Source: a bacterium (lineage in GTDB: Bacteria > Patescibacteriota > Patescibacteriia > UBA1558 > UBA10009). From it: 64,000 bases of DNA. This document shows positions 1-64,000 of the stretch, one piece after another. The notes beneath the pieces are model-generated. The model saw nothing but the letters and a program-made list of their open reading frames with translations. It was not told the origin of the DNA and ran no database searches. A program made the position numbers and the translations under genes. How positions within the stretch are numbered: position 1 is the stretch's first letter; each line of letters begins with the position of its first letter. The stretch is from contig JABHGM010000001.1 in assembly GCA_018672055.1 (NCBI GenBank), positions 672,977 through 736,976 on the forward strand, written 5' to 3'.

Positions 1-175
1 TTTAATATTAAAATAGTTTTCTTTTAAATATTTTACTGATTCATCATTAGAATTATTATCTACAACAATAGTTTCAAATTCAAATGGTAGAGATAGCTTA
101 TTAATTGATTTTAAACAATTCTTGACCATGCCAAGTTGTTTATAGTTTAATATAATAATTGATAATTTCATAATA

Positions 176-1195
176 CTATATATACCATTTACTTAATTCT
201 CTAGATTTAATTTTACGTATATTTTTTTTAATATACTTTCTTTTTTGCTTAATATACTTACGTTGTTTAAAAAACATTACTAAACCTTTTAATGTAGAAG
301 GTTCTAAGAATATAATATACATTATTTTTCTAAACTCATACCAAGTAATATGGAAAAAGTATTTAATAAAATTAGTAAAGAATTCATTTTTACAAAGAGT
401 TTGTAAATGATTTTTATATGAATATATTTTAACCATCTTATCTCTGTTCTTACGTGCTTTAATTATTGCTTTATTTGATACATCAAGTTTGCCTTTTACA
501 GTACGATCATGATAGGCAATTGAACTGGGAATATAGTATGATTTAAAACCTGCTAATCTAAATCTATAGGCTAGGTCAACATCTTCTTTGTACGAAAAAA
601 ATAATTCATCAAAGTATTCATCTGCACCTAGACTATTTTTTAATTTTACATCATTTAATGATTTAATTCTGTAAATAGGTGCAGCTCCGGATGTGCCAAA
701 GACTTCATTTTCTAAATCAGGAACATCTTTTAAACCTTGATCAATATCTACTACCATATGATTTTTAAATACCTTTAAACCTTTACTATCTACATTTGTT
801 AGTTTTTTATTATTCTTAAAATCCCAACTTAATATTTTACCAGTTACAGAGGCTACTTTTTCATTATCATCTAAAAACTCAACTAAATTTTTTAAATAAT
901 CCTTTTCAAGAATAACATCTTGATTAAGTAAACAGATATATTTAGCTTTGGACCAAGAAATTGCTTGATTATGTGCTTTAGCAAAACCAATATTACTACT
1001 ATGACTTACAATTTTAATTTGCGGATAATTTTCTTTTAAATGTTGTATTGTTCTATCACTAGATCCATTATCAATTACTAAAACTGAAAAATCATTAAAT
1101 GACTGCTCAAATAGTGAACTTAAACAAAAGGGTAGATACCTTTCTGCATTATATGTTACTAAGCTAATTGCTAATTTGTTTTCCGGGATTTTCAT
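176..1195 (-). CDS. Family 2 glycosyltransferase
   Basis: N-terminal GT2 signature (LVTYNAERYL...VLVIDNGSSDRT) with DxD-type region; 339 aa. Confidence 0.8.
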   Translation of the reverse strand: MKIPENKLAISLVTYNAERYLPFCLSSLFEQSFNDFSVLVIDNGSSDRTIQHLKENYPQIKIVSHSSNIGFAKAHNQAISWSKAKYICLLNQDVILEKDYLKNLVEFLDDNEKVASVTGKILSWDFKNNKKLTNVDSKGLKVFKNHMVVDIDQGLKDVPDLENEVFGTSGAAPIYRIKSLNDVKLKNSLGADEYFDELFFSYKEDVDLAYRFRLAGFKSYYIPSSIAYHDRTVKGKLDVSNKAIIKARKNRDKMVKIYSYKNHLQTLCKNEFFTNFIKYFFHITWYEFRKIMYIIFLEPSTLKGLVMFFKQRKYIKQKRKYIKKNIRKIKSRELSKWYI

Positions 1196-2636
1196 TTAAA
1201 TCTAAGTAATTAAGAATTACAGTTATTAATATGATTAAACCAATACCAAGAGGATGGTTTAAATATGGACTAAATATTGAGGTTATTATCAAAGCTAGAG
1301 TGCTAAGTAGTAACCAGAGATATATAATATTACTATTTAGTTTTGACAAACAATCAATTATTATCTTACCTAATAAGTAGAAATATGCAAGTAAACCAAA
1401 TAAACCTAATTTTAGCCATATATCTAAATATCCCCATTCAAAAGCATAGGTTGAATAAGTACCATCAGGTGACACTTGTCTAATTCGTGGATCTTCAGAA
1501 ATATAGGTTACTGTTTTACCAAAACCATAACCTAATACAGGTTTATACTTAATTGCTTCATAAAGTGGAACTAATTGATTAATTCTTGAACTAGCTGCTG
1601 GTTCATCAGTAGAATCATTAATCCTATTTTGTAAATTACCTGAAAAGTCTAAAGCTATTAAGTTTATAAAAAGTACACTTGTTAAGAAAATTAAAATTAG
1701 TGGCGTAAAAGTACTAAAGACTTTAATTAACTTTGGCTTTTCAATGATAATAAATAATATAAATAAAGCAACTAAAGCAGAAAACATACCAAGCCAAAAA
1801 CTTCTAGAAAAACTAATTAGTAAAGCTGATAAAACTAAAGTAGCTAATAAATAGATATTATGTTTTTTTAATATTTCAACTTTTTTAGAATAAATAATTA
1901 GTATAAATAGTAATATTAAACCAATAACTAAAAATAAATGAGCTTGAAAGAATATTCTATAAAAATTATCATTTATTTTAGTTATCTCACCTACTCCACT
2001 ATCTCTTACCCAGCGATATATAGGTAAAAGATTTAAATTAAATTGATGAATAAATAATATATATAGTAGTATTGTTTTAACTGATAAGTATGTGATACAA
2101 GCTAAGAATATATTAATAACTTTTTCTATAATACTACTATCTTTTATGATAGCTATTAAAACTGGCAATATAGCAAAGTATATCCAGCCATTAAAGTCAA
2201 AAAAAGCTAATTTAAAGCTACTATGAGCTAAACCATTAATAATACCTATTATAATAAAAACAAATAATATTAAGTATTGATAATAGTATTTAAAGCTTTT
2301 ATTAAATAAATATTTATCACTATTAAGGATAATTTTAATAAACCAAGCAAGAATTAGTATAATAAAAATTCCAATTCTTAAAGATAATCTAAAATCAAAA
2401 ATCTCAATAAAGAATAAGTAACCTTTTGATCCAATAAATAGTTCAGTTAATAATATATATATACCCCATTCTAATTTTTTAATAGATAGTATAAAAGTTA
2501 AACCTATTAGTATAAAGAATGTAAAGTAGTTTAATAAATAGTTTTGATGAGCTAAAAATGAAATAATTTCAATTACAACAATACTTATCAAAGCATACAA
2601 ATAAAATTTATTAAATACATTATTTAATTTAATCAT
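1164..2636 (-). CDS. Polytopic membrane protein, O-antigen ligase/polymerase (Wzy/WaaL)-like
   Basis: 490 aa with >10 predicted TM helices and a large loop in the C-terminal half, embedded between glycosyltransferases. The family call is by context and topology only. Confidence 0.45.
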   Translation of the reverse strand: MIKLNNVFNKFYLYALISIVVIEIISFLAHQNYLLNYFTFFILIGLTFILSIKKLEWGIYILLTELFIGSKGYLFFIEIFDFRLSLRIGIFIILILAWFIKIILNSDKYLFNKSFKYYYQYLILFVFIIIGIINGLAHSSFKLAFFDFNGWIYFAILPVLIAIIKDSSIIEKVINIFLACITYLSVKTILLYILFIHQFNLNLLPIYRWVRDSGVGEITKINDNFYRIFFQAHLFLVIGLILLFILIIYSKKVEILKKHNIYLLATLVLSALLISFSRSFWLGMFSALVALFILFIIIEKPKLIKVFSTFTPLILIFLTSVLFINLIALDFSGNLQNRINDSTDEPAASSRINQLVPLYEAIKYKPVLGYGFGKTVTYISEDPRIRQVSPDGTYSTYAFEWGYLDIWLKLGLFGLLAYFYLLGKIIIDCLSKLNSNIIYLWLLLSTLALIITSIFSPYLNHPLGIGLIILITVILNYLDLNENPGKQISN

Positions 2637-2880
2637 ACTTTTTTCTAAGCTCTAGTAACCTTTTAAATTTTTCTGGTGAAAGATCTTTATCTCCAAGATT
2701 AGCTTCTTCTTTTTGAAGTGTGGCTAATTCAGTAGCATCCTCCTTTGTCATTCCATTTCTTTCAAATATAATTTCGTGCCTTGTAATATAATCTTCATCT
2801 TTTTCATTGGCACCTTCTCTTACTATATTATCATCTGGATCAAAATTTTCATTTTTTGGAATTTGTTCATTTGACGACAT
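2629..2880 (-). CDS. Hypothetical small acidic protein
   Basis: 83-aa ORF whose boundaries overlap both neighbours in glycan locus 1, E/D/K-rich with no recognisable motif. Confidence 0.3.
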   Translation of the reverse strand: MSSNEQIPKNENFDPDDNIVREGANEKDEDYITRHEIIFERNGMTKEDATELATLQKEEANLGDKDLSPEKFKRLLELRKKYD

Positions 2881-2886
2881 AAGTTT

Positions 2887-3744
2887 TTATTTAATTTTTA
2901 AAATTTTTAGCATTTTAATTACTAAACTATATATTAATGTTATAAGCAAACTTAATGGAGTTAATAGTAATATTATTACCCAAGAAAATTTATTACTATG
3001 TTTCCATAAATATCTTAATCTACTTTTACTAAAAAACCATTGTTTTTTAACAGATGATGCTTGTTTAAAACTAGCATTTCCATAATGTATTACTTTAGCT
3101 ATGGGTGTGTAAATAGTTTTAAAACCTTTTTCTTTGGCCCTGGCTGAGTAATCTACTTCATCAAACCATAGATAAAATTTATCATCCATTAAACCTAGCT
3201 CTTCAAATACTTCACGTCTTATCATATAAAATGAACCCATAACTTGTTCCACTTCTTGTTCTTTACTATAATCTACATTTTTACCTAAGTAATCATTTAA
3301 TATAAAATGTTGAAATCTAAAAATCATAGCTAAATGTATTTTGAAAGTAGGTAATGTTCTAACTGATTCTTGAATTGATCCATCGTAATTTAAAAGCTTA
3401 CAACCTGCTAGACCAAATTCTTTATGTTTATCCATGTGAGCCACTATTTTATCCAAAGCATTATCAATTATTTTTGTATCAGGATTTAATAGTAATAAGT
3501 ATCTACCTGATGCTTGCTTTAAACCCATATTACAACCACCAGAGAATCCTAGATTACGTGACGAGCTAATTATTGTAACTTGAGGAAAATATTCCATCAG
3601 CATTTCAATAGTACCGTCACCTGAATTATTATCAACTACAAAAACTTCAAAATTAATATTCTGTGTTTCTTCAAAAATTGATTTTAAACAATCTTTAAGT
3701 AATTCTTTAACACGCCAACTAACTATTATTATAGATAAATCCAT
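2887..3744 (-). CDS. Family 2 glycosyltransferase
   Basis: GT2 N-terminus (IIIVSWRVKELL...VFVVDNNSGDGT) and a C-terminal TM segment. Confidence 0.8.
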   Translation of the reverse strand: MDLSIIIVSWRVKELLKDCLKSIFEETQNINFEVFVVDNNSGDGTIEMLMEYFPQVTIISSSRNLGFSGGCNMGLKQASGRYLLLLNPDTKIIDNALDKIVAHMDKHKEFGLAGCKLLNYDGSIQESVRTLPTFKIHLAMIFRFQHFILNDYLGKNVDYSKEQEVEQVMGSFYMIRREVFEELGLMDDKFYLWFDEVDYSARAKEKGFKTIYTPIAKVIHYGNASFKQASSVKKQWFFSKSRLRYLWKHSNKFSWVIILLLTPLSLLITLIYSLVIKMLKILKIK

Positions 3745-3745
3745 A

Positions 3746-4894
3746 CTATTGTTTAATTATTTCTAACATTCTATCTACTCTTTTTAACCAACTATGCTCC
3801 TTAACTACTTCTAATCTTTCTTTAATTAATTTATTATTATCTTCTTTTAAAGCTTTTTGGATATGATGATTAAATTGTCTATAATCATTTGTAATATGAA
3901 TTGATTCCTTAAACATTTCAATGCCAGAACCTGAAGTAGATATAATTGGTTTACCACATGCTAAGTATTCAAACATTTTCATAGGATTAGTAAATTTAAT
4001 AAATTTATCTAACTTATGTGGTATTATACCGATATCAAATTGTTGAATATACATAGGTACTTCAGTATATGATTTTCTACCAAGAAAATATATATTTGAA
4101 TACTTACTTAATTTATCAACAATTTCATTATTCCAAACAGGACCTACTATAACAATTGATTTATCATTATTTTCTTTAGCAATAAATTCGACTAAATCAA
4201 TATCAAATCTATCTTGCACTGTACCAACATAACCAATAATAGGTTTTTTAATTGATCCTATATCTCGGTTAACGATTGCATACTTTTGTTGATAATGTTT
4301 AATGTCAACACCATTTGGAATCCAATATACTTTGTCATGATTCAAAAATAAACTTTGCATTTCATCTGATACAGTAAAAATAATATCTGCTTTTTTGGAA
4401 ATTAATTCATAATTTTTTATTATTTTATTTTTAATCTTATTATATGCTGGATGTTCAGACCAATTATCAATGGCATCAAATATTTTTAGATCTGGTTTTA
4501 ATTTATCAAAATAATCTATACTTAGAGGGTAAGCTGACCATAGATGATAATTATTAAACTTAATAACTTTTAAGTACTTATTTAAATTACTATAAAATCT
4601 ATTTTTTGAAATAAATGGAAGTACCGAAGAATAAACAATTAATCTTTTATCTATTTCGTATACTTTAGTAAATAATCCATTTTTAATTACTTTTAACTTA
4701 TTATTTAAATAGTTTTCTTTATAATTCTTTACAAATCTTTTAAAATTATATGGCATATAATCAATAGCTACTATTTTTTCAATATTTTCATTTTTTAGAA
4801 GTGTCTTAAGAATATGATAATTCCTATTTTGGATACCACGTTGCCACTCAGAGTATGAGGACATATTAAACATTACTAAATTAATTTTATTCAT
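3746..4894 (-). CDS. Glycosyltransferase, group 1 (GT4-like)
   Basis: C-terminal GT-B motif ...FEYLACGKPIISTSGSG...; 382 aa. Confidence 0.6.
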   Translation of the reverse strand: MNKINLVMFNMSSYSEWQRGIQNRNYHILKTLLKNENIEKIVAIDYMPYNFKRFVKNYKENYLNNKLKVIKNGLFTKVYEIDKRLIVYSSVLPFISKNRFYSNLNKYLKVIKFNNYHLWSAYPLSIDYFDKLKPDLKIFDAIDNWSEHPAYNKIKNKIIKNYELISKKADIIFTVSDEMQSLFLNHDKVYWIPNGVDIKHYQQKYAIVNRDIGSIKKPIIGYVGTVQDRFDIDLVEFIAKENNDKSIVIVGPVWNNEIVDKLSKYSNIYFLGRKSYTEVPMYIQQFDIGIIPHKLDKFIKFTNPMKMFEYLACGKPIISTSGSGIEMFKESIHITNDYRQFNHHIQKALKEDNNKLIKERLEVVKEHSWLKRVDRMLEIIKQ

Positions 4895-6038
4895 ATTCTT
4901 TAATTATTTGTTCTAAATAACTTGCTTGTTTACTCCATTTAAATTCTTCAACATATTTAATTCCTTGATTTGAAATATCATTATATAACTTTTTGTCATT
5001 AATAAATTTTAATACTGCTTGTCCAAGTTCACCTTTATTTTTAGGATTAATTAATATGCCTGTCTTATTATCTAGTACTGCTTCAGCTATACCTCCTGAT
5101 TTACCAGCAATAATTGGTAAACCAAAGCTACTTGCTTCTAAGTATACAATGCCAAAGCCCTCAACATCACCTTCAATATTCTTTGCTGGCATTACAAATA
5201 AATCTGATAGTTTATAATAAGTAGCTAGTTCTTTATTACTTAACTTGCCTAAAAATATTACATTATTTTCTAAATTTAGTTTTATAACTAATTTTTCTAA
5301 TTCTTTTTGATAATCACCTGTTCCTGCTACTAAATAAACTATATCCGGATTACTATTTAATAATTCTGGAAGTATTTTAATTACTAATTTATGACCTTTA
5401 CGTCTTACAATACGACCTATTGTGATTAACTTAAACTTATCTCTAATATCATGCCTATCTAATTCAACATCAATGTCTTCTTCAGATACTTTATATCTCT
5501 TATCTGTAATACAGGGAGCAGGATATACTATCTTAAGTTTAGTATCGTCTATATTTAGATTATTTAATTCTAGTTTTGTATACTTACTATTTGTAGTTAT
5601 GAATAATGATTTTTTAAGCACCTTCTTCATAATTAATTCTTTTCTTTTATTTTTCTGAGGTAACATAATATCCATACCATGAGTTGAGATAAAATATGGT
5701 ATCTTATATAGCTTACTAATTAAATAACAGGCATTACCTACAGGCAATATATCACCTACCCATATAATATCAATTTTTTCTCTACTAACAATCTTTTTAA
5801 TAAGAATAAACAATTTAAACCATTTAGGATAAAAAAATCTATATAATAATTTTTCACGAATTATAGTAAATTTTTGATCAGTATCAAAATCACTAGCTTT
5901 TTTATAAGGTAGCGTTAAAACCACAAAATCATACTGAGTTGATTTTTTAATCAGATTATAATAATAATTCTCTACTCCACCAGGTTTAGGTGGAAATTCA
6001 AAAGTAACTAGTAATATTCTTTTTTTAGTTTTCTCCAT
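4887..6038 (-). CDS. Family 4 glycosyltransferase
   Basis: EGFGIVYLEASSFGLPIIAGKSGG motif (E-x7-E GT4 signature). Confidence 0.8.
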   Translation of the reverse strand: MEKTKKRILLVTFEFPPKPGGVENYYYNLIKKSTQYDFVVLTLPYKKASDFDTDQKFTIIREKLLYRFFYPKWFKLFILIKKIVSREKIDIIWVGDILPVGNACYLISKLYKIPYFISTHGMDIMLPQKNKRKELIMKKVLKKSLFITTNSKYTKLELNNLNIDDTKLKIVYPAPCITDKRYKVSEEDIDVELDRHDIRDKFKLITIGRIVRRKGHKLVIKILPELLNSNPDIVYLVAGTGDYQKELEKLVIKLNLENNVIFLGKLSNKELATYYKLSDLFVMPAKNIEGDVEGFGIVYLEASSFGLPIIAGKSGGIAEAVLDNKTGILINPKNKGELGQAVLKFINDKKLYNDISNQGIKYVEEFKWSKQASYLEQIIKEYE

Positions 6039-7482
6039 ACTCTTTTTTTACAATACTTTGATATAAAATTTGAACCTCTTCTTTAGATATCATTTTAAAT
6101 AGAAATAGTAGTAATATATATGTCAAACCACCTAGAGGTATCAGAATGATAAAGTTCATATATGACAATAGATAGATTAACAAATAATACATTATAAGTG
6201 AAGCAGCTAATATTTTCAAAAAATTAATAAACAAATATCTAATATTTAACTTAATAATCTGTCCTGACACATAAAATTGTAAACCAAACATGATTATAGT
6301 ACTAATTGTAGAGGCATATGCAGCTCCAAGGTAACTAAACTTTGGTATTAGTACAACATTTAAACATATATTTATGATCATAACTATACCTATATGTATT
6401 GTATTTCTAATTTGTCTGTTACAAGCATTTAATAAAGAACCCAGTGGAAAGTTAATAAATAGAAAGAATAAAGCAATCATTAATATTTTTAAAGGTAATA
6501 TAGAAGGTTCATATTCCTCAGTGTATACTTTTAATATTAAAGGTTTAGCTAAGGCTAAGATACCAAAAGTAATAGGAATTCCTATCATTGAAAGATAGAT
6601 TACTGATTTATGAAATATTTTACTTAATAACTCGTTTGATTTTAAAAAGTAGCTAGAAAATGCTGGATAAAGTGAGGCTACAAAGGCCATTGGAATAAAT
6701 TGTAAGGAAAAAGTAATCTTATATGGTAATGAATAATAGCCAACAGCTGTTTCATCAATTAATTGTTTCAATAATATGGTATCAATATATCCATAAACTC
6801 TTGTAAATATTCCAGCTAATGCAAAAGGTAAGCTAATTATTAGTATTTTTTTAATGATTTTTTTTCTTGATTTATGGAAATATTTAAGTTTTAATTTAAT
6901 TTTTATAAGTAATCCTGAATAGATAAAATTGAATGTACTCGCAGTAAGTAGTGCTAGAATCAAAATTCTTAAGTCATTAGTTATATTTACAATTATAAAA
7001 CCAGATATAGCTAAAATTATCTGGAATAATATTGTACCTAAGCTTTCTATCTTTAAATTTTGATGACCTCTTAATAAAGCATAAAAAGTTAAAGTAAAAG
7101 AATCAAGAACCATAACAATACCTGCTATATATACTAATTGTCTTACTAATAAGTTATCTTCTAATAAATTTATTAATATTACAGCTAGTAAATAGATGAT
7201 TATTGCTAGAGGTATTTTAATTGCTAACGCTGCTGAAAAATATTTTTGGCTTTTTTCTTTAAACTTAGCGACTTCTCTTACTAAAACATTAGAAATTCCT
7301 ATATCAACAAATACTGCTAAAATTGTTGTAAAGAACAAGGCAAAGGTATAATTTCCTAATGAACCTGCTCCAAGCTTAACAGCAATATATGAAAAATATA
7401 CAAATGATATTATTTTTTGTATAACTAATGCACCAGTAAAATAGCTTGTATTCCTGGTTATTTTATTTGTTTTATATTCCAT
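6025..7482 (-). CDS. Wzx-type polysaccharide flippase (MOP superfamily)
   Basis: 485 aa with ~12-14 TM helices and typical polysaccharide biosynthesis protein architecture, at the head of glycan locus 1. Confidence 0.65.
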   Translation of the reverse strand: MEYKTNKITRNTSYFTGALVIQKIISFVYFSYIAVKLGAGSLGNYTFALFFTTILAVFVDIGISNVLVREVAKFKEKSQKYFSAALAIKIPLAIIIYLLAVILINLLEDNLLVRQLVYIAGIVMVLDSFTLTFYALLRGHQNLKIESLGTILFQIILAISGFIIVNITNDLRILILALLTASTFNFIYSGLLIKIKLKLKYFHKSRKKIIKKILIISLPFALAGIFTRVYGYIDTILLKQLIDETAVGYYSLPYKITFSLQFIPMAFVASLYPAFSSYFLKSNELLSKIFHKSVIYLSMIGIPITFGILALAKPLILKVYTEEYEPSILPLKILMIALFFLFINFPLGSLLNACNRQIRNTIHIGIVMIINICLNVVLIPKFSYLGAAYASTISTIIMFGLQFYVSGQIIKLNIRYLFINFLKILAASLIMYYLLIYLLSYMNFIILIPLGGLTYILLLFLFKMISKEEVQILYQSIVKKEYGEN

Positions 7483-7510
7483 ATTTGTAGATTAATTATA
7501 TCATAAATAT

Positions 7511-7541
7511 CAAAAAATCCTCATTAACTGAGGATTTTATA
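7511..7541. terminator. Bidirectional rho-independent terminator downstream of rpsI
   Basis: Hairpin aatcctcattaactgaggatt flanked by an A-run on the 5' side and a T-run on the 3' side. Confidence 0.6.
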
Positions 7542-7557
7542 GTAATTATATAATATA

Positions 7558-8001
7558 TTAACGTTTTGCCCATTGTGGAGCACGTCTAGCACGTTTTAAA
7601 CCTGGTTTCTTTCTTTCTTTCTTACGTGAATCTCTGGTTAATAAACCTTGTGATTTTAACGTTTTTCTATAATCTTCATTAGTCATAAGTAGTATTTTTG
7701 ATATACCATGTCTAACGCTTTCTGCTTGACTCTTAATACCACCGCCTAATACTTTAACTGAAATATAGTACTTATTTAATAAATCTAATGTTTTTAAAGG
7801 TGTTAAAACTATATTTTGAAGTTCAATAGTTTGGAAATATTCATTAAGTTTCTTTTCATTAATTATAATGGCTTTTTCAGTTTTTCTTGAATACAATCTA
7901 ACACGAGCTATAGCAGTTTTACGTTTACCAGTAGCATAAATATAATCTTTTCTCTTTTTAGGAGTGCTAGCTTTTTTCTCAATTTTTTTCTTTTCTACCA
8001 T
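7558..8001 (-). CDS. rpsI: 30S ribosomal protein S9
   Basis: Conserved S9 core (GGGIKSQAESVRHGISKIL) and C-terminal ...RRAPQWAKR. Confidence 0.9.
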   Translation of the reverse strand: MVEKKKIEKKASTPKKRKDYIYATGKRKTAIARVRLYSRKTEKAIIINEKKLNEYFQTIELQNIVLTPLKTLDLLNKYYISVKVLGGGIKSQAESVRHGISKILLMTNEDYRKTLKSQGLLTRDSRKKERKKPGLKRARRAPQWAKR

Positions 8002-8002
8002 A

Positions 8003-8386
8003 TTAGTCTTGTTTTATATTAGTATCTGATTTAAATGTTAAACGTTTAATAATTTCTTTTCTCAATTTATTCTTTGGTAACATGTTATATACCATCTTTT
8101 TAAACACTTCTTCTGGTTTACTTTCGAATTTCTTTCCTAATTTAATTTCTTTAATACCACCTGGATATCCAGTATGATGATAAATTGATTTTTGCTTTAA
8201 TTTATTTCCACTAAATTTAAGTTTTGTTATATTTAAAATTTCAACAAAATCACCTTGATCTAAATGTCTTTCAAAGATTACTTTATGTTTACCCATAAGT
8301 AAAATTGCAACTTCAGTAGCTAAACGACCACCGATTTTATCTGTTGCATCTAATTGATGTTTTTCTCTTGTTATTTCATTATTCAT
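8003..8386 (-). CDS. rplM: 50S ribosomal protein L13
   Basis: DATDKIGGRLATEVAILLMGKHK...YHHTGYPGGIK matches the L13 family. Confidence 0.9.
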   Translation of the reverse strand: MNNEITREKHQLDATDKIGGRLATEVAILLMGKHKVIFERHLDQGDFVEILNITKLKFSGNKLKQKSIYHHTGYPGGIKEIKLGKKFESKPEEVFKKMVYNMLPKNKLRKEIIKRLTFKSDTNIKQD

Positions 8387-8388
8387 AT

Positions 8389-8739
8389 TTATACTAATTC
8401 AATTTGTGCCATTTTGGCTCCATCACCCTGTCTTACACCTAGTTTAATTATCCTTGTATAACCACCATTTCTATCCTTATATCTAGGTCCAATTACTTCA
8501 AATATCTTTTTATTAGCCTTTTTTAAAGTTAATTTAGATACAAGCATTCTTCTATTTGTTACATTATCAACCTTAGCTCTTGTTATATATTTCTCAACTA
8601 TTGGTTTAACAGTCTTAGCTTTAGCTTCAGTAGTCTTTATCTTTTCATAAATAATAAGTTGTGTTGCTAAATTATTAAGCAAAGCTGTTCTAGGAGCTTT
8701 TTTACGATCTAATATTTTTTTCTTACTTCTGTGTCTCAT
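8389..8739 (-). CDS. rplQ: 50S ribosomal protein L17
   Basis: MRHRSKKK...NGGYTRIIKLG...KMAQIELV matches L17 end to end. Confidence 0.9.
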   Translation of the reverse strand: MRHRSKKKILDRKKAPRTALLNNLATQLIIYEKIKTTEAKAKTVKPIVEKYITRAKVDNVTNRRMLVSKLTLKKANKKIFEVIGPRYKDRNGGYTRIIKLGVRQGDGAKMAQIELV

Positions 8740-8741
8740 AT

Positions 8742-9500
8742 TTATTTATCATCTTTCTTAACTTCTTCTTTCTTTGTCTCTTTAGTGCTAGCTTTTTTAA
8801 CTTTCTTAGCTTCTTTCTTCTTTTCACCACTTACTATAGTAAAATGGCTTACTAATACATCTGAAGCGCTTTTTACTGCTTCTTCAGGGGTAATAGTACC
8901 ATCAGTTTCAATATTTAAAATTAACTTTTCATAATCTGTTCTATCACCTACTCTAACATTTTCAATTTCAAAACCTACATTTTTCATTGGAGTATAGATT
9001 GAATCTACTTTAATAACACCGATATCAACTTTTTCACTTTCTCTTTCTTCTACTGAAACATACCCATGCCCTTTAGCTACTGTTAACTCCATTTCAAATT
9101 CAGTACTTTTATCTGTTACTGTACATATTAATTGTTTTGGATTTGATATTTCAACTTCAGCATTCTTTGTAATATCTGATGCTTTAATTTCTTTTTCACC
9201 CTTTACCTTAATATTTAAAATTACAGGTTCATCACTAAATATTTTTAGTCTAATTGCTTTTAAATTTAAAATTATTTCAATTAAATCCTCTTTTACATTT
9301 GGTAAATGTGAGAATTCATGATCTGTACCTTTAATTTTAAATGAAGTAATTGCACCACCTTCTAATGAAGATAGTAAAACCCTTCTTAATGAATTACCTA
9401 AAGTTACACCATAGCCAGGATAACATGGTTCTATGATAACTTGAGCTTTATTGCCCTTTTCATTGTTGATTTTTACTTCGTTTGGTAAAGGAATGTTCAT
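8742..9500 (-). CDS. rpoA: DNA-directed RNA polymerase alpha subunit, N-terminal domain only (no alpha-CTD; Lys-rich tail)
   Basis: Alpha-NTD motifs (GYGVTLGNSLRRVLLSSLEGGAITS..., EFEMELTVAKGHGYV) are present. The ORF ends after ~225 aa of NTD with a KKEAKKVKKASTKETKKEEVKKDDK tail. rplQ starts 3 nt downstream, so no CTD can be encoded. Confidence 0.85.
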   Translation of the reverse strand: MNIPLPNEVKINNEKGNKAQVIIEPCYPGYGVTLGNSLRRVLLSSLEGGAITSFKIKGTDHEFSHLPNVKEDLIEIILNLKAIRLKIFSDEPVILNIKVKGEKEIKASDITKNAEVEISNPKQLICTVTDKSTEFEMELTVAKGHGYVSVEERESEKVDIGVIKVDSIYTPMKNVGFEIENVRVGDRTDYEKLILNIETDGTITPEEAVKSASDVLVSHFTIVSGEKKKEAKKVKKASTKETKKEEVKKDDK

Positions 9501-9522
9501 AAGTTTTATATGTTACTTATAA

Positions 9523-10164
9523 TTATCGTGAATAAAATTCTACGATCATTGTTGGATCGAATGAAATTGGTAGATCTTGTCTTGTTGGTACTGATACAAG
9601 TTGACCTTCATGTTTTGCAGAATCAAGCGCTAACCAACTAGGGATCTCAACTTTAGCTAATTTTGGAAGTTGTGTTTTCCAATATGCTTTATCATTAGCT
9701 GTAGCTGAAACACTAATTTTTTGTCCAACTTTTATTTGAATACTAGGAATACTTGCTTTTTTACCATCAATAGTAATATGTCCATGAGTAACTAATTGTC
9801 TAGCTAAATCACGGGATGTAGCAAATCCTAATCTATATACTAAATTATCTAATCTTAATTCTAAAATTTGTAGTAAGTTTTCTGAGGTATCACCGGGCAT
9901 TTTGGAAGCTTTTGTAAAGTATAGTTTAAATTGTCTTTCCATTAATCTATATGTTCTTTTAGCTTTTTGCTTTTCTCTAAGCTGAATACCATAACTTGAT
10001 ATTCTTTTCTTTCTACCTTTTTTTGAGGCAGGTCCATGAACACCTGGAGCATAATCACGTTTTAACATAGGACAAGCAATTGAAAAACATTTATCTCCTT
10101 TAAGAAATAATTTAACACCTTCTCTTCTACATTGTTTACATTTTGGATCTAAATTTCTAGCCAT
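9523..10164 (-). CDS. rpsD: 30S ribosomal protein S4
   Basis: N-terminal Cys cluster (CKQCRREG...C...C) and S4 domain. Confidence 0.9.
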   Translation of the reverse strand: MARNLDPKCKQCRREGVKLFLKGDKCFSIACPMLKRDYAPGVHGPASKKGRKKRISSYGIQLREKQKAKRTYRLMERQFKLYFTKASKMPGDTSENLLQILELRLDNLVYRLGFATSRDLARQLVTHGHITIDGKKASIPSIQIKVGQKISVSATANDKAYWKTQLPKLAKVEIPSWLALDSAKHEGQLVSVPTRQDLPISFDPTMIVEFYSR

Positions 10165-10168
10165 ATAT

Positions 10169-10549
10169 TTAAACTCTTCTTACTTTCTTAGGACGACACC
10201 CATTATGTGGAATAGGTGTAACATCTTTTATAGTTATTACTTGTAAACCATTAGCGTGTAATGCACGAATTGCACCTTCTCTACCAGAACCAATACCTTT
10301 AACAAATACATCAATTTCTTTCATACCTACATTTTCTATTCTTTCTACAACATTTTTAACAATTATTGAAGCAGCATAAGGAGTTGCTTTTTTAGGTCCT
10401 TTAAAACCACAAACACCTGCAGATGATTGAGCTACAGTATTTCCATTTTGATCAGTAATAGTTACAATTGTATTATTATAAGTAGCTTGGACATGTGCTT
10501 GTCCACGCTTTATATTGATATTTGCTTTTTTCTTGCCTTTTTTAACCAT
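10169..10549 (-). CDS. rpsK: 30S ribosomal protein S11
   Basis: AHVQATYNNTIVTITDQNGN...GFKGPKKATPYAA... is typical S11. Confidence 0.9.
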   Translation of the reverse strand: MVKKGKKKANINIKRGQAHVQATYNNTIVTITDQNGNTVAQSSAGVCGFKGPKKATPYAASIIVKNVVERIENVGMKEIDVFVKGIGSGREGAIRALHANGLQVITIKDVTPIPHNGCRPKKVRRV

Positions 10550-10561
10550 AGTATTTAAAAT

Positions 10562-10954
10562 TTATGTCTTTTGAGTTGCTCCAACTTTACCACTGCCCAT
10601 AGTTCTTCTTACATTTCCACGAACTGTTCTAGAATTAGTTTTAGTTCTCTGACCTCTAACAGGTAAACCTCTTGAATGTCTGGAACCTCTATATGATTTA
10701 ATTTCTTTTAATCTTTTAATATTTGATAATTTTTCTCTCTTTAAATCACCTTCTACTTTAAATTCTTTCTCAATTAATGTTCTTAACTTATTTACCTCAT
10801 CATCACTTAAGTCTTTTACACGAATATCACCACTTATTTGAGTATCTTTTAAAATTTTATTTGCTCTACTAAATCCAATACCATAAATAGCTGTTAAACC
10901 AGCTTCAATTCTTTTTTCATTTGGTAGATTTATACTTGCTATTCTTACAGCCAT
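10562..10954 (-). CDS. rpsM: 30S ribosomal protein S13
   Basis: [11 protein letters not shown]...[23 protein letters not shown] matches S13. Confidence 0.9.
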
Positions 10955-10970
10955 AATATTAAATAATTAA

Positions 10971-11084
10971 TTAACCTTGTCTTTGTTTGTGCTTAGGATT
11001 CTTACAAATACAATGAACACGACCTTTGCGTCTTATTACTTTACAATCTTTACAAATTTTTTTAACTGAAGCACGTACTTTCAT
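10971..11084 (-). CDS. rpmJ: 50S ribosomal protein L36
   Basis: Not in the ORF track because it is too short. The minus-strand ORF reads [37 protein letters not shown], which is the C-x2-C-x12-C-x4-H L36 zinc ribbon. It sits between infA and rpsM as in the canonical alpha operon. Confidence 0.85.
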
Positions 11085-11126
11085 AATTTAATGAAATATA
11101 TTTATTAATATAAGGTATTTTTATTT

Positions 11127-11363
11127 TTACATTCTATAGGTAATGCGTCCCTTGGTTAAATCATATGGACTCATTTCAATTCTAACCTTATCCCCAGGTA
11201 ATAAGCGTATCTTATACATTCTCATTTTACCTGATAAATGGGCCAAAATCTCTTGTCCATTCTCTAATTTTACCTTAAAAGTAGTCGAGGGAAGCAATTC
11301 TTCAATAGAACCGATTACTTCAATAAAACCTTTTTGATTTGTTTTTGCTGTGTTTTCTTCCAT
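11127..11363 (-). CDS. infA: Translation initiation factor IF-1
   Basis: S1-like OB fold ([49 protein letters not shown]...) of the IF-1 family. Confidence 0.9.
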
Positions 11364-11501
11364 TTATTACTAATTTGGTATTAAAAAAGAAATTCTTCAC
11401 AAAATACTGTCACTTATTTAACTATATCTCGAATTTTGTTAGAATTTTCCTAAAATTAAGGAAATATTTAATCTTTTTAATAATTTCCACAAGTAGTAAG
11501 A

Positions 11502-11529
11502 ATTTTACACTATTTAAGAAATATGTCAA
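11502..11529 (-). promoter_or_regulatory. Candidate sigma70-type promoter for infA-rpmJ-rpsM... (minus strand)
   Basis: Minus-strand TTGACA (plus coords 11524-11529), a 16-nt spacer and TAAAAT (11502-11507), about 140 nt upstream of the infA start. Confidence 0.3.
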
Positions 11530-11542
11530 GAGTATTCTTTAA

Positions 11543-13294
11543 CTACTCTAAAATTGCCTTAATTCGTCTAATTCCTTTAGATGAGGCGCTTTCTTTCACT
11601 ATTTTAAAGTTCCCTAAATCAGCTATTGATTCAACATGTGGTCCACCACATATTTCTTTTGAATAATCACCTACACTATATACTTTAACCTTATTTCCGT
11701 ATTTATTACTAAATAGACCAATAGCGCCTTGCTTCTTGGCTTCATCAACTGTTAATTCTTCAAAACTTACTTCTAAACCTTCAGATATCTTATTATTTAC
11801 TAAGCTCTCAACTTGTTTTTTCTCTTCATCTGTCATCTTTTCTGAATGAGAAAAATCAAATCTTAGTCTTTCATCATTTATATTACTACCTCTTTGTTCA
11901 ACATGATCCCCTAAAACTTCTTTTAAGGCTTGATGTAATAAATGAGTGGCTGTGTGATATTTAATTGAATTTTCACTATGCCCTACCATACCACCTTTAA
12001 ACTTACCTTTAGTAGCAGTTTTTGATAATTCTTGATGTTTAATAAATTCAGTATTAAAACTTTTCTCATCTACTTTGATACTTTTTTCTTTTGCTAGTTC
12101 CTGAGTAATTTCAAGTGGAAAGCCATAAGTTGAATATAGATTAAAAGCATCTTTTCCTGATATATCATTATCTGATAGTTTATCAAATTCCTTTAAACCT
12201 TTCTCTAATGTTTTTTCAAAAGTATCTTCTTCAAAATTTAACTCATTAATTATTCTTTGCTTATCTTCTTTTAGCTCTGGATAAATATCTCCATATTGAT
12301 CTATGACTATGTTTACTAGCGGTGTTGTAACATCGGTTTCAGTAGTAATACCTATTTTTTTAGCATGTCGTATTGCTCGTCTAACTAATTTTCTAACAAC
12401 ATAACCCTGATCTAAGTTAGAAGGAATAATATTTGCTGGCTCTGACATTATTAAACAAGCGGCTCTAATATGATCAGAAATTATTCTAGCTGATGTTTCA
12501 TTATAATCTAGAGCTTTAGTTTTTAATATTTCAATCATATCTTTAAAGCCTTCAAGTTCATAAACAGATGACTTGCCTTGCATAATTGCGGCAACTCTTT
12601 CTAAACCTAGTCCAGTATCAACATTTTTTTGTTTTAAAGGTATGTATTTACCATCTTCTGGTTTTTCAAATTCTAAAAATACATTATTCCATATCTCAAA
12701 CCAATTACTATCCTCTGGATTAAAATTACTTGGAGCTTTACCTTGACCAGTCCAATAAAATATTTCTGAGTCTGGTCCTTGTGGTCCAACAGAATGACCA
12801 CCTGCAGGCCACCAATTATCATCTTTACCGAGCTTAGCAATTCTTTCTTCATTTATACCAAGCTTTATCCAAGTATCATATGATTCTTGATCAAAAGGAC
12901 AATCTGAATCACCTTTAAATACTGATACTGCAATTTTATCTTTATCTAAACCTAACCATTTATTACTTGTTATAAATTCATAACTTAATTTAATTGATTC
13001 TTCTTTCCAATAATCACCTAATGACCAATTGCCCATCATTTCAAAAAAGGTTAAATGTGAATTATCACCAACTTCATCAATATCCCCTGTTCTAATACAT
13101 TTTTGGGCATCAGTTAACTTTTTACCAGCAGGATGTGTTTCTCCCATTAAAAATGGAACTAAAGGATGCATACCAGCTGTAGTAAAGAGCACAGATGGAT
13201 CATTTTCAGGAATTAAAGAAGCAGAGGGTATTATTACATGATCCTTTGATTCAAAAAATTCTAAGTATTTTGCTCTAACCTCGTTTATTGTCAT
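11543..13294 (-). CDS. alaS: Alanine--tRNA ligase, short form (catalytic + tRNA-recognition + editing domains; no C-Ala domain)
   Basis: AlaRS class II N-terminus (FFESKDHVIIPSASLIP...TTAGM...) and editing-domain motifs (HTATHLLHQALKEVLG, CGGPHV). It is 583 aa versus ~870 aa for canonical AlaRS. Confidence 0.85.
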   Translation of the reverse strand: MTINEVRAKYLEFFESKDHVIIPSASLIPENDPSVLFTTAGMHPLVPFLMGETHPAGKKLTDAQKCIRTGDIDEVGDNSHLTFFEMMGNWSLGDYWKEESIKLSYEFITSNKWLGLDKDKIAVSVFKGDSDCPFDQESYDTWIKLGINEERIAKLGKDDNWWPAGGHSVGPQGPDSEIFYWTGQGKAPSNFNPEDSNWFEIWNNVFLEFEKPEDGKYIPLKQKNVDTGLGLERVAAIMQGKSSVYELEGFKDMIEILKTKALDYNETSARIISDHIRAACLIMSEPANIIPSNLDQGYVVRKLVRRAIRHAKKIGITTETDVTTPLVNIVIDQYGDIYPELKEDKQRIINELNFEEDTFEKTLEKGLKEFDKLSDNDISGKDAFNLYSTYGFPLEITQELAKEKSIKVDEKSFNTEFIKHQELSKTATKGKFKGGMVGHSENSIKYHTATHLLHQALKEVLGDHVEQRGSNINDERLRFDFSHSEKMTDEEKKQVESLVNNKISEGLEVSFEELTVDEAKKQGAIGLFSNKYGNKVKVYSVGDYSKEICGGPHVESIADLGNFKIVKESASSKGIRRIKAILE

Positions 13295-13916
13295 AGATAT
13301 TTAAATTTTTAATAATATAGTTAAATGTAAAGAAATATATTAATATTGAAGCTACTATTCCTCCAGATAAATCAAAAATTAAATCAGATAAAGTATCATA
13401 ATAGATTTCTCCATTTTGACCAAACATACTGGCCCCTTCAAAAATATCATCAATTGATTTTTCAAAAAATTCCCAAGAAAATGAAAGTAGAATTACTAAT
13501 ACAAAATTACCAAATATTGTAAATACTTTATTAATCTTTTTAAAAAAGAAATTCTGGTAAGAGATAACAAATAAGGCAGTTATACTAAAATAGAATATAG
13601 GAACAATAAAATGTAAGAATGCATCATACCATAATGTTTCAAGGTTATGATAAAAATTAAGTGCACCTAGTAAATTACCCAAACAAGAAAAAGCTATAAT
13701 AAGTTGAATAGCATTTATTAACTTGATATCAACAAAACTTTTTACTTTTTTAGACTGACTATACCAATAATCTGGAAGGACTATAAAAAAGAGTGATACA
13801 GCAAACCCTGAAAGTCTTAAAAAGTCATTAAAGTAAAACATTATTAAACAAGCAATAATAAGAATATTAATTATTACATTAACAAAATAATTACTAGTTT
13901 TTGGTAAATATCTCAT
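13275..13916 (-). CDS. Hypothetical integral membrane protein
   Basis: 213 aa with ~6 TM helices, between mnmA and alaS with overlapping boundaries. No family recognised. Confidence 0.4.
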   Translation of the reverse strand: MRYLPKTSNYFVNVIINILIIACLIMFYFNDFLRLSGFAVSLFFIVLPDYWYSQSKKVKSFVDIKLINAIQLIIAFSCLGNLLGALNFYHNLETLWYDAFLHFIVPIFYFSITALFVISYQNFFFKKINKVFTIFGNFVLVILLSFSWEFFEKSIDDIFEGASMFGQNGEIYYDTLSDLIFDLSGGIVASILIYFFTFNYIIKNLNIYDNKRG

Positions 13917-14965
13917 AATATTTTAGCCCCACCTAAACATATATCCTTATTATATAATACAATAAATTGTCCCGGAGTAATAGCCCTTTGCTTATTTTTA
14001 AACTTTACAACTAAAGTATCGTCTTTTTTATTAACTTCACACTCTTCATCTGGTTGCCTATATCTTATCTTAGAGAAGCATTTAAGAGGAAAACTAGGCT
14101 CTACACCACTTATCCAATATATTTCATTAGCAATTAACTCATGTTTGAATAAGGCATCATCTTTGTCACCTCTAGCTACAATTAAAATATTTTTTTTCAT
14201 ATCTCTATCTACCACATAGTATGGCATACCACCACCAACACCGATACCTCTTCTCTGACCAATAGTATAATACCAAACTCCTTCATGCTCACCTATCTTT
14301 TTACCTTCAGTTGTTATTATATCACCTTTCTTAGGCTTTAGTCTTTGTTTTAAAAATTCTTTCATTTCAACTTCACCTACAAAACAAATACCCTGACTAT
14401 CTTTTTTGCTATGAGTTATTAAGCCATGTTTTTTAGCTAGTTCTCTAATTTTAGATTTTTCGTACTCACCTATTGGGAATATACATTTTTTTAACTGATC
14501 TTTAGTTATTTGAAATAAAAAGTATGATTGGTCCTTGTTACCATCAACTCCTTTAGCTAGTTGATTATCAATATTTCTTACATAATGCCCAGTTGCTACA
14601 TAATCAGCGCCTTTAGCTAAAGCATAGTTTAAAAATGCTTTAAATTTTATCTGACTATTACATAATATATCAGGATTAGGTGTTCTACCCTCCTTATATT
14701 CTTTAAATAAATATTCAACTACATTTTCACGATATTCTTTTTCAAAATTTACTGTACTAAATTTAAGACCTAATTGACTAGCAACAACTCTAGCATCTTT
14801 TTCATCTGCTTTTAGCGGACACATTAAAAGACCTTCAGCTTCAGACTGAGGAGTCCAATTCTTCATAAATACTGCCTCTACATCATAACCTTGCTCTTTT
14901 AACAGATAACAAGCTACAGAAGAGTCTACGCCGCCTGATAAAGCAACGATCACCTTTTTATTCAT
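13913..14965 (-). CDS. mnmA: tRNA-specific 2-thiouridylase MnmA
   Basis: PP-loop SGGVDSS at the N-terminus and catalytic Cys region (QGICFVGE) typical of MnmA/TrmU. Confidence 0.9.
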   Translation of the reverse strand: MNKKVIVALSGGVDSSVACYLLKEQGYDVEAVFMKNWTPQSEAEGLLMCPLKADEKDARVVASQLGLKFSTVNFEKEYRENVVEYLFKEYKEGRTPNPDILCNSQIKFKAFLNYALAKGADYVATGHYVRNIDNQLAKGVDGNKDQSYFLFQITKDQLKKCIFPIGEYEKSKIRELAKKHGLITHSKKDSQGICFVGEVEMKEFLKQRLKPKKGDIITTEGKKIGEHEGVWYYTIGQRRGIGVGGGMPYYVVDRDMKKNILIVARGDKDDALFKHELIANEIYWISGVEPSFPLKCFSKIRYRQPDEECEVNKKDDTLVVKFKNKQRAITPGQFIVLYNKDICLGGAKIL

Positions 14966-14992
14966 ATATTATATATATAGTATATTCTAACT

Positions 14993-15020
14993 AAAAACAA
15001 GAGTTCAAGCTCTTGTTTTT
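14993..15020. terminator. Bidirectional rho-independent terminator
   Basis: Near-perfect palindrome aaaaacaagag-ttcaag-ctcttgttttt with A/T runs on both sides, between the coiled-coil gene 3' end and the mnmA start. Confidence 0.65.
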
Positions 15021-15029
15021 AGACATATA

Positions 15030-16358
15030 TTAATCTTCTAATTCTTCTAAAGATTTTTTAATCTTTTCATCATGTTTCTTTCTGACTTTAATCAAATCCT
15101 CTAACTTATCCATAATTTCATCATTATGATCTTCAATATCATTTTTTAATCTATAATCATTATTAATTTCATGTTTTAATTCTTCAATTTTTTCATGATC
15201 TGAAATATTTTCAATTCTATCATTAAAGTGATCCATCTGTCTTAATCTACTTGCTTCAACTGCTTCAATAGCTTCAGGATTTTTTAATCTTGCTTTTACT
15301 TGTTCAAGTGTTCTTACTGAATTTAATTCAGATGATTCAAAGGTTCTAAATATTTTTTCTTTTTCCTCATCTGAAATATTTTCTAACTTAATTTTAAGAG
15401 CTTCAATACCATTAATCTTTAATTCATCTAAGTCATTATGAAATTCATTTAGTTTCCAATTATTAACACGTGCTTCTTGAATTTTGTCATCAACAAAATT
15501 ATATACTCTTAATTTATAGCCATCATCCGTTTCTAAGTTTTCGAGTTTTAATTTAAATTCCATCATTACTTCATCTGAGGCATTTTCATCTAAGTAATTT
15601 ACTAACCTTTCTCTAATTTCAATTTTAGTTTCTAAGAAATCTTCTTTAAAGTTTTCATTTTCGAAAGTATCACCTAATTCTTCCATAACTTTTAAGTGAT
15701 TTATATATTGCAATTTATTCTTAGCTTGTTCTTTCATTATTTTTTGAAGTCTTTCTTTAGAATTATCTACATCAACCCTTTCAATTAAATTTCCATAATG
15801 CTCTAAAGCTTTTTTCTTTTCTTCTTTTAATTTATCAATTTCTTCACCACTTAAAGCATTTTCTAATTTCTTATGTAAATTAGCAAAGAAATCTTGATGT
15901 TTAAACTGATTATCTGTAACTCTATCTAATAGCTCATCAACAGCTTCATCACCATTATTTTCTTTAATCTTTTCAATCCTAGTACTAACCTTATCCATTA
16001 ATTTATTATATTTAACATGATGTTTTTTAATAAGTTCCTGTATCTTAGGATCATCTGATTCATTTTCAGTAATTTTTTTAAGTTCAAATATTTTTTCATT
16101 TGCATACTTTAGATTTAAATCAGCTTTTTTCTCTGGATCAAATGTTACAGCACTTCTAATTACTTGTCCTAAATTCTTAAAAAAATAACCAAATTTATTT
16201 GTAGGCAAAATAGTTGGTTCTTTAATATCTAATGATTCTGCAGTAAATTCAGATAAATCACTAGTTGCCCCTGAGGTATCTTCTTCCTGAGCATTTAATG
16301 TATTTAAGCTAACTAGACTAAAAGTTAGTATTAATATTAATAAAATTACTTTTTTCAT
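15030..16358 (-). CDS. Secreted coiled-coil protein (signal peptide, E/K/D-rich), function unknown
   Basis: N-terminal signal peptide (MKKVILLILILTFSLVSLNTLNA); the remainder is strongly charged low-complexity helical sequence. Confidence 0.5.
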   Translation of the reverse strand: MKKVILLILILTFSLVSLNTLNAQEEDTSGATSDLSEFTAESLDIKEPTILPTNKFGYFFKNLGQVIRSAVTFDPEKKADLNLKYANEKIFELKKITENESDDPKIQELIKKHHVKYNKLMDKVSTRIEKIKENNGDEAVDELLDRVTDNQFKHQDFFANLHKKLENALSGEEIDKLKEEKKKALEHYGNLIERVDVDNSKERLQKIMKEQAKNKLQYINHLKVMEELGDTFENENFKEDFLETKIEIRERLVNYLDENASDEVMMEFKLKLENLETDDGYKLRVYNFVDDKIQEARVNNWKLNEFHNDLDELKINGIEALKIKLENISDEEKEKIFRTFESSELNSVRTLEQVKARLKNPEAIEAVEASRLRQMDHFNDRIENISDHEKIEELKHEINNDYRLKNDIEDHNDEIMDKLEDLIKVRKKHDEKIKKSLEELED

Positions 16359-16453
16359 ACTTTATTTATTTTAATAATTATATGTATATTATATCAAATA
16401 TTGACAAAATTGCATATTTAACCTAGTTTAAAGTTAATTAAGGAGGTAAAATC

Positions 16454-16906
16454 ATGTTTTTAACAGGAATATCCTATATAAGTAATAATGTTAGTAGAAA
16501 AATAATTAACTTATTTATTCTCACATTATCTCTTATATGTATTTGTTCAGTTATAGCTATGTATTTTGATAATATAATTGATTCAGATAAATTAAATATT
16601 ACTGGTTTACGAAATAGTATAATATGTATTGTCTTATGGATGGGATTTGGAAGTTCAGCTATTATTCTAGATATGATGAAAATTAAAAAAAGATTCATAA
16701 TAATAGTATGTTCAGCTCTTCATTTCAGCTTTTCATTACCACTTATACTATTTTTCAAACTTCCAATAAATAAACTAATAATAACTAATCATGAGTTATA
16801 TGAATATTTATGGCAGTACTACACTATTTTAATCTATTTGCAATTTATATATATTTTATATATAGCTTTAAAATCATTTATTTATATCATTAAAAATGAT
16901 ACCTAA
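16454..16906 (+). CDS. Small hypothetical membrane protein (4 TM), paralog A
   Basis: 150 aa with a strong SD (ttaaggagg, 7 nt before ATG), its own downstream terminator, and 4 hydrophobic helices. Confidence 0.5.
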   Translation: MFLTGISYISNNVSRKIINLFILTLSLICICSVIAMYFDNIIDSDKLNITGLRNSIICIVLWMGFGSSAIILDMMKIKKRFIIIVCSALHFSFSLPLILFFKLPINKLIITNHELYEYLWQYYTILIYLQFIYILYIALKSFIYIIKNDT

Positions 16907-16937
16907 CCTCTTGTTAATTTAATAAGAGGTTTTTTTA
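16905..16937 (+). terminator. Rho-independent terminator after small membrane gene A
   Basis: acctctt-(11 nt loop)-aagaggt followed by ttttttt. Confidence 0.65.
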
Positions 16938-16966
16938 TTGACATAAAATAAATTATAAACTATGTT
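16938..16966 (+). promoter_or_regulatory. Candidate sigma70 promoter for small membrane gene B
   Basis: TTGACA (16938-16943), 17-nt spacer, TATGTT (16961-16966), then an aaaggagg SD before the ATG at 16993. Confidence 0.35.
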
Positions 16967-16992
16967 TAAATTAATTAAAGGAGGACCTAGCA

Positions 16993-17490
16993 ATGTTAAA
17001 AAGAATGAATGCTATTTATTCATTGGTATTTACTATATTTAGTATATTTTGCATAATAGGTACTATCCTAATGCATTATTATAATAATATAGGTATAGTT
17101 GGAAATAATTCAATAAATTTCCAAACTATAATAGTTTTATTATTCTTTATTAGTACTTTTACAGTCTTAACTAGAATTTATTTAGATTACTTTATAAATA
17201 ATAATTTAGATTACTTTTCTAAAAAACTGGGAGTACTAATAGGTAATAATGGTAAAAAGTTAAATATCAACTTCTATAATCAAGTTACTGTAGCTCATTT
17301 CATGATATCAGTTATATTAGCTTCAATTATATATAATATACCAATAGCTTCAGATATAGTAATATTTACTAAACTAGGAGAAATCTGGTATTTTATACTA
17401 AAAATCTGGTCATATACTTATATAATTTGGTTAATATTTAACTTTTATATATTATCTGGTATTGAACCTGAAACAAATTATGGGTCATAA
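16993..17490 (+). CDS. Small hypothetical membrane protein (4 TM), paralog B
   Basis: 165 aa with the same cassette organisation as the 16454 gene (promoter, aaaggagg SD, ORF, terminator). Similar hydropathy and Ile/Leu/Phe-rich composition. Confidence 0.5.
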   Translation: MLKRMNAIYSLVFTIFSIFCIIGTILMHYYNNIGIVGNNSINFQTIIVLLFFISTFTVLTRIYLDYFINNNLDYFSKKLGVLIGNNGKKLNINFYNQVTVAHFMISVILASIIYNIPIASDIVIFTKLGEIWYFILKIWSYTYIIWLIFNFYILSGIEPETNYGS

Positions 17491-17511
17491 CATTTTATGA
17501 CCCATTTTTAT
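17481..17511 (+). terminator. Rho-independent terminator after small membrane gene B
   Basis: gggtcat-aacatttt-atgaccc followed by attttta; the stop codon lies inside the stem. Confidence 0.65.
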
Positions 17512-17514
17512 TAC

Positions 17515-17543
17515 TTGACATATTTAAGTAATTAGGATAATAT
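17515..17543 (+). promoter_or_regulatory. Candidate sigma70 promoter for rpmA
   Basis: TTGACA (17515-17520), 17-nt spacer, TAATAT (17538-17543), about 30 nt upstream of the rpmA ATG. Confidence 0.4.
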
Positions 17544-17574
17544 ATTATCAATCTAAAATTAAACATTAAATTAT

Positions 17575-17850
17575 ATGGCACATAAGAAAGCAGGCGGCTC
17601 CACAGGGCTTGGACGAGATTCAATATCAAAAAGATTAGGTTTAAAAAAACATGACGGGCAAGAAGTAAAGGCCGGTATGATTATAGTAAAACAAAGAGGT
17701 ACAAAGTTTAGACCTGGAAGCAATGTTAAAAAAGGAAAAGATGATACAATATTTGCCATAGTTCCTGGAAAAGTTAAAATTACTCAAAGACAAGTAAAAA
17801 GATATGATGGTAGCTTAAAGCCAGCAAAATTTATTAGTGTAATTAAATAG
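17575..17850 (+). CDS. rpmA: 50S ribosomal protein L27
   Basis: [24 protein letters not shown]... is the hallmark L27 N-terminus. It is monocistronic here (no rplU upstream). Confidence 0.9.
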
Positions 17851-17860
17851 TTAGTAATAT

Positions 17861-17893
17861 AAAAATCCTTACAATATTTGAAAGGATTTTTTT
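17861..17893. terminator. Bidirectional terminator between rpmA and ftsX (convergent)
   Basis: atcctt-(12 nt)-aaggat hairpin with an A-run 5' and a T-run 3'. Confidence 0.6.
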
Positions 17894-17899
17894 AATTCT

Positions 17900-18808
17900 T
17901 TAAACTTTTAAGTATCTTCTAACTGCTAGTAAACTACTGGCCATAGTAATAATAATTGCAACAAAAAATTCAGAAGCAAATACCTTTATAAAGTTACTAT
18001 TTAAAGCTGAAATTAAATTTAAACTATATTCTCCAAAGAATCCATCAATATATGACTGTATAAAGCTTAAAAATGGATATAGTAGTATGAGAAGTAGAAT
18101 AAACCCTATAAAACTATAAAAGAAACCTTCAATTAGAAACGGTGATCTAATAAAACTATTTGAAGCACCAACTAATTTCATAATTCCTATTTCTTCACGA
18201 TGAGTATAGATACCTATTTGAATTGTATTAAAGACAACTAATACAGAAATTATTATAAATAATAAACTGATAAAGAAAAATGTTTTTTGAACTTTAACTG
18301 AATAATCAGAAATTCTTTCAATAAGTAATTTAGCTTCAGTAAATTCATTATCTTCTATCTCTAAAAATGGCGTATATTCTTCTTTAGACAATTCACTTAA
18401 AATTGCTGGAAAATCACCAATATCATGAACTGTTAATTTAATACTACCTTGGAATGGATTTTCTTCTAAAGCATCTAGTGATTCAATCATTAATGGATCA
18501 TGACTATGTCTGCTCGTAAAATCAACTAAAGTTTGCTCAGGAGTAACAAATATTGATTCTTTAATTGCTGGTAATTTATTAAGTTCAGAAACAAGTACTT
18601 CTGCTTGTTCATCTGTAGCTTCAGCTGTTAAGTCTATAAATACTTCAGTTCTATCTTCAACCACTTCTAAAACATGTTGAGTTAATATATTTACCATTAA
18701 TAAAAAGCTAATAGAAAATAATGATAGCGAAACTATAATAACAGTAACAACGGATAACCAAAAGTTTCTAAAGAAACTTTGGAATGCAAATTTTAACAAT
18801 CTTTTCAT
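17900..18808 (-). CDS. ftsX: Cell division ABC transporter permease FtsX
   Basis: 302 aa with the FtsX topology: N-terminal TM, a large extracytoplasmic loop, and 3 C-terminal TM helices. It lies immediately downstream of ftsE. Confidence 0.8.
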   Translation of the reverse strand: MKRLLKFAFQSFFRNFWLSVVTVIIVSLSLFSISFLLMVNILTQHVLEVVEDRTEVFIDLTAEATDEQAEVLVSELNKLPAIKESIFVTPEQTLVDFTSRHSHDPLMIESLDALEENPFQGSIKLTVHDIGDFPAILSELSKEEYTPFLEIEDNEFTEAKLLIERISDYSVKVQKTFFFISLLFIIISVLVVFNTIQIGIYTHREEIGIMKLVGASNSFIRSPFLIEGFFYSFIGFILLLILLYPFLSFIQSYIDGFFGEYSLNLISALNSNFIKVFASEFFVAIIITMASSLLAVRRYLKV

Positions 18809-18822
18809 TTTAATCTAATTAA

Positions 18823-19503
18823 TTATAATATATATCTTCCTTTAAGTTGATCGCTTACAATCTGACCTTCATCAATGGTAATAACTCTCTTTTTTAAACT
18901 ATTTACTACTTCCCTATTATGGGTTACTAAAATAACAGTAGTACCTAATTCATTAATTTTTTTAAGTAAATCAATAATCTCTTTAGTATTTAAGGAATCA
19001 AGATTCCCGGTAGGCTCATCAGCAACTAATAATTTTGGTTTATGAACTAATGATCTAGCAATAACAACTCGTTGTTGTTCACCACCAGATAATTGACTTG
19101 GATAATGTTCTGATTTACCTTCCAAGCTAACTATTTTTAAAATCTGAGGTATTACTTTGTCAATTCTTTCATTAGTAGCTCCACAACTTTCTAAAGCAAA
19201 TGAAATATTTTCAAAAACTGTTTTTTTCTGAAGTAACTTAAAATCTTGAAACACTACACCTATCTGTCTTCTTAAAAATGGTACTTCTCTTTCTCCAATA
19301 TTCGTTATATCCCAACCACCAACTATTATTTTACCCTCAGTAGCTCTTTCTTCAGCAATAATTAATCTAATTAAAGTAGTTTTACCAGTACCACTTTGTC
19401 CTACTATGGAAACAAACTCACCTGGGTTAATATTTAAATCAACATCCTTTAATGCATAGGTGCCTGTATTATAATATTTGCTTACTTTTTTTAATTTAAT
19501 CAT
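18823..19503 (-). CDS. ftsE: Cell division ATP-binding protein FtsE
   Basis: Walker A GQSGTGKTT, ABC signature LSGGEQQRVVIARSL, Walker B LLVADEPTGNLD; 226 aa. Confidence 0.9.
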   Translation of the reverse strand: MIKLKKVSKYYNTGTYALKDVDLNINPGEFVSIVGQSGTGKTTLIRLIIAEERATEGKIIVGGWDITNIGEREVPFLRRQIGVVFQDFKLLQKKTVFENISFALESCGATNERIDKVIPQILKIVSLEGKSEHYPSQLSGGEQQRVVIARSLVHKPKLLVADEPTGNLDSLNTKEIIDLLKKINELGTTVILVTHNREVVNSLKKRVITIDEGQIVSDQLKGRYIL

Positions 19504-20852
19504 TCTTGTTCAATTAATTCAATTTTAACAGGCATTACACCACCTCTTACATTACCAATCAAGCCATAAGCTACCTTATCTAAATCAATTATACGCTTTG
19601 TCCATAGTTCAGGACCATAATCATTAACCGTAATTATAACAGATTTGCCTCTATTTGAGCTATCACTCTGATTTGTTACTTTTATCTTACTACCTTTAGG
19701 AAAGTCACGTGAAGCGGCAAAATTACCACCTTTCCAGGCATACCAGCTAGCTTCACCTACCCAAGTATCAGTACTCTCAAATAATGCAATTGTTAATTCA
19801 GTAAGATTTGTTTCACCAGTTACAATATTAGTTTCATGATTATCAACAGATTGTAAGTAGTGCCACTCATTATTATCTAAATAATATACACTCTTAGCAA
19901 AATTATTATCTGATATATAACTTAATTTAAGTTCAATGAATGAACTTTTAGTTTTTTCTGAATCACAATAAATTTCATTAATTTTTTTAATGGTTGTTCT
20001 GTATACATTACCAGTACCTTCAGTTAAGTCCCAGGGATCTAAAATTTGAGATGCATACTTTAGTTGAAATGAATTAATTGCTTTAATTGTGTATGAATCA
20101 AATTCACCATCAGCTATTAATTTATGATTCTCATAATCTATTAAAAACTTTTGTAATTTTACCACATCATTAAAATCTTTTTTTACTTCATCAATATAAT
20201 TTTCTAAATATGGTTCACAGATGAATGGTACATTTGAATCACTTAAAGTTTCACTTATATTTATATCACTACTTAATTCAATGTTATATATTGGAGAAAC
20301 TCTTTTTAAAGAATTTTCTATTAATTCATTTGTAATTAATATATTAGTTGTAACTTTAGTCCCATCTATTACTTTAGGTAAAATTAATTCAAACTGACCA
20401 TCATTAAATACAATATTTTGTCCAGTACTTTCTAATTTTTCAACATCTAATAATTTAACTTTACCTTTTCTATTACTAAGTATTGCTTTAATTAAATTAT
20501 TATCGTAATCATAAATCACAGGAACTGATATCCAAGTTTTTAAACTAGTATTCCATTCATAGATTTGTTTTGTTTCATTTAAATCAGCTACAAAAGCTAT
20601 ATTAAATTTTGATTCATCATTAATTTCAGGTGAGATAAAATAGTACTTGTAATAATCATTTGATTTATAAATATGTACTTTTAATGATTCGTATTGATCT
20701 TGATCAATTAGTAATTTAAAATTGTTATCACTTGAACTAACAATTTGCTTTGCATTTAAATCATCAGAATTAAAATTACGGCTAATTGCTTTAGCCGAGT
20801 TAAATGGTATTATTAGTAATGTTAAAATGAATAATAATTTAATTAGTTGCAT
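19500..20852 (-). CDS. Secreted RlpA-like (double-psi beta-barrel) lytic transglycosylase-family protein with a peptidoglycan-binding domain
   Basis: Signal peptide, then a central PG_binding_1-like segment (...TIKAINSFQLKYASQIL...G...Y). The C-terminal DPBB/RlpA signature is GEASWYAWKGGNFAASRDFPKGSKIKVTN...SVIITVNDYGP. The stop overlaps the ftsE start by 4 nt. Confidence 0.7.
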   Translation of the reverse strand: MQLIKLLFILTLLIIPFNSAKAISRNFNSDDLNAKQIVSSSDNNFKLLIDQDQYESLKVHIYKSNDYYKYYFISPEINDESKFNIAFVADLNETKQIYEWNTSLKTWISVPVIYDYDNNLIKAILSNRKGKVKLLDVEKLESTGQNIVFNDGQFELILPKVIDGTKVTTNILITNELIENSLKRVSPIYNIELSSDINISETLSDSNVPFICEPYLENYIDEVKKDFNDVVKLQKFLIDYENHKLIADGEFDSYTIKAINSFQLKYASQILDPWDLTEGTGNVYRTTIKKINEIYCDSEKTKSSFIELKLSYISDNNFAKSVYYLDNNEWHYLQSVDNHETNIVTGETNLTELTIALFESTDTWVGEASWYAWKGGNFAASRDFPKGSKIKVTNQSDSSNRGKSVIITVNDYGPELWTKRIIDLDKVAYGLIGNVRGGVMPVKIELIEQE

Positions 20853-20874
20853 CTTTATTTATTTTTATTATAAT
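20847..20874 (+). promoter_or_regulatory. Candidate promoter for tRNA-Thr
   Basis: TTGCAT (20847-20852), 16-nt spacer, TATAAT (20869-20874), 11 nt before the tRNA 5' end. The -35 overlaps the start codon of the divergent RlpA-like gene. Confidence 0.35.
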
Positions 20875-20885
20875 TAGTTATACTT

Positions 20886-20963
20886 GCCAACGTAGCTCAG
20901 TTAGGCTAGAGCAATCCCTTCGTAAGGGAAAGGTCGTCGGTTCGATTCCGACCGTTGGCTCCA
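20886..20963 (+). tRNA. tRNA-Thr (anticodon CGU)
   Basis: Cloverleaf: acceptor GCCAACG/CGTTGGC, D-arm GCTC...GAGC, anticodon loop TTCGTAA (CGT), T-arm GTCGG-TTCGATT-CCGAC, discriminator T and encoded CCA. It is closely similar to E. coli tRNA-Thr(CGU). Confidence 0.8.
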
Positions 20964-22091
20964 CTAAATTCTTAATAATGTCACAATAGTAGCTTGTTGA
21001 ATCTGATCTTCTAAATATTCAATAAATGATGGTCTTTTTATAAATATATGACTAGCTTGATACAATGGTTCGTTTTCTTCGACCATTTTTTCATTTAATC
21101 TAATTATATGAAAACCATACCTTGTTTCAATTACTTCACTTATCTCACCTTCTCTTAGTTTTAATAATACAATCTCAAATTCAGGTACAGTTTCACCAAG
21201 TTTTATCCAGCCTAAATCACCAGATATTAATTTTGAGCTGTCCTGATTTATTTCAGAGGCTATCTCTTCAAATTGTGATTCATCTTCAATAACTACATCA
21301 TAAAAACCACTCATCTGACTTCTTATTTGATTTACACCATGTGATATATAAAAGTTTTCTTCTAACTTTTGAGCTAGTAATATAGGCCTTACTACTTTTT
21401 TAATATATGTTTTATAATTCCAACCATATAATTCTTCAGTAATATCACCAACTTCTTCATTTAAATTAGTTACACCTAATATTTCAATTAATTCCTCATC
21501 AATTTCTTCTTGTGTTAAATTTAGTTCTTTTTCATTAGCTAATTGTTCAATTACTTTTAATTCAATTATTTTTTCATATATTTGATTTCTAATTGACTCT
21601 TTATTGTAGTCTAAATTCTGTCGTGCAAAGTATTCAGTTAATATTTCTGAATCACTTAAAAAGTCATGAATACCTACAGATTCACCGTTAATATAAAAAG
21701 CAGGTAAGGGAATGTATCTACTTATTTGAGTTATAACAGGACTTTGCCATCTTCCTAGATATATACCTGCTAAAGTAATGCTAATTGATATTAAAATAAA
21801 AATGATTAAAGAACTGATAATAATTTTAAATTGCATCTTTGAATCAACTTTAATCATTTTCACAATACTCTTTTTATTTAAGTTGGATTTCTTTGATTTC
21901 TTTTTAATTATTGGCATCCGAGGAAGTAAAGGTTTATCTTTAATATTTTTAGCAGCTTTTTTCAAATTAGTTCCAATTTCTGACAAAATTACTTGACGCG
22001 CTTTATCAACATCAATATTATCAACATTTTCAGATCCTTCAGCAACTGCATCTTGAGTAATACTGTTTTCAATTTTTTTTTCATCTGCCAT
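20964..22091 (-). CDS. Membrane-anchored PpiC-type peptidyl-prolyl cis-trans isomerase (PrsA/SurA-like)
   Basis: N-terminal TM helix; C-terminal parvulin domain (...SGDLGWIKLGETVPEFEIVLLKLREGEISEVIETRYGFHIIRL...). Confidence 0.7.
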   Translation of the reverse strand: MADEKKIENSITQDAVAEGSENVDNIDVDKARQVILSEIGTNLKKAAKNIKDKPLLPRMPIIKKKSKKSNLNKKSIVKMIKVDSKMQFKIIISSLIIFILISISITLAGIYLGRWQSPVITQISRYIPLPAFYINGESVGIHDFLSDSEILTEYFARQNLDYNKESIRNQIYEKIIELKVIEQLANEKELNLTQEEIDEELIEILGVTNLNEEVGDITEELYGWNYKTYIKKVVRPILLAQKLEENFYISHGVNQIRSQMSGFYDVVIEDESQFEEIASEINQDSSKLISGDLGWIKLGETVPEFEIVLLKLREGEISEVIETRYGFHIIRLNEKMVEENEPLYQASHIFIKRPSFIEYLEDQIQQATIVTLLRI

Positions 22092-22092
22092 A

Positions 22093-22503
22093 TTAATTTA
22101 TATTAAAAAAGTAGTTCCACCACTTTTGAGGATTAGTTAAATGAATAATATTAGCTGAAGTTAATACAGCGCTATCAAAAAATGATTCATTATCCTCTGT
22201 TAACTCATCTTCAGTTATAACAATTATCTTTTCCCCAGGTTTTCTTAAATTTAGCTTAGTTCTAGCTTCTTTTTCAACAAAATCTAATGTTTCAAAATAA
22301 CCTATTAAAGATGATAATTCTTGATTCTTATTTTCCAACTTACTAATCTCTTCATCCAATGCTTTAATATCACTTTGTAACTCTCGCCTGTTAATAACTT
22401 CATTAATTAGATTAAATGAAAAAAAAACTAAAATTAATAAACTTACGAATAATAAGCTCTTTGAATTGAATAATTGTTTACCAATATTACTATTTCTAAC
22501 CAT
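22093..22503 (-). CDS. Septum formation initiator family protein (FtsB/DivIC/FtsL-like)
   Basis: 136 aa with an N-terminal TM followed by a coiled-coil (LQSDIKALDEEISKLENKNQELSSLIGY) and a beta-rich tail, which is the FtsB/DivIC architecture. Confidence 0.55.
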   Translation of the reverse strand: MVRNSNIGKQLFNSKSLLFVSLLILVFFSFNLINEVINRRELQSDIKALDEEISKLENKNQELSSLIGYFETLDFVEKEARTKLNLRKPGEKIIVITEDELTEDNESFFDSAVLTSANIIHLTNPQKWWNYFFNIN

Positions 22504-22692
22504 ATATTATGGGTAAATTATAACATAAATAAAGGCTATCAGCAAAAATATACATATTCTTAAATATCTGCTAAAATATATACTATGTTAAGAAGAAAAA
22601 CAGTAAAAATTATTTGGATAATCCTGAGTATATTTATCATTTGTTCAATGGTATTCTTTACTCTTGGCTCATTATTCTACTAGATAGTTAAA

Positions 22693-22730
22693 TAAAAAAA
22701 TCCCTGTCATTTAAAACAACGGGGATTTTA
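22693..22730. terminator. Bidirectional terminator downstream of the 214-aa gene
   Basis: aaaaatccc-(loop)-gggattttt hairpin with flanking A/T runs. Confidence 0.5.
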
Positions 22731-22745
22731 TAATTGACAAAAGGA

Positions 22746-23390
22746 TTATTCACATTCAAAAAATTTGAAAATAGTTTCTATTTCATACTTTCCTTTTCCC
22801 AATGAATATGGATAGATATCTTTTAAGATATTAACTCCAGAGCTTTCAGTTACAGTGTCATCATTAAATCTTAAAAATTCACTAAAACTTCCTAGTTGTG
22901 CGTTAGTCCAACCTACTAAAGCTATCTTTAATTTGTTCACGTGTATTTTTGAATAACAAATTGATTCAAAAAACTTACAGCAAGTTTTTAATTGACCTGG
23001 AAATATTATAATACCATTTGCAATATCTAAAATGTCACTGAATGAATTTAAGCCAGACCTAAATGATCCATTACCGATCATCATATTTCCAACATTGAAA
23101 TTCTGATCTCGTGTTAGATCTCTATTAATTTGACTTAGTCTACACTCAATCTTTGGATATTCATTTCTATTTAATAAAGATTGTAACGATTTAATAATCA
23201 ACTCTGATTCTCCATCAATTACTATCTTTACTTCTCTTTTTAACAATCCATCACAGATTAGCTGTATATGACATTTTTTGGTACTTTCATCTTTTGATGA
23301 ACCCTTTAATCTTACTGGATTGCCTAATAATCCGATTATCTTATCCACAGTATTTTCCTCCTTGTTAAAGATCCTTTTAAACTTTAACAA
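22746..23390 (-). CDS. Hypothetical cytoplasmic protein (214 aa), no recognisable family
   Basis: Intact ORF with a plausible start; Cys- and Gly/Asn-rich central region. Located between lepA and the ftsB-like gene. Confidence 0.4.
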   Translation of the reverse strand: MLKFKRIFNKEENTVDKIIGLLGNPVRLKGSSKDESTKKCHIQLICDGLLKREVKIVIDGESELIIKSLQSLLNRNEYPKIECRLSQINRDLTRDQNFNVGNMMIGNGSFRSGLNSFSDILDIANGIIIFPGQLKTCCKFFESICYSKIHVNKLKIALVGWTNAQLGSFSEFLRFNDDTVTESSGVNILKDIYPYSLGKGKYEIETIFKFFECE

Positions 23391-23425
23391 TTAAGTAAGT
23401 TGCTGTCAAAAAAGATGAGTTATAC

Positions 23426-25195
23426 TCATCTTTTTAAAACTGCCATGAATGCTTCTTGTGGTATATCTACTTTACCAGACTGCATCATTTTCTTCTTACC
23501 TTTCTTTTGTTTTTCAAGTAATTTTCTCTTTCTCGTTACATCACCACCATATAACTTAGATGTAACATCTTTTCTTAGAGCTGAGAGTCGTTCAGCTGCA
23601 ACTATCTTACCACCCAAGGCTGCTTGTATTTTAACTACGAATTGTTGTTTAGGTAATACTTCTTTTAATGACTTAACGATTTTTTTACCTACAATATGTG
23701 ATTCATCTCTATATACAATTATTGAAAGAGATTCAACCATTTCTTCAGCTACTAAAATGTCCATTCTAACAACATCGGCCACCCTATAATCTAAAAGCTC
23801 ATAATTTAATGAAGCATAACCTGATGAAATACTTTTTAAGTTATCATAGAAATCAACTAAAATTGCAGATAGTGGAATAATATAATGTAAAATTACTCTA
23901 TTTTCATCTATATATTCTGTATTTTGATACTCACCTCTTTTTTCTTGAACCATTTTCATTATATTACCCATATAATCTTTAGGAGTAATAACATCAATTG
24001 TAACGTATGGTTCTTTAATTTCAGTAATAAAGTTTGGATCTGAGAGCTCATGTGGATTATGAATAACAATATCTTTACCATTTGATGTTTTTACTTGATA
24101 AGCAACTGAAGGTGTAGTAATTACTAAATCTAAATTATATTCTCTACTTAATCTTTCTTGAAATATTTCTAAATGTAGAAGTCCTAAAAACCCGCATCTA
24201 AAACCAAAGCCTAGAGCTGAAGAATTTTCTGGCTCATAGAATAAAGCAGAATCATTTAGTTTTAATTTATTGATAGCTTCACGTAATTTCTGATAATCAT
24301 CACCCTCTTTACAAAAAACACCAGCATAAACCATTGGTTTTACTTCTTTGTAACCTGGTAATGGTTTGCCAGAATTTTTAGCTAAAGTTATAGTATCACC
24401 AACACGTACATTAGATAATTCTTTCAAACCAGTAACAATGTATCCAATTTCACCAGCTACTAAACTTTTTGCCTTAACATATTTTGGTTTAAAATGACCT
24501 ACTTCTAATACTTCGGAAGTAGTATTAGTTGCTATGTATTCAATTTTATCCCCTATTTTAATAGTTCCATTTATAACCCTAACATCAGCAACTACACCTC
24601 TATACTCATCAAAAGATGAATCAAATATTAAGGCTTGTACATTCTCATCAGAATCTCCTTTAGGTTTAGGAGTTTTTTTAATTATTTCTTTTAAAACACT
24701 TTCTACATTAGCTCCTGTTTTAGCACTAACCTCAATTATATCTTCTTCCTTACAACCAACTAAATTAATAATCTCTTGTTTAACTTTTTTAGCATTAGCA
24801 GCAGGTAAATCAATTTTATTTACTACAGGTATAATTTCTAAATTTTGTTCAATGGCTAAGTATAGATTAGCTACAGTTTGTGCTTCTATGCCTTGTGTAG
24901 CATCAACTAAAAGCAAAGCTGATTCAACAGCAGCTAAAGAACGTGATACTTCATAAGTAAAATCAACATGACCTGGAGTATCAATTAAGTTTAAAATATA
25001 TCCTTCATATTCCATTCTAACTGGTTGAAGTTTTATAGTAATACCTCTTTCTCTTTCAATATCCATAGTATCCAATAACTGATCTTGCATTTTTCTAGAT
25101 TCAACAGTTTTAGTTAATTCTAAAAATCGATCAGCTAAAGTTGACTTGCCATGATCGATATGAGCTATTATACAAAAATTTCTTATCTTATCCAT
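23426..25195 (-). CDS. lepA: Elongation factor 4 (LepA)
   Basis: NFCIIAHIDHGKSTLADR G1 motif, DTPGHVDF, NKIDL, and LepA-specific C-terminal domain; 589 aa. Confidence 0.9.
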   Translation of the reverse strand: MDKIRNFCIIAHIDHGKSTLADRFLELTKTVESRKMQDQLLDTMDIERERGITIKLQPVRMEYEGYILNLIDTPGHVDFTYEVSRSLAAVESALLLVDATQGIEAQTVANLYLAIEQNLEIIPVVNKIDLPAANAKKVKQEIINLVGCKEEDIIEVSAKTGANVESVLKEIIKKTPKPKGDSDENVQALIFDSSFDEYRGVVADVRVINGTIKIGDKIEYIATNTTSEVLEVGHFKPKYVKAKSLVAGEIGYIVTGLKELSNVRVGDTITLAKNSGKPLPGYKEVKPMVYAGVFCKEGDDYQKLREAINKLKLNDSALFYEPENSSALGFGFRCGFLGLLHLEIFQERLSREYNLDLVITTPSVAYQVKTSNGKDIVIHNPHELSDPNFITEIKEPYVTIDVITPKDYMGNIMKMVQEKRGEYQNTEYIDENRVILHYIIPLSAILVDFYDNLKSISSGYASLNYELLDYRVADVVRMDILVAEEMVESLSIIVYRDESHIVGKKIVKSLKEVLPKQQFVVKIQAALGGKIVAAERLSALRKDVTSKLYGGDVTRKRKLLEKQKKGKKKMMQSGKVDIPQEAFMAVLKR

Positions 25196-25196
25196 A

Positions 25197-26777
25197 CTAT
25201 TTTTTAACTAATGGTTTTAAATATTTCATCATAAATCTCTTTACTATTACAACTTCTTCACATGAAGTAATTACACTAAGTATTATATATATAATAATAC
25301 CTGCTAAACCAGCAACTAAACCTTGAGTAAATACACCAATAAAGGTTCTCATATTAACTAAATCTGCCATTATTTGCAAGCAACCATACACTACAGTACC
25401 AGCAAGTACAGAATTTATAGAAGTTAATACTAAAGAATTAACTATTTTCTTATCATCTAAATTACCCATTCTAAAACGTAAAACAAAGAGTAGTCCTAAC
25501 ATATTAACAATAGCAGCAAAAGAAAAGGCCATAGCTAAACCTTCTACACCATATAATTTGCCTAAATAGAGAGAACCAACAATATTTAGAGTTATTGCCC
25601 CAAGTCCAATATAAACAGGTGTCTTAGTGTCTTCTAAGGCGTAAAAAGACCTAGCTAACATTGGAATCAAACTCTGAGCAAATAATGAGACAACAAACCA
25701 ACCTAAAGTTTGTGCTGTGTAATAGGTATCAGACCAATCAAAATTACCAAAACCAAGAATAACTCTAACAATTTGAGCACGAAGCAGAAGCATAAATACA
25801 GAAATTGGAATTATGAGAAATAGTAAACGTCTTAAATTAAGAGAAAAAGTTCTTTTAAAATCTGATTTATCATTACGAGCTAAGCTTTCTGTAAATGCAG
25901 GAAATACTGCAATAGCCAGTGATACACCAAATATAGAAGTTGGTAGGCTTTGTAAATTATTTGCTAAATTAAATACAGCAATTGAACCAACAGCTAAGGT
26001 AGAAGCAATACCAGTTATAACTAACTGATTAACTTGAGAAGCAGCTAGACCAATTGTTCTTGGAATCATTAATTTAAAAACACGTTTTACACTACCAGTT
26101 ATTTTCCAATTAAAACTATATCTATAGCCTACTTTTAGAACTTCAGGTATTTGTACAAGTAAATGTAAAACAGAACCAAAGACTACACCCCAAGCTAGAC
26201 CTTCAATACCCCAAATTGAATGAAAAAATGTTATACCTACAATAATACCTAAGTTATAGAAAACAGGTGCTAAAGAAAAAGTAAAAAACCTTTTTAATGA
26301 ATTTAAAATACCCCCTATTACATTAGATATAGTAAAAAATATAATACTAAGTAACATTATTCTAGATAAAGTAATAGTTTGCATTAATACTTCACCAGAA
26401 AAACCAGGTGTAATAATAGATACTAATTTAGGAGCAAAAATATACATTACTAAACTAATTAGTAATATAAAGACAACTAAGTAATTTAATAAAGTATTAG
26501 CTAGTAAAAAAGCTTGCTTCTTATTTCTAAACCAAGATCTAGTAAACACAGGAATAAATGCGGCAGCTAAAGCCCCGAGAACTAATGTATTAAAAACTAA
26601 ATCAGGTAATTTAAAAGCAGCATAGTAACTATCTAACATGCTGCCAGCACCAAAATATGAGGCAAGTAACCTATCCCTTACTAAACCAAGTATTTTACTT
26701 ATTATAGTAAAGAAAGTAATTAAGACTGCACCACCAGTAACAGTAGTACCCAATTTTTTCCAAATTATAGATAACAT
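25197..26777 (-). CDS. murJ: Lipid II flippase MurJ (MviN)
   Basis: 526 aa with 14 TM helices and the conserved MurJ N-terminus (...ILGLVRDRLLASYFGAGSMLDSYYAAFKLPD...). Confidence 0.85.
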   Translation of the reverse strand: MLSIIWKKLGTTVTGGAVLITFFTIISKILGLVRDRLLASYFGAGSMLDSYYAAFKLPDLVFNTLVLGALAAAFIPVFTRSWFRNKKQAFLLANTLLNYLVVFILLISLVMYIFAPKLVSIITPGFSGEVLMQTITLSRIMLLSIIFFTISNVIGGILNSLKRFFTFSLAPVFYNLGIIVGITFFHSIWGIEGLAWGVVFGSVLHLLVQIPEVLKVGYRYSFNWKITGSVKRVFKLMIPRTIGLAASQVNQLVITGIASTLAVGSIAVFNLANNLQSLPTSIFGVSLAIAVFPAFTESLARNDKSDFKRTFSLNLRRLLFLIIPISVFMLLLRAQIVRVILGFGNFDWSDTYYTAQTLGWFVVSLFAQSLIPMLARSFYALEDTKTPVYIGLGAITLNIVGSLYLGKLYGVEGLAMAFSFAAIVNMLGLLFVLRFRMGNLDDKKIVNSLVLTSINSVLAGTVVYGCLQIMADLVNMRTFIGVFTQGLVAGLAGIIIYIILSVITSCEEVVIVKRFMMKYLKPLVKK

Positions 26778-26823
26778 ATATAGGTATTAATAAACCTCAA
26801 TTTGCATGAGGTATAACTGATAT

Positions 26824-26832
26824 ATTATAGCA
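26824..26832 (-). promoter_or_regulatory. Candidate extended -10 promoter (TGcTATAAT) for murJ-lepA
   Basis: Minus-strand TGCTATAAT about 45 nt upstream of the murJ ATG; weak -35. Confidence 0.3.
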
Positions 26833-26864
26833 AAAAAATCGAATTTAATAAAACAAAAAGCTGC

Positions 26865-26959
26865 GCTATTAGTTAAACATTTTAAAATAATTTTAAGGAG
26901 AGAGATTTCCGTATAAATACGGATAAAATTATTTTAAAATACTAAAGGCGCAGCTTTTT
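26865..26959. repeat. Long imperfect inverted repeat / compound hairpin (~95 nt) with flanking A/T runs
   Basis: Outer stem aaaaagctgcgc/gcgcagcttttt (12 bp), middle stem ttttaaaataatttta (16 bp), inner stem tccgta-taaa-tacgga. There is an asymmetric 12-nt bulge aggagagagatt. T-run on plus and A-run/T-run on minus. Confidence 0.6.
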
Positions 26960-27555
26960 ATCTACAACTAAATTAATGGAGGGTGAATCCCGCTTTGAAA
27001 CGGGCAGAATGATATTTTAGCAAGTTCTTAGTAAAGAAAGAGATCTCACCAAGAAAAGAATGCTAATTTATTAAACTGTTGACAAGCTTTTTAAACAAAT
27101 TAATAAGCTCTCCCCCTCCAATAACTTAGTTGTAAATAACACCGCAAAATATACTAATTTTTAAATATACTTTGATAGTGTGCCAAGGATAAGAAATTAA
27201 AATTTATTTTTATATAAATTATTTCAAATCCTTGGCAATTACTACTTTATCCGTTCTTTTGGGAATATACTATATTTACTTCTAAAATATTTGATCAAGT
27301 TTAATATGTATTCCCCCGGATATTCAACGTTTAGTTGAATTGTGAAATGCAATTAGATTGCATATGGTTGTTTTATCAATAAGTTACTCATAATATTATT
27401 AAACTGGAATATTAGTAGTTACTTTTGATTTTTAAGTTGCCTTATCTTATGATATATCTCCAGGCAAATCTCTCCTTTTTAAGATTGTTTTGGTTTTTAT
27501 TTCCGGCACTTCAGCATCTTGCAGTTTAGATAGTTTTCTAACTCTTAGCAAGAAT

Positions 27556-27590
27556 CAATCATAATAGCACATATATGTATAAATGTCAAG
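27556..27590 (-). promoter_or_regulatory. Strong candidate sigma70 promoter firing into the non-coding block (minus strand)
   Basis: Minus strand reads TTGACA-tttatacatatatgtgc(17)-TATTAT (plus coords ~27585-27590 for the -35). No ORF >12 codons follows. Confidence 0.45.
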
Positions 27591-27610
27591 GATATGGGTT
27601 AAAATGTATT

Positions 27611-27633
27611 AAAAAAAGGCTAATGTTAGCCTT
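27611..27633 (-). terminator. Rho-independent terminator of the 888-aa gene
   Basis: aggcta-atgt-tagcct hairpin; A7 on plus is a U-run on the minus transcript. Confidence 0.6.
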
Positions 27634-27655
27634 AAATAAGATATTATAAAATATT

Positions 27656-30322
27656 CTATTCTTCTCTTGAAATAATAGTTGCGTAAAATTGATCAGTATT
27701 TAACTCAGTACTGAATTTCAATCCATTATCCTTGATTACAGTATCAGAACCATTGGTATTGTTTAACCAGTTAATACTAAAACCTTCTGGTAAGTAAAGA
27801 TATGAATTAAAATAGTTATTTTCTACACCTGATTGCTTTTGAACAAGTAAGCTATGATCTAAAACATCATCCTTTTTAAACCATTTAAAGAAACCGCTTT
27901 CTTCTAAATCTAATTCAAAAGGTAGTCTATATGAAAAGGTTAAAGTAGAACTTTCACCAGGTTCAACTTGTATCCAATGTCCAAATACAGTTTTATTTAA
28001 TTCATTATTTATTCTAGTTCTAGATTTTGGATCTGTATATACTTCACCATTTATATTCAACAAATCAATATCTAAACTATATCCAGAATAAATATCTTTG
28101 AATAATGAATCATCTGGTGGCATGAAACCTGTTACTTCAATTAACTCTGAGCCTTCTGGTACATAAATTCTTAAATAATCAACATTATTATCTTTAGCAA
28201 AAACATATCGAGCATCATCTTCTGGTATTAAGTCACCTTGATGTGATCTTTTAATAGAAACTGTATTTACAATCGAACCATCTGATTCAATATATGAATA
28301 ATGATTAATTTCTTGATTAATATATTCATCCGTCTTACCTCCAGCTATATTTGTATTAACTACCATTAAATAATCATGATCAGTATCTTCAATCTCCCCT
28401 GTCCAACCAAATGATCTTGCCTTTTCTTGCATAGAACTGTCAGGGAAATAGAATTGAAAATCTTTCGATTCAAAAGCACTATTTAAAGTTAAAACCAAAG
28501 GTAGAGTATGTTCTGATTTACTAGATAATAGCTTATCAACTAATAATGGCATTAAATCTCCAATAATTTCTTTTGGCTTATTATCTTCATATTCAAATAA
28601 AGTAGCGTGTTGAAGAGCAAGTACTACATTATCTGGAGTTAATACTTTATCGTACTCTGGCATTTCAATATTTCCTACTACTTCTAAAAGATCTGGAACA
28701 ATTGACGAATTTATTGATATGACACCATCAACTGAAGGCCAGTTAGAATTCTCAAAAAACCAAGTTATTTTTTCAGCAGAAGTTGGAAAATCAGCCCACC
28801 AATTAGCATCCCAAATATTCCAAGCTGTTCCAACTAAATGCATTGGGTCTGGAGATATAACTTTTTTAGTTAAATAGCCTTTTAGATCATATGTACCTCC
28901 TGGAGGAACTTCCATATTAATTATTTCACCTTTAACTAAATCAACTAAAGCAAATGTTCCAAAAAATCCTCCAGTTGGTCTTAACTCATTATTATTTTGA
29001 AACATAAACAAATATCTTTTCGGTGACTCATGTCCTAAAACATCTAATGAAAATTTAAATAACTCACTATTATGATTTAAACTATTTTTTAAAATAGGCA
29101 AAGCTTCTTGTAATTGATTAAATGTATCTCTGTATTCACCAGGAATAATTGAGCTATCAACTTCAATTAAATCAGAAATTACTAGATCAAGATCACTATT
29201 AATCTTTTCTAACCCATTATATATAACAACTAAATTATCTGTTAAAGCTTGATCTAAGTCTTTAAATTCTTGACTCTTACTTAAAACTAAAGTTAATTCT
29301 TGAGCAATATCTGAGAACTTTTCACCAGCACTTACCAATTTTTCAGCAGAACTTACTTTTTTCCCAGTTACTGGCAAACCTTTTAAAATTTCAATGAATG
29401 TATGATTAAAATTATCAGTATACTGTTTTACTTCATTAAAATACTGACTAGCACTACCGAAAGAAATACCTGCTTGTTGCCAATTCAAGTCTTGTATAGC
29501 ATCAACACCCGATTTAAACTCATCTAAAGCAACTTCAGAAACACCTAAGACTTCTCCCTTTGTTTCTTGTAAATATTTATAGAAGAATAAGCCACGTATT
29601 GGAATAATTAAAAGTAGAGCTACTAAAGCAAAATTAAGAGCAAATCTAAAATTAATTAACCACTTTTTATCAAATGTAGGAGTTTTGTGTTTAGTTTCTA
29701 ACTTTTTAATTTTTGGAAATTGATTATATATTTTAATTCCAAAATTATCTAACTTTTCTAAGATTCTTTTTCTTTTTAAAAGATTTGTATAACTTGTTTT
29801 CTTTACGATTGGTACTTCAATATTATTAACTAATTTATCTGGTCCTTCTTTTAAATTACTATCAACCTGATTAAAAAACTTAGTAACCAAACTTTCTGGT
29901 GGTTTTTCTAATTTTGATTTTTTTTGAATTCTATCTTTTAAATTTAATAAATATGCTGAGTTATCTAAACTTTGTGAAGTTTTCTTAGTACTAAACTTTC
30001 CATTTTTAAATAATTTAATTTTAATCTCATTTTTAGGTAATAACTCTTTTTTATTCTTGAGACTTGATTCACTACTAATTATTTTATCTAATTCTGAATA
30101 TACTTTTTGTTTCTTTCTAAATTCTAAACTTTCAACTTGATTCATCTCAGCTAAAAATTCAATTTGTTCATCAATTAAAAGATGATCAAGATTAACATTG
30201 TCCTGATCATTTTTTACAGCTTTAATACGTATTGATTTTTTAGCAGGTTTTTTTCTAATAACTTTACTTTTAACTACCTTTTTTTTCAAAGCCTTTTTTT
30301 GTTTTGTTTTAGCTTTAGCCAT
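27656..30322 (-). CDS. Large membrane-anchored extracytoplasmic protein with Lys-rich cytoplasmic N-terminus; possible DUF4012-like domain
   Basis: 888 aa. The first ~230 aa are extremely K-rich low complexity, followed by a single TM (FALNFALVALLLIIPI) and a ~640-aa extracellular region containing NNELRPTGGFFGTFALVD, a motif I recall from the DUF4012 family (unverified). Confidence 0.5.
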   Translation of the reverse strand: MAKAKTKQKKALKKKVVKSKVIRKKPAKKSIRIKAVKNDQDNVNLDHLLIDEQIEFLAEMNQVESLEFRKKQKVYSELDKIISSESSLKNKKELLPKNEIKIKLFKNGKFSTKKTSQSLDNSAYLLNLKDRIQKKSKLEKPPESLVTKFFNQVDSNLKEGPDKLVNNIEVPIVKKTSYTNLLKRKRILEKLDNFGIKIYNQFPKIKKLETKHKTPTFDKKWLINFRFALNFALVALLLIIPIRGLFFYKYLQETKGEVLGVSEVALDEFKSGVDAIQDLNWQQAGISFGSASQYFNEVKQYTDNFNHTFIEILKGLPVTGKKVSSAEKLVSAGEKFSDIAQELTLVLSKSQEFKDLDQALTDNLVVIYNGLEKINSDLDLVISDLIEVDSSIIPGEYRDTFNQLQEALPILKNSLNHNSELFKFSLDVLGHESPKRYLFMFQNNNELRPTGGFFGTFALVDLVKGEIINMEVPPGGTYDLKGYLTKKVISPDPMHLVGTAWNIWDANWWADFPTSAEKITWFFENSNWPSVDGVISINSSIVPDLLEVVGNIEMPEYDKVLTPDNVVLALQHATLFEYEDNKPKEIIGDLMPLLVDKLLSSKSEHTLPLVLTLNSAFESKDFQFYFPDSSMQEKARSFGWTGEIEDTDHDYLMVVNTNIAGGKTDEYINQEINHYSYIESDGSIVNTVSIKRSHQGDLIPEDDARYVFAKDNNVDYLRIYVPEGSELIEVTGFMPPDDSLFKDIYSGYSLDIDLLNINGEVYTDPKSRTRINNELNKTVFGHWIQVEPGESSTLTFSYRLPFELDLEESGFFKWFKKDDVLDHSLLVQKQSGVENNYFNSYLYLPEGFSINWLNNTNGSDTVIKDNGLKFSTELNTDQFYATIISREE

Positions 30323-30380
30323 TGGGGAAAACTTAAATCATTTGAGCTTTATTATACCACAAAATGACTTGTTATGTAAA

Positions 30381-31472
30381 TTACTTTTTATATAATATAT
30401 TTGTTTCATTTACCATTTTATTCCAACTATATGCTTTTATATTTTCTAAACCTTTTACAATTAATTCTTCTCTTAAATTCTTATCACTTAGTAACATATC
30501 AATTTTATCAAACATATCTGATTCATTATTTGGATCAAAATATATTACTGAATCTTTTAATATTTCTACTAAGCATGATTTATTTGAACTAATAACTGGT
30601 ACACTATGTGCTTGAGCTTCTAAAGGTGGTAAACCAAAACCTTCATAGAGTGAAGGAAATACGTATATTAAAGAATTTTGATATAAAGTTTTTAGTTCTG
30701 ACTCAGAAACATAACCAGTAAATATGACATTAGAATTATTTACTTTTTTTTGTAACTTCCTATAAAACTCATCAACTTCACCTACAAAAACTAATTGATA
30801 TTTATTCTGCTTATTTAATTTATTAAATACTTCTAGTAACTTATCTAAATTCTTATGAGGATAAGCAGATCCTACATATAGTAAATATGGTTTATCTATA
30901 TTAAATCTACTAATTTCTGATTCAGCTTGAGTTTTATCCAAAAAGTAACCTTCATAAATAACACTAATCTTTTCTTGAGGTACTTGATATAGAGAAACTA
31001 GATCAACTTTACCAAATTCACTAGGAACTATTATTTTATTTGCCTTAGCTACTGCATGCTTCATAATTCTCTTATAACCTTTTAATTTAAGGCTATATTG
31101 CCATTTTGGTAAATTAGTAGCCCGTGAATCAGGAAAATGATCAATTATTAAATCATGTATAGTTACAATATACTTTTTATTATATCTAAGTGGTACATTA
31201 AAATGTGGAAAGTGCATTAAATCAACTTTTTCTTTTTTTATGATCCAAGGTACTAATATTTGTTCTTTTAAGCTATACCATCTAGCATTCATTAAAACTT
31301 TTTTAACTCTTTTATTGGATGTACTAAACTCATCATAATTTTCATTAGTTAAAAAAATAACATAATAATTTTTATTATCAAGCTTAATAACACCATCTAC
31401 TAATTTTTTTATATACCTGCCTAGTCCCCTATATTTTGTACCATAGAGTCTAGCATCTATTCCTATTCTCAT
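30381..31472 (-). CDS. Family 4 glycosyltransferase
   Basis: EGFGLPPLEAQAHSVPVISS GT4 signature. Confidence 0.8.
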   Translation of the reverse strand: MRIGIDARLYGTKYRGLGRYIKKLVDGVIKLDNKNYYVIFLTNENYDEFSTSNKRVKKVLMNARWYSLKEQILVPWIIKKEKVDLMHFPHFNVPLRYNKKYIVTIHDLIIDHFPDSRATNLPKWQYSLKLKGYKRIMKHAVAKANKIIVPSEFGKVDLVSLYQVPQEKISVIYEGYFLDKTQAESEISRFNIDKPYLLYVGSAYPHKNLDKLLEVFNKLNKQNKYQLVFVGEVDEFYRKLQKKVNNSNVIFTGYVSESELKTLYQNSLIYVFPSLYEGFGLPPLEAQAHSVPVISSNKSCLVEILKDSVIYFDPNNESDMFDKIDMLLSDKNLREELIVKGLENIKAYSWNKMVNETNILYKK

Positions 31473-32572
31473 AGTTTAAATAGTTTATTAATTTCTAAAG
31501 CTGATTTAGACCAGCTAAACTTTAACATTTTATCCCTACCTTTATTTATTAAATCATCTCTTAATTTATTATCTGTTAATAGCTGATTAATTGCAAATGT
31601 TATTTCTGAAACATTATATGAATTAACTAAAAGTGCTGCATCACCTACTACCTCAGGCATTGATGAATTACTAGATACTATAACTGGACAACCTTGACAC
31701 ATAGCTTCAAGTGGTGGAAAACCAAATCCTTCATAGTAAGATGGCCATACTAACATCTTAGCATTTTTATATATCTCCCATCTTTGATCTGGTAATATGT
31801 AATCAAGTAAATATATTTGTTCTTTTTTAGAAGACTCTTTAACTTGTCTCTTTATTTTATTATATAACCAACCATTACCTCCGGCTATAACTAAATGTAA
31901 GTAAGGATCATTTATTTCTTCAAATGCTTTAATTATAGTGCCAACATTTTTACGAGGTTCTATGGTACCAAGATAAAGAATATATTTTTTAGGTAAAGCC
32001 ATATCAACAATTTTAAATCCAGTATTTTCTAACTCAATTCCAGGATATATAACTTGTATTTTAGATTCATCTAAACCATATAATTTAATTAAATCATTTT
32101 TTGTATTTTCTGATACTGCTATTATTTTATCTGCTTTACTTAATTTGTTCTTTGGATTAATTAAATAATGCCATAATCTCATCTTCCATGAATAAAAGTA
32201 AGGCAGTATCTTAAATGATAAATCATGTACAGTAATTATAGTTTTACAAGATTTGCTAACATGCAAAAAATTTAAATTAGGAAACCAAAAGTAATCAACA
32301 CCTTTAACCAACTTGTCTAATCTTCTAAGTTTTAAAATTAATACTAAATTTAATAGTTTATTAGGCACTCCCTTATGTATTAACTTAACATTAGGATAAC
32401 TCTTTAACTCTTTACGTATCTTAGTATCTAATGGAGTTGCTGAGTTATAGAATAGCTTATACTCATTCTCAGTATCTACTAGTAATAGATTTTTAAGTAT
32501 ATAAAAAGTATAAATACCAACACCAGTAAGCTTATTTCCTCCTAAACATCTAATATCCACACCTATTGTCAT
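31469..32572 (-). CDS. Family 4 glycosyltransferase
   Basis: EGFGFPPLEAMCQGCPVIVSS GT4 signature; start overlaps the previous gene. Confidence 0.8.
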   Translation of the reverse strand: MTIGVDIRCLGGNKLTGVGIYTFYILKNLLLVDTENEYKLFYNSATPLDTKIRKELKSYPNVKLIHKGVPNKLLNLVLILKLRRLDKLVKGVDYFWFPNLNFLHVSKSCKTIITVHDLSFKILPYFYSWKMRLWHYLINPKNKLSKADKIIAVSENTKNDLIKLYGLDESKIQVIYPGIELENTGFKIVDMALPKKYILYLGTIEPRKNVGTIIKAFEEINDPYLHLVIAGGNGWLYNKIKRQVKESSKKEQIYLLDYILPDQRWEIYKNAKMLVWPSYYEGFGFPPLEAMCQGCPVIVSSNSSMPEVVGDAALLVNSYNVSEITFAINQLLTDNKLRDDLINKGRDKMLKFSWSKSALEINKLFKL

Positions 32573-32663
32573 ATATAAGGATTTTACACTAAATATTAGC
32601 TTAAATAAAGCTAAATTTAGCCTCTGTTGATAATATATTAATATTTAAGTATAATTATGCCAT

Positions 32664-33641
32664 ATGAGTGATAAAATAGGTAAAAACATAGTAGTAACAG
32701 GTGGTGCAGGCTTTATTGGTTTCCACTTATCTAAGAGATTATTAGAACTAGGTCATAAAGTGACTATTATTGATAATTTAAGTGATTATTATAATACTAA
32801 GCTTAAAAATGATCGTTTAGCTGAAATCACTGAGAATCCAAACATAACAATACATGAAATAGACATATCTAAACCTCAAGAACTAAATGATATATTTAAA
32901 AATAATAATTTTGATTTAGTGTATCATATAGCAGCTCAACCTGGAGTTAGATATTCATTTGAAAATCCAGAAGTATATTTAACTACTAATATTGAAGGTA
33001 CAAATAATATATTAGAGTTGATGGTAAAGTATAAGATAAAAAATATTATATTTGCTTCTTCGTCATCAGTATATGGTAATTCAGATAAAGAATCATTTAG
33101 TGAAGATGATAACACGAGTAATCCTGTCTCACTTTACGCTGTTACTAAATTAACTTGTGAAAGCTTATTAAAATATTATCATCATCAATATAATTTAAAT
33201 GTAATTGCTTTTAGATTCTTCACAGTTTATGGTCCATGGGGTAGACCAGATATGGCACCCTTCCTATTTACAGAAAAAATCTCTAAAGGAAAAGAAATAG
33301 ATGTGTACAATAATGGCAAGCATCAACGTGACTTTACATATATAGATGACATAATAGAAGGTAATATAAAAGCATTGGATGTAATTAAAGATGGAATGTT
33401 TGAAATAATTAATTTAGGCAATTCTAAATCAATTGAACTAGAATACTTTATTTCAGTGATAGAAAAAGAATTAAATCAAACAGCAAAAAAGAATTATCTA
33501 CCTATGCAACCCGGAGATGTTGTAAAAACGTCAGCTGATATTAGTAAAGCTAAAGAGTTACTTAATTGGCAACCAACAACTTCAATAGAAGTAGGTATGA
33601 ATAAATTTATTAACTGGTATAAAGATTATTTTAAAATTTAA
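32664..33641 (+). CDS. NAD-dependent nucleotide-sugar epimerase, UDP-glucuronate 4-epimerase-like (SDR)
   Basis: [22 protein letters not shown]...[17 protein letters not shown]-terminus and YAVTK catalytic YxxxK closely resemble the UDP-GlcA 4-epimerase (Cap1J/LpsL) subgroup. Confidence 0.6.
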
Positions 33642-33652
33642 ATAGTATAAAT

Positions 33653-34684
33653 ATGAAAAAAGCATTAATAACCGGTATCACCGGACAAGATGGAAGTTAC
33701 TTAGCAGAATTCCTATTAAAAAAAGGTTATGAAGTATATGGTATACAACGCAAGGCTTCTACTTTTAATACAATTAGAATTAATCATATATATGATGATA
33801 ATCCTGAAGTAAAAAACTTTCACACAATATATGGTGATTTAACAGATGGTAGTAATTTAAGTAGAACTATAGAAAAAATAAGTCCAGATGAAATATATAA
33901 CTTAGGAGCACAAACTCATGTTCAAGTTAGTTTTCAAATTCCAGTCTATACTTCTAACGTAGATGGCTTAGGTGTTCTTAGAATGCTTGATGCAATTAAA
34001 GAATCTGAAATTAAAACTAAATTCTATCAAGCTTCTTCATCAGAAATGTTTGGTAATAGTAAAGAGTCTCCACAGAATGAAAATACAATATTTAATCCTC
34101 GTTCACCATATGCCTGTGCTAAAGTTTTTGCACATTATTTAACAGTTAATTACAGAGAAGCATATAATCTATTTGCTTGTTCAGGTATACTATTTAACCA
34201 TGAATCACCAAGAAGAGGCGAAACATTTGTTTCAAGAAAAATAACTAGAGGTTTTGCAAGAATTAAACTAGGGTTAGATGATAAATTAATACTTGGTAAC
34301 TTAGAAGCTAAAAGAGATTGGGGTTTTGCTCCTGAATATATAGAAGCTATGTGGTTAATGTTACAACAAGATAAACCTGATGATTTTGTAATAGCTACTG
34401 GAGAAAATCACACAGTAAGAGAATTTGTGGAAAAAACAGCTAAATATTTCGATTTTGATTTAGAATGGCAAGGAACAGGAGTAAAAGAAAAAGGAATTGA
34501 TAAAAAATCAGGTAAAATAATTGTAGAAATAAGTGAATCATACTTTAGACCAGCAGAAGTTGATGAATTAATTGGTGATTATTCAAAAGCTAAAGAATTA
34601 CTTAATTGGGAACCTAAAGTTAAATTCGACGAATTAGTTAATATAATGTCAGAAGCAGATTTTAAACAACAAGATAAAAAATAA
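33653..34684 (+). CDS. gmd: GDP-mannose 4,6-dehydratase
   Basis: [28 protein letters not shown]...; catalytic YACAK; full-length Gmd (343 aa). Confidence 0.85.
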
Positions 34685-34687
34685 TTT

Positions 34688-35626
34688 ATGATTAAAGACA
34701 AAAAAATATTAGTAACTGGAGGATCAGGTTTTCTAGGTAAACGTGTTATTAAACGTTTAAAAGAAGAAGGATATAATTTCTGTAGCACTTCTTTAAGTGA
34801 AGGTGTTGATTTCAGAAATTATAATCAAACAATTGAATATTTTAAAAAAGAAAAACCTGATATAGTAATTAACTGTGCAACATTTATAGGTGGTATAAAA
34901 TTTGGAATGGATCATAGAGGTGAAATATATTATAATAATACATTAATATCAAATAATTTAATTGAAGCTTCTAGAGAACTTAAAGTAGAAAGATTCATTA
35001 ACCCAATTTCAAACTGTTCATACCCAAATGTTGGAGATAGAAAATTTAAAGAAGAAGACTGGTGGCAAGGAGAACTAGATGAATCAGTTATGGTTTATGG
35101 AATGTGTAGAAAAATGAGCTGGGTTCAAGCTTACGCATATCATAAACAATATGGTATGAATTTTATTAACTTAATTATTCCAAATATGTATGGACCTGGT
35201 GATCATTTTGAAGAAGTAAGATCACATGCTCTCGGTGCTCTAGTCATGAAAATTGTTAAAGCTAAAGAAGAAAACTTACCAGAAGTAACTGTTTGGGGTA
35301 CAGGTAGCCCAGTAAGAGAATGGTTATATATAGATGATACAGTAGAAATATTATTAGAGTCACTTGAAATAGAACCATTTATTGAAGCAATAAACATTGG
35401 TGTAGGAAAAGGCGTTACTATAAAAGAATTAGCAGAAACTATAAAAGAACAAGTAGGTTATGAGGGTAATTTAACTTTTGATACAGAAAAACCAGATGGT
35501 GCTCCTTATAAAGCGATGGATATAACAAAGAGTAAAAAAATATTTAAAAATTTACCTAATACAGAATTAGATCAAGGAATTAAACAAACAATTGAATATT
35601 ATTACAAAGAAGTATTAAAAAAATAA
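34688..35626 (+). CDS. fcl: GDP-L-fucose synthase (GDP-4-keto-6-deoxymannose 3,5-epimerase/4-reductase)
   Basis: Fcl block ...PNMYGPGDHFEE...VTVWGTGSPVREWLYIDD...INIGVGKGVTIKELAETIKEQVGYEGNLTFDTEKPDGAP... aligns with E. coli Fcl (...PTNLYGPHDNF...VVVWGSGTPMREFLHVDD...VGYKGRVVFDASKPDGTP...). It lies directly after gmd. Confidence 0.8.
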   Translation: MIKDKKILVTGGSGFLGKRVIKRLKEEGYNFCSTSLSEGVDFRNYNQTIEYFKKEKPDIVINCATFIGGIKFGMDHRGEIYYNNTLISNNLIEASRELKVERFINPISNCSYPNVGDRKFKEEDWWQGELDESVMVYGMCRKMSWVQAYAYHKQYGMNFINLIIPNMYGPGDHFEEVRSHALGALVMKIVKAKEENLPEVTVWGTGSPVREWLYIDDTVEILLESLEIEPFIEAINIGVGKGVTIKELAETIKEQVGYEGNLTFDTEKPDGAPYKAMDITKSKKIFKNLPNTELDQGIKQTIEYYYKEVLKK

Positions 35627-35669
35627 TATAATAAAAAAACTGGTTTAAAAAAATCAGTTTTTTGTTTAT

Positions 35670-36923
35670 TTAATTCAATAACTTTTTATATATCTCAACT
35701 TGTCTATCAATTAAAATATTTGAGTCATAATTTTTTAATACATGGTCTCTGCCAAAATTACTAAACTCTGGCCATAAGTCTGAGCTATTTATATAAGTAA
35801 GAATTTTTTCAGCTAATTCTTTGTAATTATTCTCATCAACTAAAAAACCATTCTTACCATCAATGATCTGGTCAGGTAAACCACTATGTCTTGTAGTAAT
35901 TACCGGTAAACCTGTAGCTAAAGCTTGTGATATTACAGTATTCATAAATTATTCCATGTCCCCATCCTTAGCAGTTTTTGAAGGTTGAATAAACAAATGC
36001 ATATCCTTAAAATATTTAATTACATTCTCTAATTTCATATAACCTTTAAATTCTACTAAATTTTTTAAATTTAACTTACTATATAAGTCATATATTTCGT
36101 CTTTTAATGGACCATCCCCTATTATATAACATTTAAATTTTTTATTTGTTTTTACTTTAACAATAGCTAAAGCTTTTAATAAATCATCAAATCCTTTTTT
36201 CTCAACAAAATTACCTACAGAAATCAAATTAATCTGTTCATCATTTTCTAAACTTCTTTTATTAAAAGGATATGACTCAACATCAATACTAACTGGTAAA
36301 ACTTCTACCCTATCTTCAGGAAAACCATACTCCACTACCCTTTCTTTCATATTATTTGACATAACTAAAAAGTTGGAAGATTGTTTTATTAATTTATCAT
36401 AATAGCTACTTGGTTTTTCTCTAAATGATCTAGATACATCATACCCATATAAAGTAGTAACTATCTTTTGTTTTAAATTAAGAATTTCTTTAACTATTAA
36501 ATATCTATTTGCTACTGGTCCAAAATGACAATGAACTAAATCAAACTTTTTATTAATAAATGGAGTTACCCAAAAAATTAATTTAAGTGAAGAAGCGTTT
36601 CTACCATACTTTTTAAAATTAAATAAATCTATTAAGATTATTGGTTTAGTAAATAATATTAATATAATTTTAGGAATAGCAAGTAGGATCCTAAGTAAAT
36701 AATTTTTTGGCATTTCTAAATAATTAATAATATCTTTCATATTATATTCCTGAAATCTATCTGAAATTATATCATTACCTTTAAAATCTTTTCTAAATGA
36801 AAATACTTCTACTTCTATTCCCCTATCTTTTAAATCAGCAATTTGATTGATAATAAAAGTTTCGGAAACTCTGGGAAAGTTTCCGACTACAAAAGCAACT
36901 TTAATTTTATTATCATTTTTCAT
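35670..36923 (-). pseudogene. GT4 glycosyltransferase interrupted by a single in-frame TAA (35949-35951) at the conserved EGFG motif
   Basis: ORFs 35949..36923 and 35670..35945 are in the same frame, separated by TAA-TTT-ATG, and read ...FIQPSKTAKDGDME*FMNTVISQALATGLPVITT... This reconstitutes the GT4 E(G)F...E...G.PV signature, with the stop at the Gly position. Confidence 0.55.
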
Positions 36924-38016
36924 AAAATTCTCTAATCTTCAAACATACATATTTAATTTCTTTAACAGTAAGCTCAGGACTAAGTGGTAAAGAAAGAATC
37001 TCTTTTGAAATTTTACTAACTACAGGAAGATCACTATTTTTTAATTTTAAAAAATTATAACATTTTTGTAAATGAATTGGCTTAGGATAATGAATACCAG
37101 TTTGAATATTGTGCTTTGTTAAATATTGTTGTAACTTATCCCTTTTACTAGTTTGTATTACAAATAAATGCCAAACTCTTTTAATCTTTTTACTAGAACT
37201 AAGTGGTAATTTAATTGGCAAACCTTTTAATTCATTCAAATATATTTTAGCTAATTGATTTCTCTCTTTATTCAAACGAGCAAGTTTAGTTAAACCAAAA
37301 CTTAATAATCCGGCCTGTACTTCATCAAGACGTGAATTATATCCTTCATATACAGAATTATTACGCCCAACTTCGCCATAATGCCTAAGTGCCCTTAATT
37401 TATCACCTAGAGCCTTATTATTCGTTACAACAGCACCAGCATCACCAAAGGTACCTAATATTTTAGTAGGATAAAAGCTAAAACAACTAATATCACCAAA
37501 TGTACCCAGAAATTTATTATTATACTTAGCACCAAAAGATTGAGCCACATCTTCAATTAAAAATAAGCCATACTTTTTAGCTAAGCTTTTTATTTTTAAA
37601 ATTTCTGCAGGATAACCATATAAATGGACCAGAACAATAGCTTTAGTTTTCTTAGTAATTTTTTTTTCAATTAACTCAACATCTATATTGTATGTATCTA
37701 CGTTTATATCAATAAGTATAGGCATAGCACCTGTTTGTCTAATTGCACTAATGGTAGGTACTGCAGTATGAGATGTAGTAATTACTTCATCTTTCTCAGT
37801 TATACCTAATGCTTTTAATGCTAAAAATAATGCATCAGTACCAGAACTTACACCTATAACATGCTTAATATTGAATAATTTACTTAACTTTTTTTCTAAT
37901 TTATCTAATTCTTTACCTAAAATAAAATTACCACTACTGAATATTCTATCCATTACTTTAATAATTTCTTTCTTATTTAATCTATATCTTTTTTTAAAGT
38001 TATTAAATAATATCAT
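36913..38016 (-). CDS. DegT/DnrJ/EryC1/StrS-family PLP-dependent sugar aminotransferase
   Basis: ...HVIGVSSGTDALFLALKALGI...; full-length match to sugar 3-/4-aminotransferases (FdtB/QdtB-like by context). Confidence 0.8.
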   Translation of the reverse strand: MILFNNFKKRYRLNKKEIIKVMDRIFSSGNFILGKELDKLEKKLSKLFNIKHVIGVSSGTDALFLALKALGITEKDEVITTSHTAVPTISAIRQTGAMPILIDINVDTYNIDVELIEKKITKKTKAIVLVHLYGYPAEILKIKSLAKKYGLFLIEDVAQSFGAKYNNKFLGTFGDISCFSFYPTKILGTFGDAGAVVTNNKALGDKLRALRHYGEVGRNNSVYEGYNSRLDEVQAGLLSFGLTKLARLNKERNQLAKIYLNELKGLPIKLPLSSSKKIKRVWHLFVIQTSKRDKLQQYLTKHNIQTGIHYPKPIHLQKCYNFLKLKNSDLPVVSKISKEILSLPLSPELTVKEIKYVCLKIREFYEK

Positions 38017-38017
38017 G

Positions 38018-38467
38018 TTAATTATTTATTGATTTAATAAAATCCTCATAATTTCTAAAATAATCAGCTTCATCAAAGTAATCACTAGCTAGTACCAATA
38101 TTACACAATCTTTTGAAAAACTTGTCATCTCATGCCATAATTTTGGTCCTAGCCTAATACCAATATATGGATCATTCATTACTATTTCTTGTTTATTTGT
38201 ACCATCATCCAATTTAATCTTAAATGAACCATTTACACAAAAAATATACTGCTCTAACTTCTTATGAGCGTGTTTACCTCTAACTGATCTAAATCTATGT
38301 AAGTTATTTATAAAATAAACTCTTTTTATATCAAAAGGAACACTTTTCATAGATTCAGCTATTACTAAGTTACCATCAGGTTCATCATTAAAAAATTGTA
38401 ATTTAATTACACCCGAATTCTTTACTAAAATTTCAATATCTTTTTTCATACTATTTTTTACCAACAA
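38018..38467 (-). CDS. FdtA/QdtA (WxcM)-like cupin, predicted dTDP-4-keto-6-deoxyhexose 3,4-ketoisomerase
   Basis: RGKHAHKKLEQYIFCVNGSFKIKLDDG core (RGxHAHK motif of FdtA/QdtA); 149 aa. Confidence 0.7.
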   Translation of the reverse strand: MLVKNSMKKDIEILVKNSGVIKLQFFNDEPDGNLVIAESMKSVPFDIKRVYFINNLHRFRSVRGKHAHKKLEQYIFCVNGSFKIKLDDGTNKQEIVMNDPYIGIRLGPKLWHEMTSFSKDCVILVLASDYFDEADYFRNYEDFIKSINN

Positions 38468-39230
38468 TTAATATTTCAAAGCCAAATTTTTTAGAAAAAT
38501 ATCTATTTGTAAATTTATCTAAAAACTTAGTTATTCTATTAAACGCTTTACCTAGCAATTTAAATATACTATGTATATATTTTAATCTAAAAATTCCATA
38601 AGCAAAGTAAAAACCATCTTCATTAATTATTTCTAAACCAGCTTCATTATATAATCTACGTAATTCTTTCTTACTATATGATTTTTCATAACCGTAAGTA
38701 TATTCTTTTCTATGAAATAACTTATACAAAGTATGTGGTAAGTTAAATAAATTAACACCTGATACTATAATAACTCCACCTGGCTTTAAAATCTTTGTCA
38801 TTTCTTTAATAGCTTTCAAATCATTAGGTAAATGTTGTATAACTACATCGCTTATTATTAAATCAAAATAATCTTCTCTAAACTCTAAATTATATACATC
38901 TGCTTTTTTAACTTCAACATTAGTTAAATTCAATTCATTTTTTAATCTTTCGATAAATTTAACTGATGAATCAACAATATCAGTAATAGTAACTTGAGCA
39001 TCTGGAAATTCTTGAGCTATTTTTAAACCATATCTTCCAGTTCCACCACCAATTTCAATAACCCTATTAAAATTATTAGGAAAATGTTTTTTAAATACAG
39101 GATATCCTTCAATAAATAAGCGACTACTAAATATCATTTTAGGAGTAGTCTTGTCTTCTTGTTGCCATACTTTACTCCAAATATTATTTACTTGATCTTG
39201 TTTTATATGTTTTTCTTTAACCATAACCAT
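38451..39230 (-). CDS. Class I SAM-dependent methyltransferase
   Basis: Motif I VIEIGGGTGRYGLKIA, motif post-I ITDIV. Confidence 0.75.
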   Translation of the reverse strand: MVMVKEKHIKQDQVNNIWSKVWQQEDKTTPKMIFSSRLFIEGYPVFKKHFPNNFNRVIEIGGGTGRYGLKIAQEFPDAQVTITDIVDSSVKFIERLKNELNLTNVEVKKADVYNLEFREDYFDLIISDVVIQHLPNDLKAIKEMTKILKPGGVIIVSGVNLFNLPHTLYKLFHRKEYTYGYEKSYSKKELRRLYNEAGLEIINEDGFYFAYGIFRLKYIHSIFKLLGKAFNRITKFLDKFTNRYFSKKFGFEILIVGKK

Positions 39231-40702
39231 GATTCATAATATTTTCTACCAAATACTTTATCTAATAAATAAATTGAAATAAAATATATTATAATACCAA
39301 AAATAATATATAATACTAAAATAAAAGGATTAGTTATTAAAAATATACTTTTTAAAGTATGCATTATATTAAACATAATTAAACTTGCAATTATAGGTAA
39401 ACTAATTATATTAAAAAACCCCTTAAATCCTAATTTAATTGTATGTTTAATCTTAAAAAATAAAATTGACTGTGAAATAAGTAAACTACTAGCTACAGAT
39501 AAAGCAATACCAACAACTCCAAACATCTTGGCCAGTGGCACTATTAACGAGAACATTATAATTGATTGAATAGTTAAAATATATGTATTAATTTTAGGTT
39601 TTCCTATACCTAGAAATAATGGATTAACAATAAGTTCAAATGATCTAAGAATAGCTATTATTAATACAATGTTTAATATAGGAATCATAGCTGTCCACTT
39701 AGATCCATAAACTATATAAACAATTTCATTATTTAAAGTAAATATACCTATTAAAGCGGGAATAATGAATGCATAAAGAACTCTAAATAATCTTATAAAT
39801 GAACTTTTTAATAACTCAAGATCATTTTGAATTTTGGAAAAGAATGGAAATAAAACATTACCCATTACTTTAGATATTTCAGTTGATGGTAAAGTACCAA
39901 GTGATAAAGCTAAAGAATATAAACCAAGATCATATGTAGTAAGCAACTTACCTATCATAATAGCATCACCTTGTCTTGTGATAAAAGTAATAATTCCAGC
40001 AAGACCTATCCATTTGCCAAATTTAAATAATTGCTTAGTAACTTCTAAATTAAATTTAAATCTAGGTCTGTAAGAATGAAAAACATATGATAATATAATA
40101 TCTGCAAATTTACCAAAAGCAACACCTATTAATAATGCCCAAGGACTTCTTAAATAGAAAGCTGCTATTATTACAGCACTTATTTCAATAAATACAGCTG
40201 ATATATCATAGAAAAACTTTTTATTAAATCTCAACTCTTTATTTAATAAAATAACACCAATATTCTGGAATCCTTCAAAAAATACTATAATAGCTAAAAC
40301 CTTTATAAAAGGTATAACATTTATATTATTAAAAAATCCAGCTGCCAAATTAGGAGCTATAAAAAATAGAACTAAAGCAACTAAAGTATTACGTAAAATA
40401 TTTACAGTCCATGCTCCATTTAAATACTTACTATTTGATTCTTTATGATGAACTAATGCAGTATTAAAACCATGTTGAAATATTGTTCCGACAAATGTCA
40501 TTGTTAAACTTGCTAAACCGAATAAACCAAAATCTTCAGGAAATAAAAGTCTAGCCAAAATTATAGTTTTAATAAGTTGTAAACTTTTAATTAATACTCG
40601 GCTTAATAATACTAAAATACTGCCACGTGCAACCTGTTGACCAGTGTCATCAGTAGTTTTCCAAATATTAAAAAACCTATTTTTTAAATCTTTAAGCTTC
40701 AT
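39203..40702 (-). CDS. Wzx-type polysaccharide flippase (MOP superfamily)
   Basis: 499 aa with ~14 TM helices, the polysaccharide biosynthesis protein family architecture. Confidence 0.7.
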   Translation of the reverse strand: MKLKDLKNRFFNIWKTTDDTGQQVARGSILVLLSRVLIKSLQLIKTIILARLLFPEDFGLFGLASLTMTFVGTIFQHGFNTALVHHKESNSKYLNGAWTVNILRNTLVALVLFFIAPNLAAGFFNNINVIPFIKVLAIIVFFEGFQNIGVILLNKELRFNKKFFYDISAVFIEISAVIIAAFYLRSPWALLIGVAFGKFADIILSYVFHSYRPRFKFNLEVTKQLFKFGKWIGLAGIITFITRQGDAIMIGKLLTTYDLGLYSLALSLGTLPSTEISKVMGNVLFPFFSKIQNDLELLKSSFIRLFRVLYAFIIPALIGIFTLNNEIVYIVYGSKWTAMIPILNIVLIIAILRSFELIVNPLFLGIGKPKINTYILTIQSIIMFSLIVPLAKMFGVVGIALSVASSLLISQSILFFKIKHTIKLGFKGFFNIISLPIIASLIMFNIMHTLKSIFLITNPFILVLYIIFGIIIYFISIYLLDKVFGRKYYESWLWLKKNI

Positions 40703-41738
40703 TTTTTAATTGTTTTCTTTCATTTATAAATTCTATTCTGTTTTCTGGACAAATACTACACATACGATTTTGTCCACGATTAGTATTGATTTGATTTCTT
40801 AATTTATTATACCTACTACCTTTCCAGATTTTTTTAAGTGATGTTTCAAATACATTACCCATAATATATTGAGAAAATAAATCATAACAACAAGGTACTA
40901 CATCACCATTAACATTAATTGCTGCTACACCTAATACTTGATCACAATGATTTGTAATTTTACCCTTTAATATAAACTGATCATTTTCATCTTTCTCATA
41001 ACGACTAAACTTTTGATCATTTGGTAAAAATTTCTTAGCCATCAGCTGCATATCTGGTGTATCATAAAGAAATATAGTTTTAGCAGCAAAGATATCTACA
41101 CCTAATTCCTTAGCAAATTCTTCCATTCTTTCTTTTTGATGCTCATTATGTTTCATTACTAAAAACTGTAATTCAATTTTAGGTAACTTTGAATTAGCTT
41201 TTTTCTTTGTAGCCATCATCATTTTAATATTATTTACTTCATTTTCGTAATTAGCACCTACTCTATACTGTTCTAATGTTTCTTGGTCTAAACCATCTAA
41301 ACTAATTATTAAATGTTTTAATTTACTTTCAATTATTCCATCACATAACTCTTGTTTATCTAATAATTGAGCATTAGTACTCATCTTTACATTAATTCCA
41401 GCATCAGTTGCATACTTTGCCATTTTAAACACCTCATCATTTAATAATGGTTCACCATAGTTAAATAAAAACATCTTATTAACATAACCTCTTACTTGAT
41501 CAATAATATACTTAAATCTATCAAAACTCATTAGTTCTGGTTTTCTATTTAGTCTACCTGAACCCGTTGGACATAAAGGACATCTTAAATTACAATAATT
41601 TACTGGTTCAACAAGTAAAGTAAAAGGAAGAGGCGGTACCATATCTTTAACTCCAAGTTTTCTTAGTAACTTAAACCAGAATAAATCAAATTTACCTTGT
41701 ATTAATAACTTAATAGCATTCTTTATTTTATTTATCAT
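40692..41738 (-). CDS. Radical SAM enzyme with C-terminal SPASM-like Cys cluster
   Basis: CNLRCPLCP (Cx3Cx2C) radical-SAM cluster near the N-terminus. C-terminal cysteines (...HCDQV...VPCCYD...CSICP) are consistent with an auxiliary-cluster SPASM/twitch domain. Confidence 0.7.
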   Translation of the reverse strand: MINKIKNAIKLLIQGKFDLFWFKLLRKLGVKDMVPPLPFTLLVEPVNYCNLRCPLCPTGSGRLNRKPELMSFDRFKYIIDQVRGYVNKMFLFNYGEPLLNDEVFKMAKYATDAGINVKMSTNAQLLDKQELCDGIIESKLKHLIISLDGLDQETLEQYRVGANYENEVNNIKMMMATKKKANSKLPKIELQFLVMKHNEHQKERMEEFAKELGVDIFAAKTIFLYDTPDMQLMAKKFLPNDQKFSRYEKDENDQFILKGKITNHCDQVLGVAAINVNGDVVPCCYDLFSQYIMGNVFETSLKKIWKGSRYNKLRNQINTNRGQNRMCSICPENRIEFINERKQLKNEA

Positions 41739-42643
41739 ATTAATATATCATTTATTTTTAATTTATTAGTTGACTCATAGTCATTTATTATTAGTAATCC
41801 ATCTTTTAACTTAATAACTGGTTTATCATCTATTACTTTTACTACTTCACCTATTTTACCATCTATATCCTCTTCATGTATTAAAGCTTTCCAAATAGTA
41901 ACTTTATTCTCTTTATTATAGCAGAAAGCGCCAGGAAATGGTTTAGTAACACCTCTAATTAAATTATATATTTCTCTTAACGTATTATTAAAATCAATTT
42001 TACCATCAGAAGGAGTTCGTTTAGGATAGTATGTTGACTTACCAGACTGCTTAGTTAATTTAATATTATTCTCTTTATATGCAGTTAATAGTTCTTTTAA
42101 TTGAACTTTAGCAGTTTCAATAGATTTTTCTTGTAGATTTGATATATCATCTAACTCTTCAATATTAAAATCCATAATATTAAATATAGGGCCTTCATCA
42201 GCACCAGTACCATATTTAAATAAATGATTATGAATTACTTTTCTATCTTCGATAATAGACCAATTAAGTGGTGACCTACCTTTACCTTCTGGTAAATACT
42301 TAGAACTACCATGAAAACCAAATACACCTGACTCAAATTTACTTAATATATTATCTGGTATTAAACGTTGCCAACCATATGATATTCCTATACTAAATTC
42401 ATTTGAATTAAAAAATTCTAAATCCTTTTTATCTTTTAGCTCATAATCATTTAATGCCAAATATTCAATATTATATTTAGAAGCTATACCTCTTAAATTC
42501 TGAAAACCTGATATATGATGCTTTTTAACACACTCTTCATCTAAAGAAACTAATAGATCTATTTTATAGCCTTCACTAATTAAATAATCAATTACTTTCG
42601 AAGAAGTACTCTTAACACCAAAAAATGTAATATTATATTTCAT
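41735..42643 (-). CDS. Formyltransferase-family protein, predicted sugar N-formyltransferase
   Basis: FHGSSKYLPEGKGRSPLNWSII matches the N10-formyl-THF transferase catalytic motif (cf. ArnA/Fmt HGSLLPxxRGxAPxNW). It sits beside FdtA-like and DegT genes. Confidence 0.65.
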   Translation of the reverse strand: MKYNITFFGVKSTSSKVIDYLISEGYKIDLLVSLDEECVKKHHISGFQNLRGIASKYNIEYLALNDYELKDKKDLEFFNSNEFSIGISYGWQRLIPDNILSKFESGVFGFHGSSKYLPEGKGRSPLNWSIIEDRKVIHNHLFKYGTGADEGPIFNIMDFNIEELDDISNLQEKSIETAKVQLKELLTAYKENNIKLTKQSGKSTYYPKRTPSDGKIDFNNTLREIYNLIRGVTKPFPGAFCYNKENKVTIWKALIHEEDIDGKIGEVVKVIDDKPVIKLKDGLLIINDYESTNKLKINDILI

Positions 42644-42645
42644 AA

Positions 42646-43407
42646 CTATTTATATAACTTTCTGAAACTTTGACAATCATGTTTCATAGTTTCAATAAAC
42701 TCTGTACTCTTTTGTTTAATTAAAATATCAAAAGCATCTAAATTTTCCTTATACCCTTCATTTGACCATTCATATGCGTGTGTCAATAACTGAGCTTTTT
42801 TAATATCATCATTAATCATATCTAGTGGATAGCCATAAGGCCATCTTTTTTCTGGTAACTTATTTGATTCAGCTAAATACAAAACATCTAATTTTTTATC
42901 TGCATCATCACCATTATATGTAAAGAACTCACTATTATATGGATTAATTATCCCTTCAATCCTAATATCTTTCTCTAAGACAGCTACTGGTGGTCTATGA
43001 TATGAAAAACGATCAATCTTCATGCCTAAACCATTTTCCATAACTTCAATTTCATTTTTAATTATTTTAGCGTAATCATTACCAGTTTTACTTTCTAAAT
43101 AAATATGTAAACCAATCTTATGACCTAATTTATGAATTTCATTTATTAAATCATGATTACTCTTTGAGAATATATTATATGCATTATTTCTAAGTTGAAC
43201 AAAGTAACTTGTTGAAATTCCCATTTCATTTGCTTCAAACTTTGCAAATTCATAGGCTCTTTCTATTGAAAACTCAACATCATGTCTTAAAACTAAAAAC
43301 TTTTCAGTTTCTTTATTAATCTCTGAATAATCCATTAAAGGTAAATACTTAGTAAGCCCTTCAATTATATTTTTATATTCTCCATACGAGAATGATTCTT
43401 TAAGCAT
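42646..43407 (-). CDS. Hypothetical protein (possible divergent deacetylase/hydrolase-like)
   Basis: 253 aa; the His/Asp-containing segments LRHDVEF and HKIGLH weakly recall metal-dependent hydrolases, but no firm family assignment. Confidence 0.35.
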   Translation of the reverse strand: MLKESFSYGEYKNIIEGLTKYLPLMDYSEINKETEKFLVLRHDVEFSIERAYEFAKFEANEMGISTSYFVQLRNNAYNIFSKSNHDLINEIHKLGHKIGLHIYLESKTGNDYAKIIKNEIEVMENGLGMKIDRFSYHRPPVAVLEKDIRIEGIINPYNSEFFTYNGDDADKKLDVLYLAESNKLPEKRWPYGYPLDMINDDIKKAQLLTHAYEWSNEGYKENLDAFDILIKQKSTEFIETMKHDCQSFRKLYK

Positions 43408-43409
43408 AA

Positions 43410-44270
43410 TTATTTATTTATAATTATTAAGTAATGTAATATATATCTTAATTTAAATATATTCTTAAACCAAGCTTTTTTAAAATATGTTCTAGCATTT
43501 AAATAATCTTTATTTTCTCTATAAAATAAAGCAAGTTGAAAATAATGTTTAGCTAGAATTTTTGGTATAGTATTATATTCATCAATATATTTTTCTATAA
43601 TCATTTTTCTACCACTTATCTTTTTTACTATATTACTACCAATATGATCATGTCCTTCTTTCATATTTAAATAAACTAAAGGTTTGTTAACTCCTAAACC
43701 TTTAAATTTTCTAGTTACTCTTATCATTAAATCAGGCTCTTGATGACTAACAAAGTTTATATCAAAATTACCAACTTCATCAAATACATATTTCTTAATA
43801 ATTAAAGTAACTGTTAAAAACCCTTTAAATCTTCTTAAGACAAGCTCATGATAATCAGCAACTCCTTCAGAAACTGAAGTATTTTTTTTATTATTATTTC
43901 CATAATCACACTCAACAGCACAAAAACAAAATCCAACATCTCTTCCTGTCTTTTCAAATTCTTTCATCTGTATTTCTAATTTATTTTCAAACCAAGCATC
44001 ATCATCATCTAAAAATGCAATATATTCACCTCTAGCATGTTTAAGACCCGTATTTCTAGCTGCTCCACCACCTTTATTTACTTCATGTTGAACATATTTA
44101 ACTCTTTTGTCATCTATCTCATTAATTACTGATTCTGCTCTAATATCCACACCATCATCAACTACAATAACTTCTAAATCAGTATATGTTTGATTTAAAA
44201 CAGAAAGCACAGAATCTTTAATTAATTCTGGTCTATTAAATGTTGGGATTATAACAGAAACTTTAGGCAT
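43410..44270 (-). CDS. Family 2 glycosyltransferase
   Basis: VSVIIPTFNRPELIKDSVLSVLNQTYTDLEVIVVDDG; DDD motif. Confidence 0.8.
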   Translation of the reverse strand: MPKVSVIIPTFNRPELIKDSVLSVLNQTYTDLEVIVVDDGVDIRAESVINEIDDKRVKYVQHEVNKGGGAARNTGLKHARGEYIAFLDDDDAWFENKLEIQMKEFEKTGRDVGFCFCAVECDYGNNNKKNTSVSEGVADYHELVLRRFKGFLTVTLIIKKYVFDEVGNFDINFVSHQEPDLMIRVTRKFKGLGVNKPLVYLNMKEGHDHIGSNIVKKISGRKMIIEKYIDEYNTIPKILAKHYFQLALFYRENKDYLNARTYFKKAWFKNIFKLRYILHYLIIINK

Positions 44271-45276
44271 GTTTTAAAATATTTTCTAATTTATTAGTTT
44301 GGTCTTGCCACTTAGGCATACTTAAAATATGATTATAGCCATTCTCAGCAATTTGCTCTCTTAAATCTTTATCTTTTACCAATAGTTCTAATTTATCTCT
44401 TAAATCATTCTGATCTTTTCTGCTAGCTACCATAGCTGTTTTATTTTCAAAAGCATAATCTCTTGATCCACCATTGTCATATGTTACTAAAGCACATTTA
44501 CAAGCCATAGCTTCCATTGAAGGAAGTCCAGAACCTTCATCCCATGATGGGCATAAAAAGATATTACAACTTGAATAAAGATCTTTTAATTTGCTTTGAG
44601 ATAAATTATAGTGATATTCATCACATGGTATATCTATATCTTTTTTTCTAACCCCAAATAATACTAGTTCAATATGAGGATAATTATTTTTTAAATCATT
44701 TACTATTTTAATACCAACCTTAGAACCTTTCCAATCATAATCATGATGTAGTAACAATATTCTTACTTTATTTAAATCTCTTTTACTTTTAACTTTATGA
44801 AATTGATTTAAATCTATAGGATTTAATAATAGCTCAGAATCTTGATTAAAATCATTTTTAACTATTCCTTTAAGCCAAGTAGATACAACTATTTTTTTAA
44901 ATGGCAAATTAAATACTTTTTCAACTTCTTCTTTATTACCATGATATAATCTTTCATCATGTTGAATAAAATGAATTTTCTTTCCTTTTAACTTATTAAT
45001 ATCATTTACATTATTCCAAGCAGAGGCGATTATAACATCAGACTCAGGAATATATTTATCACTAATTTCTTTTACTTTTATTATTCTACCTTTAAACTCT
45101 TTGAACCATTTAGGTTTATGTAAAATTAAATTTGAAATATTTCTGGTTAAAAAGCGTGAGTTCTTTACAATTACTTTTACCTTATAACCACGTTCAGCTA
45201 AAAAATGAGCATACATTAATATAATACGTACACCTCCAGATATTTTTAAATGTGGTAATAAAAAATTAATTCTCAT
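44263..45276 (-). CDS. Glycosyltransferase family 4
   Basis: GT-B C-terminal motif ...SWDEGSGLPSMEAMACKCALVTYDNGG. Confidence 0.7.
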   Translation of the reverse strand: MRINFLLPHLKISGGVRIILMYAHFLAERGYKVKVIVKNSRFLTRNISNLILHKPKWFKEFKGRIIKVKEISDKYIPESDVIIASAWNNVNDINKLKGKKIHFIQHDERLYHGNKEEVEKVFNLPFKKIVVSTWLKGIVKNDFNQDSELLLNPIDLNQFHKVKSKRDLNKVRILLLHHDYDWKGSKVGIKIVNDLKNNYPHIELVLFGVRKKDIDIPCDEYHYNLSQSKLKDLYSSCNIFLCPSWDEGSGLPSMEAMACKCALVTYDNGGSRDYAFENKTAMVASRKDQNDLRDKLELLVKDKDLREQIAENGYNHILSMPKWQDQTNKLENILKHA

Positions 45277-46304
45277 AACTCATTTATTAATTTATTTACT
45301 ATTATCTTTGATAAACACTTTTCTTTAAACAATTTATATCCATTATCAGCTATATCTCCTCTTAACTTACTATCATTCCTAAGTAATAGTATTTTTTCTA
45401 CTAAATCTTTACTATCTGCCTGATTACATAATAATATATTTTCTTTATCTTTAAATAATTCATTAATTGCAGGAGTATTAGCAGTAATAACTGCCTTTTG
45501 CATAGCTATTGCTTCATATACTTTATTTGGTATTACTCTAGTTGTTTTTTGACCCTTTCCAAATATACCTAAACAAATATCAGATTGACTAATATACTTT
45601 GTTAAATCGGAATATGATTGCTTCGAAATAAAATTTATATTATTTACATCTAACTTACTAGCTAGTTTAATTATTTTATCATGTTCTTGCCCAGAACCAA
45701 CTAAATTAAATTTAATATCCTTATATTCTTCTAAAGCTTTAGCTGCTTCAATAATATATTCTATTCCTTGCAATGGAATATATTTACCATGGAAATGAAT
45801 TACAAAACTATTACTTTGTTCTTTAACTTTTGGCAAAAAAACAGATTCATCACTACCAACTAATACTTTAATATATTTATTTCCTCCAAAAGTCGTTTTA
45901 AAATATTTAATATGCTCATTTGTATCAAGTAATACTTTATTTGCTAACTTAATACTTAACCAATCAAGCAACCAATAATACTTAGATTTAAAACTATTTC
46001 TAGAAACTAACTTCTTATCATTAACCCAAGAATCATATAATGAATAAAAAGCATCCCAAATAATTGGTTTATTACTTATTAACTTAGCAATAGGTACCAT
46101 AAATTGATTATCTGAATAACCAACTATTAATTGATCGTATTTATTTTCAACATCTTTATGTTTATTAATTAACTCTTTAATACTCTTAGCATTAACAAAA
46201 AGTACTTCTATATTATTCTCCTTAAAACCTTTTATTAAAACTCTATTCCTAGAATAATTAGGATCAAAATCTCCAAAATAACATATTGTATTTATACTAC
46301 TCAT
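45273..46304 (-). CDS. Glycosyltransferase, group 1-like (GT-B)
   Basis: GT-B fold pattern; 343 aa; overlapping boundaries with both neighbours. Confidence 0.6.
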   Translation of the reverse strand: MSSINTICYFGDFDPNYSRNRVLIKGFKENNIEVLFVNAKSIKELINKHKDVENKYDQLIVGYSDNQFMVPIAKLISNKPIIWDAFYSLYDSWVNDKKLVSRNSFKSKYYWLLDWLSIKLANKVLLDTNEHIKYFKTTFGGNKYIKVLVGSDESVFLPKVKEQSNSFVIHFHGKYIPLQGIEYIIEAAKALEEYKDIKFNLVGSGQEHDKIIKLASKLDVNNINFISKQSYSDLTKYISQSDICLGIFGKGQKTTRVIPNKVYEAIAMQKAVITANTPAINELFKDKENILLCNQADSKDLVEKILLLRNDSKLRGDIADNGYKLFKEKCLSKIIVNKLINEL

Positions 46305-47743
46305 TAATTTGCTTCTTTCTTTTTAATAAAAAACGATAGTAAAGCTTTAAAACCAGATGATAATATCTTTAAATCATCAAGTGATCTTATGCTAAGTAAT
46401 TTTTTAAAAATATACTTAGGTCTAAAGTAGAATCTTCGATACATGTGCTTATACAACTTCTTAATTTCATCAGCTGTTAAATTTTCTAATCTCATAACTG
46501 GCTTAGCTAAAGTGTAATCATCCCATTCATAGGTTAAAATTAAATCTTTAGACTTTGCCCAATCAAACATATCAGTTCCAGGAAAAGGTGTAGTAATATT
46601 TACAACAATTAAATCTGGATCCATTTTAATTGCAAACTTAGTATTTTTCTTTAAAATTTCCATATTATCTCCAGGGTTACCTACCATAAATGCTAAACGA
46701 CATTCTATACCAACTTGCTTAGTCCATTTAACTGCATTTTTAACTTGATCAATATTTATTTTCTTATTTATATTTCTTAAAACGCCTTCATCAACATTTT
46801 CTACACCATACATAATCTGATGGCAGCCAGAATCTTTCATCTTCTGAAGCATTTCTTTATCAATAAAATCTACTCTAGCAAAACAAGTCCATGATATATC
46901 AATATTATTTTCAAGTAATAGATCACATAACTTAACTACATTCTCTTTAAAAACAGTAAATGTATCATCATAGAAAAGTATTTGCTTTATGCCCCAATTA
47001 TCTATTAAATACTTAATCTCTTTAAATATAACCTCAGCTGATTTAAAAACTAATATATTACCTAAAGTCTTACTACAAAAAGTACATCTTCCAGGACAGC
47101 CACGTGAAGTCATCATGCTCATTGCTGGTAACCTTTTATATGAGCCTTTAGCTGGCTTATACTTTAGAACTGGTAATAAATCATATGCAGGAATTGGTAA
47201 TTCATCTAGCTTCATTATTCTATTTCTTGGCTTATTCTTAATTACTTCACCATCTTTCTTGTAAACAATGCCATCTATTTCTGAAAGTTCTTTTCCTTTA
47301 ACTATTTCAGTAACAGTTAATTCACCTTCACCAATTACTACAATATCAACACTTTCTTTAGCAATAACTTCATCAGTTACAAAAGTAGCATGAACTCCAC
47401 CAAACATTACTACAGCATCAGGATAATATTTTTTACATATCTCAGAAATTAAATATGCCTTTTTTATTGTACAAGTCATAGCAGTTAATCCAATATATTT
47501 AATTGACTCATACTTATTAACAAATTCTTTCTCAAAATACTCAGAAAATGATTCAACAGAAGGAGAATATACATTACAATCAACTATCTTAACTGAAAGA
47601 TCTTGCTCTCTTAAATAACCAGCAATAAAAGCTAATCCAAGAGGTGGAAAATTTGAATTAATTTCCTTCCATATATTTTCCTTATCTTCGTAAAATATGG
47701 GAGGAGATATTAATAAGCAATCAAGTTGTTTCTTCTCATTCAT
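46304..47743 (-). CDS. B12-binding domain radical SAM enzyme (class B rSAM)
   Basis: N-terminal cobalamin-binding-like Rossmann region (LDCLLISPP...PPLGLAFIAGYL) followed by MTSRGCPGRCTFC (Cx3? non-canonical CxxxxCxxC spacing of class B rSAM) and a TIM-barrel region. Confidence 0.75.
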   Translation of the reverse strand: MNEKKQLDCLLISPPIFYEDKENIWKEINSNFPPLGLAFIAGYLREQDLSVKIVDCNVYSPSVESFSEYFEKEFVNKYESIKYIGLTAMTCTIKKAYLISEICKKYYPDAVVMFGGVHATFVTDEVIAKESVDIVVIGEGELTVTEIVKGKELSEIDGIVYKKDGEVIKNKPRNRIMKLDELPIPAYDLLPVLKYKPAKGSYKRLPAMSMMTSRGCPGRCTFCSKTLGNILVFKSAEVIFKEIKYLIDNWGIKQILFYDDTFTVFKENVVKLCDLLLENNIDISWTCFARVDFIDKEMLQKMKDSGCHQIMYGVENVDEGVLRNINKKINIDQVKNAVKWTKQVGIECRLAFMVGNPGDNMEILKKNTKFAIKMDPDLIVVNITTPFPGTDMFDWAKSKDLILTYEWDDYTLAKPVMRLENLTADEIKKLYKHMYRRFYFRPKYIFKKLLSIRSLDDLKILSSGFKALLSFFIKKKEAN

Positions 47744-48441
47744 TATTTAAATAAATTATATTTTATAATATGCCAAAATGCAGCAATACCATCTTTCCAA
47801 TTGATCTTTTTACCCTCTTCATATGTTCTACCATAATATGAGATACCAACTTCATAAATTCTGAACTTACCTTTAGAAACAAGAGCTGTTATTTGAGGTT
47901 CAATACCAAATTTCTGAGCACTTAACCTATCTTTTAAATAATCAATTGCTTGCCTATTAAATGCCTTATAGCAAGTTTCCATATCAGTTAAAGTTAAATT
48001 AGTAAGCATATTAGAAAATGTAGTCAGCACTCTATTCCCTACTGAATGCCAGAAATACAAGACACGATGTGGTTTACTACTAATAAAACGTGAACCATAT
48101 ACAACATCAGCTTTATTTTCTAAAATTGGACTTAAAACATCAATGTATTCTTTAGGATCATATTCTAAATCAGCATCTTGAATTATTAAGATATCCCCTG
48201 TTGCTTCTTTAAAACCCAGAGTAATTGCAGAACCTTTACCACCATTTTCATCTTTCAGTATAACTTTATACTGATCCGTAAGCATTTTTAATATATCTCG
48301 AGTACCATCAGTTGATTTATCATCAATAATTATTATTTCTTTTTCAATATCTGGAAGTTCAACAGACTCTACTAATTTAAGTAATTTATTAATAGTATTT
48401 TTTTCATTATATACAGGAATTATAATTGATAGTTTTTTCAT
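47743..48441 (-). CDS. GT2 polyprenyl-phosphate glycosyltransferase (Dpm1/ArnC/GtrB-like)
   Basis: LSIIIPVYNEKNTINKLLKLV...IIIIDDKSTDGTRDIL...IIQDADLEYDP is a short (232 aa) Dpm1-type GT2. Confidence 0.8.
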   Translation of the reverse strand: MKKLSIIIPVYNEKNTINKLLKLVESVELPDIEKEIIIIDDKSTDGTRDILKMLTDQYKVILKDENGGKGSAITLGFKEATGDILIIQDADLEYDPKEYIDVLSPILENKADVVYGSRFISSKPHRVLYFWHSVGNRVLTTFSNMLTNLTLTDMETCYKAFNRQAIDYLKDRLSAQKFGIEPQITALVSKGKFRIYEVGISYYGRTYEEGKKINWKDGIAAFWHIIKYNLFK

Positions 48442-49793
48442 AAGTATTTAAAATTAAATTTTTTAAGTAAGGTATATAAACCGTAAAATGATAGCATAAA
48501 ATATACTGGTAATATTGGCATTATAAATCTAGGATTACCTTGTAAGAAAAATACAATCATATTAACACTCAAAACAAATAGTATTAATATATAAGCTAAA
48601 TCTTTTTTTTCTTTAATAACACTATAACTTCCATAAATCATAAATAATATAAATAGTAACCAATCAATTCTCATTAAAGTAATAACTAATACTTTAAATA
48701 ATGTATTACTATCTAAATCACTTTCATGAAATATACTAATCTGTCTTTCGTAATAATACATAGGACTATTTAAATTAATAACTTCTACCAAACCAAACAT
48801 AAAATACTTAAAAGGATTCTCTTTAATAATATTAATACCTTCTTTCTTCATTTCAATATCAATTAAATCGTAATTATAATTATCTTTATCACCTGTACGA
48901 CTTAAAACAAATTCATCTAAAGCATTTTTATTAATATAACTTTTTTCAAATACATATTCTGAATCAATAAATTTTCTAACTAAATATTCACCCGACATAG
49001 CTGATAATACATATTTTTTTACTTCTGATTTATCATATAGATTTTTAACAGCTCTAGTATATACCATATTGCCATCTCTCGAAGCTAATGCAAATCTATC
49101 AAAATTATTATAATTTCTACTTAACCAAGGTACAACAACAATACAAAACATAAGAAAAAATAATACTGATTTTTTCAAATTACCTTGCCAATCAGTTTTA
49201 ATATCTTTGAACAAGATTAATAATGGTACTAAACCAGCCATTAATATAAAAGCGCCTTTAGATAGAATTAATATACCTAGTATTATTCCAAGTAAAGCAT
49301 ATAAATAGTATTTATTCAGAGTTACAGCTTTATAATAAGTAAATAAAAATAGCATTACTAAAAATAAAGCTAAAGTTTCAGAATAAATAAAACTAGTATA
49401 AATATTTAAAATTGGATAAATTGCTATTAAAACTGTAACTATTTTTGCAACTAGCTCATTAAATATTCTTTTAGATAAATAATATGTAATTAAAACTGAA
49501 AAATATAATAATAAAACTTGAATAACCCTAACAACTCCTGGATTAACTCCAAATATTTTGTAAATAACAGACATAAAGAAAGAATAACCTGGTTCTCTCA
49601 TCATAGTTGATTCACCATCTAAATTATAACCTTCTCCATTTGTTAAACTAACAGCAATATTATGATACTGATATGCATCATCAGCTATTTCAAATTTACC
49701 AAAATTATTCCACCAAAAAATTGTACTAACAATTATTAATACTAAAAGTATTATAAAAAAACTATTCTTTTTCAATAAATTAATTAAATTCAT
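48438..49793 (-). CDS. GT-C fold glycosyltransferase (PMT_2/ArnT-like, GT39/GT83-type)
   Basis: Polytopic (451 aa) with a first-loop acidic motif FEIADDAYQYHNIAVSL...GEGY of the DE-motif type used by PMT/ArnT enzymes with polyprenyl-P-sugar donors. Confidence 0.55.
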   Translation of the reverse strand: MNLINLLKKNSFFIILLVLIIVSTIFWWNNFGKFEIADDAYQYHNIAVSLTNGEGYNLDGESTMMREPGYSFFMSVIYKIFGVNPGVVRVIQVLLLYFSVLITYYLSKRIFNELVAKIVTVLIAIYPILNIYTSFIYSETLALFLVMLFLFTYYKAVTLNKYYLYALLGIILGILILSKGAFILMAGLVPLLILFKDIKTDWQGNLKKSVLFFLMFCIVVVPWLSRNYNNFDRFALASRDGNMVYTRAVKNLYDKSEVKKYVLSAMSGEYLVRKFIDSEYVFEKSYINKNALDEFVLSRTGDKDNYNYDLIDIEMKKEGINIIKENPFKYFMFGLVEVINLNSPMYYYERQISIFHESDLDSNTLFKVLVITLMRIDWLLFILFMIYGSYSVIKEKKDLAYILILFVLSVNMIVFFLQGNPRFIMPILPVYFMLSFYGLYTLLKKFNFKYL

Positions 49794-51385
49794 AAATCAT
49801 TATTATTTTCATAAATTCTAAGTGAACTATTTATTAAACAAGCTTCTTCAGATTCAAGCCAACCTATTTCATTACATATATAATTATAGTAAGGATGTTC
49901 AAATATTTTAATTGGAGTATTCTCTGAAACAAATTTACTCCACTGCTCTAACTGTATAGGTACGTATGATGTCTCCCATGATAAAATAACATACTGAGCC
50001 TTAAAACATTCTTCATCTGTCATCTGACTATTAATAGAATAATCATCTAAATAAAATTTAACATTTTCAGCACCATTTCTGGTACCACAGATTTCTTTAA
50101 TTTCTTTAGATTGAGATTGTAAAAAATTTGCAGCATCATCATATGGATTATCAAAATTACTAAAAGTATATGCTGTTTTAAGACCGAAAAACATAATTAC
50201 TACTAATATTACAGAACCTAAAATAATTCGTATATTTTTAACCTTTATATAATTAATTAAACCAAAAACACCAAAAGAACAAACAATAGCAATAAGTGGT
50301 AACAAAGTAGCTAGGTTATAAGAAATTCTTAGTTTAATTAAGCTATAAACAATGAAAGGAATATAAGTAAGAGCAAAAATAAATGTATAATTATCATTTC
50401 TCCACCACTTTTTAATTATAAATAAAACTAAACTTAGAACAAATAAAGAAACAATAATTATACTGTCATAAACATTCATAAACTTAAAATATTGAAATAT
50501 AGAATCATTAACAGTGTATCTGTCTGCAAAGTCAGGAATAATTGTATAAATATGCTTAATCTCTTCTAAATAAGTAAAATATTTAGCTTGGAAATTCCAT
50601 GATTGAAAAACCCTTAACTTAATATATGTCAAAGTCTGAAATAAAATAATAAATGGTAGAGCATAAGGAATAAGTATTTTTAATCTTTCTTTTAACTTCT
50701 TCTTTCTTAAAGCTTGAACAATTTCAAAAATACCTATTATTCCAAAAAATAAAAATGTGCTGTAATGTACAGTAATTGTAAAACCAAATACTAAAGCTGA
50801 GAGCTTAAGATAACGTTTAGTATTTTTACTTTCGTTCCAAGTATAGAAATAAAAGAGTAAACCTAACATTAAGAAAAAAGCAGCCGTTGTTTGTGATAAG
50901 CCAGTTCTAGCAAAAAACACACTGTAACCAGAAATAGTAAGTAATAAAGAAGCTAGTAAACCAATTTTATGCTTACCAGTTATTTCAAAAGTAACCTTAT
51001 ATACTAAATAGATTGTAATTAATGAAAGAATAGCATTTAAAATTGTTGGAATATAATCCTGAACACCTAAAAATAAAGTTGGAATTGTAATTAATAGAAT
51101 ATAGCCTGGTCTTGCAAATGTATAATCTCTAAAACTACCTGAGAAAAATTCTTTAGCCCCATCTCTAATATTCGAAGTATCAAAACCATTAGCTACAAAA
51201 TTCTTAAAAAACTCAAAAGAATTCCTAAAGCTTTTAGCAATATTTAAAAATGATTCATCATCCCCATTAATTACACCACCCTGAATAATAAGACCATGAA
51301 AACGAAAATATGCAGCTAAAAGCAATATAAGTGCTAAAACTATTCTTATCTTATACTTTATTATGAATTCTTTTATATTTAACAT
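49790..51385 (-). CDS. GT-C fold glycosyltransferase (PMT_2/ArnT-like), second copy
   Basis: 531 aa, polytopic, with first-loop GVINGDDESFLNIAKSF motif; a paralogous arrangement with the upstream gene. Confidence 0.5.
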   Translation of the reverse strand: MLNIKEFIIKYKIRIVLALILLLAAYFRFHGLIIQGGVINGDDESFLNIAKSFRNSFEFFKNFVANGFDTSNIRDGAKEFFSGSFRDYTFARPGYILLITIPTLFLGVQDYIPTILNAILSLITIYLVYKVTFEITGKHKIGLLASLLLTISGYSVFFARTGLSQTTAAFFLMLGLLFYFYTWNESKNTKRYLKLSALVFGFTITVHYSTFLFFGIIGIFEIVQALRKKKLKERLKILIPYALPFIILFQTLTYIKLRVFQSWNFQAKYFTYLEEIKHIYTIIPDFADRYTVNDSIFQYFKFMNVYDSIIIVSLFVLSLVLFIIKKWWRNDNYTFIFALTYIPFIVYSLIKLRISYNLATLLPLIAIVCSFGVFGLINYIKVKNIRIILGSVILVVIMFFGLKTAYTFSNFDNPYDDAANFLQSQSKEIKEICGTRNGAENVKFYLDDYSINSQMTDEECFKAQYVILSWETSYVPIQLEQWSKFVSENTPIKIFEHPYYNYICNEIGWLESEEACLINSSLRIYENNNDL

Positions 51386-51393
51386 AAATATTA

Positions 51394-52857
51394 TTACCTA
51401 ATTAAATTTCTTGTTTCCTGACCTTTTGTTAGATGTGCATAGAAATAATAACCAGCATCATCAAATGATTTATACTTTATAGAATCTTTTATTGCGCCAT
51501 AAACAGCATCAATATTTTTTAAAGCAAATATTGAAAGATTAAATAAAAATTTTGGATTTTTAAAGAAGAACATAATATTATTCCATCTAACCTGTTTTAA
51601 AAATTTATTCCTATAAACTTCTAAAGTATGATGATCTAAATTAACTCTCCAAATCTTATTAGCTCTGACATACCATTTAGACATATCATTCTCAATAATC
51701 CTATCCTCTTTAATTGCTTGTTCATAAAGTTCTGAAGCTGGATAAGGTGTAGCAAAGTAAGCTGTTGAAAAATCAATATCAAGATCAGCAACTAAATTAA
51801 TAGTATCCATTAAATTTTCAATCTTGTCATCAGGAAATCCAAAAATAAATGAAGCCTGAGCTCTTAAACCAATTTTTTTTGTTAATCTAAGAGCATCTTT
51901 AATCTTATTTATATCAACATTCTTTTTAATTGCTTTTAAAACTGGTACTGAACCACTTTCAACTCCATATTCTACTTGAACACAACCAGCTCTTTTAACA
52001 GCTCTTAAGATTCTTTCATTAACTGTATCTACCCTGCCGTAACATGAAAATTTAATATTAAATTTCTTAGCAATGAATTTATCACTAAACTCTTCTATCC
52101 ATTCTGTATTCATTAAAAATGTATCATCCATAAAGTATAAGCTATCAATATTATGCTCCTTAATCATGAATTCAATTTCACTAATAACACTATCAACTGT
52201 TCTCCTTCTATACATTTTATTATATAAATAATTAACTCCACAATAAGTACATCTTCCAGGACAACCTCTACTGGTTGATAAATTAGCTGATCTTTCTGTC
52301 CAAACACCACGAATTAGACCTGGTGGTTGTAAATATGTATCATAATTAACAAGCTCTCTAGCTGGGAAAGGCATTTCATCTAAATCAGGAATAAGCTCTC
52401 TTGGTAAATTAATTGAAATTTGATCACCGTTTCTATATATTAAACCTCTAATATCTGACATATCAGTTTTTTTAGAATCAATTGCATTACAAAGCTCATT
52501 CATAGTAATCTCACCTTCACCATATACAATATAATCAATATTATTTTCTTCTAAAAACTTTTGCTTAAAATATGATGGATGAATTCCACCAGCAACAATT
52601 GGAAGATCTGGTCTATCATTTTTAAGCTTTTTAAAAATCTTTTGAGCAAAACGAAGTTGTGGTGTTGTTATACTAACACCAATAATATCAGCTTCTTGAA
52701 CTTTAGGATGATCAAGTAAATCAAAATCATTATCTTTAATATCTAAAAAGGTTACATTATGTCCCTGACTCTTAATATATGAAGCTACATAACCAAGTCC
52801 GAGTGGGAAAAAATTTAAATTTATATCTCTAGGATAAATTAAGCAAACGTTTGCCAT
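51394..52857 (-). CDS. B12-binding domain radical SAM enzyme (class B rSAM), second copy
   Basis: ANVCLIYPR...FPLGLGYVASYI B12-like domain plus TSRGCPGRCTYC cluster; a paralog of the 46304 gene. Confidence 0.75.
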   Translation of the reverse strand: MANVCLIYPRDINLNFFPLGLGYVASYIKSQGHNVTFLDIKDNDFDLLDHPKVQEADIIGVSITTPQLRFAQKIFKKLKNDRPDLPIVAGGIHPSYFKQKFLEENNIDYIVYGEGEITMNELCNAIDSKKTDMSDIRGLIYRNGDQISINLPRELIPDLDEMPFPARELVNYDTYLQPPGLIRGVWTERSANLSTSRGCPGRCTYCGVNYLYNKMYRRRTVDSVISEIEFMIKEHNIDSLYFMDDTFLMNTEWIEEFSDKFIAKKFNIKFSCYGRVDTVNERILRAVKRAGCVQVEYGVESGSVPVLKAIKKNVDINKIKDALRLTKKIGLRAQASFIFGFPDDKIENLMDTINLVADLDIDFSTAYFATPYPASELYEQAIKEDRIIENDMSKWYVRANKIWRVNLDHHTLEVYRNKFLKQVRWNNIMFFFKNPKFLFNLSIFALKNIDAVYGAIKDSIKYKSFDDAGYYFYAHLTKGQETRNLIR

Positions 52858-52878
52858 AATATTTTAGTAAGTTAATTT

Positions 52879-53541
52879 TTATTTTTTTAATAATATATTA
52901 AAATACAAGCCAAAACTCTTTGGTAAAAACTTAGGCATTGTATTTATTTTTTCTAATTCAAATTCTTTACTTGCAAACTTTAAAAATTCTTTATAATTAG
53001 TAACGTGATGATCATTTATTTCATTAAAACCTATTGTTACAAATAATTTCTCCATAAATTTATCTACTCTTGGCATACCAACTAATAATTCACCACCTGG
53101 TTTTAATATTCGATGCAATTCTTTTAAAATTTGATCAGGTTCTTTAATATGTTCAAATACAGAAAAAGCTACAATTAAATTAAAACTATTTGATTCTAAA
53201 TTAAGTGTAGTAATATCTTCTTGATACAGTTGAGCATTAATATTTAATTTATCTAAACTTTCTTTAACTAGCTTAGTATCTGCATCTAAATCAACAGCAG
53301 TTAAATTATTTGAAATTGAATTAAGCGTTGGTAATAAAAGTCCAGAACCAGAACCAAACTCTAATATTGAATCATATTCTTTATTCAATAAATCCAAACC
53401 CATTTGAATACGCTTAACATATAATTTACCAACAAGTGGTCTATAATAATAATCTAATGGATCACTAGGCCCATTAACTTTAAAAATTCCTGATTTTGGT
53501 AATATAAATTTTATTTTTGACATACAAACATTATTTTCCAA
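52879..53541 (-). CDS. Class I SAM-dependent methyltransferase
   Basis: ILEFGSGSGLLLPTL motif I; 220 aa. Confidence 0.7.
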   Translation of the reverse strand: MENNVCMSKIKFILPKSGIFKVNGPSDPLDYYYRPLVGKLYVKRIQMGLDLLNKEYDSILEFGSGSGLLLPTLNSISNNLTAVDLDADTKLVKESLDKLNINAQLYQEDITTLNLESNSFNLIVAFSVFEHIKEPDQILKELHRILKPGGELLVGMPRVDKFMEKLFVTIGFNEINDHHVTNYKEFLKFASKEFELEKINTMPKFLPKSFGLYFNILLKK

Positions 53542-54275
53542 TGCTTATCAGTAGCTACTTCATTCAAATTAAAATTTTCATAACATTCAAACTTAGTAAA
53601 GCCAGCTAAACCTAAAGCGTCTTTTATTTGATTAGGTGTCCAAAGATACTGATCTAAATCGTATTTATCTTCTATTACTTCCCCATTTTCTTTAGTTACT
53701 CGTAAATTATATCTAAGAGTAGTTTTTTGATTAATAAAATCAGTATTACTTTCTAACTTACAATTAATTTCTTCATTATTATTTTTAACTGAATATTCTT
53801 TACCCTTAGGTGGATCTAATAAAGCTGCAGAGCCATTCCAACAATCAAATATATATACAGAATCATCACTTAATGAATTATATATAGCATTAAAAAAACT
53901 AACTAACTCATTAAACTTAGGAATATATGTAACAACATTAAATAAGCTAAAACAAATATCAAAATCTTTTAAATCTAAATCTTGTATTCGTTTATCATAT
54001 ATTTCTACATTAGATATATTATTTTCTTTTATTTTCTCCCTACATCTAGTTATCATTTCTTGATCTACATCTATTGAAGTAATTGGAATATTTAATTTAG
54101 CTAGTTCTAAAGTATGACTACCAGTACCACAACCTATCTCTAATATATTTTTAGGTTCATGATTTAAATACTTCTTAGCAATTTCAAGAGACTTAAATAC
54201 TTCTTCTTCGTAATCTTTTGAAGTAAATAATATATCGTAATACTTGTAGAATAAATTACTCATAATACTTTTCAA
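53511..54275 (-). CDS. Class I SAM-dependent methyltransferase
   Basis: ILEIGCGTGSHTLELA motif I; 254 aa. Confidence 0.7.
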   Translation of the reverse strand: MKSIMSNLFYKYYDILFTSKDYEEEVFKSLEIAKKYLNHEPKNILEIGCGTGSHTLELAKLNIPITSIDVDQEMITRCREKIKENNISNVEIYDKRIQDLDLKDFDICFSLFNVVTYIPKFNELVSFFNAIYNSLSDDSVYIFDCWNGSAALLDPPKGKEYSVKNNNEEINCKLESNTDFINQKTTLRYNLRVTKENGEVIEDKYDLDQYLWTPNQIKDALGLAGFTKFECYENFNLNEVATDKHWKIMFVCQK

Positions 54276-55362
54276 TTACAGTACATACATAATCTAATTC
54301 TTCTTCACTAAGCGTTGGGAAAGATGGCAAACATATTCCATACTCATAGCCATATATAGAATTAGGATAATTTTTACTATCCAAAGTTTCTGGAATAATA
54401 TCTTTTAAATACTTAAAACATGGTTGCTTGTGAAGTGGATAGAAAAATGTTCTTACTTCAACTTCATTTTCTGACATATATTTCATTAACTTTTCAGCTT
54501 CTTCAACTAAAATTCCAACCCTAAATGGAATCCAATCAGCACCATCAAATGGTTTAAAGAAATTAATTTCTTTTATCTTACTTAACCTATTAAAGTAATA
54601 ATCTTTTATCTTATTCTTTCTTTCAATTATTTGATCTAACTTTCCTAGCTGAACAAGTCCTACAGCAGCTTGTAAATCAGTCATTCTAAAATTATAACCT
54701 ATTTCTGGATGTATAAATGAACCTCTTTCAATACGACCCTGATTTCTTAAATATAATAACTTCTCATACTTTTTCTTATCATTAGTAACTACTAAACCAC
54801 CTTCTGCTGTAGTAATGGTTTTATCAGCAAAAAATGAAAATATACTAACATCACCATAAGTACCAGCATGCTTATCTTTGTAATGGACACCAATAGCTTG
54901 AGCAGCATCTTCAACAACACTCAAATTGTGTTTTTTAGCAAATTCCATTACTTCATCCATTTTAGCCATAGTGCCATAAATATGGACAGGCATAATAGCT
55001 TTAGTCTTAGGATTAATAAATTTCTCAGCACTATCTAAATCAAGCTGAAAATTCTCTTTATTTACATCAATAAATACTGGTACTCCACCAGCCATTTCAA
55101 CTGCTGATGCTGAACCTAAAAATGTAAAATCAGGAACTAATACTTGATCTCCTGGTTTTAAATCAATTGCTCTTAAAGCTAAATAAATTGCTAAAGTACC
55201 ATTAGGAGCTAACACGCCATACTTAGCACCAGTTAAATCTAATAACTGCTTTACAAATTCTTTTGACTTAGGTCCTTCAGTAATCCAGTTTTCTGTAAAA
55301 CATCCTTCAATCTCTTTATATTCTTCTTCTCCAACCCATGGTTTAAATTGATTTACTTTCAT
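54256..55362 (-). CDS. DegT/DnrJ/EryC1/StrS-family sugar aminotransferase (second copy)
   Basis: ...GVLAPNGTLAIYLALRAIDL...; PLP-Lys region FSFFADKTITTAEGG. Confidence 0.8.
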   Translation of the reverse strand: MKVNQFKPWVGEEEYKEIEGCFTENWITEGPKSKEFVKQLLDLTGAKYGVLAPNGTLAIYLALRAIDLKPGDQVLVPDFTFLGSASAVEMAGGVPVFIDVNKENFQLDLDSAEKFINPKTKAIMPVHIYGTMAKMDEVMEFAKKHNLSVVEDAAQAIGVHYKDKHAGTYGDVSIFSFFADKTITTAEGGLVVTNDKKKYEKLLYLRNQGRIERGSFIHPEIGYNFRMTDLQAAVGLVQLGKLDQIIERKNKIKDYYFNRLSKIKEINFFKPFDGADWIPFRVGILVEEAEKLMKYMSENEVEVRTFFYPLHKQPCFKYLKDIIPETLDSKNYPNSIYGYEYGICLPSFPTLSEEELDYVCTVIEKYYE

Positions 55363-55363
55363 A

Positions 55364-56680
55364 TTATTTTTTATTATAGTTTTTTAAATGTCTAAAAATA
55401 AAGTTACCTTTTAAAACAAATATGAATAACTTAATACCATGTTTAAATACATGTGTTTTAGTTTCACCATATTCTCGTGGGTAATATTTCATAGGTATTT
55501 CACCTAATTTTAAATTAAATCTAGCTGCACCATATAATAGCTCAAAATCACCAAATGGATCATGTAAATTAAGTGATCCCCAATTATTATATATATCCTG
55601 ATAACTTTCTTTGGAAATAGCTTTAATACCACTTAAAACATCAGTCATATAACTCTTTAAGAACCAAGAAAACCAATTAGCAAATACCATATTACCTAGC
55701 TTATTAACTAAAGGCATAGATTTAAGAGATAATGGATATACAAAACGACTTCCTTCAATAAATTCTAAACGTCCACTAGCAATAGCATCATAGAAATATT
55801 TAATATCATCTGGTTCAGAAGTTCCATCACCTTCATATAATATAATTACATCACCACTTGCATCTTTAAAGCCAACTCGTATAGCATCACCTTGACCAAT
55901 ACCAGGCTGACCTATTACTCTAATATTCTTATCAGAATACACATCTTTAACTCTATGTATCTCTTCTAAAGTATTATCCGTTGAATGACCTTCTACAAAT
56001 AATATTTCTTGATTTTGACATACCTTAGGTAATGCTTTAACAATAGGTTCAATATTTTCTTTTTCATCTCTTACTGTAATACAAATAGTTAAACTTTTTT
56101 CTTCAGACTCATCCTTTACAAGCAATCTAGCAACTATAAATTGATTAATTTTAAATATATCAAATAATGGAATAATAATAGATATTAAATTAATAATATT
56201 ACCAAAGAATAATATATTAGTAGGCCATAATGTTTTTTTATAAGTCCTGATAGTTTCATAACCAAAAGATTTTAAATATGTATTAGTATCATGTACTGAT
56301 AACCAATTATGATTTAATTCTTTATTTTTTATCCTAAATAGACTACCTAGCTTTAAAAATGGCATCCATAGATAATTATGCTGATAAATTATTACTCGAG
56401 TACTTGAAGTGATACCTGATTTAATATTTCTAAGTACATCACAAATATTTTCACTAATACCTAGTACTGAAAATATAATAATATAATCATATTTTTTATC
56501 TGGTACAAATGTATCAATATCTTTATTTACTATATCTAAACTCTTAGGCCTAGCATTTTTTAAAAAATCATAATTATATTCACCAATAAAAAGTATATTC
56601 TTACCTTCAGGTATTAAAAAACTTAAAGCACTTATTGCCTGATGCCAAAAATATTTATGCCATTTATATTTCTTATACAT
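55364..56680 (-). CDS. Two-domain protein: N-terminal unknown (~190 aa) + C-terminal GT2 glycosyltransferase
   Basis: C-terminal half LTICITVRDEKENIEPIVKAL...FVEGHSTDNT...ILYEGDGTSEPDD is Dpm1/GtrB-like GT2. Confidence 0.65.
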   Translation of the reverse strand: MYKKYKWHKYFWHQAISALSFLIPEGKNILFIGEYNYDFLKNARPKSLDIVNKDIDTFVPDKKYDYIIIFSVLGISENICDVLRNIKSGITSSTRVIIYQHNYLWMPFLKLGSLFRIKNKELNHNWLSVHDTNTYLKSFGYETIRTYKKTLWPTNILFFGNIINLISIIIPLFDIFKINQFIVARLLVKDESEEKSLTICITVRDEKENIEPIVKALPKVCQNQEILFVEGHSTDNTLEEIHRVKDVYSDKNIRVIGQPGIGQGDAIRVGFKDASGDVIILYEGDGTSEPDDIKYFYDAIASGRLEFIEGSRFVYPLSLKSMPLVNKLGNMVFANWFSWFLKSYMTDVLSGIKAISKESYQDIYNNWGSLNLHDPFGDFELLYGAARFNLKLGEIPMKYYPREYGETKTHVFKHGIKLFIFVLKGNFIFRHLKNYNKK

Positions 56681-56691
56681 ATTATTTTATT

Positions 56692-57807
56692 TTAAACATG
56701 AATAATATCTAATATTTTTTTTACTCTATTTTCCCAAGTAAACTTCTTAACAAATTCATAACCATTTTCAATCTCTTTATCATTATTTTTAATTAATATA
56801 TTATTTATTTTATTTACTAAATCTTCTACATTATCAACTTCATAAAAAGTTACTTCCTTATTAGTTACTATATTTGTCATACTCTCAACTTCAGGAGCTA
56901 AAACCGGAACCTTAGAAGCTAAATATTCAAATAATTTTATAGGTGAAGTATATTTAATTGATTCTTTACTATTTTTATTTGCAGTTATAATTAAAATATC
57001 TGCTGACTTTAAATATTTAGCAACCATGTCTCTCTTTTTAGTATTTACAAGCTTAATATTTGATAAATTATTTATTATTTCTTTATCTAATAAATCAGTA
57101 CCACCAGCTAATACCAATTCAATATTATTATCTAATTTTTCAGCTGCTTTTAATAATATGTCAGTTCCTTTCCAGGTATAGTAATGACCTAAATACATTA
57201 CAATTTTCTTATCATTAGATAAATCTAATTCATCTCTTAATTCATTTTTAGTCTTTTGAATCGAGTCAAAATCATTTAATTCAACACCATTAGGACAACT
57301 ATGTACATTAGTAAAGTTATTTTCTAAAAATTCATCTTTAGTACCTATTGAATTAGTAATTATTAAATCAGCTTTTTTACTTAACTTAAAAAATAATTTT
57401 TGATTACTTTCTGGTATAAAATGACATTCAAATATAGTCCTATAACCTATCTTAGCAAAGTACCAAGCTATTAAAACTTCTCTAGTATATATAGTTAATT
57501 CTCTTGAATTGAATAGATATCTAAATGATAATGATATAAGGAAAGTAACCTGCTTAACTAGATATGTAAATTTTGGAAATATCTTATTTAAAAATTTTAA
57601 ATCAATTACTAAATACTTTTTAATATCAAAATTCTTACTAACACCATAATAACTAAATGTTTCTTCTTTAATACAATTTCTAAAATTAGGTATTACTAAT
57701 TCAATATCAACTCCCATCTTTGAAAATTTTTCACAAGTTCTAATTATTTGATAACCTCTAGCTTTTTCAGTAGGTATTCTAGAATTAGTTATATACTCAA
57801 TCTTCAT
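56692..57807 (-). CDS. Family 4 glycosyltransferase
   Basis: GT-B architecture with ...KLFEYLASKVPVLAPEV C-terminal motif. Confidence 0.65.
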   Translation of the reverse strand: MKIEYITNSRIPTEKARGYQIIRTCEKFSKMGVDIELVIPNFRNCIKEETFSYYGVSKNFDIKKYLVIDLKFLNKIFPKFTYLVKQVTFLISLSFRYLFNSRELTIYTREVLIAWYFAKIGYRTIFECHFIPESNQKLFFKLSKKADLIITNSIGTKDEFLENNFTNVHSCPNGVELNDFDSIQKTKNELRDELDLSNDKKIVMYLGHYYTWKGTDILLKAAEKLDNNIELVLAGGTDLLDKEIINNLSNIKLVNTKKRDMVAKYLKSADILIITANKNSKESIKYTSPIKLFEYLASKVPVLAPEVESMTNIVTNKEVTFYEVDNVEDLVNKINNILIKNNDKEIENGYEFVKKFTWENRVKKILDIIHV

Positions 57808-58424
57808 ATATCTAGATTATTAGTTATTTCTAAAAACACTTCATCAATATCTCTATTTGCATCAACTATTTTTACTTTACAAGGCAAGCTAGGAAATAGC
57901 TTTTTAAAAGTTACAAAATTAGTACGAACTACTTCTTTCCATTTTTTTAAATACTCAGCAGTTAAAAATGGTCTAGTAAAATGCCCACGCTTTTCAATTC
58001 TAGAATCTAACACATCATAAGGTGCTTCAAAAAATATTAGTAAGTCAGGAAATAATAAATATTTAGAATATTTTTTAATTTCTTCCTCTGTTACTTCTCG
58101 TTCAAATATAGATCCAACACTCTGCATAAAACCTTGATCTAATAAAGCTAAATCATATTTTGTAGCTTTTTCAAACTTCGCATTAGTATTTAAAAATACA
58201 TTCATGAATTTAAAATAGAACATTTTAAAAGAAACTGAGTTTCTAAATACATATATTAAACGTACAATGAATTTAATAGGATGCTTAATAAGAAATAACA
58301 AGTTATACCAAATAAGTTCATACTTATTATCAATTCTAATTCTTTGTATATTCTTTTCACCTACTAATCTTCTAGCAATTGTAGATTTACCAGTTCCTGG
58401 TAAACCAGAAAATTCAATAATCAT
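57804..58424 (-). CDS. P-loop NTPase of unknown function (kinase/sulfotransferase-like?)
   Basis: Walker A FSGLPGTGKSTIARRL at residues 5-20; 206 aa; no further family motif recognised. Confidence 0.45.
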   Translation of the reverse strand: MIIEFSGLPGTGKSTIARRLVGEKNIQRIRIDNKYELIWYNLLFLIKHPIKFIVRLIYVFRNSVSFKMFYFKFMNVFLNTNAKFEKATKYDLALLDQGFMQSVGSIFEREVTEEEIKKYSKYLLFPDLLIFFEAPYDVLDSRIEKRGHFTRPFLTAEYLKKWKEVVRTNFVTFKKLFPSLPCKVKIVDANRDIDEVFLEITNNLDI

Positions 58425-59182
58425 TACTTTTTAAATTTAATAGCGTAAGACTCTGATAAAAAACCACTTAATTTATTCAAAGGGAGTCTATATAATATAA
58501 AGTGGACTAGCCTATTTATTATATTTGATTTAAATACAGGTACAGAAATAGTAACAGGATATTCTGTTACTTCTCTAAAACCTACTTCTTTAAATATACA
58601 TTTTAATCTACATGCTTTAACTTGACCTTGATGCATTCTAGAATTCTTTCTTTTAAGAAGCTTATTAATAAAATCCTTAGGAGTTTTAGTAATTAAATAC
58701 CCCTCACCATTATTATTCAACATATCAAATATTTTCTTTACTGCTTCTTGCTTGTCTGGAATATATTCTAAAACTCTTGAGGAAAAGAAAACATCATACT
58801 TTTTATTTGGTATATAATCTAAAAAATTAGAAACAGTATAATCTATATCATTAAAATCTTTTAAATTATTCTTAGCTTGCTCTAACATATTTTCTGAGAC
58901 ATCAACAAGCTTCAAACTATCAAATTCACTATTCTCATGCATTACACGAGTCCAAGTTCCAGCACCAGGACCTAGTTCAAAATAGCTTCCTTTAAACTTT
59001 TTACCATTTAAAAAATGACCTTTAATTGCTTTAAGAGTCATTATATAGCCTGTTTTTGCAGGGCTAGATTTAAACCAACGATGATATTCGTAGTTTTCCA
59101 CATACTTATTTTTGGCTAAGTTATCGTATTTTTTTTGTATTTGTTGTGTATCCATATAGTCAAAATATTGAATATTATACAA
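58424..59182 (-). CDS. Class I SAM-dependent methyltransferase
   Basis: YFELGPGAGTWTRVM motif I; 252 aa. Confidence 0.7.
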   Translation of the reverse strand: MYNIQYFDYMDTQQIQKKYDNLAKNKYVENYEYHRWFKSSPAKTGYIMTLKAIKGHFLNGKKFKGSYFELGPGAGTWTRVMHENSEFDSLKLVDVSENMLEQAKNNLKDFNDIDYTVSNFLDYIPNKKYDVFFSSRVLEYIPDKQEAVKKIFDMLNNNGEGYLITKTPKDFINKLLKRKNSRMHQGQVKACRLKCIFKEVGFREVTEYPVTISVPVFKSNIINRLVHFILYRLPLNKLSGFLSESYAIKFKK

Positions 59183-59287
59183 TATTTTAGATAATTTATC
59201 AAATTATTTTTATATTTTATCCCCATTTATTATACATTGACTTTTAATTATATATAATTATAATACATTATGTAATATATTAAACAT

Positions 59288-59512
59288 ATGACTAAAAATC
59301 ATAATAAATACACTACTATCTCTATACCTGTTCAGCTTAATGAAAAGCTGAAAGATCTAATAAAGGATACTGGTTTTAATTCAGCATCTTCTTTTGTTAC
59401 TTATGTCTTAAGACAAATTGTTTCAGAAGGAGTTAATTCAAAAGAAGGCTTTACTAAATCAGATGAACAAAAGGTAAAAGATAGATTAAAAAGTCTAGGC
59501 TACTTAAAATAG
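59288..59512 (+). CDS. Small ribbon-helix-helix (CopG/Arc-like) protein
   Basis: TISIPVQLNEKLKDLIKDTGFNSASSFVTYVLRQIV fits a beta-strand, helix, helix RHH DNA-binding fold; 74 aa, 2 nt before cysD. Confidence 0.4.
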   Translation: MTKNHNKYTTISIPVQLNEKLKDLIKDTGFNSASSFVTYVLRQIVSEGVNSKEGFTKSDEQKVKDRLKSLGYLK

Positions 59513-59513
59513 T

Positions 59514-60317
59514 ATGGATCATTTAGATGAGCTAGAAAATAAATCAATATATATTATTAGAGAAGCTTTTCATGATTTTAAAGACATGGCTCTTTTATGG
59601 TCTATTGGTAAAGACTCGACTACCCTACTTTGGCTTTGCATGAAAGCTTTTTTTGGTAAACTACCTTTTCCAGCAGTTCACATTGACACTACTTTTAAGT
59701 TTCCTGAAATGTATGAGTTTCGCGATAAGTACGCTAAAGAGTTTAATTTAAACTTAATTGTTGGTAAAAATGAAGAAGCTTTAAAAAAAGGAGTGAATTA
59801 CCAAGACACTGATACTTTTGAATGCACTCACCTCTTAAAAACAGAAGCTTTAAAACAAACTATTGCAAAACATAAGTTTAAAGCATTATTAGTTGGTATA
59901 AGACGTGATGAACATGGTATTAGAGCTAAAGAAAGATACTTTTCACCTAGAAATAAAGATTTTAAATGGAATTACAAAGATCAACCTGCAGAACTATGGG
60001 ATCAATATAAGTCAAAAGCAGAAGAAGATGTTCATTTAAGAGTTCATCCTCTACTCCATTGGACTGAACAAGATATTTGGGAATATACTAAGCGAGAAAA
60101 TATTCCAGTTAACAAACTTTACTTTGCAAAAGATGGTAAACGTTTTAGAAGTTTAGGTTGTATGCCAATTACTAAACCAATTAAATCAGAAGCAGATACA
60201 ATAGATAAAGTAATTGAAGAAATTAAAAATACCAAAGAAGCAGAAAGAGCAGGCAGATTACAAGATAAAGAACAAGCAAATACTATGGAAAAATTAAGAA
60301 GCTTAGGTTACATGTAA
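59514..60317 (+). CDS. cysD: Sulfate adenylyltransferase subunit 2
   Basis: PAPS-reductase-like PP-loop (SIGKDSTTLLWL) and full-length CysD/NodP similarity; 267 aa. Confidence 0.85.
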   Translation: MDHLDELENKSIYIIREAFHDFKDMALLWSIGKDSTTLLWLCMKAFFGKLPFPAVHIDTTFKFPEMYEFRDKYAKEFNLNLIVGKNEEALKKGVNYQDTDTFECTHLLKTEALKQTIAKHKFKALLVGIRRDEHGIRAKERYFSPRNKDFKWNYKDQPAELWDQYKSKAEEDVHLRVHPLLHWTEQDIWEYTKRENIPVNKLYFAKDGKRFRSLGCMPITKPIKSEADTIDKVIEEIKNTKEAERAGRLQDKEQANTMEKLRSLGYM

Positions 60318-60318
60318 T

Positions 60319-61524
60319 ATGATAAAAGAATATTTAAAATTTGTAATAGTTGGACATGTTGATCACGGTAAGTCTTCTTTAATTGGCAGATTACTTTTTG
60401 ATACTAAGTCTATTCCACAAGAAAAAATAGATGAAGTAAAAACCGTTTGCGAAGCACTAGGCAAAGACTTTGAATTCTCTTACCTCATGGATTATTTAAC
60501 TGAGGAAAGAGAAAAAAATATTACTATAGATACAACGCAAACTTTTTTTAAAACTAAACAAAGAGATTACGTTATTATAGATGCTCCAGGACATAAGGAA
60601 TTTTTAAAAAACATGATAACTGGTTCTTCTCTAGCAGAAGCTGCCATACTTATTGTAGATGCTGATGAAGGTATAAAAGAACAAACTAAAAGACATGCAT
60701 ACCTATTAAACCTACTTAATTTAAAACAAATAATTGTTGTTATAAATAAAATGGATTTAGTAGATTACCAAGAAAAACGTTTTAAAGAAGTAGAACAAGA
60801 AGTAATAACTCATTTAAATAAACTTAATTTAAAACCAAACTATATTATCCCCATATCTGCTAAAAATGGTGATAATATAGCTACTAAGGATAATAATTTA
60901 AATTGGTTTCAAGGTCCAACTGTTTTAGATGCTCTAGATTCATTTACTAATCAATTTCAAGAAGAAAACCTTCCTTTAAGACTCCCCGTACAAGATATCT
61001 ATGAAGATATGGTAGTTGGTAGAATTGAGAGTGGTAAGATAGAAAAAAACCAAGAAATTACTATTTTACCTAGTAATGTGAGTAATAAAGTATTATCCAT
61101 TAAAAAGTGGCGTGAAGAGCTAGATTTAGCTTCTTACGGACATTCAATTGGTTTAAAGTTAGATGATATACAAGTTAAAAGAGGTCAGATTATATGTGAT
61201 AAAGATAACTTACCTCAAGTAGTAAATAATTTTAAAGCAACTATATTTTGGATGAGTAGTAATGAAATAAAAGTAAATGAAATAGTATCTCTTAAAATAG
61301 TTACTCAAGAACAAGATGTAGTAATTAAAAAAATCCATAAACTTATGGACTCCTCTACTTTAGAAGAAATAGATGGTGATGTTATAAAAGAAACATATAT
61401 TGCAGAAGTAGAATTTAAATCAGATAAACCACTCGTAATCGAGAATTATAATAAGATACCAGAAATGGGTAGATTTGTTTTAATACAAAATGAAGATATT
61501 GTAGCTGGTGGAATTATAGTATAA
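60319..61524 (+). CDS. cysN: Sulfate adenylyltransferase subunit 1 (GTPase), without fused APS-kinase domain
   Basis: GHVDHGKSSLIGRLL G1, DAPGHKEF, NKMDL motifs and EF-Tu-like domains II/III; 401 aa. Confidence 0.85.
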   Translation: MIKEYLKFVIVGHVDHGKSSLIGRLLFDTKSIPQEKIDEVKTVCEALGKDFEFSYLMDYLTEEREKNITIDTTQTFFKTKQRDYVIIDAPGHKEFLKNMITGSSLAEAAILIVDADEGIKEQTKRHAYLLNLLNLKQIIVVINKMDLVDYQEKRFKEVEQEVITHLNKLNLKPNYIIPISAKNGDNIATKDNNLNWFQGPTVLDALDSFTNQFQEENLPLRLPVQDIYEDMVVGRIESGKIEKNQEITILPSNVSNKVLSIKKWREELDLASYGHSIGLKLDDIQVKRGQIICDKDNLPQVVNNFKATIFWMSSNEIKVNEIVSLKIVTQEQDVVIKKIHKLMDSSTLEEIDGDVIKETYIAEVEFKSDKPLVIENYNKIPEMGRFVLIQNEDIVAGGIIV

Positions 61525-61553
61525 AAAAATCGCCGAGTGTATTACTCGACGAT
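61523..61553 (-). terminator. Terminator-like hairpin after the NUDIX gene (minus orientation)
   Basis: cgagt-gtatt-actcg with extended outer pairing, and an A7 on plus (U-run on the minus transcript). Confidence 0.45.
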
Positions 61554-61570
61554 CAATAAGTATATTTACT

Positions 61571-62134
61571 TTAATGTAAATGACGCTTAAGAACTTTCCG
61601 TTCAATTATTCTATTGGCAAGATATTGAACATATTCAGGGAAGTTTGTATTTACAAAATCAATGTCTTTATGAAAAGAAAATGAATCAAACCATTTAAGC
61701 GAAGTATGCTCATAATTATGTGTAATATCTTCCGCTTTAAACATTTCAGTAACAGATAATAGAAGCATATGTGGCCAAGCACTATCATGACGAGTTTCAT
61801 CTCCATCACAAGCCATAGTCATATAAGGAAGATCTAAATAATCAAATCTTTCAGATTCATACTTTAATCCAAGTTCTTCTTCTATTTCCCTACTGCATGT
61901 TTCTCCAGGTTCTTCAAATGCATTAATAACACCACCAGGAAAGCACCACATACCTTTAAACGGATCAATTGCTCTTTTTCCAAGTAAAAACTTACCATCT
62001 GCAGAAACAATTATCACATCGACAAAACTAATTGATACTGAGTTTAAAATCTTTCTCCAATCCTTATCAGAAAAATAAACTCTTTCTACTTCAGGTTTTT
62101 TTCCTGTTATAAAACAAGGTACTTTATTTGCCAT
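61571..62134 (-). CDS. NUDIX hydrolase
   Basis: Nudix box GGVINAFEEPGETCSREIEEELGL (Gx5Ex7REUxEExGU). Confidence 0.8.
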   Translation of the reverse strand: MANKVPCFITGKKPEVERVYFSDKDWRKILNSVSISFVDVIIVSADGKFLLGKRAIDPFKGMWCFPGGVINAFEEPGETCSREIEEELGLKYESERFDYLDLPYMTMACDGDETRHDSAWPHMLLLSVTEMFKAEDITHNYEHTSLKWFDSFSFHKDIDFVNTNFPEYVQYLANRIIERKVLKRHLH

Positions 62135-62267
62135 TTATTTTCTCTCCTATTCTATTCTGTTATATAAAAACGTAATATATTAAACTAGCATAAATATAAT
62201 AAATTGTCAATCATAATAGCAATAATATACTAATATTATTGCTATTTTAGTTAATTATAATAGATCA

Positions 62268-62296
62268 TTGACAATTTTGAATAAATATACTATACT
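62268..62296 (+). promoter_or_regulatory. Near-consensus sigma70 promoter for the 62333 gene
   Basis: TTGACA (62268-62273), 17-nt spacer, TATACT (62291-62296). SD aaggag 7-12 nt before the ATG at 62333. Confidence 0.55.
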
Positions 62297-62332
62297 AATA
62301 TATCAATTTGAAAATAAATAAGGAGAAAGATA

Positions 62333-62854
62333 ATGACTATTAAATATCGTAGTCGTAACGGTGATCTATTAGCTATAGATACATCTAATAAAGCCATTCT
62401 TGAATTCGGTTTTAATTCAGATGAGAAAATATTAATTCCAAGGATTAAAAAAGAAGGCAGAGTTATAGGAGTGGCAATCTTACCATGTGATATGTGTACT
62501 TTAAACAAAGGAGATATTGCTCTCTGGATCCAACTTAATGGAGAAGATGATCTTGTAACATTCCCTGATCCAAAAAATGATTTGGAAAAAATATATGAGA
62601 CTATTACTCAAGCTAGACTAGAAATCGACACTTCTGATAAAGCATGTAGAAAATTCGGATTCGAACACAATGATAAAGTAATACTTCCTTTATCTGGGGA
62701 TATAACCGGTACTATAATTGGTGTAGCAGATATGCCAGAAGAACCTGATGTAATTAAAAGAAATGAAAAATTTCTTTGGATTCATCTAGATGATACAGCG
62801 ATAAATGTCTTGGTTTTCTCTACATACCCTAAGAGTGAATTAAAAAAAATCTAA
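62333..62854 (+). CDS. Hypothetical cytoplasmic protein built from two tandem ~80-aa repeats
   Basis: Halves align: LAIDTSNKAILEFGFNSDEKILIPRIKKEGRVIGVAILP...LWIQLNGEDDLVTF versus LEIDTSDKACRKFGFEHNDKVILPLSGDITGTIIGVADMP...LWIHLDDTAINVLVF. Confidence 0.5.
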   Translation: MTIKYRSRNGDLLAIDTSNKAILEFGFNSDEKILIPRIKKEGRVIGVAILPCDMCTLNKGDIALWIQLNGEDDLVTFPDPKNDLEKIYETITQARLEIDTSDKACRKFGFEHNDKVILPLSGDITGTIIGVADMPEEPDVIKRNEKFLWIHLDDTAINVLVFSTYPKSELKKI

Positions 62855-62875
62855 AAAAAGATTTTACTTATCATA

Positions 62876-62904
62876 AAAGGACTTCCTAAAAGTCCTTTTT
62901 TTTA
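62876..62904. terminator. Bidirectional rho-independent terminator
   Basis: aaaggactt-cctaa-aagtccttt followed by T8. Serves the convergent 62333 (+) and deacetylase (-) genes. Confidence 0.65.
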
Positions 62905-63582
62905 TATCCATTTCTTAAAATCGTAACATCCTTTAAACCATAGATTAAATATCCAATTCGGAGTATCTACATCTAAAGAATCTCTATGTAATTTATATGA
63001 ATTACTTTTTTTATTATTAAAACCAGGTATTATACTAAAAGCGTATTTATAATTCTCACTTACTTTATTTATTACTTCCTTATTATAACTCTTCTTATCA
63101 CCAAAAGGATATGCAAAGTAATCAGATGGTACACTACCAGCTACTTCTTGATTTAATTCTTCATCATTTATCTTAGTTAAATACTTATGTGACATACTAT
63201 GACCACCTAAGGTATGACCTTTTTCTGTTAATAAGCTACTATACTCTTTAAAATCATCGTTAATAAAAAATAATGCTTTAATAGAGTATTTATCTAATAC
63301 TGGTAATATATATTCTAACCAATTACTATACCCATCATCAAAAGTAAATAATATATTTAATTTCTTTTTATCTAAGTTATTACTTTTAAAATCATCAATA
63401 CTTATTATATTATACTTACTCTTTAAGTACTTAACCTTTTCTTCAAACTTCCCTACTTCACTTTCTTTAATATCATGTAAACACCAAATACGTAGTAAAG
63501 GTTTATTAAGCATAATCCTTCTTAAAAAAGGTATACCTGTTAAGTAAAATAGTATTATTAAGATGTTACGTAATTTATTCAT
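62902..63582 (-). CDS. Polysaccharide deacetylase (NodB-homology, CE4) family protein
   Basis: N-terminal TM/signal, FTFDDGYSNW (motif 1 TFDDG) and GGHSMSH (His motif). Confidence 0.75.
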   Translation of the reverse strand: MNKLRNILIILFYLTGIPFLRRIMLNKPLLRIWCLHDIKESEVGKFEEKVKYLKSKYNIISIDDFKSNNLDKKKLNILFTFDDGYSNWLEYILPVLDKYSIKALFFINDDFKEYSSLLTEKGHTLGGHSMSHKYLTKINDEELNQEVAGSVPSDYFAYPFGDKKSYNKEVINKVSENYKYAFSIIPGFNNKKSNSYKLHRDSLDVDTPNWIFNLWFKGCYDFKKWI

Positions 63583-64000
63583 AATTATTGAATTTCAAAG
63601 CTAGATAAAATGTTCAAAAAATCATAATAAGTTAATCTATTGCCTTCTCCTGCCTTATAAGTTAATAAATATGAAGAACTCTCTCTCACTATAACTAAAC
63701 CAATATAAGGTGAACCTTCATAAACCTCTGTTGCTAAATATTTTATAGCAGGTTCATTATCTACCATAACAATACCTTGATGTTCTAATTTTTCATTATC
63801 AATCTGTATAATCTCACCTTCTTCAATTGAGCTTAATTTTTCATAAACATTTAATGACCAACTATAACTACCATAAGAAGTATTTTTATCATATGCTTTT
63901 TCAGCAAATATTTTTACTTCTTCGCAACCATCCGTGCATCTACTATTATTTATATCTGATTCTTTACTAAGAGCAAGCCTTAAAAAAGGTCTTATTTTTT

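Follow-up and report, generated by a model that had tools for sequence, protein, structure and literature searches.

Introduction

Of the ABC 'mechanotransmitters' by which cell-wall hydrolysis is controlled from the cell interior, FtsEX is the best understood. To our knowledge, its characterised outputs (EnvC, PcsB, CwlO and RipC) are all coiled-coil proteins that act on peptide bonds or amidases. In all solved FtsX complexes, coiled coils are bound by the hydrophobic X-lobe. Every characterised FtsEX partner binds via a coiled coil inserted between the FtsX extracellular domains (PMC11627006). The catalytic Asp of another exported wall protein, the DPBB-containing RlpA, is D168 in P. aeruginosa and is replaced by Ser in the inactive RlpA of E. 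coli (PMC9712689). No operon linkage with ftsEX has been reported for RlpA.

In this study, we analysed a 64,000-nt stretch of DNA (the window) from a Komeilibacteria-related member of the Patescibacteria (CPR), in which a gene for an RlpA-type DPBB protein, here called dpbb, directly precedes ftsE and ftsX. The linkage appears to be undescribed: no account of it turned up in our search of the literature on FtsEX or FtsX with RlpA, DPBB, Patescibacteria or CPR.

Results

The dpbb-ftsE-ftsX unit

The ORF listing and the sequence place dpbb, ftsE and ftsX as three consecutive ORFs on the minus strand. The original prediction had this gene order, a 450-aa RlpA-like product and an overlap of the dpbb stop with the ftsE start, all of which proved exact. 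The features of the locus are as follows.

20852..19500, minus strand: dpbb gene, 450 aa, secreted RlpA-type DPBB protein, first of the unit (ORF listing, Pfam, NCBIfam)
19503..18823, minus strand: ftsE, ABC ATPase, 226 aa
18808..17900, minus strand: ftsX, four-TM permease-like subunit, 302 aa
19503..19500, minus strand: dpbb stop (TGA) and ftsE start (ATG) overlapping as ATGA, read from the sequence
17861..17891, minus strand: hairpin then U-run directly 3' of the ftsX stop, probable terminator (dG -9.8 kcal/mol, z -2.9)
20886..20963, plus strand (opposite to the unit): tRNA-Thr(CGU), upstream boundary of the unit
22091..20964, minus strand: PpiC/SurA-like membrane PPIase, upstream context outside the operon
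22503..22093, minus strand: DivIC/FtsB-like protein, upstream context outside the operon

Because a divergent tRNA-Thr gene lies upstream and a terminator hairpin follows ftsX, dpbb-ftsEX is likely to be a dedicated three-gene transcription unit. The probable terminator also serves rpmA (L27), the convergent gene. A promoter scan of this 26% GC sequence was uninformative, with 32 sites against 36.6 expected. The genes around the unit are division and wall genes (divIC and murJ). At related loci, DivIC was syntenic in 55/80 and PpiC in 22/80, and a divergent tRNA-Thr, often accompanied by tRNA-Gly CCC, was present in 18 of 28.

The ATPase is a bona fide FtsE, scoring 271.8 bits against the equivalog TIGR02673 (cutoff 264.85). 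The ftsX product matched Pfam FtsX_ECD (E=9.7e-9) and FtsX (E=5.7e-17); NCBIfam FtsX models gave about 150 bits, below their cutoffs of 225-255. Among solved structures it is closest to P. aeruginosa FtsX (8i6o, E=1.7e-15), and across the extracellular domain (residues ~45-172, nt 18676..18293) it aligns with the structures of FtsX from P. aeruginosa and from E. coli. The protein has four TM segments, an extracellular domain of Porter and X-lobe (X-lobe region ~97-119) and an NP(L/F) motif in which N117 and P118 are invariant. When aligned by sequence to 8i6o, the hydrophobic X-lobe positions F97, 107, 114 and 119 are conserved.

Domain architecture of the DPBB protein

The 450-aa dpbb product is identical to the NCBI entry 'hypothetical protein HOC73_01270'. 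An AF2 model (pLDDT 87, pTM 0.77), together with Pfam and homologue alignments, divides it as follows, all on the minus strand.

20784..20852, minus strand: signal peptide, residues 1-23 (ending in ...NSAKA before IS), without a lipobox Cys
20253..20783, minus strand: N-terminal region, all-beta by DSSP of the AF2 model, residues ~24-200, complete only in the long-form subfamily
19953..20240, minus strand: helical module resembling PG_binding_1, residues ~205-300, with invariant C212 and C296 on its flanks, Komeilibacteria-like long form only
19767..19952, minus strand: beta module, residues ~301-362 (~60 aa), directly before the DPBB domain, W330 nearly invariant (A2 alignment)
19503..19766, minus strand: DPBB (RlpA/PA4485-like) domain, predicted catalytic, residues ~363-450 (Pfam, sequence and fold matches)
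19622..19620, minus strand: D411 codon, invariant in 71 sequences
19586..19584, minus strand: codon of the predicted catalytic D423, invariant in 71/71 sequences

The N-terminus reads MQLIKLLFILTLLIIPFNSAKA up to the signal peptide boundary, followed by ISR, and the first Cys does not occur before residue 212. P16 and A22 of the signal peptide are invariant in the alignment A1, and all homologues have hydrophobic N-termini. The N-terminal all-beta region gave no significant fold match in the PDB; HMM cross-matches located a second, diverged beta module inside it, at residues ~82-136. PG_binding_1 was matched at residues 228-265 just under the Pfam gathering score (E=1e-3, 19.7 bits against 23), in homologues with E down to 5.5e-10. 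In the PDB, the family profile also matched the PG-binding domains of three proteins (SleB, an endolysin and a DD-carboxypeptidase; E=0.004-0.06), and the AF2 model shows residues 227-302 as helical. Apart from the signal peptide, this compact PG-binding bundle contains all helices of the modelled protein, and no coiled coil is present. Pfam matched no LytM, CHAP or NlpC/P60 domain, either in the window protein or among the 71 family members.

At the C-terminal end, Pfam DPBB_1 was matched at residues 379-444 (E=5e-9, 36.7 bits, gathering score 28.8). The best sequence match to residues ~378-447 was P. aeruginosa PA4485 (PDB 4avr; E=4.6e-7 from the single sequence and 1.6e-12 from the profile). 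By fold, too, it ranked first (E=1.4e-6, rmsd 1.4 A, 33% identity), and the NDRGP...RIID motif is common to both. PA4485 differs in being a stand-alone 95-residue domain, annotated without a function, that has neither beta module nor PG-binding module nor ftsEX linkage. The match to TIGR00413 (rlpA) was partial, covering profile positions 28-92 of 208 at 38.3 bits where the cutoff is 82.15. The DPBB domain forms the C-terminal end of the protein, Pfam found no SPOR domain, and the TASGE-type loop of canonical RlpA is absent from the alignment. N410-D411-x-G413-P414 is invariant in 71/71 sequences, and D423 aligns with the Ser (in RVISLS) of inactive E. coli RlpA. The catalytic Asp, whose loss would have counted against the original prediction, is present in all of these sequences.

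Conservation and forms of the family

Species-representative genomes yielded 80 loci, every one from Patescibacteria, spanning Komeili-, Falkow-, Uhr-, Buchanan- and Nomurabacteria and Parcubacteria. In 52/80, no more than 150 nt separated the ftsE start from the DPBB match found by tblastn. The ORF-level analysis covered 72 complete ORFs, 66 of them non-YabE family members. Among these 66, dpbb lay less than 100 nt upstream of ftsE in 58 and within 1.3 kb in 4 more, so the three-gene arrangement proved to be conserved in related genomes (58-62/66 linked). The two genes overlap in 25 of the 62 linked loci (-4, -8 or -17 nt). Across the dpbb-ftsEX loci, identity drops to ~29% for FtsX and ~58% for FtsE.

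When related loci were instead collected from FtsX, prfB was found upstream in 30/51 and dpbb in 8/51. The dpbb-ftsEX arrangement is therefore lineage-specific, and the FtsEX of these relatives works without a linked DPBB gene. Downstream of ftsX in the FtsX-seeded loci there was no consistent hydrolase (1 Peptidase_M23 in 50). As another candidate partner of FtsX, we considered a secreted coiled-coil protein with DUF5667 that the window encodes at 16358..15030. This protein was syntenic in only 2/80 loci and is therefore no conserved member of the unit, although it may still function as a partner.

The family occurs in several forms. The beta module was found by HMM in 55/70 family ORFs; PG_binding_1 was rare (7/70 by HMM, 8/71 by Pfam). 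Short forms of 222-390 aa, which are all-beta and have no coiled coil, lack both the large N-terminal region and PG_binding_1 and keep the FtsEX linkage. Neither part can therefore be the general FtsX-interacting part. The original prediction had tentatively assigned that role to the N-terminal region and had taken PG_binding_1 as part of the coupled protein; the first does not extend to the short forms and the second is confined to the Komeilibacteria-like long form. As judged from the alignments, the conserved ftsEX-linked core is the ~60-aa beta module plus the DPBB domain. A C-terminal Peptidase_S11 domain is fused in 17/71 members, and this DD-peptidase fusion marks the family as a wall-hydrolase module. 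At 11 loci, an apparent gene of ~850 nt between dpbb and ftsE turned out to be this S11 fusion of the DPBB protein itself.

Discussion

We identified a gene for an RlpA-type protein that is coupled to ftsEX within a large branch of Patescibacteria. On the most likely reading, the dpbb product would be the cell-wall-cleaving output of the FtsEX division module in this branch. Our data show the gene order, the coupling and its conservation, the domain architecture, the catalytic Asp and the absence of a coiled coil; lytic transglycosylase activity, a septal role and a physical or regulatory contact with FtsX are what we infer. We place the probability of this reading as a whole, including a catalytically competent RlpA-type enzyme and its dedicated transcription unit, at about one half. 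The S11 fusions, the X-lobe hydrophobics kept by FtsX and the neighbouring division and wall genes speak for it, as does the lack of linkage in the YabE-like paralogues.

According to this model, an RlpA-type enzyme laid out as beta module plus DPBB domain would be exported by means of its signal peptide, and the window lineage would have added the duplicated beta region and the inserted peptidoglycan-binding module. Synthesis of the enzyme would be translationally coupled to that of FtsE, so that it is made in step with FtsEX. The FtsX extracellular domain may then position the enzyme at the septum or switch it on, either through direct contact with the beta-module/DPBB core or through a putative adaptor. 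The enzyme would cut septal glycan strands, and the daughter cells would separate. A precedent for the adaptor variant is DipM-SdpA/SdpB of Caulobacter crescentus, in which a division-site regulator governs lytic transglycosylases. However, those enzymes belong to another lytic transglycosylase family, their control is by a LytM factor, and no ftsEX operon is involved. The direct variant is a more tentative proposal: FtsEX of the Parcubacteria/ABY1 type would bind the RlpA-type enzyme via the beta module and DPBB core and activate it mechanically, the enzyme being bifunctional with a DD-peptidase in some lineages. Conserved clusters such as dcw, which keep their order without all of their products touching, count against direct control by FtsEX.

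The dpbb system resembles FtsEX with EnvC-AmiA/B (E. coli and P. aeruginosa), PcsB (S. pneumoniae), CwlO (B. subtilis) and RipC (M. tuberculosis and Corynebacterium) in its bona fide FtsE and FtsX, its association with a wall hydrolase and the presumed splitting of septal peptidoglycan. In contrast to those partners, the dpbb product contains neither a coiled coil nor a LytM, CHAP or NlpC/P60 domain. It is predicted to be a DPBB enzyme that cleaves glycan strands, not a peptidase, an amidase or an amidase activator, and its association with FtsEX is a genetic one (operon and translational coupling). If it is an FtsEX effector, it therefore belongs to a different class. The different pairing of FtsEX and effector that had been proposed at the outset thus stands as far as domain content is concerned, and the effector role itself is one that we infer. 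The coupling of ftsEX to an RlpA-type protein without a coiled coil suggests a previously unseen kind of FtsEX partner.

Compared with RlpA (TIGR00413, PF03330), the septal-ring lytic transglycosylase of P. aeruginosa and V. cholerae that acts on peptide-free glycan, the dpbb product is alike in its DPBB domain with NDxGP...R(I/V)IDL and the catalytic Asp. Both are exported, and the genomic context of dpbb implies a division role. Both are also tied to an S11 DD-peptidase, fused in the dpbb relatives and encoded by the adjacent dacA in E. coli. On the other hand, the dpbb product is no lipoprotein, lacks the TASGE loop and the C-terminal SPOR domain, by which RlpA is directed to denuded glycan at the septum, and stays far below the RlpA cutoff (38 vs 82 bits). 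It adds a family-specific beta module, and in the window form the duplicated beta region and PG_binding_1 as well. The YabE-like G5/DUF348 plus DPBB group, also found in Patescibacteria, shares the DPBB subtype, with the near-identical motif GxxTWYAWKGGLFAASR...NDYGPE...RIIDLDKVAF. These proteins have DUF348 and G5 domains at the N-terminus and no beta module, and in the genomes sampled they were never found beside ftsEX (0/5).

It is also possible, though we consider it the less probable account, that the enzyme, as a septal or housekeeping lytic transglycosylase, is merely co-expressed with FtsEX in a divIC-ppiC-tRNA-dpbb-ftsEX cluster. It would reach its substrate by its own wall-binding modules, and FtsEX would serve divisome assembly or a coiled-coil partner encoded elsewhere. 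The lack of a coiled coil in the dpbb product, when all known FtsEX partners have one, is consistent with this, and since FtsX keeps its hydrophobic X-lobe, an unlinked coiled-coil partner is also conceivable. E. coli rlpA lies in the mrdAB-rlpA-dacA operon and has no known direct regulation by its neighbours, and prfB-ftsEX is the commoner arrangement among related FtsX loci. Mirror-tree correlations of the DPBB core (0.60 with the FtsX extracellular domain, 0.71 with the FtsX TM segments and 0.58 with FtsE) do not single out the extracellular domain; the comparison is not discriminating because phylogeny dominates. However, the linkage is specific to ftsE, with stop and start overlapping in two fifths of linked loci, and it survives very divergent lineages and changes of architecture (long form, short form and S11 fusion). 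In addition, opposite-strand tRNA genes split the unit from divIC-ppiC, and no other hydrolase is consistently linked.

Much less probable is a non-catalytic DPBB protein, either a structural, wall-binding or expansin-like part of the divisome, as has been thought for E. coli RlpA, or one of protease-inhibitor type. Non-catalytic DPBB folds (expansins, loosenins and the Streptomyces papain inhibitor) are among the fold matches (E~1e-3), and both the missing TASGE-type loop and the low RlpA family score would fit such a role. However, the very Asp that inactive E. coli RlpA has lost is retained by all 71 sequences together with the NDxGP motif, the RlpA-like PA4485 comes first among both sequence and fold matches, and the S11 peptidase fusion suggests enzymatic wall remodelling. 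Accidental adjacency of unrelated genes, which a tightly packed genome with most window genes on one strand might produce, is refuted by the synteny census of species-level genomes (58-62/66 members linked, FtsX down to 29% identity, frequent overlaps) and deserves practically no weight.

The dpbb-ftsEX operon is a concrete candidate for a different mode of FtsEX coupling in a huge uncultivated radiation. If direct binding is true, FtsX mechanotransmission would have a new mode, and the enzyme would be the first effector of FtsEX to cut glycan strands instead of peptides. The results presented here point to a probable role in cell division for a family now annotated as 'hypothetical' or generically as 'RlpA-like', and may provide a handle on how the septum is split in ultra-small Patescibacteria, whose gene sets for wall remodelling are very reduced.

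Results

The original prediction of an RlpA-like gene followed by ftsE and ftsX, with an overlapping stop and start, was borne out as written. The three ORFs lie where they had been placed, the dpbb stop and the ftsE start share an ATGA overlap, and 14 nt separate ftsE from ftsX. ORF2 scored 271.8 bits against TIGR02673, over the cutoff. GC content is ~26% throughout the window, and the relatives of its proteins come from metagenome-assembled genomes (MAGs) of Patescibacteria (CPR).

The dpbb-ftsE-ftsX unit and the adjoining tRNA gene in the window
20886-20963, plus strand: tRNA-Thr(CGU), 33 nt upstream of the dpbb start, on the opposite strand
20852-19500, minus strand: dpbb (ORF1), 450 aa, DPBB_1 domain
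19503-18823, minus strand: ftsE (ORF2), 226 aa, FtsE equivalog TIGR02673
18808-17900, minus strand: ftsX (ORF3), 302 aa, FtsX_ECD and FtsX Pfam domains

The ftsX stop is followed by a hairpin with a U-tail (dG -9.8 kcal/mol, z = -2.9) that faces the convergent rpmA. Bounded by this hairpin at one end and by the divergent tRNA gene at the other, the three genes appear to make up a unit of their own. A consensus promoter scan of the AT-rich window was uninformative. In 18 of the 28 related loci examined (including L006-L012, L015, L022, L025, L037, L044, L052 and L064), the gap from ppiC to dpbb likewise holds a divergent tRNA-Thr, usually accompanied by tRNA-Gly(CCC). The tRNA-Gly has been lost from the window, where tRNA-Thr(CGU) is the sole tRNA in 64 kb.

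Division and envelope genes lie upstream of the unit: murJ, lepA, a divIC/ftsB-like gene and one for a membrane PpiC/SurA-like PPIase. Between lepA and divIC, a TTG-initiated ORF of 214 aa (22746-23390, minus strand) had no Pfam or NCBIfam match; the related loci L001 and L003 carry a bPH_2/bPH_3 domain protein at its position. On the other side, 1.5 kb from ftsX, is a 442-aa secreted DUF5667 protein (15030-16358, minus strand), K/E/Q/L-rich and probably coiled-coil; as a candidate for another FtsX partner it has little synteny behind it, since it keeps this position in only 2 of 80 loci. Three small multi-pass membrane ORFs of 150, 165 and 213 aa (16454-17490, plus strand, and 13275-13916, minus strand) belong to no Pfam family, and L001 and L003 have a YdjM-family membrane protein at the corresponding place. 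Farther off, a long, mostly minus-strand ORF run (~30400-59200) resembles glycosyltransferases and sugar-nucleotide enzymes, as judged from N-terminal sequences without a family-library scan. Together with a separate 888-aa DUF4012 protein (Pfam; 27656-30322, minus strand), it may belong to one large cluster for surface polysaccharide or glycosylation that occupies almost half of the window.

When one genome from each GTDB species was scanned with a motif seed, 80 loci encoding ORF1 relatives emerged, all of them in Patescibacteria-type MAGs (named examples include Komeili-, Falkow-, Uhr-, Buchanan-, Nomura- and Moraniibacteria and Parcubacteria). Many cluster-bearing records are titled 'uncultured Gammaproteobacteria bacterium' and one 'Bdellovibrionales' (L005, L007, L017, L018, L020 and others); these look like mislabelled MAG submissions. 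By tblastn, 52 of the 80 loci had ftsE on the same strand as the DPBB match and starting no more than 150 nt downstream of it, with ftsX next in 49 and a contig edge in the remaining three. An apparent ~850-nt spacer between dpbb and ftsE in 11 loci proved to be not a separate gene but a C-terminal Peptidase_S11 domain fused to the DPBB protein. When complete dpbb ORFs were used, ftsE lay downstream in 62 of 72, within 100 nt in 58, and overlapped in 25 (twelve by 4 nt, six by 8 nt and seven by 17 nt). None of five YabE-like G5+DUF348+DPBB proteins was linked to ftsE. The arrangement was kept in 62 of the 66 non-YabE members, 58 immediately adjacent and 4 within 1.3 kb; the other 4 had no ftsE in the sequence downstream, which extended for 1.5 kb or more. 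Since identity to the window falls to ~29% for FtsX and ~58% for FtsE across linked loci, the linkage spans deep divergence, and its recurrence refutes accidental adjacency. A sequencing error, pseudogene status or an alternative genetic code could account for the one in-frame stop (table 11) in each of the DPBB ORFs at L016:706-1752 and L063:2573-3349.

The catalytic Asp of P. aeruginosa RlpA is D168, and E. coli RlpA is inactive because Ser replaces it (PMC9712689). Alignment of E. coli RlpA (...NDRVISLSRAAA) with the window protein (...TKRIIDLDKVAY) places this Ser opposite D423. Loss of the Asp would have counted against the original prediction; D423 is present and, with the N410-D411-x-G413-P414 motif, invariant in 71 of 71 family sequences. 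Unlike canonical RlpA, the window protein has no TASGE-type loop in its DPBB domain, no lipobox and no SPOR domain, and it scores far under the cutoff of the RlpA family TIGR00413. It is predicted to work like an RlpA-type lytic transglycosylase outside the curated RlpA family.

ORF1 has a cleavable-type signal peptide, a DPBB_1 match above gathering (residues 379-444, E=5e-9) and a marginal Pfam match to PG_binding_1 (residues 228-265). Its closest solved relative is the RlpA-like PA4485 (4avr). A confident AlphaFold2 model from 17 homologues (pLDDT 87, pTM 0.77) contained no long helix or coiled coil.

Segments of the window DPBB protein in the AlphaFold2 model
Residues 22-195: all-beta region, after the signal peptide
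Residues 227-302: helical bundle
Residues 306-360: beta module
Residues 361-446: DPBB domain

HMMs built separately from each segment were run on 70 family ORFs. The beta module, which holds the near-invariant W330 and immediately precedes the DPBB domain, was found in 55. A diverged copy within the N-terminal region (about residues 82-136) points to an internal duplication. The PG-binding module, bracketed by the invariant C212 and C296, occurred in only 7, every one a Komeilibacteria-like long form. The short forms, 222-390 aa in length, are beta-rich and have no coiled-coil-like sequence. The conserved ftsEX-linked core is therefore the beta module plus DPBB domain. The large N-terminal region, proposed earlier as the FtsX-interacting part, is not conserved along with the linkage, and that proposal was not upheld.

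A C-terminal Peptidase_S11 domain (DD-carboxy/endopeptidase; PBP5/PBP7-like) is present in 17 of 71 family members (L030:5830-7308 and 16 others, e.g. L024, L031, L042, L053 and L074), most of them still directly upstream of ftsE. These fusions are predicted to be bifunctional, cleaving both glycan and peptide. In E. coli, rlpA adjoins dacA, which encodes an S11 peptidase (L085), and the same pairing is fused in the Patescibacteria proteins, a Rosetta-stone-type link.

Discussion

In the best-supported reading, to which we give a probability of roughly 0.5, FtsEX in the dpbb-ftsEX lineage of Patescibacteria has the DPBB enzyme as its wall-cleaving output; the evidence for the link is entirely comparative genomics. 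Translational coupling would hold synthesis of the enzyme at a fixed ratio to that of FtsE. The enzyme would be exported, and FtsX would then position or activate it at the septum, where it would cleave glycan strands.

The known FtsEX partners EnvC, PcsB, CwlO and RipC are all coiled-coil proteins, which the X-lobe of FtsX grips through hydrophobic residues (F99, L137, L143, L150 and L155 in P. aeruginosa; PMC11627006, a 2024 review). The extracellular domain of ORF3 aligns to FtsX in the FtsEX-EnvC structures from P. aeruginosa and E. coli (8i6o, E=1.7e-15; 8hd0), and in the 8i6o alignment these residues correspond to F57, F97, M107, L114 and F119. Among 30 dpbb-linked FtsX sequences, position 97 is Phe in 26, positions 107, 114 and 119 are always hydrophobic save two Ala at 107, N117 and P118 are invariant, and position 57 is not conserved. 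FtsX thus keeps a partner-binding apparatus, which argues for a partner without pointing to a particular one.

It is somewhat less probable, though a serious contender, that the genes are merely co-expressed in one process without direct control, FtsEX acting on an unlinked coiled-coil partner or in divisome assembly only. The retained X-lobe and the lack of a coiled coil in the DPBB family favor this explanation, as do the prfB-ftsEX arrangement of relatives and a mirror-tree test that did not discriminate. A non-catalytic role of the DPBB protein is improbable given its invariant catalytic Asp.

The prfB-ftsEX arrangement is familiar from Gram-positive bacteria. In 80 metagenome loci seeded with an FtsX profile (L086-L165; 26-42% identity to the window FtsX), 30 of the 51 ORFs found directly upstream of ftsE were prfB (RF-2) and only 8 were DPBB genes, 7 of them S11 fusions. 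Downstream of ftsX, no hydrolase recurred in these loci (Peptidase_M23 in 1 of 50). The position of prfB in other lineages is apparently taken by dpbb. The upstream counts show that dpbb-ftsEX is lineage-specific, derived in one large branch of Patescibacteria, and not universal to FtsEX.

The deposited name of the window protein is 'hypothetical protein' and that of its relatives 'RlpA-like DPBB domain-containing protein', and our full-text literature searches turned up neither an account of the dpbb-ftsEX operon nor any lytic transglycosylase described as partnering FtsEX. What is new here is a candidate FtsEX-hydrolase module in which the putative effector would be of a different kind, coiled-coil-less and glycan-cleaving.

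Follow-up and report, generated by a model that had tools for sequence, protein, structure and literature searches.

Among bacterial noncoding RNAs, the raiA motif RNA, OLE, ROOL, and GOLLD stand out as large, multidomain orphans that are restricted to certain lineages and recur in particular gene neighborhoods. The RNA described here, encoded upstream of murJ in 64 kb of Patescibacteria DNA (the window), resembles them in being several hundred nucleotides long, multidomain, supported by covariation, lineage restricted, tied to a recurrent neighborhood, and apparently made as a discrete transcript. It is unlike them in having no Rfam match, in belonging to the Patescibacteria, in its polypurine/polypyrimidine core and exposed CU-rich strand (here, the CU box), and in the smaller size of its core (~300 nt). 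Although the genomes of Patescibacteria (CPR) are very small and densely packed, about 0.9 kb of this one is given over to the RNA locus. We consider it very probable that the locus encodes an independent, functional structured noncoding RNA whose family is not represented in Rfam 15. A literature search on RNA motifs of CPR or Parcubacteria, or linked to murJ, turned up no structured RNA described as specific to CPR.

The noncoding gap upstream of murJ

The gap between the DUF4012 gene and murJ (26778-27655, 878 bp) is the largest noncoding stretch of the window. It had been described as by far the largest, and this holds; the sole other long gap, at 10954-11543, is occupied by rpmJ and infA. 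On the minus strand, the gap runs from the DUF4012 terminator through a promoter and a 5′ extension of about 415 nt to element 1 and then element 2 (Table 1).

Table 1. Positions of features at the murJ locus, numbered from the first nucleotide of the window
Feature	Position	Strand	Basis or remark
murJ	25197-26777	minus	PF03023, E 4e-98; cell-wall (lipid II) flippase gene; downstream flank of gap
murJ 5′ UTR hairpin, ACCUCA-loop-UGAGGU plus U-rich tail	26794-26812	minus	Terminator-type hairpin
murJ extended -10 promoter, TGCTATAAT	26824-26832	minus	Read off the sequence; predicted
Element 2, rod-like hairpin with apical three-way junction	26855-26956	minus	Covariance model R2
CU box, AAAUCUCUCUCCU	26896-26908	minus	Predicted single stranded, in three-way junction of element 2
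Element 1, four-way junction	26963-27136	minus	Covariance model R1; compensatory changes
Pyrimidine strand, UUCACCCUCCA, consensus UUCRCCCUCC	26977-26987	minus	Near-invariant
Purine tract, UUGGAGGGGGAGAG, consensus UUGGAGGGRGAGAG	27108-27121	minus	Inner P1 and start of P2
Lineage-specific 5′ extension (~415 nt)	27137-27553	minus	Fold; hairpins at 27181-27237, 27320-27338, and 27347-27363
5′ purine box, AAAGGAGAGAUUU	27466-27478	minus	Complementary to CU box of element 2
Predicted RNA promoter	27561-27589	minus	TTGACA 27589-27584, 17-nt spacer, TG, TATTAT 27566-27561; 11/12 matches
Intrinsic terminator of DUF4012 gene, AAGGCUAACAUUAGCCUU plus U-run	27616-27633	minus	Terminator scan; end of preceding transcription unit
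DUF4012 protein gene	27656-30322	minus	Upstream flank of gap

Coding potential in the gap is slight. The original prediction allowed no open reading frame longer than 12 codons, which is correct for ATG starts on the sense strand (longest, 12) but not for TTG-started frames, some of which reach 34-36 codons; none of the latter is conserved among the homologs. When the ten longest stretches of the gap that lack a stop codon were compared with Pfam, nothing meaningful emerged (best E 0.07), and open reading frames interposed between DUF4012 and murJ in relatives had no tblastn match in the gaps. A small open reading frame that might begin at GGAGG...CAUGC in element 1 was rejected, being 0-18 codons long and unconserved. 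Shine-Dalgarno (SD) sequences are rarely used by the host genome (4 of 64 genes).

The near-consensus minus-strand promoter that had been proposed for the gap is borne out, with an extended -10 TG in addition, and nowhere else in the 64 kb do a perfect -35, the 17-nt spacer, and this TG occur together. Equivalent promoters (TTGACA-16/17-TATAAT-like, 11 or 12 of 12 matches) lie upstream of element 1, at distances of 23-424 nt, in 14 of 15 homologs, 13 of them with the TG; the exception, L219, lies on a truncated contig that reaches only 172 nt beyond element 1 on the upstream side. This very strong sigma-70-type promoter would give rise to an RNA of about 700 nt, with its start near 27554 and its end at about 26850, where the closing stem of element 2 is followed by the U-run (to about 26847). 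Among the homologs, the predicted transcripts measure 377-704 nt, and the terminator stem and U5 are conserved. Transcription of murJ would then begin from its own extended -10 promoter, near 26817, as the original prediction had it for the promoter; a TGnTATAAT-like box is kept in the same position, downstream of the RNA terminator, in 13 of 14 complete-locus homologs (the box in L010 is poorer).

Two conserved RNA domains and their distribution

Conservation is confined to the 3′ ~300 nt of the gap (27139-26850). Within it are two RNA domains, found with compensatory base-pair changes in about 15 related Patescibacteria loci. Element 1, the upstream domain, consists of a long P1, with outer pairs extending to 27139/26958, and branches P2, P3 (loop AUCUCUUUCUU), and P4 (CCCG-loop-CGGG). 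Its core helix, GGAGGGRGAGAG paired with UUCRCCCUCC, is an essentially invariant polypurine/polypyrimidine duplex whose strands, the purine tract and the pyrimidine strand, are paired on either side of a purine-purine mismatch. The tract is near-invariant across three alignments, the exceptions being L003 (GAAAG) and L219 (GGGGGG). Model R1 detects 15 distinct loci: the present one with 168 bits, 10 others with 69-180 bits, and 4 with weaker scores of 36-42 bits. In unrelated metagenome DNA, about 0.7-0.8 Mb in all, the background does not exceed 27 bits.

Element 2 contains the compound hairpin and U-run noted earlier, with arms at 26855-26873 and 26941-26959 and a perfect 17-nt pair between 26879-26895 and 26924-26940. 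Its closing stem (AAGCUGCG/CGCAGCUU), followed by the U-run, is terminator-like and nearly invariant, and its apical hairpin varies in sequence and length among the homologs. With model R2, the score is 69 bits in the window and between 66 and 111 bits in 12 homologs. The spacer that joins the two elements ranges from 7 to about 190 nt and holds unrelated hairpins. Only one homolog, L003, lacks element 2, and it carries a plain terminator instead.

Covariation analysis, which the original prediction had put forward as a check, supports both folds. In the element 1 alignment, 93% of cells are paired, compared with 40-58% in slid controls; for the hand-specified structure of element 2, the figures are 94% and 23-48%. 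Compensatory pairs number 16 in element 1 (8.3 in shuffles) and 14 in element 2 (5.5 in shuffles), and in neither case did any of 500 shuffles reach the observed value. Against dinucleotide shuffles, the folding z-scores are -11.7 on the minus strand and -10.0 on the plus strand. The RNA strand is that of murJ, because several element 1 pairs are mostly G-U on that strand and because sense scores are far above antisense scores (168 versus 49 bits for R1; 69 versus 40 bits for R2). Thus, the attributes of a stand-alone bacterial noncoding RNA gene are present: predicted promoter and terminator, no conserved open reading frame, RNA-level conservation, and a defined strand.

These data bear directly on whether the block is simply nonfunctional DNA, either a decayed pseudogene or a MITE-like remnant of a mobile element lodged between DUF4012 and murJ. 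One could point to its presence or absence among relatives of identical synteny, to the many inverted repeats in the gap, and to the membrane open reading frame of 221-246 amino acids that three distant relatives (L017, L018, and L026) carry between DUF4012 and murJ. Nonetheless, the conserved part exceeds the flanking genes in conservation; compared with the closest relative, identity is 89% for element 1 and 87% for element 2, but 79% for murJ DNA and 77% for DUF4012 DNA. The compensatory changes, together with G-U pairs specific to one strand, show that selection acts on the RNA; the consensus promoter is conserved as well. Nor does the block look mobile: neither terminal inverted repeats nor target-site duplications were seen, BLAST and both covariance models with filters off found no further copy in the window, and the RNA occupies the same locus in all relatives that carry it. 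A decayed pseudogene was the outcome that the original prediction had named as counting against it, and the tests for one (tblastn, Pfam, and conservation of open reading frames across homologs) were negative. The nonfunctional reading is therefore largely refuted, and we regard it as highly improbable.

Searches further afield yielded little. A gapped element 1 pattern matched at least 120 metagenome stretches; among the matches listed, L207 is the sole true member, and the remainder are GC-rich chance matches. An element 2 pattern had 10 matches in viral contigs, all of them chance occurrences within unrelated sequence.

The RNA lies upstream of murJ and co-oriented with it in 15 of 15 loci, in a set of homologs sampled almost entirely through murJ-linked loci; the gene on the other side encodes DUF4012, a radical-SAM protein, or a methyltransferase. 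Another gene stands between the RNA and murJ in two homologs. The identical MurJ protein occurs on 67 contigs, one example being in ENA ERZ27250245. About half of the close relatives have no RNA at the murJ locus, including some with identical DUF4012-murJ synteny.

Constancy of this arrangement despite differing upstream neighbors could mean that the RNA acts in cis, as a murJ leader or riboswitch, the "long regulatory leader" that the original prediction offered as an alternative. Element 1 would be the aptamer, binding a ligand or factor, and element 2 the terminator platform, with the P1 strand and the CU box competing for the purine tract and so regulating readthrough into murJ or whichever gene comes next. 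A four-way junction with invariant core nucleotides does resemble an aptamer, the RNA does end in a conserved stem and U-run, and two alternative complements of one purine tract are classic riboswitch logic. In L225, moreover, a NUDIX gene begins 29 nt past the RNA terminator and has no obvious promoter of its own. Even so, a leader seems the less likely alternative given the intervening gene in two homologs and the murJ promoter, which separates terminator from start codon in nearly every complete locus. The generic form of a riboswitch or attenuation leader is not what we find: apart from that promoter, the spacer between the supposed aptamer and its platform is variable and filled with unrelated hairpins, and the CU box sits in the apical junction, outside the terminator stem, so that its capture leaves that stem free to form. 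L003, with element 1 and a plain terminator, and the close relatives that keep the synteny without the RNA also fit a leader poorly, as does the promoter type, since near-consensus extended -10 promoters are associated with abundant stable RNAs. On balance, we judge the cis-acting reading unlikely.

The hairpin in the murJ 5′ UTR deserves separate mention. Twelve genomes have both the RNA and, upstream of murJ, this hairpin; about 10 have neither, and none has the hairpin alone. The ordinary terminator after rpsI is a hairpin of the same type. We do not count this co-occurrence as evidence for a functional link between the RNA and the hairpin, because only about 100 nt separate the hairpin from the RNA, so that one deletion would remove both; because the genomes are phylogenetically related and the cases not independent; because the predicted pairing of the hairpin with the CU box spans only about 6 bp; and because this hairpin type terminates transcription elsewhere in the genome.

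The CU box and its complements

The CU box is invariant in all 13 element 2 sequences, is unpaired in every minimum-free-energy fold, and occurs once in the 64-kb window. Its two best same-strand partners in the 64 kb both lie inside the RNA. The best is in the purine tract of element 1 (27120-27110, -14.8 kcal/mol). The second is the 5′ purine box, and here the long-range complementarity reported earlier, between 27478-27466 and 26908-26895, proves real (-13.7 kcal/mol in the comparison across the window; duplex energy -14.4 kcal/mol, p = 0.02, in the test against shuffles). Candidate trans sites within the window are weak, at -11 to -12 kcal/mol.

The 5′ purine box lies in a part of the transcript that is otherwise poorly kept. 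Compared with the closest relative, L212, the proximal part of the 5′ extension is 66% identical and the distal part cannot be aligned. The three small perfect hairpins singled out by the original prediction are present, the first (27181-27237) identified by a repeat finder and the other two in the sequence and the minimum-free-energy fold, but all belong to this unconserved 5′ part. Purine boxes complementary to the CU box nevertheless recur in 6 of 13 leaders (p ≤ 0.023) whose 5′ extensions are otherwise unrelated; besides the window, these are the 5′ regions of L005, L222, L219, L011, and L010 (p 0.000-0.023 versus shuffles). In three leaders, the match to the CU box is perfect over 11 bp. 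It fits with such pairing that L003, which has no element 2, also has its purine tract mutated (GAAAG). The boxes of L212 and L225 are weaker and not significant (p about 0.15). An extra 5′ hairpin with purine/pyrimidine modules ("element 0") is present in L005, L222, L219, and L225.

Besides the pyrimidine strand, the CU box is also a complement of the purine tract, in a shifted register, and it is complementary to the extra 5′ purine boxes too. The RNA could therefore toggle between two states. In the first, the four-way junction would be closed and the CU box free; in the second, the CU box would be captured within the same RNA molecule. When free, this anti-Shine-Dalgarno-like strand might be available to a purine-rich (SD-like) RNA or to a protein. 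The switch is hypothetical because the closed fold has the purine tract fully paired in P1 and P2. Covariation is uninformative on the pairing of CU box and purine tract, since both are invariant or nearly so; the window and L212 do provide a lineage-level hint, an A-to-G change in the purine tract alongside a C-to-U change in the CU box. Pairing of the CU box would have no obvious effect on the terminator stem. A triple helix, with the CU box lying along the core of P1, was also considered and, by hand reasoning, is not supported, the polarity suiting Watson-Crick and not parallel Hoogsteen pairing.

What the sequences show is the gene-like anatomy, both folds, the strand, the conservation, and the complementarity; toggling, any trans target, and the biological role are inferred. 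We separate the RNA gene, about which we have little doubt, from this particular pairing switch, which we put forward tentatively and think less likely than not. Taking gene and switch together as the best explanation, our confidence is a compromise, a little better than even. In broader terms, this is probably a regulatory or structural stand-alone RNA built on competing purine-box and CU-box pairings, and the persistent linkage to murJ suggests that its biological role is plausibly related to the cell envelope.

Two other ways of using the same parts can be envisioned. In one, the RNA serves as a protein-binding scaffold, as an RNP component or a sponge, with the core helix and its mismatch, the CU box, and the closing stem as protein sites. 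Segments that stay invariant in sequence while neighboring helices covary imply sequence-specific recognition; the near invariance of the closing stem would be unusual for a mere terminator. Promoter strength suggests an abundant RNA, and purine/pyrimidine modules are repeated, as in element 0. Yet no protein stands out as a partner by genetic linkage, the neighbors varying except for murJ, and the complementarity of the boxes is above chance, which a pure protein-site model does not need. We think this rather unlikely. In the other, the RNA is a sensor-coupled, trans-acting riboregulator: element 1 would bind some factor or metabolite, for which a precursor of the cell envelope is plausible given the linkage to murJ, and ligand binding would set whether the purine tract stays in P1 or captures the CU box. 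This would gate an anti-SD mimic, which might selectively silence the few SD-led mRNAs of a CPR bacterium that is otherwise SD-less, or engage the anti-SD region of the ribosome itself. Both the aptamer class and the regulatory logic would then be new, in a phylum of uncultured organisms with reduced genomes; we give this reading only a slim chance.

Comparison with known RNAs

The original prediction suggested a scan against Rfam and, by eye, had seen none of the hallmarks of tmRNA, RNase P RNA, SRP RNA, or 6S RNA; the Rfam scans, ARAGORN, and the fold agree. At gathering thresholds, the 4,227 covariance models of Rfam 15 matched a tRNA at 20886-20960 and nothing else in the window, the gap included, and had zero matches in 12 further homologous loci. 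With relaxed thresholds, the gap and the RNAs of L007 and L010 gave only sub-threshold noise (such as miRNA and snoRNA models, 14-23 bits). ARAGORN found neither tRNA nor tmRNA in 26500-27900.

It is worth considering whether a highly diverged 6S, RNase P, tmRNA, or SRP RNA could have been missed by the Rfam models in this phylum. The strong promoter, the anatomy like that of a stable RNA, and the length of 380-700 nt are in keeping with a housekeeping RNA, and 6S RNAs are hard to find by sequence. Against this, along with the negative scans, defining features of each class are absent. There is no tRNA-like acceptor/T-arm domain with a tag-peptide frame, as in tmRNA. The CR-I/CR-V elements of RNase P RNA (P4 pseudoknot; GAGGAAAGUCC ... 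ACAGAA..GGCUUA) are missing from the region, with no cmscan match even at E ≤ 10. Helix 8 of SRP RNA, with its symmetric and asymmetric loops and GNAR tetraloop, was not found, again with no cmscan match. The single, irregular ~180-nt hairpin of 6S RNA, with its large promoter-mimicking central bubble, is not seen either; there is no RF00013-type match, and the fold that covariation supports comprises a four-way junction and, apart from it, a rod bearing a three-way junction. That about half of the close relatives are without the RNA at this locus also speaks against a known housekeeping RNA, and we hold the chance of a disguised known RNA to be very small.

If the RNA is real, it defines a new structured family with strong covariation support, an unusual invariant polypurine/polypyrimidine core, an exposed anti-SD-like strand, and a persistent link to murJ. 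It would open a way into the gene regulation or RNP biology of organisms not yet culturable, and R1 and R2 are two covariance models ready for surveys of CPR genomes. By itself it is no paradigm shift, because orphan structured RNAs are already known and because its function is deduced.

Likenesses to better-understood RNAs are partial. As with 6S RNA and CsrB-type sponges, the murJ-locus RNA is probably abundant and stable, judging from its consensus promoter, and its repeated short motifs could titrate a partner; unlike them, it has no single rod with a central bubble, its repeated motifs are not GGA in hairpin loops, and it has no Rfam match. Riboswitch leaders, both those that act in trans (SreA/SreB and EutX/Rli55) and those linked to the cell wall (ydaO, responding to c-di-AMP, and glmS), share with it a junction domain followed by a stem and U-run upstream of a co-oriented envelope gene, as well as two mutually exclusive complements of one strand. 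The murJ-locus RNA departs from them in matching no known aptamer, in its long, variable spacer, in having the competing strand outside the terminator stem, and in leaving murJ a promoter of its own. Finally, the RNA is much larger and more structured than the sRNAs that base-pair through C/U-rich, anti-SD-like seeds, such as RsaE/RoxS and the RNAIII of Staphylococcus, has no sequence or Rfam relationship to them, finds its best complements internally, and belongs to a host that hardly uses SD sequences. What it has in common with those regulators is an invariant, single-stranded, pyrimidine-rich motif, complementary to GGAG-type sequences, in an RNA with its own predicted promoter and intrinsic terminator.

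The gap upstream of murJ and its signals

The window is compact (G+C ~27-30%); its genes mostly overlap and lie on the minus strand. As the original prediction had it, the gap between murJ and the gene for a DUF4012 protein is the largest non-coding stretch, at 878 bp, and the hairpins it listed are all present. The near-consensus promoter it placed there on the minus strand matches the consensus at 11 of 12 positions and also has an extended -10 TG; the combination of perfect -35 hexamer, 17-nt spacing, and TG has no second site in 64 kb. Compared with shuffled controls, the gap folds far better on either strand (z = -11.7, minus; z = -10.0, plus), and no further copies of the region exist within the window. 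The second-largest apparent gap is ordinary, holding rpmJ and infA behind a TTGACA-16-TAAAAT promoter.

Features of the window and of related loci (L numbers)
Feature	Position	Strand	Remarks
murJ	25197-26777	minus	PF03023, E 4e-98
Small hairpin before murJ ATG	26812-26794	minus	murJ 5' UTR
TGCTATAAT	26832-26824	minus	between U-run and small hairpin
Compound hairpin, then U-run	26855-26959	minus
Element 2	26956-26855	minus	rod
CU box	26908-26896	minus	in element 2
Element 1	27136-26963	minus	four-way junction
182-nt unit	26958-26986 / 27111-27139	minus	closed by this 29-nt inverted repeat, 86% complementary
Purine tract	27120-27110	minus	in element 1
Stretch with local hairpins	between promoter and 182-nt unit	minus	about 415 nt
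Upstream SD-like box	27478-27469	minus
Promoter	27589-27561	minus	TTGACA-17-TG-TATTAT
Intrinsic terminator	27633-27616	minus	after DUF4012 stop codon
DUF4012 protein gene	27656-30322	minus	888 aa
rpsI terminator	7533-7519
Second-largest apparent gap	10954-11543	minus	rpmJ 10971-11084, infA 11127-11363, promoter 11529-11502
SD-led genes	16454, 16993, 62134 (minus), 62333		three small proteins without Pfam hit, one NUDIX hydrolase
Cell-envelope/polysaccharide region	1-7482 and 30381-59182	minus; plus at 32664-35626	polysaccharide deacetylase at 62902-63582 included
Element 0	L005:4259-4359, L222:2436-2533, L219:29-133, L225:1920-2030 (approx.)
Element 1-element 2 spacer	L005:4563-4750		~190 nt, GC-rich
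Membrane ORF	L017:3363-4028, L018:4258-4923, L026:4204-4944
Genes between RNA and murJ	L007:3844-4881, L225:2430-2891		345-aa ORF of unknown function; NUDIX hydrolase
Long RNA version	L011:3256-4090		~850 nt; extra hairpin at 3598-3689

Coding content is slight. The longest ATG-started sense ORF has 12 codons, the limit originally claimed; TTG-started ones of 34-36 codons exist and are not conserved. Pfam searches with the ten longest stop-free stretches of the gap found nothing meaningful (best E, 0.07). Three distant relatives have an apparently multi-pass membrane ORF (221-246 aa) between DUF4012 and murJ, and tblastn with it detected no similarity to the RNA region, so that neither route revealed the protein homology expected of a decayed pseudogene. 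At Rfam 15 gathering thresholds, the sole match in the window is a tRNA outside the gap; relaxed scans of the gap gave sub-threshold noise, and ARAGORN reported neither tRNA nor tmRNA. That the block is a decay product, a mobile element, or a diverged housekeeping RNA is all but excluded.

The surrounding cell-envelope region encodes several GT1, GT2, and GT4 glycosyltransferases, Wzx-like and Wzy/O-antigen-ligase-like proteins, and sugar epimerases/dehydratases.

A conserved, strand-specific, two-domain RNA

Many metagenome contigs, of up to 0.96 Mb, encode the identical MurJ protein. Among genomes, Patescibacteria/Parcubacteria MAGs such as GW2011_GWF2_45_11 come closest, with Komeilibacteria neighboring. 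The gene order glycosyltransferases-DUF4012-murJ-lepA is widely conserved, and the DUF4012-murJ gap ranges from practically none in some relatives to 500-1200 bp in others. By nhmmer and MAFFT, gapped relatives match only the 3' third of the window's gap. The RNA has two domains, both single-copy in the window with filters off.

In element 1, P2, P3, and P4 branch off a long P1. In the inner part of P1, UUGGAGGGRGAGAG pairs with UUCRCCCUCC around a purine-purine mismatch, both strands being essentially invariant; the P3 loop is AUCUCUUUCUU in most members. A covariance model built on four sequences (R1) scored 168 bits in the window, 69-180 bits in 10 relatives (L004, L207, L003, L005, L212, L219, L222, L217, L225, and L223), and 36-42 bits in L011 and three relatives with a larger P3 (L007, L010, and L224); unrelated metagenome DNA, about 0.7-0.8 Mb in all, scored 27 bits at best. 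Across 11 aligned sequences, 93% of cells are paired (slid controls, 40-58%), and 16 of 53 pairs changed on both sides, compared to 8.3 +/- 1.8 in shuffles (0/500).

Element 2 is closed by AAGCUGCG / CGCAGCUU, followed by UUUUU. Above this stem lie more helices separated by internal loops and then an apical three-way junction, formed by one helix, a variable hairpin, and an unpaired strand of invariant sequence, AAAUCUCUCUCCU, called the CU box. When the structure was specified by hand, 94% of cells were paired (slid controls, 23-48%), and compensatory changes affect 14 of 26 pairs, compared to 5.5 +/- 1.4 in shuffles (0/500). Among 90 sources, its model (R2) matched 13 loci at 66-111 bits, L011 weakly (33 bits), and no others. 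L003 has element 1, then a plain terminator, and lacks element 2. The long spacer of L005 contains short direct repeats (GCGAACCGC, CAGCG, and GTCAGCG motifs) missing from other homologues.

Read in the murJ sense, a number of pairs are mostly G-U, where the opposite strand would give A-C mismatches, and sense scores lie far above antisense scores (168 versus 49 bits; 69 versus 40 bits). Compared with the closest relative, L212 (MurJ 83% identical), elements 1 and 2 are 89% and 87% identical, above the DNA of murJ (79%) and DUF4012 (77%), whereas the 5' extension, the part between promoter and element 1, is 66% identical proximally and not alignable distally. The selected unit therefore runs from 27139 to about 26850. 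The lineage-specific structured RNA originally proposed for the whole block is supported, with conservation now confined to a core of ~300 nt that follows a variable 5' extension.

Distribution and relation to murJ

In a neighbor-joining tree of MurJ, the RNA is found in three sub-clades whose MurJ proteins are at least 66% identical to that of the window, and in one outlier, L011 (56%). At the murJ locus, it is missing from interspersed relatives (L006, L008, L009, L017, L018, and L026) and from all more distant relatives sampled (L012, L014-L016, and L226-L228). In L013, a similar hairpin ahead of murJ contains the CU-box sequence; neither model detects it. The L011 version is much longer: its element 1 scores weakly (36 bits), its element 2 is a GC-rich variant retaining AAAAUCUCUCUCCUC, and it has an additional GGGGAGAGAG hairpin as well as two more terminator-like hairpins before murJ.

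In 14 of 15 homologues, exactly one promoter-like site with 11-12 of 12 matches (TTGACA, 16-17 nt, TATAAT-like) precedes element 1, at a distance of 23-424 nt; 13 of these sites include the extended -10 TG. The fifteenth contig ends 172 nt upstream of element 1. Predicted transcripts span 377-704 nt. With this promoter and the terminator, the RNA carries gene-like sequence signals, and it is probably stand-alone and abundant.

The main rival is a cis-acting murJ leader, and the RNA does lie upstream of and co-oriented with murJ. This reading is disfavored: murJ has its own predicted promoter, a TGnTATAAT box downstream of the RNA terminator in 13 of 14 complete-locus homologues (poorer in L010); the element 1-element 2 spacer is variable; the CU box lies outside the terminator stem; and other genes intervene before murJ in L007 and L225. 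The gene upstream of the RNA differs among homologues (DUF4012; a radical-SAM gene in L222 and L223; a methyltransferase in L225). The RNA thus keeps its place and orientation ahead of murJ but is not welded to it. The intervening NUDIX gene in L225 begins 29 nt past the RNA terminator with no obvious promoter and may depend on read-through.

The murJ 5' UTR starts with a conserved hairpin, (A/G)CCUCA-loop-UGAGG with a U-rich tail, ~15-20 nt before the ATG. It is found in 12 RNA-bearing genomes (including L003, L004, L005, L007, L207, L212, L219, and L222-L225) and is missing from RNA-less relatives; the rpsI terminator is of the same type. It could be a 5' stabilizer, an attenuator, or a target site.

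Purine boxes, the CU box, and possible function

The purine tract of element 1 has a second complement, in a shifted register, in the CU box (GGGAGAGAG : CUCUCUCCU, 9-10 bp). When both strands of the window were scanned for CU-box partners, the two best same-strand sites both fell within the RNA: the purine tract (-14.8 kcal/mol) and the SD-like box whose long-range complementarity had been noted at the outset (-13.7 kcal/mol). The 5' extensions of homologues, otherwise unrelated, repeatedly contain purine boxes that complement the CU box (p <= 0.023 versus shuffles, 6/13 leaders). One sub-clade has an extra long hairpin between promoter and element 1, element 0 (arms GAGGAGGGAAUUGAGGAGAGAG and CUCAUCCUCAAUUCUUUCC), which looks like a partial duplicate of the element 1 purine/pyrimidine core; in L005, L222, and L219, it bears UUGAGGAGAGAGU, an 11-bp perfect CU-box complement (about -20 kcal/mol).

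In L003, the sole homologue without element 2, the purine tract is mutated to GAAAG, and the window and L212 combine A-to-G in the tract with C-to-U in the CU box, gaining a pair. These patterns would be consistent with purine-tract/CU-box pairing, for which covariation offers no test, since the CU box does not vary and the tract hardly does.

Only 4 of 64 window ORFs have an SD-like motif (GGAG, GAGG, or AGGA) 7-9 nt before the start codon; the remaining start regions are simply AU-rich. In this almost SD-less genome, it is conspicuous that an RNA should carry perfect GGAGG tracts and expose a CUCC-type strand. Of the four SD-led genes, three have SD regions predicted to be among the weaker partners of the CU box, at -11 to -12 kcal/mol. 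These observations motivate, and do not demonstrate, the idea of a sensor-coupled RNA that would act in trans on such genes through the CU box.

We infer that function centers on the invariant purine/pyrimidine helix and the exposed anti-SD-like CU box. Possibly, the RNA would switch between two states, one with a closed junction and free CU box and one in which the CU box is self-captured. The sequence invariance would fit a protein-binding scaffold equally well.

Literature searches turned up no earlier description of such an RNA, and it should interest RNA and CPR specialists. No Rfam 15 family matches it. It is a new RNA family rather than a member of a known one, although its general kind, the orphan structured bacterial noncoding RNA, is familiar.

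Follow-up and report, generated by a model that had tools for sequence, protein, structure and literature searches.

What does a roughly 31-kb gene cluster from an uncultured bacterium (genome of about 1 Mb, 26% GC; probably a member of the Patescibacteria) make, and what do its radical SAM (rSAM) enzymes contribute? We analyzed a window of 64,000 nucleotides in which a preliminary description had placed a surface-glycan locus at positions 30381 to 61524. Most likely, the product of the cluster is a sugar chain on the cell surface that carries many decorations. At a probability of about 0.6, we read it as two GT2/rSAM/GT-C modules grafted onto a Wzx-dependent oligosaccharide pathway, together making a complex cell-surface glycoconjugate. 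Three layers would be involved: nucleotide-sugar supply, an oligosaccharide layer (block B), and the two modules (block A), which are the distinctive part.

The ORFs were found at the coordinates given previously, and nearly all of the family calls were borne out by profile searches (Pfam and NCBIfam): a Wzx flippase, two DegT aminotransferases, an FdtA-like ketoisomerase, a formyltransferase, four class-I methyltransferases, two B12-domain rSAMs, one SPASM rSAM, two PMT-type GT-Cs, Gmd, and CysDN, with the approximate count of nine GT2/GT4 enzymes resolving into six GT4 and three GT2 by Pfam. Every ORF of the interval was assigned as glycan-related or as a candidate tailoring gene, the only exception being the P-loop ORF at 57804, and a dedicated surface-glycan locus is supported. 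The minus-strand ORFs between 35670 and 59182, 23 in number (24 if a split GT4 is counted as two), form one tightly packed array, because neighboring ORFs from 59182 down to 35949 are spaced only −31 to +21 bp apart; shuffled sequence had terminator-like sites at least as often. The locus had been described as a contiguous, mostly co-oriented block; there are four transcription units rather than one. The ends also need revision, as glycan-related genes continue past both (27656 to 30322 and 61571 to 63582); they are listed here with three ORFs from inside the interval:

27656 to 30322, minus: DUF4012 protein, 888 aa, one predicted TM (PF13196, 90.7 bits; hydropathy)
30381 to 31472, minus: GT4_e, GT4 (Glycos_transf_1, 130 bits)
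31469 to 32572, minus: GT4_f, GT4 (Glycos_transf_1, 121 bits)
57804 to 58424, minus: P-loop nucleoside/nucleotide-kinase-like protein (AAA_33, dNK, Thymidylate_kin, all weak)
61571 to 62134, minus: NUDIX hydrolase (PF00293, 53 bits)
62902 to 63582, minus: CE4 polysaccharide deacetylase, N-terminal TM segment (PF01522, 63 bits; hydropathy)

The DUF4012 gene follows the GT4 pair (30% identical to each other in a pairwise comparison) on the same strand after 58 bp and possibly belongs to the locus; membership of the NUDIX gene, a possible nucleotide-sugar hydrolase, and of the CE4 gene is uncertain.

Nucleotide-sugar supply would draw on the following genes, listed with a deacetylase-like neighbor:

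32664 to 33641, plus: extended-SDR NDP-sugar epimerase/dehydratase (Epimerase, 213 bits; epimerase-type motif SSSSVYG)
33653 to 34684, plus: GDP-mannose 4,6-dehydratase, Gmd (TIGR01472 equivalog, 540 bits; cut-off, 415)
34688 to 35626, plus: GDP-L-fucose synthase-like reductase/epimerase (NF047922, 226 bits; cut-off, 500)
36913 to 38016, minus: DegT_b, DegT-family PLP sugar aminotransferase (PF01041, 360 bits; no NCBIfam cut-off reached)
54256 to 55362, minus: DegT_a, DegT-family PLP sugar aminotransferase (PF01041, 342 bits)
38018 to 38467, minus: FdtA/WxcM-like NDP-4-keto-6-deoxyhexose 3,4-ketoisomerase (PF05523, 150.7 bits; cut-off, 23)
41735 to 42643, minus: sugar N-formyltransferase, ArnA N-domain type (Formyl_trans_C, 63 bits)
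42646 to 43407, minus: divergent CE4/NodB-like deacetylase or deformylase candidate, 253 aa (motifs, profile versus PDB)

Judging from these families, Gmd and the Fcl-like reductase would yield a GDP-6-deoxyhexose, e.g., fucose, and the ketoisomerase, a DegT enzyme, and the formyltransferase would yield a formamido-dideoxyhexose, with the SDR epimerase and the second DegT also placed in this layer. The fcl call survives as Fcl-like, but its score is far under the cut-off. The supposed UDP-GlcA epimerase at 32664 is a generic extended SDR; its best NCBIfam match is GalE (175 bits, under the cut-off of 262), and the SSSSVYG motif is all that the UDP-GlcA epimerase call draws on. The formyltransferase matches NCBIfam ArnA under the cut-off (E = 1.8e-39), and among solved structures the ArnA formyltransferase domain comes closest (PDB, E = 3e-23). 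The adjoining ORF 42646 has no Pfam match and belongs to a family of more than 2500 representatives with conserved HD / HxxxxH / HRP / D..W / LxH motifs, whose profile against the PDB placed chitin and peptidoglycan deacetylases on top (best E = 4.6e-4).

Oligosaccharide assembly would use most of the following genes:

35670 to 36923, minus: GT4_d, GT4 in two ORFs, last gene of the long array (Pfam)
39203 to 40702, minus: Wzx-type oligosaccharide flippase (Polysacc_synt_3, 249.5 bits; >12 hydrophobic segments by hydropathy)
40692 to 41738, minus: rSAM with SPASM domain (PF04055 and PF13186)
43410 to 44270, minus: GT2_x, GT2 (PF00535, 125 bits)
44263 to 45276, minus: GT4_c, GT4-type (Glycos_transf_1, 80 bits)
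45273 to 46304, minus: GT4_b, GT4-type (Glycos_transf_1, 79 bits)
56692 to 57807, minus: GT4_a, GT4 (Glycos_transf_1, 61 bits)

The conserved block B comprises GT4_b, GT4_c, GT2_x, the SPASM rSAM, Wzx, and the split GT4_d, and an oligosaccharide would be assembled here on a polyprenyl carrier and then flipped. GT4_d consists of 35949 to 36923 (324 aa) and 35670 to 35945 (91 aa), separated by an in-frame TAA, after which an ATG offers a restart; an orthologue in locus L088 is broken at the same residue. The SPASM rSAM carries CNLRCPLC (CX3CX2C) at C49 and six further cysteines, and its orthologues adjoin or lie near Wzx in L087 and L088. As previously noted, there is no Wzy/Wzz inside the locus, nor does it encode an initiating phosphoglycosyl transferase, polymerase, ligase, or acceptor; the initiating enzyme for block B would be encoded elsewhere, and a Wzy_C protein, accompanied by a separate Wzx, is found at 1164 to 2636, 28 kb from the locus.

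Block A and the four methyltransferases are as follows:

46304 to 47743, minus: rSAM1, class-B architecture, N-terminal B12-binding-like Rossmann domain (Pfam B12-binding and Radical_SAM)
47743 to 48441, minus: Dpm1/AglJ/ArnC-like GT2, 232 aa (PF00535, 116 bits)
48438 to 49793, minus: GT-C, PMT_2 type (PF13231, 41.9 bits; cut-off, 26.1)
49790 to 51385, minus: GT-C, PMT type (PF02366, 26.5 bits versus 22.7, marginal)
51394 to 52857, minus: rSAM2, class-B architecture (Pfam B12-binding and Radical_SAM)
55364 to 56680, minus: AglJ/Dpm1-like GT2 fused to one TM and, at the N terminus, a weak methyltransferase-like domain (Pfam, NCBIfam)
38451 to 39230, minus: class-I SAM methyltransferase MT_d (Methyltransf_31/25/11)
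52879 to 53541, minus: class-I SAM methyltransferase MT_c (Methyltransf_11, 70.5 bits)
53511 to 54275, minus: class-I SAM methyltransferase MT_b (Methyltransf_31/25)
58424 to 59182, minus: class-I SAM methyltransferase MT_a, at the start of the array (Methyltransf_12/11)

These would form two parallel modules, each with a polyprenyl-phosphate-sugar synthase, an rSAM, and a GT-C: GT2 47743, rSAM1, and GT-C 48438 in one, and the MT::GT2 fusion 55364, rSAM2, and GT-C 49790 in the other. In each, the Dpm1/AglJ-like GT2 would put one sugar on polyprenyl phosphate, the rSAM and neighboring SAM methyltransferases would tailor the lipid-linked sugar, and the PMT-type GT-C would pass it to an acceptor on the membrane's outer face. 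Both GT2s are candidate polyprenyl-phosphate sugar synthases by sequence. GT2 47743 has the motif QDADLEY (DAD) and no TM segment; AglJ, ArnC, and PgfS are among its five strongest NCBIfam matches, with PpgS and a Halobacterial Dol-P-hexose transferase lower down, all under cut-off. In ORF 55364, PF00535 covers residues 198 to 327, Methyltransf_23 matches at E = 5e-4, and AglJ scores 99.5 bits. By hydropathy, both GT-Cs have at least nine hydrophobic segments, and the first loop contains DDAYQY in 48438 and GDDESF in 49790; in a 58-sequence family alignment that includes both proteins, the Asp of the DDAYQY loop is near-invariant, and 45 of the sequences match PMT_2.

The gene order of block A is not confined to this genome. 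The MAG GCA_043820875.1 (L084) is collinear with the window over 12 genes, with identities, in order, of 46% (MT_a), 44% (P-loop ORF, in the same position), 31% (GT4_a), 35% (MT::GT2), 65% (rSAM2), 52% (GT-C 49790), 52% (GT-C 48438), 73% (GT2), 69% (rSAM1), 54% (GT4_b), 56% (GT4_c), and 60% (GT2_x). Conservation of the modules crosses phyla and domains: rSAM1 orthologues (40 to 73% identity) are spread over Patescibacteria, DPANN and Asgard archaea, Elusimicrobia, Planctomycetes, and others, and rSAM2 orthologues are 53 to 67% identical. A Parcubacteria locus (L008) has the same block A, a Woesearchaeota locus (L002) only PMT-rSAM1-GT2, and a Saganbacteria locus (L003) rSAM1-GT2::MT-PMT_2, while GT2-rSAM2-MT is retained in Omnitrophota (L086, with a weak PMT_2 match and a further B12-type rSAM) and Desulfocarbo (L085). 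Clear MT::GT2 fusions adjoin the rSAM2 orthologues in L084 and L085; in L086 the neighbor is a 441-aa GT2 with no MT match. Across 79 genome loci, a GT2 adjoins the rSAM1 orthologue upstream in 22/75 and downstream in 11/73, the next commonest neighbors being PMT_2, a further B12-rSAM, a methyltransferase, and DegT. Within 6 kb, counting only loci with full flanks (n = 31), a GT-C was present in 65%, a Dpm1-like GT2 in 39%, and at least one of the two in 68%, as raw rates without a matched background; about one-third had neither, so adjacency is frequent, not universal. GT2 and GT-C genes are commonplace in glycan loci generally. The rSAM-MT-GT2-GT-C core is kept together with glycosyltransferases in other genomes, and it recurs, uncharacterized, in many uncultured bacteria and archaea; the papers searched contained no description of such an rSAM/GT2/GT-C module. 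The rSAM genes belong to the locus and are not stray cofactor genes, in view of the L084 collinearity and the GT2/GT-C neighborhood of the orthologues. Neither observation that the preliminary description had named as refuting it turned up: Cys clusters and B12-like domains are there, and the core travels with glycosyltransferases elsewhere.

As for their chemistry, both B12-type enzymes have the B12-binding-like domain (62.6 bits in rSAM1 and 81.7 in rSAM2; cut-off, 32.1) and the cluster motif CPGRCT[FY]C, from C216 (C216/C220/C223 invariant) in rSAM1 and from C199 (CX3CX2C) in rSAM2. They had been called paralogous; both domains are present in each, but at 28% identity they are distant paralogues. 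GenK/Fom3-type C-methylation had been proposed for them. Their best NCBIfam profiles, however, are the non-methylases HpnJ (231 bits; cut-off, 578) and BchE (208 bits; cut-off, 481), no NCBIfam cut-off is reached, and neither orthologous group includes a characterized enzyme. An AF2 model of rSAM1 (pLDDT 91.8) gave class-B enzymes as the top Foldseek matches (AprD4, MgmA, TsrM, and OxsB); since AprD4, the nearest structure, neither binds nor uses cobalamin (PMC12931638), binding of this cofactor cannot be deduced. The same superfamily branch is found in a RiPP context at about 30% identity, and these matches together leave reaction type and cobalamin use unreadable from sequence. C-methylation is still the single most likely guess, at somewhat under even odds, and is plausible but unproven because all of the nearest matches fall far under family thresholds; the reaction may instead be a ring contraction or a dehydration. 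We infer that rSAM1 and rSAM2 act on the sugar, and gene order alone suggests the lipid-linked stage; they may instead act on the NDP-sugar or on the finished glycan. The sulfate adenylyltransferase genes lie at the distal end:

59514 to 60317, plus: sulfate adenylyltransferase subunit 2, CysD (NF003587, 360 bits; cut-off, 195)
60319 to 61524, plus: sulfate adenylyltransferase subunit 1, CysN, 401 aa (TIGR02034, 340 bits; cut-off, 336.1)

These genes, of which cysD is transcribed divergently from the array, were the whole basis for proposing a sulfated glycan; CysN has no APS-kinase domain, and because neither an APS kinase nor a sulfotransferase was detected in the window, sulfation is unsupported.

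The nearest solved structures to the SPASM rSAM are BtrN, BlsE, and DesII, all sugar-acting enzymes. Three rSAMs in one glycan locus had been considered rare, which is not true of these lineages: four B12-type rSAM genes lie within 21 kb in L001, two B12-type and two SPASM rSAMs are present in L084, and L089 has four SPASM rSAMs.

The ORFs called across the ~31-kb glycan interval (30381-61524) matched exactly the positions given in the preliminary description, and Pfam and NCBIfam scans bore out its family calls for nearly the whole gene list. These scans identified six GT4 and three GT2 glycosyltransferases, a Wzx flippase, two DegT aminotransferases, an FdtA-type ketoisomerase, a formyltransferase, and four stand-alone class-I methyltransferases, together with a 232-aa Dpm1/AglJ-like GT2, two PMT-type GT-C membrane proteins, CysD, and CysN. 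GC content is ~26% across the whole window, and window ORFs terminate in TAA (41), TAG (10), or TGA (10), consistent with the standard bacterial code. The genes fall into four units, the first of which is a long minus-strand array of 23 ORFs with gaps of −31 to +21 bp, or 24 ORFs if the second piece of its terminal GT4 (end at 35670) is included. The units, and the ORFs within the array to which most of the analysis refers, are as follows.

59182-35949, minus strand: the 23-ORF array
46304-47743, minus strand (in the array): rSAM1, B12-binding and radical SAM domains
51394-52857, minus strand (in the array): rSAM2, B12-binding and radical SAM domains
40692-41738, minus strand (in the array): SPASM-type radical SAM protein
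ORF 47743, minus strand (in the array): Dpm1-like GT2
ORF 55364, minus strand (in the array): methyltransferase::GT2 fusion
ORFs 48438 and 49790, minus strand (in the array): GT-C proteins of the PMT_2 and PMT type, respectively
cysDN: divergent from the array start across a 331-bp gap
epimerase-gmd-fcl, plus strand: convergent with the array end
GT4 pair: divergent from the epimerase, with a DUF4012 membrane protein 58 bp further on

Because consensus promoters and terminators were no more numerous in scans of the window than in shuffled sequence, unit boundaries were drawn from spacing and orientation; the only suggestive promoter-like sites, each with an 11-of-12 match, lie where units diverge (gaps at 59.2 kb and 32.6 kb). 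Cell-envelope genes flank the locus (MurJ, DUF4012, and CE4 deacetylase), and a NUDIX gene and the membrane-anchored CE4 deacetylase extend the glycan-related genes rightward. The DUF4012 protein (27656-30322, minus strand; 888 aa), which has a Lys-rich N terminus and a single transmembrane segment, separates the glycan locus from murJ (25197-26777, minus strand). ORF 62333-62854 (plus strand; 173 aa), which matches no family, is built of an ~80-residue unit in two tandem copies (local alignment score of 115). The nearest homologues come from Portnoybacteria, Parcubacteria, and Komeilibacteria, which, together with the small genome, the low GC content, and the presence of DUF4012 and MurJ genes, suggests that the source is a Patescibacteria/CPR bacterium.

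The Cys cluster and the B12 domain expected of the radical SAM ORFs were both recovered. A CX3CX2C motif is present in all three proteins; in the B12-type enzymes it lies at C216/C220/C223 (rSAM1) and C199/C203/C206 (rSAM2) and is invariant among 26 orthologues; PF04055 scores 88 bits in rSAM1 and 80.5 bits in rSAM2, and PF02310 scores 62.6 and 81.7 bits, respectively, against a cut-off of 32.1. Like GenK, Fms7, MoeK5, and Fom3, both enzymes combine an N-terminal Rossmann B12-like domain, a CX3CX2C barrel, and a C-terminal domain; unlike those enzymes, they stand in a surface glycan locus of uncultured lineages and not in an antibiotic cluster. The AF2 model of rSAM1 (pLDDT of 91.8) has a class-B architecture and superposes on TsrM, OxsB, TokK, CysS, and MgmA, and its nearest solved structure is that of AprD4 (TM of 0.76), followed by MgmA, TsrM, OxsB, CysS, and TokK, all at an identity of ≤20%. 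Three further Cys residues are invariant in rSAM1 (C273, C287, and C307) and were considered as a possible auxiliary cluster; two of the three are also kept in the distant paralogue rSAM2, within general class-B motifs. The rSAM1 C-terminal tail is basic and aromatic-rich (net charge of +9 over 60 residues), and an amphipathic-helix scan of the radical SAM enzymes returned nothing distinctive beyond this basic tail.

Neither rSAM1 nor rSAM2 reached the cut-off of any curated NCBIfam radical SAM family. The best match of rSAM1 is HpnJ (TIGR03471; 231 bits, cut-off of 577.6), followed by BchE (188 bits), and that of rSAM2 is BchE (208 bits), with HpnJ at 162 bits; class-B methylase models also scored below their cut-offs (HpnR, 106 of 650; KedN5, 95 of 700; PhpK, 130 of 600; MgmA-type, 109 of 360). 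As no hpn genes occur in the window, neither score nor context places these proteins in the HpnJ family. A plasmid search for cultured homologues gave best identities to rSAM1 of ~30% in mixed contexts (RiPP in Clostridium, glycan in Solidesulfovibrio), among them a true hpnJ (28.7% over 77% of the query) and a RiPP-cluster homologue (31.5%), none of them informative on function. JGI annotates these radical SAM proteins as BchE-like cyclase or YgiQ. The preliminary description had proposed GenK/Fom3-type C-methylation, an assignment that overcommitted, since no methylase model is reached at cut-off and neither of the best matches, HpnJ and BchE, is a methylase. Precedent is commonest for C-methylation, with ring contraction and diol dehydration as live alternatives. 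What several of the nearest characterized relatives have in common is a carbohydrate substrate, namely, HpnJ, AprD4, and MoeK5 and, for the SPASM enzyme, BtrN, BlsE, and DesII; the carbohydrate is lipid attached in two of these, HpnJ and MoeK5. As with the sugar C-methylases GenK, Fms7, and MoeK5, the substrate of rSAM1 and rSAM2 is probably a carbohydrate. The reaction proposed for HpnJ is ring contraction of a lipid-linked glucosamine, after HpnI has put the sugar in place and HpnK has deacetylated it (PMC13459092). AprD4 has the B12-type domain as well but does not bind cobalamin (PMC12931638). In similarity networks, HpnJ groups with the C-methylases Fom3 and MoeK5 (PMC9204698); similarity is therefore no guide to chemistry.

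Each B12-type radical SAM gene has a GT2 and a GT-C gene close by. Among the strongest NCBIfam matches of GT2 47743 are AglJ (109 bits), ArnC (65 bits), PgfS (65 bits), and PpgS (52 bits), all below cut-off, and its DAD motif reads QDADLEY; AglJ is likewise the top match of the fused GT2 (99.5 bits), with a cut-off of 325 for both. The two GT2s thus resemble polyprenyl-phosphate glycosyltransferases, which is their candidate function. GT-C 48438 matches PF13231 (41.9 bits; cut-off of 26.1) and GT-C 49790 matches PF02366 marginally (26.5 bits; cut-off of 22.7); each has nine hydrophobic segments, with first-loop motifs of DDAYQY and GDDESF, respectively. In an alignment of 58 GT-C sequences that takes in both window proteins, a first-loop Asp is near invariant and PMT_2 is matched by 45, and PDB sequence searches with the two proteins returned no match. 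Because both GT2s resemble polyprenyl-phosphate glycosyltransferases and each sits near one B12-type radical SAM gene and one GT-C gene, we propose two modules, the first consisting of GT2 47743, rSAM1, and GT-C 48438 and the second of the fusion at 55364, rSAM2, and GT-C 49790. In each, the GT2 would load a sugar onto polyprenyl phosphate, the radical SAM enzyme and methyltransferases would tailor the polyprenyl-phosphate-linked sugar, and, once flipped, the tailored lipid-linked sugar would be passed by the GT-C to an acceptor outside the membrane, which may be a protein, a lipoglycan, or a wall polymer.

Comparison with other genomes shows that these associations are kept. More than 2,000 relatives of rSAM1 are detectable; the best (55 to 73% identical) come from Patescibacteria, Woesearchaeota, Nanoarchaeota, Asgard archaea, Saganbacteria, Omnitrophota, and Elusimicrobia, and identity is still 40 to 46% in Planctomycetes, Bacteroidales, Desulfobacterota, and others. 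A one-genome-per-species scan found at least 512 loci. In 79 genome loci, a GT2 gene directly adjoins the rSAM1 orthologue upstream in 22 of 75 and downstream in 11 of 73; of the loci with complete flanks of ±6 kb (n = 31), 65% have a GT-C gene within 6 kb of the orthologue, 39% have a close Dpm1-like GT2 there, 68% have at least one of the two, and 39% have a further B12-type radical SAM gene. Gene order reads PMT-rSAM1-GT2 in a Woesearchaeota locus (L002) and rSAM1-GT2::MT-PMT_2 in a Saganbacteria locus (L003). The rSAM2 orthologous group numbers ~30 sequences at ≥53% identity, in the same genomes; in the cultured Desulfocarbo indianensis, identity is 53% for rSAM2 and 42% for rSAM1. Three of its loci were fetched, from MAG GCA_043820875.1 (L084), Desulfocarbo (L085), and Omnitrophota (L086): the fusion lies just upstream of rSAM2 in the first two, and the third has in its place a 441-aa GT2 with 35% identity to the fusion of the window and no methyltransferase match; a methyltransferase gene adjoins rSAM2 in all three, and a GT-C gene, or a weak or unannotated GT-C-like gene, is near. 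In L084, 12 genes are collinear with the window at 31 to 73% identity. As the preliminary description held, the radical SAM genes are thus tied to glycosyltransferases, glycan neighbors being kept in other genomes, and do not belong to separate, unrelated operons; its view that three radical SAM genes in one glycan locus are rare did not survive, such loci being common in these lineages. A 21-kb Patescibacteria locus (L001, 6334-21473), for example, carries four B12-type radical SAM genes among GT4, GT2, and methyltransferase genes, including one for a 719-aa rSAM::methyltransferase fusion, and a Nitrospirae locus (L089, 4854-13014) carries four SPASM radical SAM genes with an ABC-transporter-type glycan export system alongside.

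Archaeal rSAM1 orthologues (L002 and L006 from Woesearchaeota, L010 and L011 from Nanoarchaeota, and L012 and L013 from Promethearchaeota) are 61 to 68% identical to the window protein, as close as orthologues of other bacterial phyla, and the GT2 that adjoins the orthologue in L006 is 52% identical to its counterpart. For the triad as a whole, identity between the Patescibacteria and Woesearchaeota, Nanoarchaeota, or Asgard archaea is 60 to 73%. Identities that approach 70% between bacterial and archaeal copies suggest that this surface-glycan module has passed recently between domains, among small-celled uncultured lineages. What is new here is the conserved module of GT2, class-B-type radical SAM enzyme, and GT-C and its spread over bacteria and archaea; no description of such a module or locus was found in the literature searched. 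An Elusimicrobia preprint considered as a possible description proved unrelated, as it covers radical SAM genes beside nitrogenase paralogues.

A bolder reading, less likely than not at a probability of about 0.3, is that the triad is an undescribed, horizontally shared pathway in which a polyprenyl-phosphate-linked monosaccharide would undergo radical remodelling (C-methylation, carbocyclisation, or deoxygenation) before its attachment to the surface. It is possible, if on balance doubtful, that locus and module are as proposed above and rSAM1 and rSAM2 are non-methylases that carry out a radical rearrangement or elimination on a sugar. They might contract a lipid-linked hexose or hexosamine into a carbocyclic pseudo-sugar, in the manner of HpnJ or calditol synthase, or form a deoxysugar by an AprD4-like 1,2-diol dehydration. 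The two top NCBIfam matches are non-methylases (PMC9204698), the HpnI/HpnK context of HpnJ (PMC13459092) is mirrored by the GT2 adjoining rSAM1 and by CE4-like genes, the closest structure is that of a sugar diol dehydratase, and four separate class-I methyltransferases are already at hand for methylation; yet HpnJ-, BchE-, and AprD4-type scores are far below family cut-offs, true hpnJ is no closer to rSAM1 than the RiPP-context homologue, and most characterized class-B enzymes are methylases.

The remaining readings are less probable. Modification of a lipid (the polyprenyl carrier or a glycolipid anchor), in the manner of HpnP and HpnR on lipid tails, is improbable. GrsA/B and Tes are also radical SAM enzymes of lipid tails. 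Such a target would be in keeping with the many class-B and related radical SAM enzymes that act on lipid hydrocarbon (PMC13459092), with an rSAM1 tail whose charge is compatible with membrane-surface binding, and with the archaeal context in L002 (GT2, GT-C, and LPG_synthase_TM), but sugar-specific tailoring is a better fit to the several paralogues per glycan locus, each beside a glycosyltransferase or methyltransferase gene (four in L001), the window locus is without lipid-biosynthesis genes, and the rSAM::methyltransferase fusion and several GT2/methyltransferase fusions point to a shared small polar substrate. That the cluster directs synthesis of a secreted glycosylated small molecule, aminoglycoside-like or a glycolipid, and not a surface glycoconjugate is very improbable: all three radical SAM proteins do count antibiotic enzymes (AprD4, BtrN, BlsE, DesII, OxsB, and TokK) among their closest solved relatives, but the presence of Wzx and two GT-C proteins implies that assembly is lipid linked and that transfer takes place outside the membrane, Pfam scans found nine glycosyltransferases and no aglycone, cyclitol, NRPS, PKS, resistance, or exporter genes, the flanking genes are of the cell envelope, and the module stands in ordinary glycan contexts in ~80 genomes. 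Chance juxtaposition of unrelated operons, with radical SAM genes that serve cofactor or housekeeping biosynthesis, could draw on the JGI labels and on the four transcription units of the interval; it is effectively refuted by synteny, the same neighbors being kept across phyla, and we consider it barely conceivable, as the radical SAM genes overlap or abut same-strand glycosyltransferase genes (gaps of −4 to +21 bp) and no tetrapyrrole or cofactor genes are present.

Several known systems resemble parts of the locus. In the Arn pathway, which adds L-Ara4N to lipid A in Enterobacteria, ArnC loads the sugar, ArnD acts on the lipid-linked sugar, and ArnT transfers it outside the membrane. The locus has DegT/ArnB-like, ArnA-N-like formyltransferase, ArnC-like GT2, CE4-like, and PMT_2/ArnT-type GT-C genes together, as in Arn (PmrHFIJKLM), and would share with it the tailoring of a sugar after loading on a lipid carrier, followed by a GT-C. 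It is nonetheless not an Arn system and holds only family-level counterparts: the ArnA C-terminal decarboxylase, Ugd, and ArnE/F have no counterpart in the locus, all matches are below NCBIfam equivalog cut-offs, no lipid A context is evident in this organism, and the radical SAM enzymes, methyltransferases, Wzx, and multiple GT4s of the locus are not known to be part of Arn. The HpnI-HpnK-HpnJ branch offers a glycosyltransferase that adds an amino sugar to a lipid, a deacetylase, and then a B12-domain radical SAM enzyme (PMC13459092, PMC9204698). The locus differs from it in having no squalene-hopene cyclase or other hpn genes, and the hopanoid pathway uses neither GT-C enzymes nor Wzx. AprD4, the radical SAM 1,2-diol dehydratase of apramycin 3'-deoxygenation, is the solved protein closest to rSAM1 in sequence (E = 2e-20) as well as in structure, shares its two-domain layout, and acts on an amino sugar; its identity to rSAM1 is 18%, and no obvious counterpart of AprD3, the reductase with which AprD4 works, is adjacent here. 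The combination of a Dpm1-like GT2 and a GT-C, with a Wzx-like flippase and SAM methyltransferases alongside, recalls Agl N-glycosylation in Haloferax (AglJ/AglD GT2, AglP methyltransferase, AglR flippase, AglS GT-C) and the mycobacterial PpgS/Rv3779 and Ppm1/Pmt systems, in which a Dpm1-like GT2 makes a polyprenyl- or dolichyl-phosphate monosaccharide that a GT-C adds to an acceptor outside; unlike Agl, the locus has no STT3/AglB oligosaccharyltransferase, and neither Agl nor the mycobacterial systems are known to include a radical SAM enzyme.

If the bolder reading of the triad as an undescribed lipid-linked sugar pathway is correct, the triad would represent a new class of glycan tailoring and give a first physiological role to a large share of the B12-type radical SAM enzymes that lack assignment. 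Only a minority of class-B enzymes have a known function, and reviews of 2022 and 2026 place none in cell-surface glycan biosynthesis. Two orthologous groups now have a clear, conserved, and experimentally tractable set of partners (GT2, methyltransferases, and GT-C), and the search for their substrates is therefore narrowed to lipid-linked or nucleotide sugars. Among the carriers of the module are CPR bacteria and DPANN archaea. These are largely episymbionts, and their attachment to hosts presumably depends on the cell surface; to our knowledge, the chemistry of that surface is essentially uncharted. Were the chemistry HpnJ-like or AprD4-like, cell envelopes of these organisms would contain carbasugars or unusual deoxysugars.

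The array is a mosaic. Conserved block A comprises the methyltransferase MT_a, a P-loop protein, GT4_a, the MT::GT2 fusion, a methyltransferase, rSAM2, the two GT-C proteins, GT2 47743, and rSAM1; conserved block B comprises GT4_b, GT4_c, GT2_x, a variable segment, the SPASM enzyme, Wzx, and GT4_d, and would supply a Wzx-flipped oligosaccharide. The variable segment holds CE4-like and formyltransferase genes in the window and carbamoyltransferase, GDSL-like, and AlgX-like genes in L088. L084, L087, and L088, though near-collinear, contain nothing closely matching FdtA, DegT_b, MT_d, or DegT_a; DegT genes do recur in other loci. Such a pattern would be expected if a conserved scaffold received strain-specific sugar decoration. 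MT_a and the P-loop protein open the array (57804-59182, minus strand) and are kept in L084 (4363-5666) at 46% and 44% identity. As a methyltransferase paired with a kinase-like protein, they recall WbdD, which caps glycan termini with methyl phosphate.

For the sugars themselves, Gmd reaches equivalog level (540 bits versus 415), the epimerase matches as a generic SDR, and the Fcl-like protein scores 226 bits versus 500; because of the Gmd result, fucose or a related GDP-6-deoxyhexose is likely in the predicted glycan. A formamido sugar is plausible. Known formamido routes run through FdtA, FdtB, and a formyltransferase to dTDP-3-formamido-3,6-dideoxyhexoses or through Gmd, Per, and WbkC to GDP-N-formylperosamine, and the locus resembles both in its FdtA-domain isomerase, DegT, N-formyltransferase, and Gmd. 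The 3,4-ketoisomerase, aminotransferase, and N-formyltransferase are present at the Pfam level, no RmlA or RmlB was found in the window, and the sole 4,6-dehydratase is Gmd, of the GDP series. The closest solved relative of formyltransferase ORF 41735 is the ArnA formyltransferase domain (E = 3e-23), with WbkC (3e-7) and FdtF (5e-5) more distant. Sulfation, raised as a possibility from cysDN, found no support beyond these two genes (both above cut-offs), with no APS_kinase or Sulfotransfer match in the window ORFs scanned. P-loop ORF 57804 was considered for either role and set aside, as it matches only generic nucleotide-kinase models. In a Woesearchaeota locus (L043), a CysN homologue (40% identity) lies <10 kb from the rSAM1 orthologue, and the association of cysN with glycan loci may therefore recur.

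ORF 42646-43407 (minus strand; 253 aa) has no Pfam match even at E ≤ 5 and no NCBIfam match. Its family has >2,500 representatives at 50% clustering, with invariant NodB/CE4-like motif residues, and the domain is fused elsewhere to UDP-GlcNAc 2-epimerase, GNAT acetyltransferase, or sulfotransferase domains. As the single-sequence AF2 model reached a pLDDT of only 39, the family profile was used instead; searched against PDB, it placed CE4 enzymes on top, with weak E values (4.6e-4 to 0.1). The ORF looks like a member of an undescribed sugar-deacylase family.

The SPASM radical SAM protein scores 63.9 bits on PF04055 and 58.4 bits on PF13186, with further Cys residues at 265, 283, 284, 327, and 330, and reaches no specific NCBIfam cut-off; its nearest solved relatives include BtrN, BlsE, and DesII, and in L087 and L088 its orthologues are adjacent or close to Wzx. 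Wzx itself (39203-40702) scores 249.5 bits on Polysacc_synt_3. The reported absence of Wzy and Wzz was confirmed, as a Pfam scan of 27656-63582 gave no Wzy_C, Wzz, Bac_transf, or Glycos_transf_4 match and a Wzy_C protein at 1164-2636 belongs to a separate cluster; the locus likewise has no initiating phosphoglycosyl transferase. Taken as a whole, the preliminary picture of a surface-glycan locus with integrated radical SAM tailoring was right in outline and went too far on chemistry and rarity.

The terminal GT4 of the array (35670-36923, minus strand) is split into ORFs of 324 aa and 91 aa, with the break between ...DGDME and M(N/T)T..QALATGLP, within the usual EX7E region. The L088 orthologue (10978-12203; 61% identical) breaks off at that residue too, though its junction and reading frame differ, whereas the L087 homologue (39%) is an unbroken protein of 417 aa. 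Use of code 25 (UGA = Gly) was ruled out, since the internal stop is TAA and TGA closes 10 of 61 ORFs, and a private nonsense mutation or pseudogene was ruled out by the split in L088, so that the two-ORF arrangement looks conserved.

The second glycan cluster (176-7482, minus strand) encodes a GT2, the Wzy_C protein, a GT2, two GT4s, and a Wzx-type flippase (6025-7482), and ribosomal-protein, tRNA-synthetase, and cell-division genes stand between it and the main locus. An rpsI-rplM-rplQ-rpoA-rpsD-rpsK-rpsM block was identified by eye at 7558-10954 (minus strand), in which the RpoA-like ORF is only 252 aa long and ends in a Lys/Glu-rich tail. A single tRNA-Thr(CGU) gene is located at 20886-20963 (plus strand).
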